Of a stretch of 64,000 nt of DNA, positions 1-64,000 are shown one piece after another. Each line of letters opens with the position of its first letter. The first letter of the stretch is position 1. The stretch lies in assembly GCF_026210795.1 (NCBI RefSeq), contig NC_089430.1:5332001-5396000 (forward strand), given 5' to 3'. The notes beneath the pieces were generated by a model, which was given only the letters and a program-made list of their open reading frames with translations, ran no database searches and was not told the DNA's origin. Source of the stretch: Rhizophagus irregularis. Its lineage: Eukaryota. The position numbers and the translations under genes were made by a program.

Positions 1-2750
1 TATTTAAAGCTTCATTCAATTCATCATTTGTAGGCTCTACCATCAAATCTTTATAAATTTTATCATTAATTTCATCTTGTGGAAAATAAAATTTTGCCCA
101 ATATTCTGATAAAATCTTAGGTTGGTTTGTTGATCCTGCAATATTTTGAAAATGATCATTTACAATATCTTTTATTTTTTCTTTATCAGTGATTAATTTA
201 TCTTCATTATTTTCTTTAATTAGAACTCTGTCTAATACAATGGATTTAATTTCACGTTCCATTACACTATTAATCATACGTTTTTGATTTTCTAATAAAT
301 CTTCACAGCGTTGGTCAATTGCTAGTTTAATTTTTTCTTCTTTGAATTGTAAAAGATCGTGATTATATAGGATTAAATAAATTTGATATAAATTTTTTAT
401 TTCTTCAAAAATTTCCTTGACACTTTTATCATCCTTAGGAATTTTATTCCAACAATAATCACTTTTTTCTCTTCCAATTTCCAATAATTTTTTTCTATAT
501 GTAATCCAATTTCTGATCACATGATTTCTTTTTCTTGAATCTTTAATTGAACGTCTGAAATTTATTAAAAATTTCATTACTTTATATGCATTAGATATTT
601 TCATTGGGTTGACTCGACTTTTAGTTAATTTGATTTTTTCTATTGGAATACAATTTTTACTAGCTTGAACAAGACCTTTTTTGATCTTATCCCATATATG
701 ATTAATATTATTTTTATCGTTAAAATTAAATTTTAAAATTTCTGAATTTGAAATGTATTTATTAAGATCATTCTGAAATAATTCCCACTGCTCTCCATCC
801 ATTTTATCATACTTATAAACTTCTTTAAATCCTTCCTTCCATTTGATATTAGCAATATTCCCAATCAAATCTTCTGACCATATTGAATACACTAACATTC
901 TATGATCAGTATTAATTGTTGTTGTATTAACAATTTTGCATTCTTGTATTTCTGAAAATAAATTTTCTGTTACCCAAATGTAATCTATTCTAGAAGAATT
1001 TTGATTTGTATTAAAAGGATAGAAAGTATTTAAGGAATGTTGTGATAAATTATCGAACATGATATAGAAAGGATCATAAAAATTTTGTTCATCTTCAATC
1101 CATTCAAAAAGTTTATGTTCTTTTTTCATTTTACGATTATTATTTTTATCATCCAGATATTTTTCATAATGAAGATTAAAATCACCAAGAAGAATAATTT
1201 CTGCATTTTGTGCTTTACTTTCTCTAACCAATTCTTTGATTTTATCAAAATAAATTTTAACTTCTTGATTAAAATTATCTAAAGTAACTCGTCCAGATTT
1301 TCCATAATAATTAATGATTCTCATTTTTTTATTTCCACTAAAAATAAAATTAACATATATAATTCTTCCTTTGAAGCTATTATAATTGACTATATGCCGT
1401 GCATAATTTTTCTTAATAATAAGACCTACGCCATTTCCCCTATAATTAGTTTCCTCATTTGCAAAATAAGTAACATAATTATTTCTATAAAAATTAAAAG
1501 AATGTTTTGCCATTTTGTTCGATATATTAGTTTCTGATAGACCCAAAATAGTTATATTATATTCACCTAATATATCAATTAAGAATTGTTTTTTAACATC
1601 AGTTATACCTTTAAGCTATTTTAATTATATCTGATAAATTGAGTCGTTGACGTGTTTTCGGATGATAAATTTGTTGATTATTTAAATTTGAACGTGATTT
1701 TTGATTAACAGGGGAAGGATTATTATAATGTTTTTCTTAAAAGAATGTGTTTTTTTATTGTTCATCATTAAAGATAATATTTAAAGGGTATTTAATCCTC
1801 ATGGGATTCATTATTGTCAATAATTTTATCCCCTTGAAAATTATTAACGTCATTATTATTGTCAGAAGTAAAATATTCCATAATTTTTGAGATATTTTTA
1901 CTCATAGTTGATAAAGCATCACCGAATCTATTGATTTCGTTATTTTGTTTATTTAAACTATTTTCTATATCTGAAGATCCTGAGGCTTCAAGTTGTTCAT
2001 TATCAACTCTTGATCGTTTGTTATTCTCATTTTGTAAGGCGATTGTACTTCTATCTTGATTGACTTTAATATTTTTTCCTGAACTTGTTGTAGACTTGTT
2101 TTCTTTATATTTATAAAATTCAGATTTAATACGATAGTTTTCTTGTTGGATTTTTTTGAAATCATTAGCTAATTTATTCAAATTCTCATTAAGTTGTTTA
2201 ATTTGCGTGAAAATTCCTTGATCAAGTGACTTTTCATTAACGTTATTATTTCTATCACGTGAAATATTTTTATTCCAATATCTATTAATATTTCCATTAT
2301 TATATTTAGAATAATTATTTGAATTATTACTTTGCTGACGTTTTTCAAATGAATTTTGTTTTGTTACATTTGCATAACTGCCTTTTTTAAACTTCTTGTT
2401 ATTTTCTTGACGAAACTCCTTAAGCTTTTGCTTTCTATTCATTACACGTGGTTTAGCAGATGGTTCAATATCACACTTACTAATTAAATGATCAAAGGAA
2501 CCACATCTATGGCATGATTTTTCACCTGGAGTTCCCCAATGAAGCGTTCTATTACAAAAAATAATATTTCTTTCTGCTGCAATACCTATATCTTCATCAT
2601 TTTCATAATAAACTATTGCATAATTCAATGGTTTATTATTATTTGGATTACGTGGTATAAAAATATACTTAGGATTGTTAACTTCTAAAGCTTCATGTAT
2701 ATCATAAGCAGTTGAATTCCATGGTAATCCAGTTAATTTAACTGTATCTT
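1..2750 (-). mobile_element. Degenerate LINE (non-LTR retrotransposon): ORF1 plus the endonuclease part of ORF2; the RT domain would lie beyond the left window edge
   Basis: Minus-strand translation gives APE endonuclease motifs ILGLSETNI (~1527-1552), GNGVGLII (~1417-1440), IILLGDFNL (~1173-1199), SSRIDYIWV (~971-997) and TDHRMLV (~892-912). ORF1 upstream has a CCHC knuckle. ORF1 homology stops at about 2750. Confidence 0.85.
1792..2750 (-). pseudogene. LINE ORF1 (gag-like protein with CCHC zinc knuckle), 5'-truncated
   Basis: ORF 1792..2628 contains CHRCGSFDHLISKC and a coiled-coil-like stretch. The frame continues upstream as TVKLTGLPWNSTAYDIHEAL and is then lost at about 2750. Confidence 0.75.
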
Positions 2751-3692
2751 GCGGAATAAATATTTCGTGATAGTATACTTTTAATGTGATAGTTATTGAT
2801 GATCACTTTCCAAATAAATGTACTTTTTCGCTTAATTTGGTATTTGTTGTGTGATCTTCAAGTATTTTTTCAGAAATTTGGAAGTGTGCAATGCGAACTT
2901 TAGAGTTCAAATTTATATATATATAAATATGAATATTGCATATTGCATATGCATATGCATATTCGCAATTTCAATAGTAATACATTATTTAATGCTAATA
3001 TTTCAAAAAATATTGCTATATGCAAATATTGCTTCTTTTGACATCATTAGAATAAAATCATAAATTGGGCACTTCTGTGATACTCTAATTGCTTGTTAAG
3101 TTTAATTATCAAATAATAAACTTTTGTAAAAAAAAAATTTTGTTGATCATCTTTTTTCTTTGATCATCGTCAAAGAGATAAATAAAAAAAAAATTTAAAA
3201 AAAATTAAAAAATGAAAAAACAATTAAATTTAATTAACATTTAATTAAATAATGAAGTTTTTACTAAAATTTATTAAATAAAAATAATATATTGTTTTAA
3301 TTATTTTATCCATTACAATATAATTTTTATATTAAAAAATTAAACCAATAATACTAGTGCGTTGATCATTTCAATGATCACATATGGGCCGATTTGTCTC
3401 TTATCACTAATTAATTTTTAGTGATAAATATGAATTATGATCAACATGCCGATCAAAATAACCTGAAAAAAGTGATAATAACAGATTATGCACAATGACA
3501 TACATGACGATTTCATATTTAAACCAATCGTTGGTATCTCGAAACTAGTTTCTCGCAACTTTGAAACCTGTCGGGAATTGGTCTGTAATTGGTTTTATTT
3601 GGAAAGAACTATTTTTTTTGGAAAACGGTAAGTAGTATATTAAAAATTTGTTATACTCACTTAACGAACCTTTTTGCTTTAAAACAATAAAA

Positions 3693-6316
3693 ATGGCTGG
3701 AACAACCGTACGCGTTCCCATTGCTGAAAGTAATTTTTTTTTCAATAATTTTTTTTAATGTAGGAACGTTCAATAACACCCTTTTATCAATAGCTACGTT
3801 TTCTAATCGTGTTTTCATACATGATTATCCAAGAAGTTCTAAAATTGAAGCACATTTTCAATCAAATGAACGATTATATATTTCATATTACAATATTATT
3901 TCTCTGGGAACCTATCCTTCCACACCGAAATTGACACAAAAATCTAAAAACAACGCGTCTCAATATCCAATACCTGACGATTATATAGTTGAAACAGAGT
4001 TTTCTGAAAGAAATCTTATATGCAAAACTAAATATATTTCAGTTTCAAAGGTATGCTATACAATTAATTGGAAGATCGGTCATGCAGAGTGGAGTGTTAG
4101 TAGTACCCAATCCTCAACAGCTGTTGTTAATACATTTTTACAGGTATTTAACTCATATTTATATTAGATAAATTTTAATAACATATAATTAATTTTAATA
4201 TTATATTTAATAGAAAATTAACTTAAAATCATCAACTAAATCATCTGGGCTTCGGTTATTTGGATTTGATATTGAGCCACTATATCATGCTCGTTTACAA
4301 ATTGGGTTTCGACCTGTTACTGCTGTTACAACAGAAGTTAATAACCGAAAATGACCACTTGAAGATATCACTTCCCGTTCACAGCAAAATAAAAGATTTA
4401 ACAGTTTCGGAAGGGATGTGCAAAAAGCAGTTGATGAATTGATTGTTAAACATAAGCTGACAAATTTATCTGGAGAGCCAATTTTATATTTACAGCATAT
4501 TGGATTCGATTGCAAAGAGAATCAAGTTTGCATCAACTTCAAAGATTCGAATTCTATGACAATTCAAACAAAACTTGATGCTATTGTACGTGTATGTGAT
4601 AAAGCACTTTTAAGTCATGATGGATACCGGCATTTAGCAGCAGTTGTGCCATCACTTTTTCGTGAGTATTTAGTTGCTGATCGCCAAAATAAGATAAATA
4701 AATTAATAAATACTCAGATACATGTGGAAATTTTTAATATAGAAGATATTGATCAATTTAATGGTGATAATAATTCTGATGAACGTGCAAGTGATACTTT
4801 AGTAAATAATAATGAAGTAGGAAATGGGGCTTATTGTTCACTTTCAACTTTACTTAAAATATTAATACCTGTTTGGAAAGGAAGAGAAAATCCTGTAATA
4901 ATTCCAGGAGATATTCTTCATATAAAACTTGGTGGAGATGGTCGTAATGTTGGGAGAAAACAAAATCATGTAATGGTTACTTTTTGTTTATTAAATGAAA
5001 AGGATGACGTACTTAAACCAAACCATCAATATAGGTATATTTTTTGTGTTGTTAAATTAATTTAATTGTAATTTTAATAAAAAATAAAATAAAATTCATT
5101 ACTGTTTTAGTATATGTCTTTACATAGGTAAAGAAAAATATGAGACATTGGATAAAGTTGGCAAAATATTTGCCTTACAGTTGGCTGATTTAAAGGAGAA
5201 TGGAATAATTGATGATGATGGCGTTCACTGGCCTGTTGAATTTTATTTTTCTGGTGATTGGAAGTTTACCTATATTATTTTAGGTCTAAATGCACCTAAT
5301 TCTGAATATTTTTGTCTATTCTGTGAATGTGATGCTAAATCCCGGCATAATATGGATCTTTTTTGGATGCCTACTGGAAATACTAAAGGTTAAAATTTTT
5401 TTCTAAATTGTTAATTGGTAAAAAATAATAATATGTAAGTAATCATTATAATTACATTAATTAGGGAAAAAAAGGGCATCTTTGTTTCCTGTGATTGATT
5501 TACTTAATTATATTCCTGACGAGCTTCATATCTTATTACGGATATCTGATATATTGATGGAATGTCTATTTAGAGATCTATTTAAGAAAAATGATTTTGA
5601 ACGAAATTTTAAAGAAAAAATTGAAAAAAAAATGAATGACATTAATATTCATTTTGAGTTTTATCGTAGTTCTGCTCGAGGTACTTGGAATTGGACATCT
5701 CTTATGGGACCAGAAAAAAAAAAATGCTACAATATTTTCCTGTAAGTGAATTTATACCTGGAGTATGTGGAGTGGATATTGAAAATTTGTGGCGTAAATT
5801 TTATCAGTTGTATGAGGTTTTAAGAAAACCATCTCACACTGAAGCAGAAATTTTAAAATTTGAGGAAGATGCAAAAAATTGGGTAAGGACTTTCTGTCGA
5901 CCTACTATAGGCCAAATGAATTCTGCAACAGCAATTCCGGGACTTTATAGGAAGGATGATGTCACACCTTACATGCATATGCTTACAATGCATGTCCCTT
6001 ATTTTATGCGTCGATTAAAAGAAAAAGGACTTTCGCTTAGATTATTTTCAACAAGTAGTGTTGAAAAAAAAAATCATGATCAGGTATGATATAAAATTTT
6101 GCATAAATATTTTCATTAACTTATTATTCATTTATTACTTATTAGGTTAGATTGTTTTTTGGAGGAACAACTATGGGAGGTGGTAAAAAAAAACTTCCTG
6201 TTGTTTATGATATACTAGTATTTGAAAATCGTCAAATCTTTTATTTGATTAATAATATTCCTAATGAAATAACATGTAGAAACATTAATATTTATAATGG
6301 TGAAAATACAATCTAA
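3693..6316 (+). pseudogene. RAG1/Transib-like DDE transposase, multi-exon, with one nonsense codon and one frameshift
   Basis: The spliced frame gives GGDGR, SGDWKF, YFCLFCEC, PDELH, YMHMLTMH and SSVEKKNH, in the same order as the RAG1 core (CDG, YDEK, CTLC, DALH, YFHKTLAH, catalytic E). GT-AG introns lie at ~4144-4212, ~5034-5110, ~5389-5464 and ~6084-6145. There is an in-frame TGA at 4352-4354 and a poly-A frameshift at ~5714-5724; the stop is at 6314-6316. The start codon is uncertain. Confidence 0.8.
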
Positions 6317-6407
6317 ATTATGTTTTACACACAAAACTACTAATTTATAAATTATTTATTTCTGGAATTCTGTTGAAATCCAAAAAAAATTCTATTAAAA
6401 TATCTAT

Positions 6408-7176
6408 AAATTATTTATTGATATCTTTTGATTTAATTCTTGAAGGGGGGAGCATGGTAAAATAAGTCTATATTGCGATTGATTATTTGTTTTAGTAATA
6501 GTAGGTATTGCAGAGTGAGCAGAAGTATGATTTTCATTTGTTACTTCATTTCTAATAAAGAAAAAAATCAAACTATTAATTCTTCAAAATTATAAAAGAT
6601 TTGTATGTGAAATTCCGAACCTTACCCATTAATAAACTCTCCTGAATCCGTTATAAATGTGCAGATAACTGTCCCACACTGAAAGATTCGGTTGTTTTCA
6701 ACCAATTCATTCTGTGCCCAACTAAAAGAAACTTCATAAATTTCCTCACTATTCACAAATAGTACATATCCCGTTGTTTTTGTTTTGGGATCTTGTCGGC
6801 AATTCCAGTATTCATAGTTTAAAATTTGCTTTAATCTACCTTCTCCCGCCTCACCTTTAAATGTACAACGATATTTTCGCAGTGCTGAATTATACCTAAA
6901 AGAAGGTTCATTTTGAAATAAATAAACAAATACATTCTCAGAAAAAGACACTTATTGAGAGTCGTTTGGATCCTACAGAATGTCTATTGAAACCAAGACA
7001 TTTTTTAATTAAGACTATAAACGCATCTTGGTAAGACACAAGCTGCTCAAAAGTGGGCTGGTGGAGTGAATGGAGATGAGGTATAGTTTTATTGTTTTTA
7101 TGCTTAGTTCTTCATGAGTTAAAAGTTGTTTTCGTGAAGAAAAGGTTTTTTGGCAAAGGTAACATTTAAAGGACAT
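6408..7176 (-). pseudogene. Accessory gene of the TIR element: N-terminal C2H2 zinc finger plus an uncharacterised domain, frameshifted
   Basis: ATG at 7176 gives MSFKCYLCQKTFSSRKQLLTHE, then a shifted frame TKHKNNKTIPHLHSL...KRLSI, then ORF 6622..6951 (SFSENVFVYLF...GEFING). An intron at ~6552-6625 precedes a short last exon. Confidence 0.55.
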
Positions 7177-7364
7177 GTTGGATACAGTAAACGCGTGATT
7201 GTGCCACAGCGTGAATTTTATTTAGTTGTGATTGGTAAACAATAATAATGACAAATGTGATATGTATAATAGTTAAACTGGTAATGATCGACCATTGATC
7301 ATTTTCGCAGGTGATATAACTGAAGTGAGCCAAATCGGCCCATATGAAAACATTGAATAATAAA

Positions 7365-7595
7365 AAAGCTCCGAACGGTTCCAATTTTCAATTCTTTTTT
7401 AATTGGTCAGAATCGTTTTCACGTAATAACTTACCATCCAGTAATCGTAGAAAGACAATTAAGAGCTCATTAGAATCCTCTTATCGAGAGCTTTCAAATG
7501 ATGCTAAAATCATAATTTTAGCATCGATAGATGGCGAGTTATTTTGACGCATTATCAAAAAAAATAAAAATTGGAATCATTTGGTCAGGAGCTTT
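7365..7595. mobile_element. Small MITE-like element with imperfect TIRs
   Basis: Left end AAAGCTCC...TTCCAATTTT versus right end AAAATTGGAA...GGAGCTTT, followed by AA (a TTAA-like junction). No coding capacity. Confidence 0.4.
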
Positions 7596-8662
7596 AAACA
7601 ATACGCAAAATAATATTATGTACTGATTATTGACATTTACTGAACATTATTCACTCAAGAATTGTTCATTGTATTGTTCAATGCTATATTATTTTTTGTA
7701 GAATTATTTTACTTTTTATTCAATACTTATCAATTTTTAAACTTCACAAAAAATTAAATACATATTTAATCAAAGGTCATCTGATTTAACTTTAAGAAAC
7801 TTTCAGTTAGTAAAGTTAATCCAAAATTAAATTTTTCATAAAATTTTATCCATTTAACTTTTATAAACCTAAATTAAATATGTGTTATATGTTCAGATAA
7901 TCCAAATTTATCAGAAAATAAAAAAATTTTTTTTATTATATTCAAAAACAAAGATAATAACCAATTCTTTTTTCAATCACTTTTCAATCACTTTTTTGTT
8001 AAAAAAAATTAATAAATATATAAAGTGGTTATTTTAAACAGTAAGTAAAAAAAAAATTATTTTTTATTTGTATTAACTTCAGTTCCCTACTTTTTTTTAT
8101 ATAAAATATTAAAAATATAAGCTATGATATAAGATTTTTGATTTTTTTTAAGTTAATAAGATTCTAAAATTTTTTTTTTAATAAGAAATGATAACTTTAT
8201 GTCAGTTTATGCAATTAACAAGTTCATTAATATCTTGACATTAATCAAATAATTTTAAACTCATTTAAAAGGTAAGAATGTACTTTATTTTAGCATTACT
8301 AGGCATGGTGATATCAACAATCAAAGATAAAAATTTAAAAAAAATATATTGAATGCATTTGCTCAGCAACCAGTGAATCAATTCATTTGTTTTTGGATTC
8401 ATTAGATAGGTCTTAATTTTCTCTTTTGGATGAATATAAATTCATCCATTTATCTTACATAGACATTAAGTTATTTGCAATTTTGTTCCAAGAATTTTAT
8501 TTTGATTATTTAAATTTTAATAATGGTGTATTAAAAAAAATATGATTAACAATTTTATTCATAGATTATTATTTTGTGCAACCAGTAATTTGGTAAAGTT
8601 TGTTTTTTAGAATCAAAAAGTGCTAATTCCAAAATTGGCATATATGAACAAATGATATGCTT

Positions 8663-8688
8663 GGGGGACGAAGTCCCCCAAATTCTAG
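8663..8688 (+). mobile_element. Helitron-type 3' terminus (hairpin + CTAG)
   Basis: GGGGGAC-GAA-GTCCCCC hairpin at 8663-8679, then CTAG at 8685-8688 followed by T. Confidence 0.7.
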
Positions 8689-9139
8689 TTGTATTTAATT
8701 TTTTGATTGTTATTACTAAGAAATAAATAAAGTTAAAAAAATTAAAAACGTATAGATGACCATGCAGATCTTGTGATAATCAATTAAAAAAGTGTTAGAT
8801 GAAATTTTTTTTCAAAAATTTAAAATTTTTTCTTTTTATAAAAACATCATAAAATTTTTTTTACATTTTTTTCTATTTGTAAAATTAAATATTTGGATAT
8901 TACATAATTACAAATTAAAATTATAAGTGTATTTCTTTTAAAAAATACTGTGATATTTCATAAAAAATATTTTTTTTTACTATTTTTATTTTTAAACTAT
9001 TTGAATTTATAATTAATGAAAGAATTAATTTAAAATTCATGTTATTTCAAATTTTTGTCAACTCAGTTCTTAATTTTTATATTACATTTTTTTTTATATA
9101 AAATTTTTTTAAATTAAACTTCTTTTTCAAAACACACTA

Positions 9140-10970
9140 TAATCTCCACTTTGGACAAATGAAATCAACTTTATTTATTAATTGAATGTTGTTCAGGCGG
9201 GTTAAAAGCACTTGAATATTAATTTTCATGAATGTAGATGTAGTGCTTAGAGAAGATTGCATTTTTCTTGATGATATTAACTCTCTTTTCTGTTTTTTTA
9301 ATTTAAAGCGTAATATCTCCACTTTGGACAAATGAAATCAACTTCATTTATTAATTGAATGTTGTTCAGGCGGGTTGATTCTACTTGAATATTAATTTTC
9401 ATGAACATAGATGTAGTGCTTAGAGAAGATTGCATTTTTCTTGATGATATTAACTCTCTTTTCTGTTTTTTTTTTTAATTTAGAGCGTAATATCTCCACT
9501 TTGGACAAATGAAATCAACTTTATTCATTAATTGAAAGTTGTTCAGGTGGGTTGATTCTGCTTGAATATTAATTTTCATGAATATAGGTGTAGTACTTAG
9601 AGAAGATTGCATTTTTTTTGATGATATTAACTCTCTTTTCTGTTTTTTTTTTAATTTAGAGCGTAATATCTCCATTTTGGACAAATGAAATCAACTTTAT
9701 TTATTAATTGAAAGTTGTTCAGTGGGTTGATTCTACTTGAATATTAATTTTCACGAACATAGGTGTAGTGCTTAGAGAAGATTGCATTTTTCTTGATGAT
9801 ATTAACTCTCTTTTCTGTTTTTTTTTAATTTTGAGTATAATATCTCCACTTTGGACAAATAAAATCGACTTCATTTATTAATTGAATGTTGTTCAGGTGG
9901 GTTGATTCTACTTGAATATTAATTTTCATGAATATAGGTGTAGTGCTTAGAAAAGATTGCATTTTTCTTGATGATATTAACTCTTTTTTCTGTTTTTTTA
10001 ATTTAGAGCGTAATATATCCACTTTGGACAAATGAGATCAACTTTATTTATTAATTGAAAGTTGTTCAAGTGGGTTGAAACCACTTGAAATTTAATTTTC
10101 ATGAATGTAGGTGTAGTACTTAAAGAAAATTGCATTTTTCTTAATGATATTAACTCTCTTTTCTGTTTTTTTTAATTTAGAGCGTAATATATCTACTTTG
10201 GACAAATGAAATCAACTTTATTTATTAATTGAAAGTTGTTCAGGTGGGTTGATTCTACTTGAATATTAATTTTCACGAACATAGGTGTAGTGCTTAGAGA
10301 AGATTGCATTTTTCTTGATGATATTAACTCTCTTTTCTGTTTTTTTTTAATTTTGAGTATAATATCTCCACTTTGGACAAATAAAATCGACTTCATTTAT
10401 TAATTGAATGTTGTTCAGGTGGGTTGATTCTACTTGAATATTAATTTTCATGAATATAGGTGTAGTGCTTAGAAAAGATTGCATTTTTCTTGATGATATT
10501 AACTCTTTTTTCTGTTTTTTTAATTTAGAGCGTAATATATCCACTTTGGACAAATGAGATCAACTTTATTTATTAATTGAAAGTTGTTCAAGTGGGTTGA
10601 TTCTACTTGAATATTAATTTTCATGAATGTAGGTGTAGTACTTAGAGAAAATTTCATTTTCTTGATGATATTAACTCTCTTTTCTGTTTTTTTTTAATTT
10701 AGAGCGTAATATCTCTACTTTGGACAAATGAAATCAACTTCATTTATTAATTAAAAATTGTTCGGGTGGGTTGAAACCACTTGAAATTTAATTTTCATGA
10801 ATGTAGGTGTAGTGCTTAAAGAAAATTGCATTTTTCTTAATGATATTAACTCTCTTTTCTGTTTTTTTTAATTTAGAGCGTAATATATCTACTTTGGACA
10901 AATGAAATCAACTTCATTTATTGATTGAAAGTTTGTTCAGGTGGGTTGATTCTACTTGAATATTAATTTT
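9140..10970. repeat. Tandem repeat, ~174-176-bp unit, ~10.5 copies
   Basis: TCTC(C/T)ACTTTGGACAAAT-like motif recurs at ~9143, 9317, 9493, 9669, 9843, 10017, 10191, 10365, 10539, 10712 and 10887. Confidence 0.95.
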
Positions 10971-11501
10971 TATAAGATTTCATTTTTTTGTAGCTGTATT
11001 AACTTTAAAACACTTATTACAACTTACATCATTATTTTAAATCATAAGAATTAATTTATGTCATTGGCTAATTATAATCACATTGATACTAAGGATTTTT
11101 TTTATTTTTATATTTGATTTAATAATTTAATAAAATATTATTAAAATCAAATTCATATAAATGCAACTAATATTAATAATTGTAATTTAAGAAGTAAATT
11201 CATTAACCAAATCATGTAAATTCTATGCTTAAATTATGTAATTTCTGTGATCAAATCAATATAAATTCAGCATAAATTATGGTTGATACATTTTGTAATA
11301 TGGAATTGTGGCATTTTCCGTATACCTATATAGATTAGAAATATTATTTTTAAGAAAAAATCATATAAAACCTTATTAAAAACATGATTTTTTATAGGGT
11401 CTAATTATAATAAAATTTTATTATTCAGTATTATTTTAGTGATTTTACATACAATTCAATTTATTTATATCAAAGAATTTTTTAATTATAATGTTATATT
11501 T

Positions 11502-11537
11502 GGGGGATGAAGTCCCCCGGCAAATCGCATATTCTAG
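11502..11537 (+). mobile_element. Second Helitron-type 3' terminus, probably the end of a non-autonomous Helitron carrying the 174-bp array
   Basis: GGGGGAT-GAA-GTCCCCC hairpin at 11502-11518 and CTAG at 11534-11537 followed by T; nearly identical to the hairpin at 8663. Confidence 0.65.
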
Positions 11538-14500
11538 TTTTCAAAACCAACCTGTAATAAGCATACTTTACATTTTTTTTTTAATATCCTTCACAGAAGT
11601 TAAAGATTGAATTTAAATATTACCTAATGTATCGTGAAAAAAGTAGTATTTATGTAAAGTATACATGATATTTTATTATATTAAAAAGCCACAAAAATTT
11701 TAAAATGATAATTAATCTTATTTTTTTCAGATGATTCATTATACGATAAATTAGCTGAACAAATTTGGTCGCTATGGTGTAAAGACATTAAAATTCTTAT
11801 ATACACTTCATGATGACTAATGACTTCGGACTATGCGGAAATAAATTTAAAATTGTCCCGTTTGTGATGACGTTTTTATATCAATTATTGCAAGATGAGA
11901 ATAGTAAATTATAAAAAGATTCATATGTGAAATTCTGTCGCACAGAGCTACCAGCCCTGCCATGTGATCTTTTTAGCTGTCATGTGATTTTGAAGACCGA
12001 AATTCAAATCTGATTCGAAAAATTCCTATTACATAGCATAAATAAATCTACATACTTCAAAATGGTCATATAAATCCCAAAATCAAATTTATTATGCAAT
12101 GCAATCTACTGTACATACATAATATTTCGTGTAGTGTACAATATTTGCATCATTCGCATCAAGGTTTCAATACTAAAGTTACTTAATATCTACACTTCAA
12201 TTCAAGTCAATAAAATTATTTTAATTGACAAAAGTACAATTAGATATCAAGAAAAAAAATCTGCAAAAAAATTATGAATCTGTCTATGGTGATGATATTT
12301 ATTACATGTATTTTTAAGAGTAATAATATCAATATTTAAATAAAATGGGTACATAATTGTGTAACTTAACTTAATATGGCTGATAATAACTAAAAAAATT
12401 TAGTGATGTTTAGATTACCTCACCTGTATAAATAATTTGAATCGTATAACATAAAACGCGTGATGTGTCAGAAGAGGTGAATATTATGCTAATGAAAAAA
12501 GTTTAATGTTTCTTTCTAATCATATTTCATTTTCGGCCATTCTTATCTTCTTGAGATGATGCAATCAACCGCAGCAGATCGCATTGCTGAAGCTATCCTA
12601 TTTGCCTTTTTTTTTTATTTTTTCTTTAAATCCCTTTTCTTACTGGTTCTTATAGGCTAAATTTTTTTTTAAATATTTTTTTATTCTTTCAGTTTTTTTT
12701 TCAACCCGAAAAAAATTTTTTTATTTCTTACTTTCAATTTTTTTGTTTAATACCAAAAAGAATTTTTTTTAATTCTTTTTTATTTATTTTATTTTCAGTT
12801 TTTATTTCAATACTAAAAATAAACTTTTTTCAATTATTTTTTATTTTTTATTTTTTTTGGTTCAAACCAAAAATTATATTTTTTTTTAATCAATTTTTTC
12901 ATTTTCGGTTTTTTAGTTCAAATACCAAAAATAGAGATTTAATCATTTTTTTTTGTTTTTGGTTTTTTTTTTAGTTTAATAAATCAAATACCAAAAAAAA
13001 AAAATAATAATTTTGTTTAATTAATTATCTATTTTGGTTTAGTTCAGTTTTTTGCTATTATTTTTTTTTTATTGTTCATTCTTTATTGTGATTTTTTTTG
13101 GTTGTCTCCATCATTTATAGTAAAATTCTTTTAATTATAAATCACAAATCGGATATGTATCCATTGTAGGGACTTACCCGCACCTTTACGTACATGATAT
13201 GTTTAAATCATTGTCACCGGTATGTGTGCAGAAAAAATTTTATTATTAGTAAATAAAATACATATTTCCCAAGTTCAAAAAACGAAAGTAAAATGAAAAA
13301 TTCAAGAAAGAAAGAATTTCTTAGTTATGAAAAATAAAAATATATACTAAAACTAATAAATAAAATAAAGAATCAATAAAATTAAAAATCTCCTTTTCCA
13401 AACTGAATTTACTGATCTAATAACCTCAAAAACGCATAGTAACAAAATTTCTAATATAAATTTGTTCTACTAAATTCTATAATACAGTTTCGCGTTGATG
13501 GAATGATGGTAGGGCGTAATCACATTGGTTACACATTTCCAACTAAGTTAAATACCCCTGTAAATTATAACCCCTGATGGTTCACCAATGGATTAAGGTT
13601 ACTTCGGACCTCAAAAGGTCGTTAAAGTGGTAGCTTAAGGTCAATTCCGGACTAGAATTTGGAATCGATTAAGGTTAATCGATTAAAATTATCAACCCAT
13701 AATTCTGGTCAAATTATCTAATGCGGCCCAAGAGCTGTGAATTTTTGGCCACGTGTTCTCCGAACTTGGACGAATTTGTATTAATTTTTTAATGATAATA
13801 ATAAATAAGACTTTCCTATAACTAAATGTATGATCAAAAACAATTTGGTGCAATCTGCGGTCAAAAAAAAAAAAAAATTTAATATTTTCCGGATCGCAGC
13901 AAATTAAAAACAAAAAATTTTGTACGGCCAAATTAAATATAATACTGCGCCTCAAAATTAATAATATCATTGGATAAAGTCAGCCTCTACACCATGATCT
14001 ACCATACTTTTTCAGTATATTACGTATTAATTTTTCTTAAAAATATAATGATAAGCTTTTGTTAACAGGAAATATTTGAAGTAAAGGTGCCAGAACAAAC
14101 ATAAAAAAGTTTATGTAAAAGAAAGAAAAAGGAAAAGGCCATGGGTATAAATTTTACAATCCTGTTGCAACACAACAGGTTTTACAACTTGGCATTTTAC
14201 TAAGTATAATAAAAAGGACATTATTTTTTTTCAAGTAATACAGAATCAAAATTGGACATTAATCGAATGTAGCATTTATTTTTTCTAAGGTTATATTATA
14301 GTTTAAAATACATTTATTACATAATTAGCTTTAACCTAAAATATCAACTTTTTAAAAAAAAATATTATAATATTTAATATAAACGAAATAATATTAATTT
14401 ATATTTTTTATTTCAATAATAGAAAATAAATTAAGTAATGAAAAAATTCAAAATCAATTTGTTAAAAAATCTAATTTCTTCATTCCTGAGAATGCAAAAT

Positions 14501-15383
14501 ACGATGGAAAAGATCAAGATGGTGGTAACTATATATCAACCTCGATATAATTTTTGATCTGAAGAATTCAACATGATTTATGATTTTAAATACGCAATCG
14601 TTAATACCAGATGATGCTGATAATGTTGATTTCAATAAGATCTTAAAAAGCGAATCAAATATACTTAATTTCCGAGGAGTTATCACCGACCATGTGGTAA
14701 CAAAAATTTTTTTTTTTAAGAAAAAAATAGGGAGGCTTTAATAACGGCCATTTAAAATTAAAAAAAGCAATTCTCTATAATTGGCTGGAAATATTAACGG
14801 TGGATATATTTTGGGAGTAAAAGCATTTGTCAAACTGAAAGGTAAATAAACAATTCTTACAATGTGTGACCAAGTCAAATGAACTATATAAAATTTATCT
14901 TTATTTATTAGTGCGTATACATTTTTTTTTTATATTGCCCGGCTAGGCTAATAAATCTGAAAATTTTATTCTGCCATTATGATTTCAAATTGCACAAAAT
15001 AAATATATTGAATAAGATATTTCAATTTTTAAAATCCTTTCAAATTCTGTATTTTTCTAAATTTCAATATCAATTTATTTAACCAAATAATATAAAATAA
15101 ACAAATATATAATTTAAACATCTGATCAATAAAATTTAAAACCCTATTTCGTAATTCTCATTATCATAACTAAAAAAAAATTTTCCCTTCTATTTAGTGA
15201 AGTGAAACAAAAAGAAAATACTCTATTTTAAAACATTTTGACGTTAATGTTTAAGAAAAACCAACGTTAAACAGAGTTTTAAATTGTAATGATTTAATTA
15301 AAAAAAAAGTTTTCAAAAACCCATATAAATACTAATGACATAAATAGTATTTGTAATATTTATAACTAACAATTAAAATTAGT

Positions 15384-17464
15384 TTATAATATTTGTTCGA
15401 AACTTTTTCTGGGCTTATTAAATTCGATACTTTGAACCTAAAAAAAACAATATATTGAAAATGAATAATAAGCAAAATCAATCATTAACCATATTAATAT
15501 CTAATTGAGAAATATCAATTTGTAAAGATTCTATTTAATAAGTAAAAATTTATTAGTTAATATCTTTTAAAACTAATTTACATTTTAAAAACGAAATTAT
15601 TAAACGATACCTGAAAATTTCTCACTAATTATATTATCATTTTGTTCATAATAATCGTCAGAATTTTTTGGTTCGGGAAGATTATTAAAATCAAGTAATC
15701 TACTTGTATAAATAGCTTCTGAATGTGTATTATATGATATTCCTAAATTATTTGAAGTTATACCGCTATTTGACGAATTATTGTTTATTTCATCTGCTTC
15801 CTTAATTTGTGCTTGTAATTCTATTGTTTGTTTATCATTTGGTTCATATTGCCATCTAAGTAAAATATTGTATATGTCTTCTGCTGTTGGTCGATTTAAC
15901 GGATTAGAGTCTAAGCATTTTTTAATTAAGTGCACAATTAATTGCGGCACTTTAATGTTAAACCTTGGTCTAATTCCTTTGCAAACTTTTATTGCTAAAT
16001 TATTATCATGGTTTAAATCATGATATGGGGGTAATCCAGAAATTACTTCATACATTACTATACCAAAACTATAAATATCGGCAGCTGTTGTATAATTTTG
16101 TCCTCTTAAAATTTCAGGAGCTATATAAGGTAAAACACCATATTTCTTATTTTTCGTATTTTCTGATGTATAACAATCTGCAGGCTTACATAATCCCATA
16201 TCAGTTATAGTAGTTTTATTTTTAAACTTTAATATATTTCCAATATGTAAATCTCGATGAATTAATTCCTTTTCATGAATACATTTAAGTCCAATAATAG
16301 TATAATGTAAATATTTAAACATTTCAATCCAATTAAGCTTATTATATTCTTTATCTAAATAATTTCGTAAACTTCCATCTTCTGCATATTCTAAGACCAT
16401 TATATAATTTTTCGTTTTTGGATCCTGAGTTATTCCATATAATCTGACAATTGCATTATTATCCATTTTCACTTTATTATGAAGCATGATCTATGATGTA
16501 AATGTAAAAATACAAAATATATTAGTAAAACCAACAATCTAGGTATTATGATCAAAAATATTATACTAAATTAATCAAATTATACCTCATTCATAAATCC
16601 TAATGTAACATTTTTTGAATTGTCTAAACTTTTCAGAGCTACAAACATATCTTTATTATATCTTTTCCAATTTTGGTTACTATTATCCCAACCAGCTAAA
16701 TAACCATCAATCCAATTTGCTCTATATACTTTACCAAACCCACCTTTTGCAGTATATATAATATCATAAAATCTATCATGAGGTATCCATTCTAAAGCAT
16801 TTGTAAATAGTTCAATATTATTATGTATTAATAGCTGACTGTCTTGAATAAATATATCAATATCATCATTACCACTGGTCCAATTTTCAAAATTTTGTTG
16901 AAAATGCATTGCATAACATGTATAATTACATTTTTTACATATAGTATTATTCATCAAAACCATCATGTAACTTTTTGTTTCTGGATCTTGAGTTATTCCA
17001 AAAGGTATATTAATCTACAAATACAAATATATTAGTAGAAATTAAAAATTTCAAAATTTAATTCATTATCATACCTCATCCATAAGTTTTATTCTAATAT
17101 TTTTTAAATTATTTAAACTTTTCAGAATTACATTTTTACTTCCATATCTTTTCCAATTTTTATTTTTATTATTCCAACAACTTATATTTCCATCAATCCA
17201 ATTTGCTTTATACACTTCACCAAATTCATCTTCTGCAATATATTTAATATAATACAATCTATTATAGGGTATCCATTCTAATGCTTCTTTTAAATCATTA
17301 TGAGATGATAGCTGAGTATCTTGAATAAATTTGTCAATATCATTATTACCACTAGTCCAATTTTTGAAATTTTGTTGAAAACGTATTACGTAACATATGC
17401 GATTACATTCTTCACATTTCTTGACATGTGATAAATTAGTTGTTTCCTTAATACCTAAATCCAT
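15384..17464 (-). CDS. TKL-type protein kinase with 2 N-lobe repeat exons (kinase gene 1, ~597 aa)
   Basis: Exons 17464-17075, 17014-16586, 16490-15611, 15530-15490 and 15437-15384 splice in frame through GT-AG introns. Motifs: KGGFGKVY, VALK, HRDLHIGNIL, DMG, APE, DIYSFG. Confidence 0.88.
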
Positions 17465-20400
17465 TGACTTTTTAAGTTATTAATAATAAAGTCAGGTTTA
17501 TAGGTCATCTAAAAAATATAAAAAAAGTGAATGAATTAAATTTTTTTTAAGCTTAAAAAATTTTAAGGAATTTTTTGGATGCACAATTGCACATTATGTG
17601 CAACAAAATCCTTTTTGTTTACGGGTGTCGATCAAATATTAGTATTCATTGTCTCACTATGTAGATCACGTAAAGATTCAAAAATCTTTTCTAAAAACCT
17701 ATGCAAAACTATAAACTGAAAAACTTGGAAAACTAATCACTCCCTCCTCAACCTTGAAGGATACATATAATGAAAAATCCCAGTGAACAATTAACTATGC
17801 ATTAATTTGGCCATGGGTCAACTGTATACCGGTCAATTTGTCCAATGGACAAGTTGACCTGCTTACATAATTAAGATCATCCACCGATTGCAAAAAAAGA
17901 ATTCTAAAACAATATAATAAAAATACACTAACAATACAATATATTATAACGATATTAAAAAAAACTATCTAATAAATCGATATAATATTAATAGTAAAGA
18001 TAATAAAAATAAAACTAACTAATTTTGAAATTATAGAGTGATTAGTAATTATTACCTAAGACAAATGATCAACCGATTTCGTAATACGATGATGCGATTG
18101 CACGGAATTTTTCGGATGTCGATCTAAAAGTTAATCGAGAACTTCTAAATAATGAACAAATTTTGAGTTCAAATTTGGGTAAAATAGGTTAAAACTATTA
18201 AATGGTTAAATTTGGATATCTTAAAATTACGTCTTTATTAAAAATTTTTTGCATCGTTTGACACACATATAAACTAGTGAAATAACAGATGACTTTCATA
18301 ATCACTTACAGTACAACTTTCTTAATATTTAACAAAGTTGAAAAACAAAGTTATATTTAAAAGGAATTTAAATAATAAAATAATAAAAAAAGCCTTTTCA
18401 TATTTAATCTGGCACGAACATCAAGATTAAGATCAATTTGATGGGTCGAAGACTATTTGATAAATAGATTCACGTTTCTATTATATATTTAAAAATTAGT
18501 ACATTTAAAAAATACCGCATGTGGCAAAATTGAAATTTTTCAAAAGATTTACAGTACGTAGAAGTCGTAGCATTAAGGTTTGTAATTTATTTTACATGAT
18601 GATATATACTTAAATTTACATACGTTAGATTATTTTAAGTTTATCAGAATATTTAGTAATCACATAAAGATGATTATAATGCTTTTCTTGCTTTTATTTT
18701 TTCCACCCTCTGTAAAGTTTAAAAAAGATAGTCTGATAGTCAATTTTTAGGAACAGGTAGAAATTATTTTTATATTTAAAATATGGATAATAAGAAACTT
18801 TGGTGATAAAACTTATTCATCATTGTCAATATATAATTTTATCAGGTTGAAATTGTGTTTTTTTCGAAGGGTTTTTTTAATACTTCACTTCGTTATTTTA
18901 TTCTATTAGTCTGAATAGTAATTTATAATTTAGAAATTTCTTAGCACATTTTTTTATCATCATACAACATTAAAAAAGAGTCTTTTTTCATTAGATGGCA
19001 AATTAATAAATTAAAAATTTAAACAAATAAAATAAAATATTAATTATTTATATATGTATTGCCTGTGATAAGAGTATTTCCGCTATTTAATTACTATTTC
19101 TACTACGAGTGCAACGTAAATTAGCGACTCAAAAAAGTGACTAACATAAATGGAAAACATAAGTACGAACCATATGATCCAGTTTTTTTATTAAGAATAT
19201 AAAAGAATTTTTTTAAATAAAAAAAAATGAAAAAGAAAAACGTAACCAAAAATTTAAAGGATAGAATGAAACAATGATTTTTTCTTAATACAAATCATTT
19301 ATACATAAGTGTAATATATATTGATAGTATATTATACACATTTGTTGTATAAGAATAATACTAGTATTTATATTAATGTTCCTAGGGTAAATTATTGTTG
19401 CTTTGTACTAAAAATCTTCTTTTTGTTCCTTTAGGAGCTGGATATTGTAAAAAAAAAAATGGGGTAACTCGATTGTCATAGAATTTTTTTTTTTTTCAGT
19501 TAGAAATTCTGATTTTCTGAAATTTAATTTTTTTTTATATTTATAAACCTATATAATTTATTTATACAATACTAATTTACCAATTGTTTAATTTTCATTT
19601 TACTATCTATCATGCATGAAAACGAATTAGTAATAAAAAATTAGGTTAATAAGATAATAGTTAAAAAGTCATGATTATAATTATAATAAATCACTATTTA
19701 TCGTTATAACTGGTAAGTTAACTTTGAAGTTCATTCATATAAAATTATTCCAACTATGGTTTAATATAACTGAACATTAATATATTTGTTCAGCTATTTA
19801 CAGTACTGCGTAATAAGTAAAAAAAATAAAAAAAAAATTGGGTTTAAACATTATATTTAAAGTACGTTAATATCAAGATTAATTTCTTTGGTGACTCATC
19901 TTTATAAACCGAAATTAGATAAAAATTTTATAATGCTGACTTATATTTGTAAACATATATTTGCTTATCATTATTACGAGATTTATTGGAACTCATACTA
20001 ATATCTAATTCAATTTCTTTTGTATAGTAATCTATAAATCATAAAAGAATCAATTAAAATTATGAAATGAATATGTTATTGTTATATGTAATTTTATTTA
20101 CCACTATTTCATTTTCTTCTTTTGATACTTTGATCTAAATAATGTGAATTTTAAAATAGTAGAAAGTATAATAAAAAAAATAATAATTTATTAAATTGAT
20201 TATCGTACCATTGTCATTACTGTTTTCAACTGAATCATATTCAAAATTTCTTTTATGTTTAAAATATGATTAATAATAAGTAATAACATAAACATAACAT
20301 GATTAAACAAAAACTGAATAATTATCAGTAGATATTAAATTATTTTCTGATAATAATAAAATGGATCTAAGGATTGTTTAAAAATAAATAATTTTCTTGC

Positions 20401-20559
20401 AACAAATAATACAATAAAAACTGTTACAGATAGATTGATTCCTTGAACTTTTTAAAGACTGCAGATTGAATCAGCGACTTAATGGTCTATTCTTAAAAAT
20501 GGCACCTAGACTATTTATTGTTGTAGGTCCAATATCTGATGATTCTACAATTTTATTTT

Positions 20560-21250
20560 GATTTAAACTCATATACTTGATAAAATTTATGATTATAATT
20601 AGCTATTGATCTTTTGCCGGATCGGAATGCCAACATCTCTTCATTAATTCAAAATATCCTTCAGATGCATTTGTAGCAATTGGTAGTCGTAAACCATCAC
20701 ATATTTTTATTATAAGTTATTACTTAAATAATGTATCAAATAACCCTAACTATTATAATCTTCATATCTTTAGTAATAGGATCGTGAGTAATTAGTAATT
20801 CCAAAATATTCACTAACGTCATTATTATTTATATTATTATTTGATAAAATTTGATAATATACCTTAAGCAATAAAAAAAATATTAATTTGTCATCGTCAC
20901 GTTGAATATTGCATGTACCGTACCTCGTTAAGTTAGTTCCTTGGATGTAATGTTTTTAGAATTGTTAAGTTTTTTGAGAGCAGTATAATTATTCTCACGA
21001 ACAATACTATTAGTATTTCTAAAGTGGTTCTTATCAATTGGACCATCAACTCATATAGCTTTATAAATTTTATTAAATCCTCCTTTGGCAATAAATTCTA
21101 TATTTTTAAATTGATCATAGGGAACAAACCCAACATCTCACGTCTTATACTTGTAACAAAATCAACTTGTGTACATCTAATCATGTTATCAATGACTTTA
21201 TTTCCACTTGAATTATCTCTGAATATCTCGACAAGTCTTATGATTTTCAT
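20560..21250 (-). pseudogene. Degenerate protein kinase relic
   Basis: Minus strand reads VPYDQFKNIEFIAKGGFNKIYKAI*VDG (~21041-21125) and LIIKICDGLRLPIATNASEGYFELMKRCWHSDPAKRS (~20607-20717). It contains stops, and the catalytic middle is not visible. Confidence 0.7.
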
Positions 21251-22367
21251 TTATAGTTTTTCTTTCCTTACATTTTTTACATATTATTTTTTCTTTATTA
21301 AGAATAGTTAGTGCTAGCCGACTTAAGGGTATATTGTTTGATACCGAAATCAATATTTGTAGGTTATTAATTGTTCTATTCAAAAAATTTATAATTTATT
21401 TGTAGAAGAAAACCTTCTAGTACATATATTTAGATAAAGAATTCCCCCTTCGAATTCTTCCTTATTGAAATTTCTAAATAATTATAGTACACAATTGATC
21501 TAGAAGTTCATCATGAAAAGATTTTGAATGAACTTTGATAAGAATTCCATGAAAGAATAAGAGAATTCTATAGATGACAGTGATCAAAGCATGTCACGGC
21601 TGTCACGTGGGATAGTTTACAATAATATTGTGCGTATATTCCGTTTTTTCCATTAAAACCAAATTATTGATGTTTGTGCAACAACCCTCGTAATAAGTTA
21701 AGTTTGACTATATTTTTCACTTAAGTATAAGTTCTTATATTAAACTTCAATAAAGATTTAAAAAGAGTAAATAAATTTCATAAAAAACAACCACATAATA
21801 TTAATGAACAAATTTTATTATAATATATTAAAATATTTCTTTTATTTGATTTTTTTTTCCCCACTTCTACAGCCGCAATTATAAAAATTAAATTATTAAT
21901 AAGTTAATTAAGTTCAATGAAAGTTGTTTAAAAATCAACTATTTGACTTAAATTTTTTTTTTTTATTAACGTTAATAATTTTAAATTTATCTTATTTTAA
22001 TTTGCGTAACAAGCTTAAAACACATTGGATTAGATAAAAAAAAAATTAACGAATGGCCAAGAATGAAACACGAATAAAAAGTCAAATTTAAACTTTTTTT
22101 CGTTAGTAATCTAAAGTAAGAGACTGAAAAATCCTTTGCGAAGAATATAGACTTCAAACTTTAAATTCTACTCTTAAAAATTCAATAAAGATTTCTATAT
22201 CTGAGTTTTCAACTAAAAGTCATGTTTGTATGTTGATGTAGATGATTATATCAATTTATACAGTTCGAAGGAATAAATAATGAAATTAATAAAAAAGGTG
22301 ATTAAAAGCTTATATGAGAAATTTCAATCGCACAGACATGCCATGTTGCAATATTGCATAATTATAT

Positions 22368-22591
22368 AAGGACCCCGAGTTATACATAAAAAGGTAGGGT
22401 AAGGGTTTGCGTAGAATTGACAAAAATAATCATGTAGATCTTTCCTTTTATAGATAATTCCGGCCGGATTTTATTTCTTTTTTAGACACTGACTGGCATT
22501 ATTATAATTCCGGCCCTGAAAAAATGTGTAGGGCTAATAGTAATTTTTTTTTGGCTGCACCTTACCTCTATATATATAGCTCGGGGTCCTT
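22368..22591. mobile_element. MITE (~224 bp)
   Basis: TIR AAGGACCCCGAG...CTCGGGGTCCTT extending imperfectly to ~30 bp; ATTATAT on both sides (22361-22367 and 22592-22598). The exact TSD length is ambiguous. Confidence 0.75.
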
Positions 22592-23025
22592 ATTATATAG
22601 TGATTTACAAATTTACGTTACTTTTTCTTTAAACTTAATATAATTTAATTCGATGGTAAAGAATATTAATTTTGATTTCGTGAAACGAAAATGAAATAGA
22701 AAATAGAAAATGTTCGATCATCAACTAATATATTAACGTAATTTGATAAAATTCAATGTCCAATAAGATATATTAATTATATAATCGAAATCAGATGAAA
22801 GAGTTTGAAATTCAGGATAAAACATTATCTAAATTCCCACTTACTTTAACAAGAGATAATAAAATTAAATTTGGTTATTACATTTAATAGAAAATATTTC
22901 ATAATTGTAGTAAAAATAATTGAGAAATTGTATTTTTTAATTTTCAATGAATCACTCATTTAGTGCAAAAAGTACTTTATTAGATTAATGTTTCGACTTT
23001 TTTCACTATGTAAGTCTGAGATGTA

Positions 23026-26000
23026 TAGTGTTTCGATCCGGATAGAAACCGTTATCCGGATAAATTAAAAAAATTATCCGGTTTTTATCCGGATAATCCG
23101 GTTCGGATAAAAATCCGGATATATCCGGATAGAAACCGAAATCCGGATAAAAATTATACAATTTTTTTTTTGTAAATCAAGAAATTTATAGCATATATTA
23201 GATTTAATTCATAGCATAGATTTAATTAAATTCGTGGCATTTTGATTAATTTTGTGGCTTAAATGTGTGGCTTTGTTAATTAGTTTCGTGGCACCTATTT
23301 AAATAATTTCGTAGAATTTATTTAATTAATTTTGTGGCTTAAATTTATGGCTTTATTTAATTATTTTCGTGGCATTTGCTTAATTAATTTCGTAGTGTTT
23401 ATTAGTTTAATATCATAGTATTTTCTTAATTAATTTTGTAATTAACTTCATTTATGTCTTTGTTTAATTATTTTCGTGGAATTTGTTTAATTAATTTCGT
23501 ATTATTAATTTCATGGAATTTATTAAATTTGTAGCAATAAAATTTTGTAAAATTTTACAATATTAATCAGGTAAATTTATTATTTAGACCTATTGATTTA
23601 TGACAATTATTATTTGTTTATTAAAACTTTTACAAATAAAATCACAGTTAATTCAGTTCTAACTTCTAAGCCATAATAAAGATTAATAAATACTGTACAT
23701 TCCCTTGTTGAATTTTTCATAATTTCAATTAAAGTTTATTTTATTGAAAGCTAAAATAATTCACAAAATTATGGAAAATAACAATGATCAAGATTACATT
23801 ATTACCTTAAGTGAAAATGAAGGTTCTAGTGATGAAATTGTTGAAATTACTCCAACACCACTAGCAAAGCAAAAAAGAGGACGTCCTGCAAAATTATCTA
23901 AAGCCCTTGGAAAACAAAAAATGACAAATACTACACTAGAATCAACAGATCGAGCACCAAATGATTCAAATCCCTTTAAACAAACTGCTGCAATAATTAA
24001 ACCACAAACAAAAGTAAGTTGGGTATGGGATTATTTTATTAAAAAACAAAATGATAAAGGAGAAATACGTGCATATTGTCAGTTTTTATTAGATGATGGA
24101 GAAAAATGCTCAAAAAATTACAAATATGATGGGTCTACAGGAAATCTCAGTTACCATCTTGTTAAACATGGAATTATACCACCTCTAGAAAGCGGCATTA
24201 TATCACCAATGCATACTCAATCTGCATCCAATAAAAATGGACAAAAAGAAAAAGAATTATCAACACTACGGTGGATTTTACTTACAACTCAACCATTATC
24301 AACCATAACTCAAAAGGCATATATTGAGCATATGTATATTATAGATCCACAATTTACAGTTCCTGGAGAAAAAAAATTAAGAATGATGATTGCTCGCAGT
24401 TATGGGTATAATAAAGAAAAATTGAAACTGCTTTTAAAAACTGCTCAATCAATATCTTTAACTACTGATTTGTGGTCTTCTCGTTCAAAACATGGATATT
24501 TAGGCTTAACAGCAACTTGGATCAATAAAAATTTTGAAATAATGGATGTTTTGCTTGAAATATCCTATTTTCCAACACCACATACTGCAAAAGCAATTAC
24601 TGAAGGTATTAAAAATGCTATGCAAAAGTGGGAAATTGAAAATCTTGTTGTATCAATAACAACAGACAATGGAGCAAATGTAGTAGCTGCTATTCGAGAT
24701 TTAACACCAATTAAAAGACTCTCATGTGCTGCTCATACTTTGCAGCTGGCAATTAGTAAAGGATTAAAAGTTGTAGAAAATTTGGTATCACGTACAAAAC
24801 AACTAATAAATTTTTTTTCTACTCAAAAACAAATTGAACGATTGATTAAAGTGCAAAAAGAGATTGGTTATGAAGAACCATTACATTTAATACAAGATAT
24901 ATCTACTAGGTAAATATTTTAATTCAATTTAATTATTTAATAAATTTTATCCTAATTTATATAATTATTGTTGTTTAATTACTTAAGGTGGAACTCTTCA
25001 TATTTGGCATGGGATCGGCTGATTTTTCTTCAATATGCTGTGCTTCAACTTAGTGTAAACTTGTCTTGTTCTCTTATATCTGAAGAAAAAACTGATGGAA
25101 TTAGATTAAAAAAAATTATGATAAAAGATAATGAATGGGAGTTATTAGATGAATTATGTAACATTTTGGCACCATTTGAGAAAGCTACACGAGATTTTTC
25201 TGGAAATACTTATGTTACATTAAGTCAAATGTTTCCTATTATTACAGATCTCACAAATTCTTTAAAACCATCTGATAATTCATATGAAGTATTAGAAGAT
25301 TCTGATGATAATACTATTAATTCTGATATAGTAGAAGAAGAAAGTTCACAAATTGAAGTAGATTATAGTAATATTTCAGAAGTATTAAAAAATGTAAAAA
25401 ATAAAATTTATTTAGGTTTGAAACATTATTGGGCAATGCCAGATGAGTTTGGCATTATGGCAGCACTTTTGGATCCAAGGTATAAAGATCTTAATTTTAT
25501 AACTGATGAAGAAACAAAAGTAAAAATTCATTCAAGTTTACAAATACAATATGATCAATTAAAGAGAGAAATGCAGCAACAAACTAGTACTCCACCATCA
25601 CCCACAATTTCAACAATTTCAACTACCTCAACAAGTTCAACTCCTAGCATGAGATCTTTACATGAGCATCAAGAAAGACGTCAACAAAAAGTAAAAAAAG
25701 TGTTTCAAACAAAAGAAAGTTCTACTTCATCATCAGCAATAGCTGATGAAATTACTACTTATTTTCTTTTACCAGTTGCTAGGGAAAATAAAAACCCATT
25801 AGATTGGTGGAAATCAAAACAGGAAATTTTTCCAGTTCTTTCTATTATTGCACGAAAATATTTAGGAATTCCTGCTACTTCTGTAGCTTCTGAACGACTT
25901 TTCTCAGATGCAGGAAACCACATTACAGCAAAAAGAAGCTTATTGGATCCTGCTTTATTAGGTAAAATGGTATTTTTAAAACGTAACATGAAAACTATGG

Positions 26001-26460
26001 ATCATATTAATATATTTCCACCAGATTTGGATGTGGAAAATAATGATTATGTGGAAGATGAACACGAATTGGAAGAATTATTAGATGAATGATATTACAT
26101 TTTTCATTATTATTTTTATTAAATGTATTGAATTTTATTCTATTAAATATTTTTTATTAAATGTATTGAATTTTATTTTATTAAATAAAGAATTTTATTA
26201 TAAGAATATTTACATGTTTTTAATTATTAAATTATTCTATCATATACTTTGAAATAAAAATGAAAATTAAAAGAACTATTATTTAAGATATTTAATATTA
26301 AAAAATTTTTTTTTTTATATTTTTTATCCGGATACCGGATCTGACCCGGATATTTTTATCCGGATAATTATCCGGATAAAAACCGCGTTTATCCGGATAT
26401 CCGAAAAAAATAAATTATCCGGGTCCAACCGGTTGGACCCGGTCACGGATCGAAACACTA
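23026..26460 (+). mobile_element. Complete hAT-superfamily DNA transposon (3,435 bp)
   Basis: Perfect 15-bp TIRs TAGTGTTTCGATCCG (23026-23040) and CGGATCGAAACACTA (26446-26460); perfect 8-bp TSD GAGATGTA (23018-23025 and 26461-26468); many subterminal ATCCGG(AT) motifs at both ends. Confidence 0.97.
23771..26092 (+). CDS. hAT transposase with BED zinc finger and C-terminal dimerisation domain (~747 aa, two exons)
   Basis: Exons 23771-24909 and 24988-26092 (78-bp GT-AG intron) rebuild STRWNS. Motifs: AT-hook-like KRGRP, BED-like WDYF..C..C..HLVKH, TTDLW, TTDNG, CAAH, LDPRYK, PLDWWK, PATSVASERLFS. Confidence 0.95.
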
Positions 26461-28559
26461 GAGATGTATTTAAGCTTTTAAACTAGACTAAATAACGTTA
26501 TTTAAAGAGACATTAAATTGTAGTTTTTATTATCAAATAGGTCAAATAGTATAAAATACATAAATATTTATTTTCTTATCCCAAAAATAAAAGTATGAAT
26601 CCTTTTCAAATATTTTAGTTTGATATATACTAGTTGTTATCAGTACATAAAGCAACAGCTGATAAAATACAACGCAAATTATATTTTTCTTGAATGTAAA
26701 TTGTTCATCAAATTCATGGCTAAGCGCTTCTTATGACTTTTTAAAATCAATCAATCATAAATTTATTTTATTCCATAAAATTAATTTTCTAACAATTTGT
26801 TTTTATATCATAAAGAAGTTAAGTTTTCATGATGACTTATTTTTATTTGCTAATTTGATTTGTTTCCTTTAGGATAGGTATAATCATTTTTTAAAAATTG
26901 CTTCTTCAGCTTTCTTGATAATGTCCTTGGTCTTTTTCATTTCTTCCTTTAGAAACAGTATTAACTTGCCCAACCATTCTTATTTATTTATTTTGGAATA
27001 GTTTCTTTATAACATTTGGCAATCTCGTAGTAAGTTAGTCATTTTGCTAAAGCATGAAATGGAACAGACTTTATATCATCTCAGCTCTTTTATTTATTTT
27101 CTTCTTTTTGAAGCAGTTACTAGCTATATGATATTCCTTCATTTTTACTGATATAATTATTTTTTAGTTTAGTTTTTAATTTTAGAAATGGTTTCTCAGT
27201 TTCTCTAATTTTTGTTTGAATGGAATGATCATTATTTGAAAATTATCATTGTCATCAATAAAATCTAGCAGATTTACTGTGGTACAGACCATGTTTTTGG
27301 AATACAATGACATAATTATGACTTATGAGTAATCCACATCAATTAATATTACTATTCACCCAATTCACAATTTATCAAAATTTATCAACATATTCAAAAT
27401 AAAATTTAATAAAAGAGTATGTATACACACTCTGTACTCTTTATTCAAAATTATTCTAGTATCTTCAAAATGTCTGTCTACTGAAAATATTGTAAGGAAA
27501 ATTAAAGAAATTGTTACTATTTTTTCTCTTCCTAAAATAAATTTCTATCACAGAAGCCTGTTTATTCTGAAGAAGGGATAAACTATATATATATCTTTCT
27601 TATGATTTAAAAAAGACTAGAAAGTTGTCTCTTACTAACTATCAACACTTATTTATTTTCAAAAAATTGTATACAACAAAATGTAATACTGATTTAATAA
27701 GCTTATACTTTATGATAATTTAGAAAACATTTCTAAAAAAAATAACTATTTTTTAAACCATATTGTATTCAATTATATATTTTTCTAAAAGAAAATAATA
27801 TGTTGCAGATTGTTAAAATTGTTAATGTATCTTTTGTTACTCCAACATGACACTGGTTATCAGACATGGAATTGCAAGCTTATGGTAAGTGCAAGAAGTA
27901 CAATGGCTATTCGATTTTTGGATTAAATTCATAGTAGCATACCAAATTTGGAGCAAGAAATGAAATTTTATATTCACAGGAATAAATCTTAACTTCCAGT
28001 AAAAATACCTAAAATAAAACACAAAGTAAGAAATAGTACAAGGAATAAAGTGAATTGTTATGTTAAGATTATTTATTTGAAAATTCAAATAATATAGATT
28101 TAAAATTAGGTTTAATGGTAACCTTGAATTGCATTGAATGATTGTTATGATAGACTAATTAGAGAAACTGAAGATGATTTTTCTGTAAAAGAATATGAAT
28201 TATTATGAAAGACATGGTATCATTGAAATTATTAGTAGTTAGAAGTCTGTAATCAGACTTAACCAAAGATGAAGATATGGCTACCAAGAAATGTAAAATG
28301 ATATTTTACTTAATTTTTTTATTGAATATTATTACTTTAATGATTCAATTGATTCATCAATTACAAAATAATCTAAGCATACACTCATTAAAATTTAATG
28401 CTTACTAATTTCTTTTAAAAAAAAAAATACTATTTCAAAATATATTAATATTAAGGTTAATGTTAAACAGAATTTTAAATTGGAATGGCTTATATATAAA
28501 AAGTTCTTGGAAATGATAATATCAACATATGATAATATTATTATTAACAGCAATAATAA

Positions 28560-29300
28560 CTATTTAGTTACATTATAACTATTCTGTACTTATTAAATTT
28601 TGACATTTTGGACCTACAAAAAAAATAGTATATTAAATAAATAATATTATTGATTATTAATTATATAAATTAAAAAACTTACATTTTAATTATTATTCAA
28701 TTGAGATATATCAATTTGTAAAGATTCTATTTAATAAAAGGATTTATTAGTATATTTAAAACTGATTTGCATTTTTAAAATAACAAAATTATTAATAATA
28801 CCCGAAGATTCCTGACTTATTATATTATCACATTGTTCATCAGAATTTTTTATTTTGGGCCTACAAAAATAAAATAGTACATTAAATATAAATAATATTA
28901 TTAATAATTGATCATATAAATTAAAAAACTTACATTTTATTATTACTTAACTGATATATATCAATTTGTAGGGATTCTATTCGATAAAAGCAATTTTATT
29001 AGTATATTTAAGCATTTTTAAAATAACAAAATCATTAATTAATACCTGAAGATTCCTTGCTTATTATATTATCATATTGTTCATCAGAATTTTTTATTTT
29101 GGGCCTACAAAAAAAAACAGTATACTGAATATAAATAATATTATTAATCATTAATCATATAAATTAAAAAACTTACATTTTATTATTATTCAATTGAGAT
29201 ATATCAATTTGTAAAGATTCTATTTAATAAAAGGATTTATTAGTTTATTTAAAACTGACTTACATTTTAAAATAACAAAATTATTAATTAATACCTGAAA
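28560..29300 (-). repeat. Three tandem ~243-bp units, each made of intron/mini-exon A/intron/mini-exon B
   Basis: AATACC(T/C)GAA recurs at ~29291, 29041 and 28796; ACTTACATTTTA recurs at ~29171, 28928 and 28677. Confidence 0.85.
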
Positions 29301-32300
29301 ATTCATTGCTTATTATATTATCATTTTGTTCATAATAATCATCAGAATTTTTTGGTTCAGGAAGATTATTGAAACTGAGCAATCTACTTGTATAAATAGC
29401 TTCTGAATGTGTTTGATATATTCCTAAACTAGTTGAAGATATATTTTTATTTGATGAATTGTTTATTTCATCCGCTTCTATAATTTGTGCTTGTAATTCT
29501 ATTGATTCATCATATTGCCATTTATGTAAATCATGTAAAATATCTTGTGCTTTTGGCCTATTTAATTGATTTGCATCTAAGCAATTTTTAATTAACTGGA
29601 TAATTAATTTTGGCACTTTAATATTAAACTTTGGTCTAAGTCCTTGACAAATTTTTATTGCCAAATTTTCGTCATGATTAATATCACAATATGGAGGTAA
29701 TCCAGAAATTAATTCGTACATAATTATACCAAAACTGTAAATATCCGCAGCTTTTGTATAATTCTGTCCTCGTAAAATTTCAGGAGCTATATAGGGCAAA
29801 ATACCATATATATTATTTTTTTGTATATCACAATTTGCAGGTTTACACAATCCCATATCAGTTATAGCAATTTTATATTTAAATTTTAATATATTGCTAA
29901 TATGTAAATCTCGATGAATTAATTCCTTTTCATGAATAAATTTAAGTCCAGATATAATATCAAATAAATAATTGATTATAATACTCCAATTAAATTTATC
30001 ATAATTTGTGTTCAAAAATTTTCGTAAACTTCCATCATTTGCATATTCCAAAACCATTACATAATTTTTTGTTTCTGGATTTTGAGTTATTCCATAAAGT
30101 TTTATAATCCTAAAATCACCATTTAATTTATGATGTAATATCACCTGCATAATAAAAGATAAAAAATTTAATATATTAAAAGGATAAATTGAAATTTTAT
30201 TGAATAAAAATTTATTTATACCTCATTCATAAATTCCAATGTAATTTTTTTTGAATCATTTAAACTTTTTAAAGCTACAAACATATTTTTATTATATCTT
30301 TTCCAAATTTTATTTTTATCATCCCACTTACTATCTAACCGTCCATCTATCCAATTTGCTTTATATACTTTGCCAAATCCACCACTTGCTATGAATTTGA
30401 TATTACAAAATTTACTATAAGGTATCCATTCTATCACATCTGTTATATTATTATGAGTTAATAACTGAGTATCTTGAATAAACTTATCAATATTATTATT
30501 ACCACTGGTCCAGTTATTAAAATTTTGTTGAAAGTATATTGTATTACATATCTCATTGCATTTTTTACATATATTATTCAAAACCATCATGTAATTTTTT
30601 GTTTCTGGATCCTGAGTTATTCCAAAAACTTTTTTAATCTGCAAATATAAATATGTTAACAAAAATTAAAAATTACAAAATATATTAAATGATAGATTAT
30701 ACCTCATTCCTGAATTCCTCTGCAATATTTTTTGAATCATTTAAACTTTTTAGAATTACAAACATATTATTTGCTCTTTTCCAATTTTGATTTGTATTAT
30801 TCCAATAACTTATATATCCATCAATCCAGATAGCTTCATATTCTTTGCTAAACCCTGCAATATATTCAATATTACAAAGCCTATCATAAGGTATCCATTC
30901 TATTACTTCTGTTGTATTATTATGAGCTGATAACTGAGAATCTTGGATAAATTTATTAATGTCATTATCACTGGTCCAATTTTCAAAATTACGTTGAAAA
31001 TATATTGAATTACACATATTATTGCATTTTTCACATATATCATCCAAAACTATCATATAACTTTTTGTTTCTTGATTTTGAGTTATTCCATAAAATACAT
31101 GATTCATTTTAACCTACAATATAATAATATATTAAAAAATTAAAATATTTGTAATTTTAATAATAACAAACTTACTATACCTTATTTATAAATTCTAATG
31201 TAAGATTATTTGGAGTATTTAAGTCCTTCAAATTCACAAACATATTAAAACCTTCTCTTATCCAATTTTGCTCATTATCATTCCAATAACTTATTTTTCC
31301 ATCAATCCAATTTGCTCTATACACTTTGCCAAACTCATCATCTGCAATATATTTAATATTATATAATCTATTATAAGGTATCCAATCTAACACTTCCTTT
31401 ATATCTTTATGAGCTGATAGTTGAGTATCTTGAATAATTTTATTTATATCTTTATTACCACTAGTCCAATCCATGAATTTCCGTTGAAAGTAAATGGTAT
31501 TACATATTTTGTTGCATTTTTCACATTTATCATCCAGAACTATCATATAATTCTTTGTTTCCAGATCCTGAGTTATTCCATATAATTCATGATTTATTTT
31601 AATCTAAAGTTAAATTATGTATTAGAAAAACAAAATTTTATAATTTTGGTGAGTAACAAATTTATTATACCTTATTTATAAATTCTAATATAAGATTATT
31701 TGGAGTAGTATTCAAGCTCTTCAAATTCACGAACATATTACAACCTTCTCTTTTCCAATTTTGCTCATCATCATCCCAATAATTCATTTTTCCATCAATC
31801 CAATTTGCTATATATATTTCTTTATCAATATATTTAATATTGTACAATCTATATAAGGTATCCATTCTAGTGTTTCTTTTATATCATAATGAGCTGATAT
31901 TTGAGTATTTTGAATCAACTTATCAATATCTTCATTACCACTAGTCCAGTCCATTAATTTTCGTTGAAAGTAAATGGCATTACATAACTTATTGCATTTT
32001 TTGCATATATTATTCAAAACCATCATGTAATTTTTTGTTTCTGGATCTTGAGTTATTCCAGAAGCTTTTTTGATCTACAAATATAAACATGTTAACAAGA
32101 ATTAAAAATCTCATAAATATATAAATAATTAGATACCTCATTGTTGAACTCCAATGCAACAATTTCTGAATTATCTAAACTTTTTAGAATTACAAGTGTA
32201 TTATGACCTACTCTTTGCCAATTTTTTTTATAGTTATTCCAATACTGTATACATCCATCAATCCAATTAGCTTTATATTCTTTGCCAAACCTTCCATTTA

Positions 32301-34984
32301 TAATATACTCAATATTATGAAGTCTATCATAAGGTATCCATTCTATTACTTCCGTTGTATTGTTATGAGCTAATAATTGGGTATCTTGGATAAATTTATC
32401 AATATATTTATTACCACTAGTCCAATCTATGAATTTCTGTTGAAAGTGAGTAGCATTACATATCTTACTGCATTTTTCACATATATCATCCAAAACTATC
32501 ATATAATTCTTTGTTTCTGAATCCTGAGTTATTCCATATAATTCATGATTCATTTTAAACTACAATGAAATGATAATATATTACTAGTAAAATAAAAATA
32601 TTTATCTGTTATAATTTTAATAAGTTATAAACTTACTATACCTTATTTATAAATTCTAATGTAAGATTGTTTGAATTGTTTGAAATATTTAAGTTCTTCA
32701 AATTTACAAACATGTTACAACCTTCTCTTTTCCAATTTTGTTCATCATTATCCCAATAGCTAATTTTTCCATCAATCCAATTTGCTATATATATTTCTTT
32801 ATCAATATATTTAATATTATGCAATCTATCATAAGATATCCATTCTAGTGCTTCTTTTGCATTATAATGAGCTGATATTTGAGTATCTTGAATAAATTTA
32901 TCAATATCTTCATTACCACTAGTCCAATCTATGAATTTCCGTTGAAAGTGAATAGCATTGCATATTTTACTGCATTTTCCACATATATTATCCAAAACTA
33001 TCATATAATTTTTTGTTTTTGGATCCTGAATTATTCCATAAAATTCATAATTTATTTTAATCTATAATGCAATTATATGTTAGAATAATAAAATATTTAT
33101 AATTATAATAAATAAACAACAAACTTACCTTATTTATAAATTCTAATATAAGATTATTTGGAATATTTAAGCTAATCAAATTTACGAACATGTCACAACC
33201 TTCTCTTTTCCAATTTTGTTTTTCATCATCCCAATAACTCATTTTTCCATCCATCCAATTTGCTCTACATACTTTACCAAACTTATTTTCCTCAATATAC
33301 TTAATATTGTACAATCTATTATAAGGTATCCATTCTAATGCTTTATCTGCATTATTATGAGCTAATAGTTGAGTATTTTGAATAATTTTATCAATATCTT
33401 CATTACCACTAGTCCAATCCATAAATTTCCGTTGAAAGTAAATGGTACTACATATTTTATTGCATTTTTCACATATATCATCCAGAACTATTATATAATT
33501 CTTTGTTTCTTGATCTTGAGTTATTCCATATAATTCATGATTAATTTTAATCTACAGTAAAATAACATATTAGTAAAAATTAAAATATTTACAATTTTGA
33601 TAAGTAATAAACTTGCTAATACCTTATTTATAAATTCTAATGTAAGATTATTTGGAGTGATTAAGCCATTCAAATTCACAAACATATTACAATCTTTTCT
33701 TTTCCAATTTTGTTTTTTATCTTCCCAATAACTCATTTTTCCATCAACCCAATTTGCTCTATACACTTTACCAAACTTATTTTCTTCAATATATTTAACA
33801 TTGTACAATCTATCATAAGGTATCCATTCTAGTGCTTCTTCTACATTATAATGAGTTGATATTTGAGTATCTTGAATAAATTTATCAATCTCTTCATTAC
33901 CACTAGTCCAATCTATAAATTTTCGTTGAAAGTAAATGGCATTACATATTTCATTGCATTTTTCACATATATTATTCAAAACTATCATGTAAATTTTTGC
34001 TTCTGGATCCTGAGTTATTCCATAAAATTCATGATTCATTTTAATCTACAATGATATAATAATATATTACTAGTAAAAATAAAATATTTAACTGTTATAA
34101 TTTTAATAAGTAATAAACCTACTATACCTTATTTATAAATTCTAATGTAAGATTATTTGGAGCATCTAAGCCCTTTAAATTCACAAACATATTAAGATTG
34201 TTTCTTTTCAAATTTTTATTTTTATTGTCCCAATAAATTATATTTCCATCAATCCAATTTGCTCTATACACTTTACCAAACTTATTTTCTTCAATACATT
34301 TAATATCGTATAATCTATCATAAGATATCCATTCTAGTGCTTCTTTTGCGTTATAATGAGCTGATAGTTGGGTATCTTGAATCAATTTATCAATATGTTC
34401 ATTACCACTAGTCCAATCTATGAATTTCAGCTGAAAGTAAATGGCACAGCATCTTTTATTGCAATTTTTACATATATTATTCAAAACCATCATGTAATTT
34501 TTTGTTTTTGGATCCTGAGTTATTCCAAAAGTTTTTTTGATCTACAAGTGTAATAGCACATATTACTAATTAATACTAAATGTTACAATTACATTGAATA
34601 ATAAAATAATTATACCTTATTTGCAAATTTTAATTTAACAGAGTTTGGATCATTCAATATTTCTAGAATAACGAACCTATTATGACCCACTCTTTTCCAA
34701 TTTTGTTTATACTCACTCCAATTCTGTATGCATCCATCAATCCAATTTGCTCTATACAGTTTACCAAATGACCTTCTACTCACAATATGCTCAATATTAT
34801 AAAGTCTATTGTAAGGTATCCATTCTATTACTCCTGCTGTATTATTATGAGCTGATAGTTGAGTATCTTGAATTAATTTATCAATATAATTATTACCACT
34901 GGTCCAATTTTTGAAATCTCGTTGAAAATGTTTTGCGTTACATATATAAAAGCATTGTTTACACATATCTTTTTTATTATCCAT
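28686..34984 (-). CDS. TKL-type protein kinase with 10 N-lobe repeat exons and duplicated tail mini-exons (kinase gene 2); apparent 1-bp frameshift in repeat 7
   Basis: Ten homologous exons (ORFs from 34610-34984 to 30216-30662), then kinase exon 29284-30150 with HRDLHISNIL, DMG and APE. Tail exons splice in frame to a TAA at 28686-28688. Repeat 7 is split into two ORFs (31808-32026 and 31665-31865). Confidence 0.8.
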
Positions 34985-36505
34985 TGTTATTTATATACAA
35001 TTTAACAAAAGATTAATGGAATAATTTTGTAAAATCAAAAAAAAAACAAAAAACAAAAAATAATTTTGCGTGGAAAGAAAGAAATTTGAGGCTGTTTATA
35101 ACAACAATACTTTGTGCGTTAATCACTTTATCAAAATTTGTTTAGTTTCACGGTTTGTATAATTTAATATATAGCACAACCGAAAAAATAATACTTCTAA
35201 TACTGATAAAAACGTAAAATATAAATAAGAATAAACCAAAAATGTCAAGGGGACGTAAAACCTTGGTATTTATTCATTCATTAACATACTTAAATTATAT
35301 GTGATAAAATTTTACTCGGAACAACTTTTTTTAAAAATGGTGTAGTATAAGTAGTACGGCATTTATTTATTTATTTTATGTAAATCAGGAGAATACATTT
35401 TAGCGAAGTAGTACGGCGGTGATGGCGTACTGCGAAAATGTATGACATGTCAAATCACGTGATCAAATTTATTGATCATCTCAATTAATTTTGTTTTACG
35501 ATAGAAATTTTTATTTTAAACAAGTAAACATTTAACATAACGAAGAGCTTATGACTAATAATTAATAGTCAAAAATACAAATCACCAATTAAAATATATT
35601 ATTTTTATTAAATAAATTGTTTATTTCTTTCTTTGCAAAAATCTGTCTATGCGGTCAAGTAATCACCATTAAATCATTATCCAATACGTGTATCATAAAT
35701 GCTACAGCAGTCACAGTTTAAATTTAAAAAAGGCAATGCTTGATCTCAAATCTACTTTTTTTTTAAAAAAAAAAAATTTTTAAAAAAAATGAGTGCGTCA
35801 AGAAATTTCTATAGATGATATACTATACGTTACAATCGTTACATGCATTTTTAAATTACATATTATAACAAATAAATACTAATTGGATTAAATCAATTAA
35901 TTTTATTTTAATAGTAAAATTTGTAATTAACTTTAGTTCATCACGGATATATTTTAGAGCAGTTTTATTGGGTATTACTAAATAGTACATAGTTGATCGT
36001 TAAGAGCATATTTACTTTGAAGATGTTATTTATTCTTTTAGTAAACTGATAAAAGTCTTTATCATCAATATTAATTACGCTGAGTAAAATAATAAAGTAA
36101 AATTAGTAATTTATGAAAATGTAACTTATTGCATAAAAATAAACTATTTATCCAAATAACTTCGTTCAAAGATTTTATCATATGATTTATAGATTTACTA
36201 CTAAGTCTAATGAGATAAATATTAGTTATCCATAGGATAGGAGTGTTTTTATAAATTTCATGTCATAAGCTTATATATATTATTTACAATAGGGTTTTCA
36301 CCTTGTTGTTTTTGCTATTTTTATTTTCTTAGAAGAAAAGCATATAAAGATAGTAGGGGAATTGAATATAGAAAGAAACTTTTAATGAAATTAAGTATAC
36401 AACACCGTACAAAACTTTAGAAAATACATTATTCAATTAGAAATAACGTATTAGGAGATGCAGAAGTATTTAATCAAAAAACTGACGTAATAGATAAATA
36501 TGTTA

Positions 36506-36949
36506 GCATGTCTGAAATGTGTGCCAGGTTGATGGCGCAGTGTGGCGCAGCGATTTTTCCAAAAAAAATAAATTGCAATTTTTTTTATTTAAAATAAAAC
36601 CTTTAAATTCCTGCATTAGGTGTATTTTTGTCCGCTCTGCAAATTTACTTAGAGCATATACGGGTGGTTTAGAAGGCCATTTTCGAGTTATTTAACAAAA
36701 ACTGTTCTTTCGACAAATCCAATTTTGGAAATGATCGGCAAAGACGATAAAATCGGTTGTTATATACTAAAGTCAAAATCTACTTCCAAAACCTCCTTCC
36801 ATTTATAAGTGAATTTTGTAAAACAGATGAAAATACATCTAATGTGTAAATTTGAAAGCTTTAAATTAAAAAGAAAATCTTTAACTTAAATCTTTTTGAA
36901 ATTACTGCGCCACACTGCGCCGTCAACCTGGCACACATTTTAGACGTGC
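36506..36949. mobile_element. Mutator-like MITE (444 bp)
   Basis: ~50-bp TIRs GCATGTCTGAAATGTGTGCCAGGTTGATGGCGCAGTGTGGCGCAG and CTGCGCCACACTGCGCCGTCAACCTGGCACACATTTTAGACGTGC; 9-bp TSD AATATGTTA (36497-36505 and 36950-36958). Confidence 0.92.
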
Positions 36950-36999
36950 AATATGTTAGAGAAATTAGAGACGTGAAGAAATAAAAGAAATAATGTATT

Positions 37000-37475
37000 C
37001 CTATAAAAACTTTTTATCCGGATAATTCCATTATTTCTCCGTGACTTTTGTAAAAATTCCGTGGAAATGATATATCCGTGTTAGAGAGATGAAAATTTCC
37101 ATGATTTAAGGTTATAAATACCATGAAAATGATACATAATACATTCACGGAAAAAACATGGAAATATCAACAATAGAGAAAAATAATTTTATAGTTGAAT
37201 TTGAATACATTAAGACAACGAAGAAAACTAAGCAACTACGTGCAGTATATATAATGAGTATTAAAGAAACAGCAATAAATATACCACTCTATAAAAAATT
37301 TTATCCGTTATTTCTGTAAAAACTCCGTAAAAATAAACCTTTCACGGATCCATTCACGGAAAATGTAAATAATTCGATAAATTCTGCGATATAAGATTAT
37401 TAATTCCGGAAATATGAGCCTTTATTTTACGGAAAAAAGATGGAATATAAAAAATGGATTGACTTTTTTACAGGG
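37000..37475. mobile_element. Degenerate CACTA-like non-autonomous element
   Basis: Ends CCTATAAAAA...TTTTTTACAGGG resemble those of the 55281-55575 element; internal TCCGTG/CACGGA motifs occur in both orientations. No TSD found. Confidence 0.4.
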
Positions 37476-38767
37476 CCAGAAAAAGAAATAATATTTGAAG
37501 TAAATAATATTAATGATACATACAACAAGAGAATAAATACACGTAGTTTTATTAATTTTATTAATAATGCGAGATAAATGTACATACTATATACTATTAA
37601 AATGATTTATATAATCAGATAGTCATTTTTTGATGCAAGGAATAAATTAAATGTATGGATTTATCATTTATAGAAAAATGGATTGAGTATAACGAGGCTA
37701 TGGTTAATTGAAAATTTAGTATAAAGATAAAGAAGTAATCTAAAATAATATTTTGATTCTGGAGATAACAAATGTAATTAAATTTCTTTAACAAATATTG
37801 AATGCTTAAATGAAATAAACATATGATATGTGGAAATTATAGAAACTAGATGAAAATTTTATGCAAATAACAAAAGCGATATTTATGTAGTAGATATTTT
37901 GAAGTAATTTTCTATAGAAACACGTTACAAGAAATCAATTGGACGAAAACTTTTAATTTTATCGCTAACGTGTTAATTGAACTTAATTTTGAGTAATATC
38001 AACATTTTTTCTATGCATTTTTTCACGTATATAAAATATCATAAATATATAAATATACAGTTATGAGAAACGTGATATTATCGGGCTGAAACTATATTCT
38101 TTGGTAACCTCTACAGACCCATCAGGAAGCCACATCAATGGCACAGTTGTTACTATTTTTATCATTGTATAACATTTATCATGCACATGAAAAAATGAAA
38201 AAAACGCGCTTTGACAGTATAAACAAAAAAAAAATATTTTAAAGTATTTTTAACGAATATTCTTTTCTATTGAATAATGTACCAATCTTTGCTTCGTTAA
38301 TATTTTATTCTACCAATCTATTTCATTTACAAATTATATCTGAGAAAAATTCTTAATTATTTTTTATCATCAAATTAAATACAAAATTTATATAGAAAAT
38401 TTAATGCTTCATTTTTAATTATTTAGATCAGATTGTAATACATTAGAAAATTATATATCTCATATGGTGATTTAATTAGATTTAGTTTAATAAATTTTAA
38501 TCTGCATTTCCTTTTCTGACTTAGGTATTTCATAAAAAGTAAAAGACCAACTTCTGTATTACAGTAAAAGAAAGTAAAGTTTTATATTTATAAATTGTAT
38601 AGACCAAATGGATAAATTTTAAAAAATGATGCGATCGAACGGCTTTATTTTTACATAATTAAAAAATTTAAATGTGATTTAATATAAAAACTTTTGTTTA
38701 TCGAAAAATTAATGCAGGAAGGTTACGAGAATCTAAAGATTTATTTAAATATACTGTCACGTTAGAG

Positions 38768-39163
38768 TAGAGATGGTCAGTCAGTCCTGCGGTCTTTGAT
38801 CGGTCCTGATCGGTCTTTAGGAAATTTTTGGAAAAGTAATAAGGCTGTGCTTCCAATTTTTTGTAGCACAACAGAACTGATTAAAGACCAAAAAGTGGTA
38901 AATTTTGATCTCGATCTAATCACCCAATTTAGAGCTAGGCAGGTTTTTATTTTGCCAAAACCAGTATTTTTTGCTTTTTTCGGTCTTTTTCCAATTTCGC
39001 CTCTGCTGGTCTTAAAAAAAGAAGTATAAAGGCCAAATTTTGACATTTATTGGTCTTTAGCCATACTTGCTGCGCCTTAAAAATTCAAGGGTGCATTCCT
39101 TATAACTTTCCCAAAGACCGGGCAGGACCGTCCAGGACCGAAAGACTGACTGACCATCCTTAC
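38768..39163. mobile_element. hAT-type MITE (~395 bp)
   Basis: TIRs TAGAGATGGTCAGTCAGTC and GACTGACTGACCATCCTTA; 8-bp TSD CGTTAGAG (38760-38767 and 39164-39171); subterminal CGGTC/GACCG motifs. Confidence 0.88.
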
Positions 39164-40327
39164 CGTTAGAGTCACGTGATGGCGATCTAGCCTTATAGTG
39201 ATTATGATTCGCTGAATGTATTGAAAATATTATTTGTAATTTTTTCCGAATAATTTAGTGTAATATTTTTTATTATAAATTGAAACTACGATATTGAGTA
39301 CTATTGGTGATGGAATCCAGCTTATCGGTGCTGTTGTCGAAATTCGTAAAACTATAACTTTCTTATAAACTTACAAGAACTGGCGTAACAAATAACAATA
39401 CTAATACAAAATTCATAAAGTTATTAGAGTGCAGGATATGCAAAAAAGGTTAATATTTGGAATGTATTTATATGATACAATTTAATAGTATTTTAAATGC
39501 ATAGTTAAGATGATAATATTATGGATCGTTCAAAGTTAAAAATAAACTAAGTTAAAATGATTAAAAACTAAATGAACTAATTAAAAAGCTAAATAAACTA
39601 AGTTAAATTGAATTAACAAATTTAAATGAAATGAATAATGATGTTTGTACTTTATATTGTAAAATCATATGGTGCAAGTACATGTATAGCTTTCTCTCCT
39701 CGCCTTTGACAGCAACTTTGCTAGAAAAGAATCAATATTTCTGGTTAATTGTTATTATTATAACGAGAAATATATGGTTTTGCACTATTAATATGTCACC
39801 TAATAATTAAACTAATTATTATAAATTTGGAATTTTTTTTATGTATGAAATCTAAATCTGGGATATAATATTTCATAAATATTGTATTATATATAAATCA
39901 AGAATAATTTTTAAACATATGGCTATTAAGTTTAAAAGCCTAACTAATGAGCGTAATTCTCAACTGATTTAATTATAAAAAATACCATTTACTTTAACCG
40001 AAAAATTTGCTACATTATATCACTGGATTCGCAAATATTGCAAATCAAAAAATATTAACGCTTGGTCTAGCCAGACTATTAACAATATAAAAAATAAAAT
40101 ACATAGTACAACTAGGTATCATTGTAATAATGAAAAATAAATAAATAAATAAATAAAAATAAAATACTCTATTTAAGATGTAACGAAAATAAACCCTTGA
40201 ATAATAATGGTTATATTAAAAAGAAACTAAAATTTTTTCGATTATAAATTTAATTCAAAGCTTTCTCTTTACTTTCTTTACTTCTAAATTTACGATTTTT
40301 AATCTTATCTCTTAAGTCAAAAACACC

Positions 40328-43300
40328 TTAATTAGTATTTAATTGTGGGAGATCAAATCGTAAAGATTCTATTTAGTAAATTAAAAAATTTGTTATTATC
40401 CTTTAAATTTTAATTTGCATTTTTAAAACAAATAATATATTATTAATTAATACCTGAAAATTCTATGCTTGTTATATTATCATTTTGTTTGAAATAATCA
40501 TCAGAATTTTTTGGTTCAGGAAGATTATTAAGATTAAGCAATCTACTTGTATAAACAGCTTTGGAATGTGTTTCATATGATAAACTAATAGCTGGTAAAG
40601 TATTATTGATTTCTTCTGCTTCTTTAATTTGCTTTCCTATTTCTGATTGATCACTAGAACACCAATCTTGTAAAATTTTAAAAATTTCATGTGCTTCTGG
40701 TCGATATAAAGGATTTGCATCTAAACACTTTTTAATTAATTGCACAATTAATTGGGGTACTTCAATACCACTAAAACATGGTCTAAGTCCTTGACAAATT
40801 TTTATTGCTAAATCATTATCATGGCTTAAATCATAATATGGAGGTAAACCAGAAACTATTTCATACATAATAATACCAAAACTAAAAATATCAGTTGCTT
40901 TGGTATAATTTCGTCCCCTTAAAAGTTCAGGAGCCATATATGGTAAAACGCCATATATTTCGTTCTCTGCATTTTCTGATACAATATAATTTGCAGGTTT
41001 ACATAATCCTATGTCAGTTATAGTAGTATCATCATATTTAAGTTTTAGTATGTTGCCAATATGTAAATCTCGATGGATTAATCCCTTTTCATGAATATTT
41101 TTGAGTCTACTTATAATATTATATATATAAACTACCTTTTTGTTCCAATTTAATTTACTATATTCTTTATCTAAATAATTTCGTAAGCTTCCATTTTCTG
41201 CATAATCTAAAACCATCATATAATTTTTTGTTTTAGGATCCTGAGTCATTCCATAAAGTTCAATGTTGAAGTTATTGTCTATTTTCTTTTTATTATGCAA
41301 AACAAACTATATGAAAATAAAAATACACATATATTAGTTAAATTAACAATATAAAGTATCTTAATTATAAATCAGTGTGATTAAAATATACCTCATTTAC
41401 AAATTCTGATGTAATGATTTCTGAATTGTTAAAGCTTTTCAAAATTACAAACATATTTTCATTATATCTTTGCCAACTTTTACTTTCATCATTCCATTTA
41501 TGTATTCGTCCATCAATCCAATTTGCTCTATACACTTTACTAAATCCACCTTTTGCAATATATTTTATATCATAAAATTTATTATAAGGTATCCATTCCA
41601 ACACTTTTTTATATACTCCTTCATAGTTATTACAACGCATCGATGATATTTGTGTATTTTGAATAATTTTATCAATATCTTTATTGCCACTTGTCCAATT
41701 TTCAAAATTTTGTTGAAAGTGTAATGCATCATACATACAATTACATTTTTTACATTTGTTATTAAAGACTATCATATAATTCTTTGTCTCTGGATTTTGA
41801 GTTATTCCATAAATTTCATAATCTATTTTAAACTAAAAAAATATATAATATATCAGTAAAATTAAAATCTTTTAAAATTTCATTAACAGTTAAGTAATTA
41901 TTCAATTATACCTTATTTATAAATTCTGATACAATAGATATTGAATTATTGAAGCTTTTTAGAATAACAACCACATTTTGATTCTTTCTACTCCAATTTC
42001 CATTTTCGTAATTCCAACTATGTATATTTCCGTCATACCAATTTGCTTTATATATTTTAATTTCTGAAATATATTCAATATTATAAAATTTATCATAAGG
42101 TATCCATTCCAATACTGCTTCTACATTATTATGAACTAATAGCTGAGTATCTTGAATAAATTTATCAATATCACTATTACCACTAGTCCAATTATCAAAA
42201 TTTTGTTGAAAGAGTATTGCATAACATACACAATTACATTTTTTACATTTATTATTTAAGACAATCATGTAATTCATAGTTTCTGGATCTTGAGTTATTC
42301 CATAAAACTTGTAACCTATTTTAACCTAAAAAAAATAGCATATTTGTATCAGTAAATTATAATCTTTTAAATTCCATTAAATCATGAGTTATTATACCTC
42401 ATTTATAAATTCTAATGTAATATGTTTTGGACTATTTAAATCATTCAGATACACAATCATATTTTGGTTTGTTCTCTTAATATCATTACTATTAACCCAA
42501 TAATTGATAATATGTCCATCATACCAATTAGCTTTATATACCATCTTGCCAAACATGCTTTCTGAAATATGTCTAATATTATAAAATCTATCAAAAGGTA
42601 TCCATTCTAATGCTTTACTTGCATAATTATGATCTGATAGCTGGGTTTCTTGAATAGCTTTATCAATATCATGATCACCACTAGTCCAATTTTCAAAATT
42701 ATTTTGAAAATATATTGCATTACATACATGATTACATTTTTTACATTTATCATTCAAAACCATCATATAATTTTTTGTTATTGGTTCTTGAGTTATTCCA
42801 TAAATTCTATTAACCTATAAATATAATTTATTAGTATAATTAAAATCATTTAATCTTTTAAAATTTACATTAAATAATAAATTAGGCACCTCATTCATAA
42901 TTTCTAATTTAATATGTTTCGACTTATTTAAGCTTTTTAGTATCACAATAAGTTTAGGATAATTTTTTCTTCTCCAATTCTGATTTACATAATCCCAATT
43001 CCATATATATCCATCAATCCAATTTGCTTTATATGTTTTGACAGAACTGCTTTCTAAAATGTGCTTAATATTATAAAATCTATCATTAGGTATCCATTCT
43101 AATGTTCCTTCCACATTATCATGAGCTGATAGCTGAGCATCTTGAATTAATTTATCAATATCATTATCTCCACTAGTCCAATTATCAAAATTTTGTTGAA
43201 AGTGCATTGCATTACATATGCTATTGCATTTTTTACATTTAGTATTCAAGACCATCATGTAATTCTTTGTTTCTGGATCCTGGGTTATTCCATAGACAAC

Positions 43301-44319
43301 ATAATCTATTTTAATCTAAAATATAAATATATTAGTAAAATCAAAAATTTCAAATTTTTATTATTACTGCATAATATACCTCATTCATAAATTCTAATGT
43401 AATATTTTTTGACTTATTTAAGTCTTTTAGTTCTACAATCATATTTTGATATTTTCTTTTCCAATTATGATTTTCACAATCCCAATACCATAAATATCCA
43501 TCATACCAATTTGCTTTATGTATTTCACCAAACCTACTTTCTAAAATATGCTTGACATTATAAAGTCTATTATAAGGTATCCATTCTAATATATCTAATA
43601 CTCCATATTTAGTATGATCTGATAACTGAATATCTTGAATAAAATTATCAATATAATTATCACCACTAGTCCAATTTTCAAAATTTCGTTGAAGATGTAT
43701 TGCGTTACATATAAAATTACACTTTTTACATTTATTATTTAAAACCATATAATATAAATTTTTTGTTTCAGGATCCTGAGTTATTCCATAAAATTCACTA
43801 TCTATTTTAACCTATAAATAATAATATATTAGTAAAAATAAAGATCTCAAAAAAAAAAAAAAAAAAAATTTAATAATAATAAATTATTAATTATACCTCA
43901 TTCATAAAATTTAATGTAAGATTTTTTGAATTATTTAAAGTTTCCAGATTTACAAACATATTTTGATAATTCCTTTTCCAACTTTCATTATGATGATCCC
44001 AGTATAGTATACGTCCATCAATCCAATTTGCTCTATAAATCTTACCAAACTTACCTTTCGCAATATATTTTATGTCATAAAATCTATTATAGGGTATAAA
44101 TTCTAACGCTTCTTCTGTATTATCATGAGCTGATAGTTGTGTATCTTGAATAAATTTATCAATATCATTGTCGCCACTAGTCCAATTTACAAAATTTCGT
44201 TGAAAGTGTATTGAATTACATGTATTATTACATTTTTCACACATCACATATAATTCATTAATATGTGATGATGATTCCTTAGTAGTTAGCTTATTAATAT
44301 CTTTGATAAAAGAATTCAT
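40328..44319 (-). CDS. TKL-type protein kinase with 6 N-lobe repeat exons (kinase gene 3)
   Basis: Six homologous exons (ORFs from 43891-44319 to 41365-41775), kinase exon 40443-41300 (HRDLHIGNIL, DIG, APE) and a last mini-exon ESLRFDLPQLNTN* ending at 40328. Confidence 0.85.
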
Positions 44320-46510
44320 TGAAACTTTATTTAAAATTAAAAAAATATATTCGGGTTAATATAATAACAGAAAAAAAATTAGAATAAAGACAATACTTAT
44401 TATTATTAGCTTAAATAAGTGTCATAAACAAACTCTGCTTAATTGCGTAAGAATGAACCAAAATAAATTGTAAATCCTTCTTTTTTTGGATAATTCCAGA
44501 CGGCAATACGTAATTCTGGCTGAACTAATAAACTAACAGTAAATGAGCGCCGATCCCTTGTTACTTATTTATTTGCGAGAACCTTGTTCAACAGATCACC
44601 TACACATGCAGATTTGTAACATGGAATTTAAAAATGCTTTGAAATTTTTTAGAAATAAAAAAATAAAGGTTGTAATTTATTCGGTTCGAATTTGGAAAAA
44701 ATAAGTTATACTACTCAAATGAATACGAATAACATTGGAATATTGATTCTTCTTGCATCACGATAATCCGATCAGTGTTAATTAGCGATAATGCGACTGC
44801 AGTTTTTTTATGGTATAAAGAATTTTTTTTAGTTTATCGTTTTTACATATATATCTGAAATTTTATTAATTCATTTGTTTTAACCAGGCTTTCCTTGGCC
44901 TACTTTTCAAATAAACTTATAAATAAAACATGAATTTATTAAAAAAAAATTTATTTTCTGAAGTTTAAATATTTATTTATTTGATTCCTATTTGAAAGTA
45001 TAAAAATTTATTTAAATATTATTTATGAAATTGATATACGAGATTTGATTAAATTGATATGTTACTCAGTTAAAAAAAATTATAGTATTTTAGGAGAAAG
45101 TATCATTCATATGCTTTTTTAGGAACATACAAACTAAATAAATGTCCCTTCCATAGACTTTATTTTATAATTGTATCCTGAATCCACATTAATATAAAAT
45201 CACTAAAAAATTACTCCGAAGAGACACTAGAATAAAAATATTTACAAGGCAGTTGAGCTAAATTATTCGAAATTTAAATAAAAGTTAATATTCATAATAA
45301 GTTCATCTATGAACAACCAAGCCAAGAAAATTAATTTTTATATTTGGATATCTTTCTCATCCAATAATTTTGAGACAAATTGTGTCTAATCTAAATATTG
45401 TAATTGTATAATAAATAAATCTCATTATGTATCCATCTTCGTGGCGCAACTTTATTGGTCGATTTGTACAAATCAGGAAACATTTGATATATCAAAAGTT
45501 ATTCACCAGTTGGTATAAACTGGCACATTCAAGTCGTATCTAATCAATGCAATACAAGTGACCAAAATTTTTATTTAAGACAATTTCCTTGATATTATCT
45601 TCGAGTTAAAATAAATCAAACAAGAATGTTACTATAAATATTGTCAAGTTTTAGATATTAACTTTATAGAGCCGGATTTAAAATCATTTAGTAGTAATTA
45701 AAAATTATTGTTTACATTTTAATTGTTAAAAAATATAATAAAGTATTAGAAAAAAAGAATAAAAGAAGAATGTCCTTCGAACTTTTATGATATAATATTA
45801 GTACAAAGACACTGATGGAAATTATCCTCTTCAAATTTACGTTAATGGTTCTTGCGTGTTGTGGCCCAGGAAGCGATTTAATCACCTTTTTTTACCATAG
45901 TTTATAAAGTATTTCCAACATAGGATCTTTAAGTAGTTTTAGATCACTCATTTTTTTTATTAAATATGAACCGCAGTAGAATCAGTGAAATAGGCTTAGA
46001 CTTTTTACATAACTCTCACTATAAGTAAACAATTATTTAAGAAATAAAAAAAGTATTTTTTTTTTATTTCTTTGAATTAAATAGTAATACTCTAAAAATA
46101 ACAAAAATAGTAATAATAATGATAAAAATTAAAATTCCGCGAAAAATGATGTAGCATGTACACCAGAATTAACGTAATGTTAATTTCTCCCGATTAAGAT
46201 TAGCAACATTCAACACTAAATATAAATTATTGTTTTTGTTTTTTTTAGGGACGCTCTAGGGATACCGGTTTCTTGTATAAATTTAAAGATAAATTATAAA
46301 GGAGATAAGTGTATGTTTGATTTTTTTATTTGACACTAAAGAAATGTTTCTGACATTTTCATTTCTTGTTGCTAGGTTCAAATCTGTAGATCAAAGTGAT
46401 GAAGTGATGAACTAATTTTTCGAGTATGGTAAACTAATAAATATATTGATATTTTTTTAGAAGCTGGTAAATTCTCAGATTTTAAACAATTAATGTTATC
46501 ATTTCACATT

Positions 46511-46653
46511 TTTTATTTTTATTTTTATTTTTATTTTTATTTTTATTTAACAGTAATAGTTAGCGAATACAAATTTTATAAACATATCAAAAATGAAAAA
46601 GTAAAATAAAAAAATGAACTAAACTATCAGAAGAATCTACTTCGATGGTGGGA
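46511..46653 (-). mobile_element. Very short 5'-truncated non-LTR retroelement 3' end
   Basis: Begins with a (TTTTTA)n tail on + and is flanked by TGTTATCATTTCACATT at 46494-46510 and 46654-46670. Confidence 0.6.
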
Positions 46654-46670
46654 TGTTATCATTTCACATT

Positions 46671-47719
46671 TTTATTTTTATTTTTATTAATGGGTTCCAG
46701 TTAGAAACCTAACATGGACGCGATTATAAGTAGAAAATTACATATAAGTCAAAATTGACAAAAATACTAACTAAACTACACGCGAAAATAATCTACTCAA
46801 ACCGGTGGGCAATTAACAGGAAGAAGGTATATTGTGAGATACTAAAATTAGACCCCACGACACAAAAACCCAGATAACGCCACTGCCTCCCATACTCTCG
46901 CCTAGGTAAACCTAAGTTTTGGTAAGTTGAAGCCCGTACCCCGCAGATTATCAAACTGAACCGCCAGCCCCTGGTTGGAAAAATCCCCCCACACTGGTCG
47001 ATAAAAATAAATTCTCCAAGTGACTATATTACCAGAGTTAACAAACTACCTAAGAGTAAACTAAAGGGGAACTTTTTAGTATCATGTAATCCCCGAAAGG
47101 ACATCCACCTCATTTTGAACGATCCCTCCAATCTAAACTAAACCGCAGTAAAAACTCATGATAGTCCAAACATGTGCCACCTTGACCTCACCTGACCAAA
47201 AACTGATCACCAAGATCTGCACCCCCCTTAAATTACACCCAACTCTCTCAAAAGAAAAGATCTACAAACCACCTGATGTCGATCAATTTTGGGATACCCC
47301 CCTACCCCCAGAAAAACTCCAAAAAGCAGAAGGCAAAAAAGAAAGACGAGAAAAATTTACCAAAAAAATAAGAAAAATTCATAACCCTAGGAAAACCAAC
47401 CCAAAGGAGTAAAAACCTAGGTAAAGAGGGAAATTTCACCAAACTATCACCAGGAACAACCCCTTATTATTAAGAAAGCGAACTTTCACCACTGAGCGAA
47501 ATGGAAATTTCTTCCTTCCAGCTTGGAATCTTCAACCTTATAACCAAAGTCGTTCAAAACATATGAACAAGTGCCGCTGGACCCAATAGAGACAAGTAGC
47601 GGAAACCAAGTTGGTGTTTTAACCAGGTATTTAGGGCAACTTCTTTAAATACGAGTATTTTAAAATGAGTGAAATATTATTTCCATTAAGAAAAGTGAGA
47701 GAAAGGAGAGAGAGTTATC
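46671..47719 (-). mobile_element. 5'-truncated non-LTR retroelement fragment (~1.05 kb)
   Basis: (TTTTTA)n tail at the left, a GC-richer C/A-skewed body, and flanking TGTTATCATTTCACATT at 46654-46670 and 47720-47736. No recognisable protein motif. Confidence 0.65.
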
Positions 47720-47924
47720 TGTTATCATTTCACATTAACACCCAAGTAGGATTTTTAGACGATTTTTTACTCTAAAAGGCAAAAATTTTGGTTGATCATT
47801 TCATTTTGGTCAGATTTTCACCTAAATTTTCTATTCCGATTTTGAAATCATCCACATGCATAGTTGCCATGGATACAAAAAAAATTGCCTTTTTCGTAAA
47901 AAACTCTCAATTTAATCTTAAGTA

Positions 47925-47992
47925 TTAGTACAAGTACTGTACATGTACAAGTACAAGAGCAAGAACATGAACATGTACATGTACATGTACAG
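47925..47992. repeat. Imperfect hexamer microsatellite (GTACAT/GTACAA)n
   Basis: gtacaagtactgtacatgtacaagtacaagagcaagaacatgaacatgtacatgtacatgtaca. Confidence 0.8.
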
Positions 47993-48124
47993 AGAAAGTG
48001 AACATTCACTATGGAAACTTTTTGCGCAGAGTTTAACTGTGCTGCTCAAAAAGAATGTTAACTTGACAGATCATGAATAAATCAACATTTTTTAATAATA
48101 TGTTGATCATTTTGTTAAAATATA

Positions 48125-49560
48125 AAAAAAATTAATTTTTTTAAATTAAAAACGTCAAACTTGACGTTTTTGTAATTAAAAAATCAAAAAAAAAAATATT
48201 TTTTTTAATTAAAAACGTCAAACTTGACGTTGTTGTAATTAAAAAATCAAAAAAAAATATTTTTTTTAATTAAAAACGTCAAACTTTGACGTTTTTGTAA
48301 TTAAAAAATCAAAAAAAATTAATTTTTTTAATTAAAAACGTCAAACTTGACGTTTTTGTAATTAAAAAATCAAAAAAAATTAATTTTTTTAATTAAAAAC
48401 GTCAAACTTGACGTTTTTGTAATTAAAAAATCAAAAAAAAAATTATTTTTTTTAATTAAAAACGTCAAACTTTGACGTTTTTGTAATTAAAAATCAAAAA
48501 AAAATTATTTTTTTTAATTAAAAACGTCAAACTTTGACGTTTTTGTAATTAAAAAATCAAAAAAAAATTATTTTTTTTAATTAAAAACGTCAAACTTTGA
48601 CGTTTTTGTAATTAAAAAATCAAAAAAAAATTATTTTTTTTAATTAAAAACGTCAAACTTTGACGTTTTTGTAATTAAAAAATCAAAAAAAATTATTTTT
48701 TTTAATTAAAACGTCAAACTTGACGTTTTTGTAATTAAAAAATCAAAAAAAAATTATTTTTTTTAATTAAAAACGTCAAACTTGACGTTTTTGTAATTAA
48801 AAAATCAAAAAAAATTATTTTTTTTAATTAAAAACGTCAAACTTGACGTTTTTGTAATTAAAAAATCAAAAAAAAAATATATTTTTTAATTAAAAACGTC
48901 AAGCTTGACGTTTTTGTAATTAAAAAATCAAAAAAAAAATATTTTTTTTAATTAAAAACGTCAAACTTGACGTTTTTGTAATTAAAAAATCAAAAAAAAA
49001 ATAATTTTTTTAATTAAAAACGTCAAACTTGACGTTTTTGTAATTAAAAAAATCAAAAAAATTAATTTTTCTAATTAAAAACGTCAAAGACGTTTTTGTA
49101 GTTAAAAAATCAAAAAAAAATAATTTTTTTAATTAAAAACGTCAAACTTGACGTTTTTGTAATTAAAAAAATCAAAAAAATTAATTTTTCTAATTAAAAA
49201 CATCAAAGACGTTTTTGTAGTTAAAAAATCAAAAAAAAATAATTTTTTTAATTAAAAACGTCACTTGACATTTTTGTAGTTATAAAATCAAAAAAAATAA
49301 TTTTTCTAATTAAAAATGTCAAACTTGACGTTTTTGTAATTAAAAAATCAAAAAAAAATTATTTTTTTTAATTAAAAACGTCAAACTTGACGTTGTTGTA
49401 ATTAAAAAATCAAAAAAAAATTATTTTTTCTAATTAAAAACGTCAAACTTGACGTTTTTGTAATTAAAAAATCAAAAAAATTAATTTTTCTAATTAAAAA
49501 CGTCAAACTTGATGTTGTTGTAATTAAAAAATCAAAAAAATTAATTTTTCTAATTAAAAT
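48125..49560. repeat. Palindromic minisatellite, ~60-bp unit, ~24 copies
   Basis: Unit AATTAAAAACGTCAAAC(T)TTGACGTTTTTGTAATTAAAAAATCAAAAAAAATTATTTTTTT; each copy contains the dyad AAAAACGTCAA-AC-TTGACGTTTTT. Confidence 0.97.
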
Positions 49561-49609
49561 AATCTTGATTAATAGTATTAAAATAAATATTTTTACGATA
49601 CAGTAAAAT

Positions 49610-50030
49610 TACAGTTTTTCTGTATAAAACTCAAAATTGGTATTCTAAATCTAACTTTTAAGATTAATTAAAGTTGTAGACCTAATAAAGTTATACATAA
49701 TTACAAATTTACAGACTTATGTAATGAATGGATAAGTCTCACACCTTAATTTCGTGCTTAATTTTAACGATTTTAACAGTTTATCTATGTATGACTCAAA
49801 AACGGCATTCTAAATCTACTTTTTAAGATTAATTATATTTGTAGCCCTAATAAAGTTACATTTAATTGCAAATTTACAGACTTTACGTAATAAATGAATA
49901 AGTCTCCCGCCTTAATTTCGTGCTTAATTTTAATGATTTTAACAGTTTATCTATGTATAACTCAAAATTAGCATTCTAAATCAAACTTTTAAGATTAGTT
50001 AAATTTGTAGCCCCGATAAAATTACATATA
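49610..50030. repeat. ~165-bp tandem repeat, ~2.5 copies
   Basis: ACTCAAAA..G(C/T)ATTCTAAATC recurs at ~49629, 49794 and 49960, with matching downstream sequence. Confidence 0.8.
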
Positions 50031-50104
50031 ATCCTTGCATTTGGGATCTCTTTAATTAATAGCTCCAGAAATATTAAAAAAGTTCATAAAAGTCAAGAAA
50101 GTTT

Positions 50105-53100
50105 CTTTGCTGAAACCTATCGATTTTGAAAAATATGGTAGAAACATTTTTAAAATATGATCACCATATTGCATACGTATTTCTGTTAACTCTGTTGTAA
50201 CTCGATAACAGTAATATGTTAAGCATATGTCAAAAATATGAAATAAAAATATGTCTAGAATATGTTAAACATCAATCAAAAATATGATGAAAATATGTAA
50301 TAGGAATGTTTTTATTATATATCAAAAATATGTTGGAAATATGTAATAGGGATGTTTTCATTATATATCAAAAATATGTTGGAAATATTATAAATCAATT
50401 TATTAAAATAATCAAAAATTTAATTACATGTATACAATATCATATGGCACAAATGTTTCTCTCATCTATCAAAAAATTTAAAATACTATATAATTCTTAA
50501 TAATATTATTATCCATACCAATACCGCATTATAATAAAATATAACATCGATTTCCTTCATTATGCTCAGTATTATGTATTCCTACAATTGTGATAAAGAA
50601 TAAACGTGGAATGTGATCAACCAAGGTAATTGGAAAATTTTGAAACCACCGTAGTGATTCTTTAGCCTTCTATAAAATAAATATAAATAAAATGTTAATA
50701 TTATTTCATTAATAAAAAAATAGCTAAATAAATTAAGTTTTTAAAATCAAAACTTACCATCCAATCCACTCAAGAACCAGAATCCATTTCCTATAAAAAA
50801 GAGGAAAAGTTAAATATTATTTAAAAAAATTTAATTTTGAAATAATTTAATTTCAAAATTTTGAACTCACCATCCGATCAATTGGAAATCCATCCTATAA
50901 AAAAAAAAAGAAAAAAACAGTAATCACAATTTTTTATCATTTTCGAATTTATTTTCCCAAAAGTTTACCTTCATCTACTAATTTCGCACAATCCGAACAA
51001 TATAAAGACCAGTTATCATACTGGGAACTCTGATAATTGAGTCAAAGGAAAACATAAAATAAAAGAAGACGCTACTGTAATTAAACATCTTTCACAAGAG
51101 TTCTAAAGATAGGAGTCCTACTAAAGAAATAATTTTCAAAAATATTTTTGATACTCACTTGGGAATCTGGTGTCTACATCCGTCAGAGCTGATTTCCCTA
51201 CAAAAAAAGAAAAAATGTAAAAAAAAATTTTTTTCTTTAAAATTTTGAATTCCTATTTTCGAAACTTACAATCTTTGAGATTTCAGTTTTCCAAGTCGGA
51301 ACTGATTGAAAAAAAAAATGATAAAAAGTTTTTTTAAAAGTTTTGAGTTCAACTCGCCATTATCTAGAATTCCAGCTTTCAAGTCAGAGCTAATTTCCTA
51401 CAAAAATCAAACAAAAATAAGTTTTAAAAAAACTTTTCTTTAAAGTTTCAAATTTCTGTTTTTGAAACTTACCTATTCTACGCATCCAAACTTGTCTAAA
51501 AATATGAAAAAACAAGGCCAATTTCTTACTGAAATCCTAGTATCCAAGCCGTTTAAAAAAAAAAGCATTTTAAAAGACGAAATAGAGAAATTTTTTTAAA
51601 AAAACCAAAATCCATATCCAAAGAACTAAAAAGTCGCTTAAAAGAGAAAAGAAACAGAACATTAATAATTATTTCATTAAAGAGATAGGCCAGAAACATT
51701 CCTCTTACCAAAATCCTTGTCCAAAAATATTCAAAGAATACTGAAATTTACATCTGTCTAAAAAAAAAGAAAAAAGTGAGAAAAAGGGAAGTACATGAAA
51801 GAGAGATAGGGAAAAAATGAAAAGAGGGAAAGGGAAATTATAAAAGAGAGGGAAAGGGGGAAAATGAGAGAGGAAAGTTTACCAAAAAAAAGTTTATGCC
51901 GAAAAAAGTTTAACTTTTTTTTAAACTTTAACTTTAGACTTTTTTTAAAGTTATACTTTTTTTTAAAAAAAAGTGATATTGTTATATTGCTAATATTAAA
52001 TCACATGACGCGAATTTATTACAATAAGTTTGTATAACCGAAAATTTGAACTTTTTTTTCCCACTTAAAATACTTATTTATATAAACTTTTTTCCTTTTT
52101 TTTCACACTTTTTTTTCCAACTTTCTATAACCTAAAAATTTTTTCTTTCCTATAGAAATATTATTATTTTAGTAAAAGCTTTTTTTCAATGGAAGAACCA
52201 TTTATAAAGGAACCAGAAAGTATTATATAGTACATGAAAATTTTGGTTTTCTTTTTACTTTTATTTTTTTGATAAAGTATTACGTTTTACTACTAAAAAA
52301 AAAATATATAATAAATCTTTTATCAGAAAATGGCCCATATTTTATATTGTGAGTCAAAATAAAGTCATTCAAAGGATTTGTGGCTGATATTGTTATATTA
52401 TCATGTTTGGCTATGGGTAGCTTTTCTCTTTAGATGGATCTAGATGCGTAAAATTTGGTTGGTATATTGATCGTATCGGCTGTAATTTTCCCGGGATCAT
52501 CTGTACAAGTCACTGTTATGCAAATCAATTGATATCATGTGATTATAAACAAAAAAAGAAAGTATTTTTTTTTTATTTAATTTGATTGTTTACTAATTGC
52601 TCATTTATCTATTTTATTTTTTTAGGATACATTTTATTAGCGGTGCAAACATTCTGGATTTATTAGTATAAAGTATAAACAGACTTGTTAGAGGTCATAA
52701 GCTATCCCACCAGCTGGCAAAGTGTATGAAATTTCTTTTAATTCACAAAGAAAGCCTTGCTAAAGTCATCTTTAGTGTAGGTCTAGTAATACATTGCCTT
52801 AATTGAGCGTGGCTACGAAGTTTATGATTTTTAAATATATATTATATATCAATATTGATATCTTATGTTTGATTACACAATTTATTTACTATTTAAATTA
52901 AATACATTTTTGCTATATATCAATAAATTAACAATAACGAGTGTCCTTATTATATTATTATAATGCATTTTAATAAATTAGTGTTATGATAAATGGCAAA
53001 GCTAATCAAGATTTATTTTTTAGCATTAGGTAAATTGAACACAATTTGTATTTTCGTTAAAAGGATAAAATTATAAATTTTTATTTTTATTTTTTTAAAA

Positions 53101-53667
53101 AAAAATCATATTATTTAAAATTAAAAAAATTAAGGTTTCATATTGCCTTCATATAGCCAATATAAAGTAGTGATTTGGTAACTAAGACGAAAAAAATGCA
53201 CTAGCGATCAACCTTATAGTCACATGACAGTCACATGCTAGAAGCAGTTATTCATATAACAACAACATATTCAAAATATATTATTCATATATCAACAACA
53301 TATTCAAAATATATTGTTTGTATATCAACAACAGTATTCAAAATATGTTATTCATATATCAACAGCATACTTGAAATATATTAACAACATATTCAAAATA
53401 TTCATTATATCATTTGTTTAAGTACATGTTTTAACATACTTTGAAAATATTGTAAAATTATTTTATTCATATTACAAAAATATTTACTACACTATATTAG
53501 TTTAAGTTTAAATTTCAACATATATTAAAAATATTATAACATTATTTTATTAATATTACAAACATATTGCGTATATTAAAATATATAGAACATATATATA
53601 CCATCTGTTAGTAATATGTAGTGATTATGTCTGACATATTTTGTGAAAACCAGAGGTTTCTGCAAAG
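50105..53667 (-). mobile_element. Non-autonomous CACTA/CMC-like TIR element, copy 1 (3,563 bp)
   Basis: TIRs CTTTGCTGAAACCT and AGGTTTCTGCAAAG (13/14); TT(T) on both flanks; subterminal tandem repeats at ~50285-50390 and ~53250-53410; reverse complement of 59811-63377. Confidence 0.9.
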
Positions 53668-53859
53668 TTTGTGCTACGCAAAACAAATGTTTTACTTATA
53701 GATCGGCATAATGCATTTCTTCAATTTTAATATGAAAATCAAGTTTACACCACTTTTGATTATATGTTAACTACATGTTTTTACAATATAACATCCCATA
53801 ATTTTATCATGCAAGATACATTATGTTATATTCTTTTTATAAATCAATTTATTTTTACT

Positions 53860-53968
53860 GTTGCTATCATTTGCAACTTACCCAGGAATGAACGATTTAA
53901 ACCATCCAATATATTAACATTGGCATTAATCCCAGGACCAAATGATCCATCATTACATCGCATAAATT
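53860..53968 (+). pseudogene. Short fragment of a CACTA/EnSpm (CMC) transposase
   Basis: Translates to AIICNLPRNERFKPSNILTLALIPGPNDPSLHRIN, matching the NLP..ER....N......IPGP.EP motif characteristic of EnSpm-type transposases. Confidence 0.75.
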
Positions 53969-55280
53969 GCTCTGGTGCTATATTGGGAATTTTCTTATAA
54001 CAATAGTTTTAAATAATCTTAATTATAAGTAAAAAGTGTGTAAAATTACTGCGCCACAAAAATAATTAATTTTACTTATAATTAAGATTATTTAAAACTA
54101 TTGTTATAATAGTAAAAATAAATTGATTTATAAAAAGAATATAACCTAATGTATCTTGCATGATAAAATTATGAAATGTATTAATCTTAAAAAGTAGATT
54201 TAGAATGCTAATTTTGAGTTTTATATAGAAAAACTGTAATTTTACTGTGTCATAAAAATATTTATTTTTAATACTATTAATCAAAGATTATTTAAAACTG
54301 TTGTTGTGGCAATATTAATAAATTAATTTTTTTAAAAAATAAAATATTTGTTTATTATGGTATTAAAATATTTGAAAAATTATACCTGTTAGGATGTAAT
54401 GTTATATTATATATAAAATTAAATATTTTTTTTTATACATATATAAAAAATTTTAGAGCACATTATCTTACTATCTAGTGATCAGATTTTATTGATCTTT
54501 GACTTATTAGATTCATCTTATTAAGTCAAATCAAATGTTATAATTTTATAATTATTAGATTAATATTTATTATAAGATATCAATTGAAGTACTGTTAATT
54601 TTATCTTATAATCTAATGATCAGAAACTGATAATTTATAGCTCATTAGATTTATCTTGTTTAGACAAATCTAATGGTTATTAGATCATAAAAATTGGATT
54701 ATTATTGGCTGAGATATTACGGTTTGAAATTTTAATAGCAATTCAAGGGACATGCTTGCTGACCATAAAAAATTTAATAATAAATAACAGGTTTGCACAG
54801 TTTTTAATTGATTTAATAATTAAATGGTGCAAATCTGTTTTTTATTATCTAATCATTTAACAAGAAATGGTTCATGCCATTTCTTTATTAAACCATTAAA
54901 AAAATGGTGCATACCCATTATTTGTTATCAAATTACTAATTAAAAATAATGGGTTTACACCATATTTATTATCAAATTGCTAATAATTTAATAATGTAAT
55001 AATGTGAACTCTTAAAACTTCATAGATTATATAAATTAGTTCTAACCCTTACAATTTAAGGGATAGTTAAATAAATTATAATGTTTAAAAGCTCACTAAC
55101 TTGTACTTAATTACCCTAGTTATATATTAAGAACTTCTTAATAAACGTCAAATGTTAATTAGTTAATAGAATATCACAGTTGTAAAATACAGCTTTTAAA
55201 TTTGCGACAATAAATCCTTTTTGCATTAAGATCTAAATTATATTCACTCTACTATTAATTTTATTCTTTCATCACGCTCT

Positions 55281-55575
55281 CCCTATAAAAAAAGAAAATT
55301 CAGAATTTGTCCTGAAAAGTATGGAAAATGTCCGGAAATTTTCCATGCGTCCGGAAAACATTCGGAAACGGTCATGTTTTGGAACATTTTCCGGACGCTC
55401 GATTCTGGACAAATTCTGGACAAATTCTGGAGTGTCAAGAAAATGTCTGGAATTTGTGCGTCTGGAAAGTGTTCCAAAACATGACCGTTTCCGAATGTTT
55501 TCCGGACGCACGGAAAATTTCCGGACATTTTCCATACTTCTCAGGACAAATTCCGAATTTTCTTTTTTTATAGGG
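55281..55575. mobile_element. Fold-back MITE with CCCTA termini (295 bp)
   Basis: CCCTATAAAAAAAGAAAATTC...GAATTTTCTTTTTTTATAGGG; arms complementary for ~115 bp; 3-bp TSD TCT (55278-55280 and 55576-55578); internal TCCGGA repeats. Confidence 0.9.
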
Positions 55576-55855
55576 TCTATGTATAAAAATTTAAAACTTT
55601 ATTTATTTTATCAATGAATATAAACATATATATAGTTAAATATGAAGTCATTACGACTTAAAATTCTACCTAACATATGTAGTTAAAAAAAAATTGCGAT
55701 TCAAATAATTACAGAAAAGCAAAAAAAAAAAAGTCAACGTTAAACAGAATTTTAAATTATAATGACAAATTTTTTTTGAATAAAAAAGAATAATTTTATA
55801 ATTAGTAAACTTGGTATAGCAGAAAAAAGCCAAATAAGGATATATAATCGTAATT

Positions 55856-58800
55856 TTATTCTATTCTAATTTTTTTTCTTTTACTCTCAGATTCGTCATT
55901 TTGACTTAAGAAACAATTTTTTCTTTTACTCTCTGATTCGCTGTTTTGATCTAAGAAAAAAAAAAATATTATATTAACTGTTAATTACGAATGAAAAAAC
56001 ATAAAGTTATTATAATTATTATGTAGAAATTAATATTTACTATCTTCTTCAATGTTCAATTGAGAAATATTGATTTGTGAAGATTCTATTTAATAAATTA
56101 AGACTTATTGTTAGTATTTTATGAACTAGATATTTTCAAAGTCATACATAAGTAAACTATTTACCGTTCTCATTAATATTCAATTGAGAAATATTAATTT
56201 GTAAAGATTCTATTTAATAAATTAAAGTTTATTATTAGTATTATATTGACTAAATATATTTAAAAAGCAGCAATTAATAAATATTTAATTAATACCTGAA
56301 AATTCCTTGCTTATTATATTATCGATTTGCTCATAATAATCAACAGAATTTTTAGGTTCAGGAAGATTATTGAAACTAAGCAATCTACTTGTATAAATAG
56401 CCCCTGAATGTGATTTATATGATATTCCCAAGCTAGTTGAAGGCTTAATATGAACTCGTGAATTGTTATTTATTTTTTCTGTTTCTTTGATTTGTTTCTG
56501 TAATTCAACTGTTTCATTATCACTTTCTTTATATTGCCATTTGCGTAAAATATTAATAACTTCTATTGCTGTTGGTCTATTTAGTTGATTTGCATCCAAA
56601 CACCTTTTAATTAACTGAACAATTAATTGGGGCACTTTAATATTAAATCTTGGTCTAAGTCCTTGACAAATTTTTATTGCTAAATAATTGTCATGGCTTA
56701 AATCATAATATGGAGGTAATCCAGAAATTAATTCATACATATTTATACCAAAACTGTAAATATCTGCAGCTTTTGTATAATTTTGTCCTCCTAAAATTTC
56801 AGGAGCTATATAAGGTAAAATACCATATATATTATTTTTTGATAAATTACAATTTGCAGGTTTACACAATCCCATATCGGTTATAGCAACATTATTTTCA
56901 TGTTTCAACATATTACCGATATGTAAATCTCGATGAATTAATTCCTTTTTATGAATAAAATTAAGCCCAGATACAATATCATCTAAATGTCTAAATATAC
57001 TTTTCCAATTTAATTCATAATATTTTATGTCCAAATATTTCCGTAAACTTCCATCATTTGCATATTTCAAAACCATTACATAATTTTCTGTTACTGGATC
57101 TTGAGTTATTCCATAAAATTTTGTAATTCTAAAATCATCATCTACTTTATGATGTAACATCATCTATATATAAAAGGTAAAAAAATAACTGATATTAAAA
57201 GTATAAATTGAAATTTTTTGAATAAAAATTTATTCATACCTCATTCATAAATTCTAATGTAATGTTTTTTGAATCATTTAAACTTTTCAAAGCTACATAC
57301 ATATTTTTATTATACCTTTTCCAAAGTTGATTTTTATCATCCCAATAACTTATATTTCCATTAATCCAATTTGCCTTATATACTTTACCAAATCCACCTC
57401 TTGCAATATATACAATATTACAAAATTTACTATAAGGTATCCATTCCAATGCATGTGATATTTCACTATTTTTATGAGCTAACAACTGAGTATCTTGAAT
57501 AAACTTATCAATATCCTTATTACCACTAGTCCAATATATAAATTTTCGTTGAAAGTATATTGAATTACATGCATAATTACATTTTTCACATATGTCATTC
57601 AAAACAACTATATAACTTTTTGTTTCTGGATCCTGAGTTATTCCATAAAATTCACGATTTATTTTAATCTATAATGTAATAATATATTAGAAAATTAAGA
57701 TTTTTATAATTTTGTTAAGTAATAGCTTATCAGTACTTTACCTTATTTGCAAATTCTAATGTAAAATTAATTGGATTATTTAAACTTTTCAAAATCACAA
57801 ACATATTAAGATTCCCTCTTTCCAATTTTTCATTTGTATCATTCCAACTAAATATTTTTCCATCAATCCAATTTGCTTTATACACTTTACCAAATTTATT
57901 TTCTTCAATATGTTTAATATTATACAAACTATCATAAGGTATCCATTCTAGTGCTACACTTATATCATAATGAGCTGACAGTTGTGTATCTTGAATAAGT
58001 TTATCAATATAATTATTGCCACTGGTCCAATTTTTGAAATTCCGTTGAAAGTATATTGAATTACAGGTATAATTGCATTTTTCACATATATCATCCAAAA
58101 CAATCATAAAGTTATTTGTTTTTGGATCTTGAGTTATCCCATATAATGTATGGTTAAATTTAATCTACAAATATATTAATATATTATTAGTAAAAAATAA
58201 TAGATTTTAAAATCTGTGCATAGTAATGAATCAATAAAGTAAATACCTCATTTATAAATTCTAATGTAAAATTAATTGGATTATTTAAACTTTTCAAAAT
58301 CACAAACATATTAAGATTCTTACTTTTCAATTTTTCATTTGTATCATTCAAACTACATATTTTTCCATCAATCCAATTTGCTCTATACACTTTACCAAAC
58401 TTATTTTCTTCAATATATTTAAAATTATAGACTCTATCATAAGGTATCCACTCTAGTGCTCCTTTTACATCTTTATGAGATGAAAGTTGAGTATCTTGAA
58501 TGAGTTTATCAATATCATCATTACCACTGGTCCAATCTACGAATTTCTGCCCAAAGTAAATGGCATTGCACAATTTATAGCATTTTTTACATTTATTATT
58601 CAAAACCATCATATAATCGTTTGTTTCTAGATCCTGAGTTATTCCATAAAATTCATTGTTTCTTTTGATCTACAATGTAATAATATGTTAAAAAAATAAA
58701 GTTTTTAAAATTTTGTTAAGTAATAAGCTTATCAGTATACCTTAATTGCAAATTCTAATGTAAGATTATTTGGATTATTTAAAATATTCAAATTCACAAA

Positions 58801-61800
58801 CATATTATGATTCTTTCTTTTCAATTTTTCATTTGTATCATTCGAACTACATATTTTTCCATCAATCCAATTTGCTCTATACACTTTACCAAACTTATTT
58901 TCTTCAATATATTTAAAATTATAGAGTCTATTATAAGGTATCCACTCTAGTGCTTCTTTTACACCTTTATGAGATGATAGTTGAGTATCTTGAATAAGTT
59001 TATCAATATCATCATTACCACTCGTCCAATCTATGAATTTATGTTGAAAATAAATTGCATTGCACAATTTATAGCACTTTTTACATTTATTATTCAAAAC
59101 TATCATATAATTTTTTGTTTCTAGATCCTGAGTTATTCCATAAAATTCATTATTTATTTTAATCTACAATGTAATAATATGTTAGAAAAAATAAAGTTTT
59201 AAAATTTTGTTAAGTAATAAGCTTATCAATATACCTTATTTGCAAATTCTAATGTAAGATTATATGGATTATTTAAACTATTCAAATTCACAAACATATT
59301 ATGATACTTTCTTTCCAATTTTTCATTTGTATCATTCCAATTACATATTTTTCCATCAATCCAATTTGCTCTATACATTTTACCAAGCTTGTTTTCTTCA
59401 ATATATTTAATATTGTACAATCTATCATAAGGTATCCATTCCAGTGCTTCCTTTGCATCACAATGAACTGATAATTGTGTATCTTGAATAAGTTTATTGA
59501 CATCATTATTACCACTGGTCCAATTTTCAAAATTATTTTGAAAGTGTATTACATTACATACATTATTACATTTTTCACATATATCTTTCAAAACGATCAA
59601 GTAATTCCCTGTTTCTGGATCTTGAGTTATTCCATAAAACTCATGGTCTTTTCTAATCTACAAATATGAAATATGCATAAATTATTATTAGTAAAGATAA
59701 TAAATTTCACATTCCGTGTATAGTAATGAATCAAATAAAATACCTTATTTATAAATCCAAATTTAACATTTTTTAAGTTATTTAAACTTTCCAGCTTTAC
59801 AACCATATTTCTTTGCAGAAACCTCTGGTTTTCACAAAATATGTCAGACATAATCACTACATATTACTAACAGATGGTATATATATGTTCTATATATTTT
59901 AATATACGCAATATGTTTGTAATATTAATAAAATAATGTTATAATATTTTTAATATATGTTGAAATTTAAACTTAAACTAATATAGTGTAGTAAATATTT
60001 TTGTAATATGAATAAAATAATTTTACAATATTTTCAAAGTATGTTAAAACATGTACTTAAACAAATGATATAATGAATATTTTGAATATGTTGTTAATAT
60101 ATTTCAAGTATGCTGTTGATATATGAATAACATATTTTGAATACTGTTGTTGATATACAAACAATATATTTTGAATATGTTGTTGATATATGAATAATAT
60201 ATTTTGAATATGTTGTTGTTATATGAATAACTGCTTCTAGCATGTGACTGTCATGTGACTATAAGGTTGATCGCTAGTGCATTTTTTTCGTCTTAGTTAC
60301 CAAATCACTACTTTATATTGGCTATATGAAGGCAATATGAAACCTTAATTTTTTTAATTTTAAATAATATGATTTTTTTTAAAAAAAATAAAAATAAAAA
60401 TTTATAATTTTATCCTTTTAACGAAAATACAAATTGTGTTCAATTTACCTAATGCTAAAAAATAAATCTTGATTAGCTTTGCCATTTATCATAACACTAA
60501 TTTATTAAAATGCATTATAATAATATAATAAGGACACTCGTTATTGTTAATTTATTGATATATAGCAAAAATGTATTTAATTTAAATAGTAAATAAATTG
60601 TGTAATCAAACATAAGATATCAATATTGATATATAATATATATTTAAAAATCATAAACTTCGTAGCCACGCTCAATTAAGGCAATGTATTACTAGACCTA
60701 CACTAAAGATGACTTTAGCAAGGCTTTCTTTGTGAATTAAAAGAAATTTCATACACTTTGCCAGCTGGTGGGATAGCTTATGACCTCTAACAAGTCTGTT
60801 TATACTTTATACTAATAAATCCAGAATGTTTGCACCGCTAATAAAATGTATCCTAAAAAAATAAAATAGATAAATGAGCAATTAGTAAACAATCAAATTA
60901 AATAAAAAAAAAATACTTTCTTTTTTTGTTTATAATCACATGATATCAATTGATTTGCATAACAGTGACTTGTACAGATGATCCCGGGAAAATTACAGCC
61001 GATACGATCAATATACCAACCAAATTTTACGCATCTAGATCCATCTAAAGAGAAAAGCTACCCATAGCCAAACATGATAATATAACAATATCAGCCACAA
61101 ATCCTTTGAATGACTTTATTTTGACTCACAATATAAAATATGGGCCATTTTCTGATAAAAGATTTATTATATATTTTTTTTTTAGTAGTAAAACGTAATA
61201 CTTTATCAAAAAAATAAAAGTAAAAAGAAAACCAAAATTTTCATGTACTATATAATACTTTCTGGTTCCTTTATAAATGGTTCTTCCATTGAAAAAAAAG
61301 CTTTTACTAAAATAATAATATTTCTATAGGAAAGAAAAAAATTTTTAGGTTATAGAAAGTTGGAAAAAAAGTGTGAAAAAAAAGGAAAAAAGTTTATATA
61401 AATAAGTATTTTAAGTGGGAAAAAAAAGTTCAAATTTTCGGTTATACAAACTTATTGTAATAAATTCGCGTCATGTGATTTAATATTAGCAATATAACAA
61501 TATCACTTTTTTTTAAAAAAAAGTATAACTTTAAAAAAAGTCTAAAGTTAAAGTTTAAAAAAAAGTTAAACTTTTTTCGGCATAAACTTTTTTTTGGTAA
61601 ACTTTCCTCTCTCATTTTCCCCCTTTCCCTCTCTTTTATAATTTCCCTTTCCCTCTTTTCATTTTTTCCCTATCTCTCTTTCATGTACTTCCCTTTTTCT
61701 CACTTTTTTCTTTTTTTTTAGACAGATGTAAATTTCAGTATTCTTTGAATATTTTTGGACAAGGATTTTGGTAAGAGGAATGTTTCTGGCCTATCTCTTT

Positions 61801-63675
61801 AATGAAATAATTATTAATGTTCTGTTTCTTTTCTCTTTTAAGCGACTTTTTAGTTCTTTGGATATGGATTTTGGTTTTTTTAAAAAAATTTCTCTATTTC
61901 GTCTTTTAAAATGCTTTTTTTTTTTAAACGGCTTGGATACTAGGATTTCAGTAAGAAATTGGCCTTGTTTTTTCATATTTTTAGACAAGTTTGGACGCGT
62001 AGAATAGGTAAGTTTCAAAAACAGAAATTTGAAACTTTAAAGAAAAGTTTTTTTAAAACTTATTTTTGTTTGATTTTTGTAGGAAATTAGCTCTGACTTG
62101 AAAGCTGGAATTCTAGATAATGGCGAGTTGAACTCAAAACTTTTAAAAAAACTTTTTATCATTTTTTTTTTCAATCAGTTCCGACTTGGAAAACTGAAAT
62201 CTCAAAGATTGTAAGTTTCGAAAATAGGAATTCAAAATTTTAAAGAAAAAAATTTTTTTTTACATTTTTTCTTTTTTTGTAGGGAAATCAGCTCTGACGG
62301 ATGTAGACACCAGATTCCCAAGTGAGTATCAAAAATATTTTTGAAAATTATTTCTTTAGTAGGACTCCTATCTTTAGAACTCTTGTGAAAGATGTTTAAT
62401 TACAGTAGCGTCTTCTTTTATTTTATGTTTTCCTTTGACTCAATTATCAGAGTTCCCAGTATGATAACTGGTCTTTATATTGTTCGGATTGTGCGAAATT
62501 AGTAGATGAAGGTAAACTTTTGGGAAAATAAATTCGAAAATGATAAAAAATTGTGATTACTGTTTTTTTCTTTTTTTTTTTTTATAGGATGGATTTCCAA
62601 TTGATCGGATGGTGAGTTCAAAATTTTGAAATTAAATTATTTCAAAATTAAATTTTTTTAAATAATATTTAACTTTTCCTCTTTTTTATAGGAAATGGAT
62701 TCTGGTTCTTGAGTGGATTGGATGGTAAGTTTTGATTTTAAAAACTTAATTTATTTAGCTATTTTTTTATTAATGAAATAATATTAACATTTTATTTATA
62801 TTTATTTTATAGAAGGCTAAAGAATCACTACGGTGGTTTCAAAATTTTCCAATTACCTTGGTTGATCACATTCCACGTTTATTCTTTATCACAATTGTAG
62901 GAATACATAATACTGAGCATAATGAAGGAAATCGATGTTATATTTTATTATAATGCGGTATTGGTATGGATAATAATATTATTAAGAATTATATAGTATT
63001 TTAAATTTTTTGATAGATGAGAGAAACATTTGTGCCATATGATATTGTATACATGTAATTAAATTTTTGATTATTTTAATAAATTGATTTATAATATTTC
63101 CAACATATTTTTGATATATAATGAAAACATCCCTATTACATATTTCCAACATATTTTTGATATATAATAAAAACATTCCTATTACATATTTTCATCATAT
63201 TTTTGATTGATGTTTAACATATTCTAGACATATTTTTATTTCATATTTTTGACATATGCTTAACATATTGCTGTTATCGAGTTACAACAGAGTTAACAGA
63301 AATACGTATGCAATATGGTGATCATATTTTAAAAATGTTTCTACCATATTTTTCAAAATCGATAGGTTTCAGCAAAGTTTGATGCCTTATCCAATCTCGT
63401 TTATATATACTCCAACGAAATATACATCCATCGATCCAATTTGCTTTATACACTTTACCAAACTTGTTTTCGTCAATATATTTAATATCATCCAGTCTAT
63501 GATAAGGTATCCACTCTAGTGCTACTTTTACATTTTTATGAGATAATAATTGAGTGGCTTGAATGAGTTTATCAATATCATTATTACCACTAGTCCAATC
63601 TATGAATTTATGTTGAAAATAAATTGCATTGCACAATTTATAGCACTTTGTACAATTATTATATATTTCGGCCAT
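55856..63675 (-). pseudogene. TKL-type protein kinase with 6 N-lobe repeat exons (kinase gene 4); exon 1 interrupted by a 3.57-kb transposon
   Basis: Exon 1 starts MAEIYNNCTKC at 63675, breaks at 63378 and resumes at 59810 (NMVVKLESLNN). Five more repeat exons lie at 59660-57239, then kinase exon 56285-57163 (HRDLHIGNML, DMG, APE) and three tail exons ending ESKRKKIRIE* at 55856. Confidence 0.85.
59811..63377 (+). mobile_element. Non-autonomous CACTA/CMC-like TIR element, copy 2 (3,567 bp), inserted in kinase gene 4
   Basis: TIRs CTTTGCAGAAACCT and AGGTTTCAGCAAAG. Removing the element plus a 2-bp TT duplication restores the kinase frame WIRHQNMVVKL. Confidence 0.93.
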
Positions 63676-64000
63676 TGACTTTATATGCAATATAAAGATT
63701 AATGAATAAATAATAAAGGCAGAATAAGATACTAGTGCAGAATCGAAAAAATGATTTTGTTCCGAGGCCGATAATATTTACTATATATGAAAAAAAATAA
63801 AAAGTTATAAAAAAAAATAAATGAAATTTAGATTGCTCTTATTTTAATATTTATAGGGAGTAAAATCATTACCTTTTTTTCATAGGTAACACGCACTTTA
63901 TTGATAATGCATATTGACAATGCATAAAATGAAATCATGCATGATCAATCACATGATATATCTTTCCGATCATCAACTTTTTATTTAAAAGTTTGTCAAT

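Follow-up and report, generated by a model that had tools for sequence, protein, structure and literature searches.

Does the two-gene transposon in this stretch of Rhizophagus irregularis DNA belong with the Transib and RAGL elements, or does it stand apart from them? The answer that we consider probable is that the locus holds a disabled member of a family of two-gene cut-and-paste DNA transposons from arbuscular mycorrhizal fungi; the transposase is predicted to adopt the RAG1/Transib fold, and the family likely makes up a separate lineage next to canonical Transib and RAGL. Throughout, the window is the whole 64-kb stretch that was analysed. A preliminary description of the locus had called it RAG1/Transib-like; it did not include the FYR domain, the relatives in animals and in a nucleariid, or the link to the 'bacterial Transib' described below.

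A transposon copy with defined ends and an empty site

The transposon copy is 3,966 bp long (3381..7346 of the window). Its left TIR (3381..3400, forward strand) contains a 16-bp perfect core, CATATGGGCCGATTTG, and pairs with the right TIR (7327..7346, reverse strand) over these 16 identical bases and over 19 of 20 positions overall. Shared ends were found in 33 of 80 related metagenome loci, which are not independent of one another; both ends are present in 14, and the element size is 3.7-4.3 kb. A search with the TIR 18-mer, allowing up to 4 mismatches, gave no further match in the 64-kb window. An element-free contig joining 3379 to 7347 was present in three of four runs, and the letters of the empty site were read in one of the four (run X5). 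Because this joint and the empty site exist in other runs, the TIRs are the true element ends.

Compared with its own empty site, the window copy shows a 1-bp duplication, a single A at 3380 (no strand) that is repeated at 7347 and is the sole one. Among 15 two-ended copies, none shows a 5-bp duplication and three have 2-bp flank matches against 1.1 expected, though the flanks of assembled loci are possibly chimeric. The end consensus over 10 elements is CATATGGGC.GAT.TG, and the termini start with CAT (CATATGG), of the CA..TG type. Duplication of a TA within the CATATG palindrome was also considered and rejected, since CATATG is absent from the empty site.

The transposase gene and its predicted RAG1-type core

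The transposase gene (3693..6316, forward strand) encodes about 768 aa in exons 3693-3729, 3764-4143, 4214-5034, 5111-5388, 5465-6083 and 6146-6316. Its five GT-AG introns agree with annotated homologues (tblastn) and, together with the TIRs and the empty site, bear out the initial reading of a TIR-bounded element with an intron-containing transposase and a convergent gene. The frame is broken by a stop codon at 4352-4354 and by a frameshift in the A-run 5714-5724; position 4352 is an A in other copies in all four runs, and the stop is missing there. The window copy is thus inactivated, and its movement is possible only in trans.

An RNase H/zinc-binding core extends over 4931..6077 of the forward strand, as assigned by profile alignment to RAG1 and by fold. 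GGDG, with the first D, is at 4931-4942, SGDWK, with the second D, at 5250-5264, CLFC at 5313-5324, DELH at 5518-5529, YMHMLTMH at 5970-5993 and VEKKNH, with the E, at 6060-6077, so that all the motifs originally noted lie in the expected places and order. The second D, C-x2-C, H-x4-H and E align to RAG1 by profile. Both profile and predicted fold therefore uphold the earlier assignment to a RAG1-related transposase of the CMC group, with the RAG1 order D, D, C-x2-C, H-x4-H, E. Indeed, the family profile returned only RAG1 or RAG1L among PDB sequences (15 of 15 matches, best E 1.7e-4), missing HzTransib; single exons and a fungal-only profile gave no match among PDB sequences or in Pfam. The Atlas look-alikes bearing a name are RAG1 (0.95) and DUF1280. 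In Pfam no family exceeded its cut-off for the scanned proteins; among 60 animal-branch relatives, 19 match RAG1 below its cut-off.

The fold was predicted on an intact homologue from Diversispora, which shares 69% identity over the piece that was tested; the mean pLDDT is 68. This model was compared with the structures proposed at the outset and resembles RAG1 (Z 20.1, rmsd 3.7, 401 aligned), HzTransib (Z 19.2) and BbRAG1L (Z 18.8) far more than Hermes, a hAT transposase (Z 8.6). An unbiased fold search gave the same ranking and added the P element (Z 13.3) and an FYR domain (Z 10.1). Among the fold matches, no structure from EnSpm, Mirage, Chapaev, Plavaka or ESTA was noticed, and ESTA likewise matches RAG1 by HHpred (PMC12730594); the RAG1 fold alone therefore does not fix the place of the family within the clade. 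The transposase is accordingly predicted, from this model, to have a RAG1/Transib-like core and an FYR domain at its N-terminus.

A predicted N-terminal FYR domain

The predicted FYR (FYRN+FYRC) domain maps to 3764..4300 of the forward strand, with approximate limits, from the model of homologue P0011. Residues 25-213 of this model superimpose on TBRG1 (2wzo) with Z 10.1, rmsd 4.0, 118 aligned residues and 18% identity. The domain was picked up in 41 of the 53 fungal proteins and in 2 of 130 other relatives. It surfaced only in the fold search, the N-terminal profile giving no FYR match by sequence. FYR domains are protein-binding modules of MLL and JmjC chromatin proteins; the predicted fold of the N-terminus resembles the FYR domain of TBRG1, MLL and JmjC proteins but is here fused to a transposase. 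A weak likeness to the nonamer-binding region had been suspected upstream of the core. It was not confirmed: in the model, the stretch concerned borders on a part of low confidence, and what precedes it is the predicted FYR fold.

Family spread and relatives

Every named member among the 53 homologues comes from Glomeromycota. The wider eukaryotic family comprises 2,839 cluster representatives (E up to 0.001), and the nearest relatives are in a nucleariid, cnidarians, a scallop and further animal-branch contigs; the family tree was computed without an outgroup. The transposase family is common in marine animals. A C-x2-C-x3-GH-x4-C tail is carried by 84 of 118 relatives, mostly of the animal branch, and by none of the 53 fungal homologues nor by the window protein. 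No TIRs were assigned to loci L081-L083. No relative was found in the viral collection, while prokaryote genomes yielded no locus with the fungal profile and three with the animal profile. In two RNA runs, only 0.10-0.12 of the searched words were present.

A conserved tail-to-tail partner gene

The partner gene occupies 7176..6404 of the reverse strand (ATG at 7176, stop at 6406-6404) and encodes about 230 aa in exons 7176-6626 and 6551-6404, separated by one intron; the window copy carries frameshifts near 7110 and 6943. The model is confident (pLDDT 85) and consists of an N-terminal C2H2 finger and one conserved alpha/beta domain. RAG2-like features (six-bladed kelch, PHD) are absent, in line with the first description of the partner as a C2H2 rather than a kelch/PHD protein. 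Its model had no Foldseek match at E 0.001 and none with Z of at least 5 among 48,161 chains, which falls short of proving a new fold; in the Atlas all its matches score below 0.9. Of the 47 loci with room for a partner, 40 have it in convergent orientation and none has it on the transposase strand, so the proposed tail-to-tail layout is conserved across the family. Its position and orientation stay fixed even among transposases that share as little as about 33-40% identity, and it is under purifying selection (dN/dS 0.14-0.29 in 21 of 21 pairs). The fixed layout and this selection show that the partner is useful to the element.

Some of the nearest relatives also have a tail-to-tail gene, bearing a chromo-barrel domain. 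Three tests gave no support for homology of the fungal partners with those of the animal branch; hhalign gave E 0.045-0.066, and scores as high were reached by 98 and by 66 of 500 shuffles. By eye, the order of helices and strands and a conserved Trp look alike in the two groups. It is conceivable, though we judge it less likely than not, that the partner is cargo without a role in transposition, for instance an anti-silencing or DNA-binding passenger captured separately in fungi and animals. The lack of significant homology would fit such a passenger, as would locus L081, where the partner is missing, and the 7 of 47 loci without a downstream partner, one of which has a TET/JBP frame instead. 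Nevertheless, the layout fixed over such divergent transposases and the purifying selection speak against a mere passenger.

Placement among CMCT, Transib and RAGL elements

C-x2-C and H-x3-4-H motifs are common to all CMCT groups. The element has them after the second D and before the E of its D-D-E triad, and its termini are 5'-CA..TG-3'; CMCT elements are described as having CA..TG ends and a short (2-5 bp) duplication (PMC12730594). With Transib (HzTransib, and the subgroups I and II that Tao et al. 2022 distinguish) it shares the predicted core fold, a length of about 4 kb and short TIRs, but it has a second gene and its TIR consensus lacks the CAC-starting heptamer (CACAATG) and the nonamer. 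With ProtoRAG/RAGL (BbeRAG1L-RAG2L) it has in common the predicted core fold, the DDE and zinc ligands and two convergent genes within TIRs, whereas identity is 12-15%, the RAGL partner is a kelch/PHD protein and the RAGL N-terminus is Chapa/RING. The initial RAG1/Transib-like label therefore holds for predicted fold and motifs and fails in the strict Transib/RAGL sense, given the CAT ends and no 5-bp duplication.

The element could still be a true Transib/RAGL member, a fungal analogue of ProtoRAG whose ends and duplication length have drifted, which we regard as improbable. The highest fold scores do go to RAG1, HzTransib and BbRAG1L, the animal-branch tail is of RAG1L type, Tao et al. classed two apparent family members as Transib, a 2026 preprint reports 3-bp and TA duplications for some Transib elements, and Transib figures in the list that Oliveira and Corradi give for R. 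irregularis. Against this, CAC at positions 1-3 is conserved in all Transibs (PMC1131882) while the present ends read CATATGG; the duplication is 1 bp at the empty site; SLxGxxK stands, by eye, where subgroup I/II Transibs have T/D-GN..RR before the ZnH2 region; the family profile missed HzTransib; and the partner is not RAG2. Slightly less credible still is a known CMCT lineage (EnSpm-, Mirage-, Chapaev-, Plavaka-, ESTA- or Lanisha-like), the RAG1 likeness being generic to the clade. These groups, set beside the element by description only, share its CA..TG ends, zinc motifs and short duplications; EnSpm elements also have a second gene, and 7 of the 60 scanned relatives match DUF1280. Yet no Transposase_21 or Plavaka match, the trait of EnSpm/CACTA and Plavaka, appeared in sets of 16, 23 and 60 proteins (E up to 1, 0.05 and 0.1; for the 60, among the matches listed), the first 16 including some other window proteins, and the Atlas rows give RAG1, not EnSpm. 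Furthermore, the N-terminal Chapa zinc-finger domain of Chapaev, with or without RING (PMC4411706), is absent and the N-terminus is a predicted FYR domain, and the fungal end motif was not found in the text of the ESTA supplement. A separate lineage next to canonical Transib and RAGL is likely.

Printed 'bacterial Transib' sequences

Tao et al. 2022 root the RAG/Transib tree on their own bacterial branch, and Transib 'in bacteria' is taken as the RAG starting point (PMC9435367; repeated in PMC10462144). Both printed sequences, CthTransib_0091 and CthTransib_0066, show by eye the motif series of the animal branch of the present family. The contig of CthTransib_0091 also holds an unannotated convergent frame whose chromo-barrel start resembles those of L082 and L083. 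They were described as single-gene and bacterial, in contrast to the introns, FYR domain, C2H2 partner and defined ends of the fungal branch. As they belong, by eye, to the animal branch, the two printed sequences are likely to be host DNA that ended up in bacterial bins.

Proposed mechanism and significance

In our preferred reading, that of a separate two-gene family, the transposase of an intact copy would bind the CATATGGGC..GAT.TG ends and use its D-D-E site and zinc module to cut them, the route being probably nick-and-hairpin as in RAG, Transib and ProtoRAG; pasting would leave a short duplication, 1-2 bp long instead of 5. As an accessory factor, the partner probably either assists transposition or helps the element to survive in silenced chromatin, because it lies within the ends under purifying selection, its fungal form has a C2H2 finger, and animal-branch elements carry a chromo-barrel domain at the same position. 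The FYR domain could be a docking site for the partner or a host factor, by analogy with its protein-binding role in MLL and JmjC proteins.

More tentatively, at somewhat less than even chances, the family may be an ancient opisthokont RAG1-fold lineage of mycorrhizal fungi, a nucleariid and many marine invertebrates, with its own tail-to-tail accessory gene and chromatin-type modules (FYR in the fungal transposase, chromo-barrel in the animal partner), parallel to RAG1-RAG2 without RAG2, the 'bacterial Transib' being animal-host DNA of this lineage. The finding names a family among the unclassified two-thirds of Rhizophagus repeats. It adds an FYR-transposase fusion for which a search of the open-access literature found no earlier description. 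How RAG1-RAG2 arose has been asked for a long time, and the element connects the 'bacterial' Transib sequences to a large eukaryotic family; if this is true, the claim of a bacterial origin for RAG would be left without its printed examples. A RAG1-fold transposase can pair stably, tail to tail, with a gene other than RAG2, and, if the lineage is as proposed, early RAG1-like enzymes may at first have used their RAG2-binding surface for another partner.

Structure and insertion site of the element

The preliminary description had placed between TIRs, at positions 3381-7346, an intron-containing transposase gene with a stop and a frameshift, followed by a convergent second gene, and all of these features were recovered. 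The left TIR (3381-3400) and the right TIR (7327-7346) match at 19 of 20 positions, and this TIR has no further occurrence within the window. Contigs from three of the four sequencing runs carry the junction 3379 to 7347, where the element is absent. On one empty-site contig, the left flank continues through 3380 and the right flank takes over at 7348; relative to this empty site, the filled site has one extra A. The joining contigs and the empty-site contig therefore identify the element as a genuine insertion of 3,966 bp. The transposase gene consists of six exons with GT-AG introns and about 768 codons. Its reading frame is interrupted twice, by a stop (codon 186) and by a frameshift inside a run of 11 A. 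The partner gene, on the minus strand, ends 87 bases from the transposase stop and contains two frameshifts. The window copy is dead.

A short inverted repeat, TTCAATG / CATTGAA (3370-3376 and 7351-7357), surrounds the insertion point; a hairpin-forming site may therefore have been the target. The repeat that hosts the element (2800-3380 and 7347-8600) is present at high depth in all four runs; 2879-3024 is missing from some of its copies, and in others 10 additional bases follow 8241.

The window is eukaryotic DNA of 25% GC, with kinase gene arrays, a hAT transposase and a LINE-type ORF1. The latter (1792-2802, minus strand; weak Pfam matches to RRM and zinc knuckle) is covered up to 2747 by long identical contigs in all four runs. 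At 9022-10973, a 174-bp unit is repeated in tandem about 11 times, and a hAT-type transposase with a BED finger lies in two long frames at 23723-26092 (plus strand). The kinase genes, which belong to the type expanded in Glomeromycota, are found at 15600-17476, 29284-34541, 40443-44355, 56285-59657 and 63322-63777; in front of each lies a tandem series of a 140-aa exon that carries C-x2-C motifs.

Predicted fold of the transposase

The proposed relationship to RAG1 was supported by both fold and profile comparisons. The model of P0011, an intact Diversispora homologue (mean pLDDT 68, core mostly >80), matched RAG1 with a Foldseek E of 5e-9 and Z of 20.1, followed by HzTransib (19.2) and BbRAG1L (18.8), versus 8.6 for Hermes; a search of 48,161 chains reproduced the RAG1/HzTransib/BbRAG1L result. 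A profile built from 29 members, both fungal and animal, retrieved only RAG1 and RAG1L from PDB sequences (15 matches, best E 1.7e-4), aligning DWK onto the second D of RAG1, together with C-x2-C, YxH-x4-H and ExxN. The Atlas ranking placed Mucoromycota and Cnidaria clusters on top, then RAG1 at 0.95. In the 48,161-chain search, residues 25-213 of P0011 matched the FYR domain 2wzo (Z 10.1), and this region is present in 41 of 53 fungal proteins versus 2 of 130 others. The transposase is predicted to combine a RAG1-type core with an FYR domain. FYR has a role in MLL. It is a protein-binding module, as supported by the available part of the JMJ14 study.

Ends and gene layout in the family

Named transposase homologues (53 matches from 616 candidates) all belong to Glomeromycota: Rhizophagus, Diversispora, Gigaspora, Glomus and Entrophospora. 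This points to an arbuscular mycorrhizal fungus as the origin of the window. Among the best 80 of 112 metagenome loci, which were retained, 33 carry the end motif and 14 both ends; two-ended elements measure 3.7-4.3 kb, and ten elements give the consensus end CATATGGGC.GAT.TG. Among fifteen two-ended copies, 1-bp duplications were seen in 5 (4.2 expected), 2-bp duplications in 3 (1.1 expected) and 5-bp duplications in none (0.07 expected). L026 and L028 share the right flank and differ in the left one; the flanks are therefore partly chimeric, which makes this test weak.

Co-occurrence of the partner held for most loci and failed for a minority. It is convergent in 40 of 47 testable loci and never on the transposase strand; these loci, each of which includes the transposase C-terminus plus 700 bases or more behind it, are non-independent, in that several represent a single family drawn from different samples. 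The seven without a convergent downstream partner are L032, L033, L037, L041, L043, L049 and L080, of which the first three make up one divergent family whose partner-like frames lie upstream. In the L033/L037 subfamily (L033:550-10172), with ends CATATCAGCGGATTTG, no partner was found within 2 kb downstream; minus-strand frames upstream encode a partner and a stand-alone FYR-type N-terminal domain, and this is possibly a larger multi-gene element. L049 lacks the C2H2 partner and has, about 1 kb behind the transposase and convergent to it, a TET/JBP dioxygenase frame (2056-3507, minus strand; Pfam E 2e-12). The right end of this element was looked for and not found, and the frame may lie inside or outside it. 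TET-bearing transposons have been described for Basidiomycota.

Relatives beyond fungi and the "bacterial" Transib

A profile search of 1.84 billion representatives gave 2,839 matches at E 0.001, the majority unnamed; named distant relatives come from Lithocolla, Nematostella, Argopecten, Clytia, Stylophora and Acropora. An outgroup-free tree of 50 rows, hand-picked among the longer matches, divides into one branch of fungi, Lithocolla and soil sequences and another, the animal branch (split support 100/100), with Lithocolla on a long branch, and is compatible with vertical descent in opisthokonts. The RAG1L-type tail C-x2-C-x3-GH-x4-C occurs in 84 of the 118 new matches versus 0 of 53 fungal ones. 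Pfam scanning of 60 relatives detected RAG1 in 19 and DUF1280 in 7, all below the cut-off, and neither Transposase_21 nor Plavaka among the matches listed.

In the available parts of the two papers, Tao et al. 2022 (PMC9435367) took a bacterial branch as the root of RAG1L and Transib, and Martin et al. (PMC10462144) take up this claim. Our comparison with the former, made by eye on its accessible portion, covers 3 of its 42 bacterial sequences. Two Thioglobus proteins printed there show the family motif series, one resembling the family protein P0184 and the other Nematostella; their genome-bin contigs have lengths of 4.6 and 3.2 kb and coverages of 5.4 and 0.19, respectively, and the first gene model has an intron. 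Other motifs are found in the Transibs printed there for subgroups I and II, among them that of Entomoplasmatales. Scanning one genome per prokaryote species, we found three matching loci (L081, L082 and L083), and the two placed in the tree are nested in the animal branch beside Stylophora and Argopecten. Their transposase genes are broken and flanked by other transposons and simple repeats. All three lie on long contigs in bacterial or archaeal bins, in animal-looking DNA that includes a Tc1-like element and MITEs. The bins belong to taxa of sponge symbionts. We infer that these family members in prokaryote bins are probably host DNA.

The partner gene

The fungal partner was confidently modelled (pLDDT 85) as a C2H2 finger plus one alpha/beta domain, in agreement with its earlier designation as a C2H2 protein; structure searches returned no fold match for it. 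The named ones among its 163 homologues are exclusively from Glomeromycota. In the animal branch, L082 and L083 have a convergent frame immediately behind the transposase and L081 has none. The L082 frame begins with a chromo-barrel, for which the matches to MSL3-like (E 0.0015) and to Tudor-knot (E 0.011) both stay below the cut-off, and the contig of Cth_0091, one of the printed "bacterial" Transibs, has a matching unannotated convergent frame, read by eye in the available material. Homology between fungal and animal partners has no statistical support. Among seven intact partner exons, dN/dS is 0.14-0.29 in 21 of 21 pairs. The partner could be a passenger, which we consider rather unlikely; most likely, it is an accessory for targeting or for escape from silencing.

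Mechanism and classification

Beyond the ends, insertion, two-gene layout and conservation observed here, the transposase would, by analogy with RAG, Transib and ProtoRAG, bind the ends and perform DDE cleavage via a hairpin, and the element would then integrate. Its mode of working would be like that of Transib and its gene layout is like that of ProtoRAG, yet we file it under neither. EnSpm elements also have a second gene.

As far as the available excerpts go, Muszewska et al. (PMC5751038) judged fungi to be without Transib by the RAG1 Pfam model, below whose cut-off the window family falls. Oliveira and Corradi (PMC11075540) include, with no description, Transib among the R. irregularis elements identified by profile; it may or may not be this family. 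Kojima (PMC12730594), in whose accessible text Rhizophagus is not mentioned, defined the CMCT clade and gives ESTA, which also matches RAG1, as a warning example. Transib and Chapaev are defined in PMC1131882 and PMC4411706, labile duplications are treated in bioRxiv 10.64898/2026.08.26.747230 and Lanisha in PMC8245031; PMC13465315 does no more than cite Transib. The literature searched yielded no description of this two-gene family or of an FYR-transposase fusion. The element is real, a dead copy from a two-gene lineage of transposons with a predicted RAG1 fold, a lineage that is undescribed or barely described.

What the first reader, a model, noticed from the sequence alone, without database searches (positions are those of the whole stretch)
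15384..63675. Cluster of kinases carrying variable-length tandem arrays of kinase N-lobes (2, 10, 6 and 6 modules)
Seen: each internal ~140-aa repeat exon reads YGITQDPETKNYM(M/I)VL - CxxCxxxC - FQ..F.(N/D)WTSGN.DIDK.IQ - EWIPY - (Gly-loop)FGKVY(K/R)ANWIDG - V.LK.L - EF.N(E/K). The YGITQDP..KNY.MVL segment is the same one that opens the catalytic exon. Knowledge: FGKVY/VALK/EF.NE are kinase beta1-beta3 plus alphaC, and YG...Y.MVL(EY) is beta4-beta5. Inference: after splicing, the protein is a chain of complete N-lobes with no C-lobes, spaced by Cys linkers, ending in one full kinase. The array could act as a decoy/sensor or autoinhibitory scaffold, loosely analogous to pseudokinase sensors in plant tandem kinases or repeat-based non-self receptors. 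I know of no description of an N-lobe-only repeat, but I could not search.
Basis: partly seen in the sequence, partly recalled or inferred. Interest (0 to 1): 0.88.

Follow-up and report, generated by a model that had tools for sequence, protein, structure and literature searches.

The report
Kinases carrying chains of N-lobes
Four neighbouring genes of a root-symbiotic fungus each place one complete protein kinase behind a chain of 1 to 9 extra copies of the kinase's front half, which keep their predicted fold but have lost the ATP-binding motifs and likely act as protein-binding baits; the same design recurs in several genera of these fungi, and two of the four genes here are broken.

Summary
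Confirmed, with corrections. Four minus-strand Rhizophagus irregularis kinase genes carry 2, 10, 6 and 6 modules, counting the one that forms the kinase's own N-lobe. They are joined by 24 short phase-0 introns. AlphaFold models of the database protein matching gene 3 fold each junction-spanning unit as a kinase N-lobe (best match MLKL, Z 9.8, rmsd 2.5 Å). Across 126 related proteins the Gly-loop survives in 121 of 126 terminal units but 13 of 467 upstream units, while the fold core is conserved (ω 0.52). Similar arrays occur in Acaulospora, Ambispora, Racocetra and Gigaspora. Gene 2 has a frameshift and gene 4 a 3.57-kb insertion. One public run shows spliced junctions, but no full-length mRNA was seen, and no positive selection was detected. 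Closest precedent: the single partial-kinase decoy of wheat RWT4/WTK3. Eight literature searches found no description of the array. Function is inferred: bait/sensor 0.4, regulatory scaffold 0.25, tolerated by-product 0.25. The scan earlier noted tandem kinase front ends in another fungal genome, read there as non-coding.

The parts
15384..17464 (-). Gene 1: two modules (17464-17075, 17014-16586) plus catalytic exon (16490-15612) and small 3' exon(s); intact; 3' end approximate
   Evidence: matches P0315, 583 aa
28686..34984 (-). Gene 2: ten modules plus catalytic exon 30144-29296 and a triplicated 3' exon pair; frame broken in module 7
   Evidence: allele P0276
31671..32074 (-). Gene 2 module 7, with a 1-nt deletion near 31852
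   Evidence: 404 nt; contig record 12 of run X2 covers 31812-31985 with no gap; allele P0276 reads through this site
30222..30638 (-). Gene 2 terminal module: GGFGK Gly-loop, VALK, alphaC Glu; forms the catalytic N-lobe
40328..44319 (-). Gene 3: six modules (44319-43897, 43811-43380, 43315-42890, 42814-42398, 42325-41912, 41832-41392) plus catalytic exon 41306-40455 and a 3' exon; intact
   Evidence: P0017 matches exon by exon; folded
56051..63675 (-). Gene 4: six modules plus catalytic exon 57163-56297; first exon interrupted; 3' end approximate
59811..63377 (.). 3,567-bp non-autonomous element with imperfect terminal inverted repeats, flanked by T runs, inserted in exon 1 of gene 4
   Evidence: 99.7% identical to 50105-53667; ends; no ORF over 75 codons

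Best explanation
These genes encode kinases with one complete catalytic domain preceded by a variable chain of ATP-site-degenerate units that are predicted to fold as kinase N-lobes and likely serve as protein-binding baits that control their own kinase. Shown in sequence: the repeat starts at the family's N-terminal Cys motif and ends at the hinge after beta5. It spans a phase-0 intron, so units can be gained or lost in frame. Shown by comparison: only the last unit keeps the Gly-loop, beta3 Ala-x-Lys, the long alphaC-beta4 segment and the hinge; upstream units keep the structural core under purifying selection. Predicted: each unit is a helical hairpin plus a five-stranded N-lobe with a beta2-beta3 hairpin insert. 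Inferred and untested: freed from catalysis, the extra N-lobes would present many diverged kinase-like surfaces. These would catch proteins that normally dock on or attack kinase N-lobes (from viruses, endobacteria, the plant or another fungal individual), and binding would switch the terminal kinase.
For: Fold: 2-unit model pLDDT 86.8. All 50 VIA rows listed are kinase domains, matching model residues 49-145 or 190-283 (MLKL Z 9.8, rmsd 2.5, 74 aligned; RIPK2 residues 8-97, Z 9.5). Division of labour in 126 proteins and 593 units: GGF 121 of 126 terminal vs 13 of 467 upstream; ALK 115 of 126 vs 28 of 467; core W, I, Q, E-W-I, A-x-W and G at 94-99% in upstream units. Hinge xYA after beta5 in 106 of 115 terminal vs 1 of 380 upstream; beta3-to-beta4 distance 36 vs 27 residues. 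Selection: omega 0.52 on 18 upstream exons, 2dLL 53 against omega=1, core 0.25-0.3; 0 stops in 22 exons against about 28 expected in my simulation. 103 of 126 kinases keep catalytic Asp, DxG, APE and beta3 Lys. Arrays vary faster than catalytic lobes: in 29 paralog pairs, C-lobe 88%, terminal unit 77%, upstream units 68% identical, and unit number differs in 22. The same layout occurs in four other genera. Precedent: the RWT4/WTK3 partial kinase duplication binds a fungal effector directly (passages).
Against: No class of sites with omega above 1 (2dLL 1.4, no site with posterior above 0.8), although only 18 paralogous exons were tested. No ligand or partner is known. Two of four genes here are broken, and only 51 of 83 kinase-bearing hits have all units full length. 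A chromosome-level annotation models only the last 223 and 151 residues of genes 2 and 3 (P0277, P0274). Two polyA RNA runs gave a mean depth under about 2 per strand over the two genes and no intron junction. N-lobes generally vary more than C-lobes (established knowledge), and unit counts come from unverified gene models. The full-length model has pTM 0.47, so it says nothing on array-kinase contact.
Confidence: 0.4

Rival explanations
1. The extra N-lobes are built-in regulatory modules for the fungus's own kinases. They would dock on the terminal kinase or on paralogous kinases through ordinary N-lobe dimer or lobe-swap surfaces, setting autoinhibition or scaffolding, with no foreign ligand involved.
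For: Purifying, not positive, selection. The best structural matches (RIPK2, MLKL, JAK2 pseudokinase, Roco4) are kinases regulated through N-lobe contacts (established knowledge). Lone lobes can act in trans: baculovirus PK2 is a C-lobe mimic that binds the PKR N-lobe (review passage). The kinome has about 2,500 members (passage).
Against: One or two modules would suffice for autoinhibition, yet unit number runs from 2 to 10 and differs in 22 of 29 close paralog pairs. About a third of sites evolve near neutrally.
Confidence: 0.25
2. The arrays are a tolerated by-product. In-frame duplications of an intron-spanning unit arise easily in a repeat-rich genome, and selection only keeps the frame open and the units foldable so that the downstream kinase is still made.
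For: Omega 0.52 overall and 0.94 in the beta2-beta3 hairpin. Two of four genes are broken, and the other-strain allele of gene 2 carries different lesions. The 3' exon pairs of genes 2 and 4 are also tandemly duplicated. These kinase families are enriched in methylated, transposon-rich regions (passages). The region holds many mobile elements.
Against: The unit ends at the same place, the hinge, in all lineages read. Core residues are as conserved upstream as in the catalytic unit. Arrays cluster by lineage, which suggests repeated origin or continued upkeep. An 8-unit array is kept at 98-100% identity across five records.
Confidence: 0.25
3. The modules are alternative cassettes. Exon skipping would splice different N-lobes onto the same C-lobe and give many kinase isoforms.
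For: All introns are phase 0 at the homologous position, so any skip is in frame; skipping module 7 would bypass the frameshift in gene 2.
Against: Upstream units lack the Gly-loop and beta3 Ala, so the products would be catalytically impaired. The one module-to-catalytic junction seen in run X2 does not identify its module.
Confidence: 0.07
4. The loci are decaying pseudogenes or non-coding transcripts, and no array protein is made.
For: The lesions in genes 2 and 4; short models in one annotation; very low RNA depth in runs X23 and X24.
Against: Open frames far beyond chance, omega significantly below 1, gene 3 intact with six units in two strains (30 differences in 1,134 residues), and in-frame spliced junctions. 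It can hold for single copies such as gene 2, but not for the family.
Confidence: 0.03

Closest known systems
Wheat RWT4/WTK3 integrated partial kinase duplication (KDup / pseudo-kinase fragment)
   Same: A duplicated N-terminal part of a kinase, fused in front of its parent kinase, without a full active site. It binds the effector AvrPWT4 directly (10.1101/2024.04.30.591956 and 10.1101/2024.08.30.610185; passages seen).
   Different: One copy, described as a short helix and a beta-sheet, in a plant tandem kinase with a second kinase domain and an NLR partner, with dN/dS near 1. Here there are 1-9 complete predicted N-lobes, one kinase, fungal, omega 0.52, and no known ligand.
Expanded PF07714 (tyrosine-kinase-like) family of arbuscular mycorrhizal fungi
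   Same: The catalytic domain scores PF07714 above cut-off. The expansion is described in PMC6123716, PMC8647823 and 10.1101/2022.10.19.511543 (passages). One-unit relatives carry the same Cys-WTSG-EWIPY extension (P0322).
   Different: Pfam sees one kinase stretch and nothing above cut-off in the array. Database names are Ypk1p, kinase-like or hypothetical. None of the passages read mentions the repeat.
Pseudokinase-kinase fusions (JAK JH2-JH1, plant tandem kinases)
   Same: A catalytically dead kinase-derived domain in front of an active kinase; the JAK2 pseudokinase N-lobe is a top fold match (Z 9.4).
   Different: Those pseudokinases have both lobes. Here no C-lobe sequence lies in the repeat.
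Baculovirus PK2 (C-lobe-only kinase mimic)
   Same: Shows that a single kinase lobe can act as a regulator by binding the other lobe (PMC6467004, review passage).
   Different: The opposite lobe, viral, single copy, acts in trans.

Membership tests
Eukaryotic protein kinase, PF07714/PF00069 (terminal domain) | Profile score above the curated cut-off over the whole domain | tested here: met
   P0017 residues 794-1062 cover profile 5-257, 135 bits vs cut-off 23.1; P0315 156 bits
Eukaryotic protein kinase, PF07714/PF00069 (terminal domain) | Catalytic motifs: Gly-loop, beta3 Lys, catalytic Asp, DxG, APE | tested here: met
   HRDLHxxN, D[MI]G and APE in P0017, P0315, P0009; 103 of 126 proteins carry Asp, DxG, APE and Lys
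Eukaryotic protein kinase, PF07714/PF00069 (terminal domain) | Phosphotransfer activity | not testable with these tools
   needs an in vitro assay
Kinase N-lobe fold (upstream units) | Five-stranded sheet plus alphaC, superposable on solved N-lobes | tested here: met
   Predicted model only; Z 9.8-6.2 to kinase N-lobes in 50 of 50 listed rows; Foldseek E about 1e-3, all listed rows kinases
Pseudokinase | Two-lobed kinase fold lacking catalytic residues | tested here: not met
   Upstream units have no hinge or C-lobe (hinge in 1 of 380); one catalytic loop per protein
Plant tandem kinase proteins | Two kinase or pseudokinase domains in one chain | tested here: not met
   Pfam finds one kinase stretch in P0017, P0276, P0268
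Integrated decoy (KDup-like) | Degenerate duplicate of the protein's own kinase front end | tested here: met
   Upstream units group with terminal units of their own lineage; ATP motifs lost
Integrated decoy (KDup-like) | Direct binding of a foreign effector that triggers signalling | not testable with these tools
   No ligand is known
Integrated decoy (KDup-like) | Diversifying selection on the binding surface | tested here: inconclusive
   No support for omega above 1 in 18 paralogous exons; beta2-beta3 hairpin omega 0.94; no allele DNA was available

The most novel reading that the evidence does not exclude
Arbuscular mycorrhizal fungi have repeatedly turned the kinase N-lobe into a repeat domain and use a large family of such kinases as polymorphic intracellular receptors. 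Each array is a reshuffleable panel of kinase-shaped baits wired to its own catalytic output, a functional counterpart of the repeat sensor in NLR-type receptors, built from the kinase itself.
Probability: 0.3. Interest if true: 0.92.

Novelty: new variant of a known kind. Interest (0 to 1): 0.72.

Why it matters
The kinome of this fungus has about 2,500 members and no agreed explanation. This finding shows that part of it has a hidden repeat architecture that Pfam does not register. It adds a new repeat unit, a lone kinase N-lobe, that is predicted to fold without its C-lobe, and gives structural biologists a natural test of lobe autonomy. It also makes a sensor hypothesis for these kinases testable, because the arrays can be expressed, swapped and used as baits. 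If the decoy reading holds, wheat and these fungi converged on partial-kinase baits.

Tried and rejected
No whole genome was held, so no genome-wide count or cross-strain DNA comparison was possible. Pfam on six single module exons gave nothing above cut-off. A profile of 22 module exons found no solved structure by sequence. Foldseek on the full-length model returned only whole-kinase hits. The ESM Atlas returned only clusters whose commonest phylum is Mucoromycota, and held no model for a structure search. No RNA holder was listed on record for gene 2. Raw RNA runs X23 and X24 were too shallow to show junctions. Run X1 reads through introns and was treated as DNA. The far side of the three X2 contigs that stop at gene 2 donors was not displayed, so their partner exons remain open. 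An Ambispora array query found only 2 other proteins, both Rhizophagus. The Diversispora two-unit protein P0258 and the two-C-lobe proteins P0316, P0317 and P0322 contain identical duplicated text and were dropped as probable gene-model or assembly artefacts. P0028 follows gene 2 for five and a half modules and then switches sequence; it may be a misassembly and was not counted as recombination. IQ-TREE's omega of 0.41 had kappa at 1.0 and was replaced by my own fit with free kappa. Literature searches aimed at this architecture listed no paper describing it. The library lacks most subscription journals, and I saw no supplements; domain tables in genome-paper supplements could bear on novelty.

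Full report
OBSERVATION. A six-frame scan shows four minus-strand groups of module ORFs, each ending in an exon with HRDLH. Donor and acceptor mapping gives 2, 10, 6 and 6 modules and 24 phase-0 introns of 60-95 nt, each placed after the alphaC N-(E/K) codons. The counts include the terminal module, so the N-lobe-only units number 1, 9, 5 and 5. Gene 2 has a 1-nt frameshift in module 7. A contig of run X2 covers the site without a gap, so it is unlikely to be an assembly error. Exon 1 of gene 4 is split by a 3,567-bp element with a 99.7% identical inverted copy nearby. Genes 1 and 3 are intact.

IDENTITY. One module found 560 longer proteins among 731 candidates; the 120 listed are all Rhizophagus. 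P0017 (R. irregularis, 1,138 aa) matches gene 3 exon by exon. P0315 matches gene 1, and P0276 is another strain's allele of gene 2 (reading the RhiirA5 tag as strain A5 is recalled). Pfam sees one kinase stretch per protein and nothing above cut-off in the arrays.

FOLD. P0017 was folded with a 100-row alignment: mean pLDDT 81, pTM 0.47, and the same element order in all six units. A two-unit piece (residues 448-730, no C-lobe) gave pLDDT 86.8 and pTM 0.68. Against 48,161 solved chains, all 50 listed rows are kinase domains, aligned to one unit or the other: MLKL Z 9.8 (rmsd 2.5, 74 residues), RIPK2 residues 8-97 Z 9.5, JAK2 pseudokinase Z 9.4, RIP3 residues 15-97 Z 8.0. Foldseek gave no match at E below 0.001, but its listed rows are all kinases. 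These are predictions. How the units pack on the kinase is unresolved.

DIVISION OF LABOUR. Of the 358 proteins stored at that point I kept the 126 with one catalytic loop and at least two near-full units (593 units). GGF is in 121 of 126 terminal and 13 of 467 upstream units; ALK in 115 and 28. The alphaC Glu is 96% terminal and 57% upstream, and the beta3 Lys stays at 86% upstream. Core residues are equally or more conserved upstream. The hinge follows beta5 in 106 of 115 terminal and 1 of 380 upstream cases, and the beta3-to-beta4 distance is about nine residues shorter upstream. The repeat therefore begins at the Cys motif and ends at the hinge, with the intron inside it. The Cys segment is CxxCxxxC here, CxxC..WCxxC in other arrays and in one-unit relatives, and absent in some. 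Metal binding is a guess from the motif.

SELECTION. Pairwise dN/dS over 231 exon pairs has median 0.52; the catalytic exons give 0.35-0.49. My codon-model fit on 18 upstream exons gives omega 0.52 (2dLL 53 against 1), 0.25-0.3 in the core and 0.94 in the beta2-beta3 hairpin. Allowing omega above 1 does not improve the fit (2dLL 1.4). A simple neutral simulation expects about 28 stops in the 22 unbroken exons, and none is seen (the two broken exons were left out). Gene conversion among units could bias these numbers.

DYNAMICS AND RANGE. The nearest neighbour of an upstream unit is another upstream unit of the same protein in 222 of 445 cases, adjacent in 127 of those. In 29 non-allelic pairs with C-lobes 85-97% identical, upstream units are 68% identical and unit number differs in 22. 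The allele P0276 has modules 9 and 10 fused in register, one period shorter, at an 11-base shared stretch. Near-identical records often keep their number (8/8, 6/6, 7/7), and where they differ the gene model may be at fault. A profile search found 3,197 cluster representatives; 150 were listed. Of 20 that I hand-picked for many units or unusual composition, 10 are Rhizophagus, 5 Acaulospora, 2 Ambispora, and 1 each Racocetra, Gigaspora and Diversispora (the last dropped as an artefact). In a midpoint-rooted tree of 194 units from 40 chosen proteins, upstream units group by lineage with that lineage's terminal units: Acaulospora 35 units (support 1.0), Ambispora 8 (0.91), Gigaspora 4 (0.89). 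This fits repeated origin or homogenisation; I ran no topology test.

TRANSCRIPTION. Run X2 (RNA is the tool's guess) has three contigs whose match stops at gene 2 donors: 30703, 32137 and 30220. The last is two bases past the donor, as expected because the next exon also starts with GT. Two joints in X2 link a module end to the start of a next exon with no intron and with in-frame letters between (15 and 36 bases, translated by hand). One is module-to-module and one module-to-catalytic; both come from paralogs. Only 15 of 65 joints were displayed. PolyA runs X23 and X24 had a mean depth under about 2 per strand over the genes and showed no intron junction. One chromosome-level annotation models only the C-terminal ends of genes 2 and 3. 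A full-length mRNA is thus likely for intact members but not shown.

MECHANISM. The data show a conserved fold, loss of the ATP site, an apparently competent terminal kinase, and fast turnover of units. The bait/sensor reading (0.4) explains multiplicity and variability, and has a direct precedent in the wheat RWT4/WTK3 partial kinase duplication, which binds its effector (passages of two preprints). It lacks a ligand and a signal of positive selection. A regulatory scaffold for the fungus's own kinases (0.25) and a tolerated by-product (0.25) remain live. Cassette splicing (0.07) and family-wide decay (0.03) are unlikely.

NOVELTY. The kinase expansion is known (passages), and the proteins sit in databases under generic names. 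Eight searches listed no paper on an N-lobe repeat; the library is incomplete and no supplements were read. A single partial-kinase decoy is known in plants, so I file this as a new variant of a known kind, with a repeat unit that I could not find described.

Noticed in passing
window 59811-63377 and 50105-53667: Two 99.7% identical copies, in opposite orientation, of a 3.57-kb non-coding element with imperfect terminal inverted repeats, subterminal 33-46-bp repeats and T-run flanks; recent mobility.
   Followed up: partly
window 28605-29333 and 56051-56287: The small 3' exon pair of gene 2 is triplicated (243-bp period) and that of gene 4 duplicated (124-bp period), giving repeated C-terminal tails.
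   Followed up: partly
window 23723-26089 (+): hAT transposase in two ORFs (hAT dimerisation domain E 1e-20, weak BED finger).
   Followed up: partly
window 2-2802 (-): Endonuclease-domain ORF of a probable LINE element, cut by the window edge, with a 336-codon ORF upstream.
   Followed up: partly
window 9142-10970, 48115-49559, 49611-50032: Satellite-like arrays: 173 bp x 10.5, 62 bp x 23.6 and 166 bp x 2.5.
   Followed up: no
window 55281-55575: A 295-bp self-inverted repeat (89%), MITE-like; database model P0055 reads into a 92% identical copy.
   Followed up: no
window 36500-37700: High-copy repeat between genes 2 and 3 that draws most of the RNA reads laid on this stretch.
   Followed up: no
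window 3691-6086 (+): Run of fragmented ORFs (158, 236, 101, 94 and 139 codons); the two tested have no Pfam match.
   Followed up: partly
proteins P0316, P0317, P0322, P0258 (Diversispora epigaea): Gene models with letter-for-letter duplicated halves, probably fused models or assembly duplications rather than true tandem kinases.
   Followed up: partly
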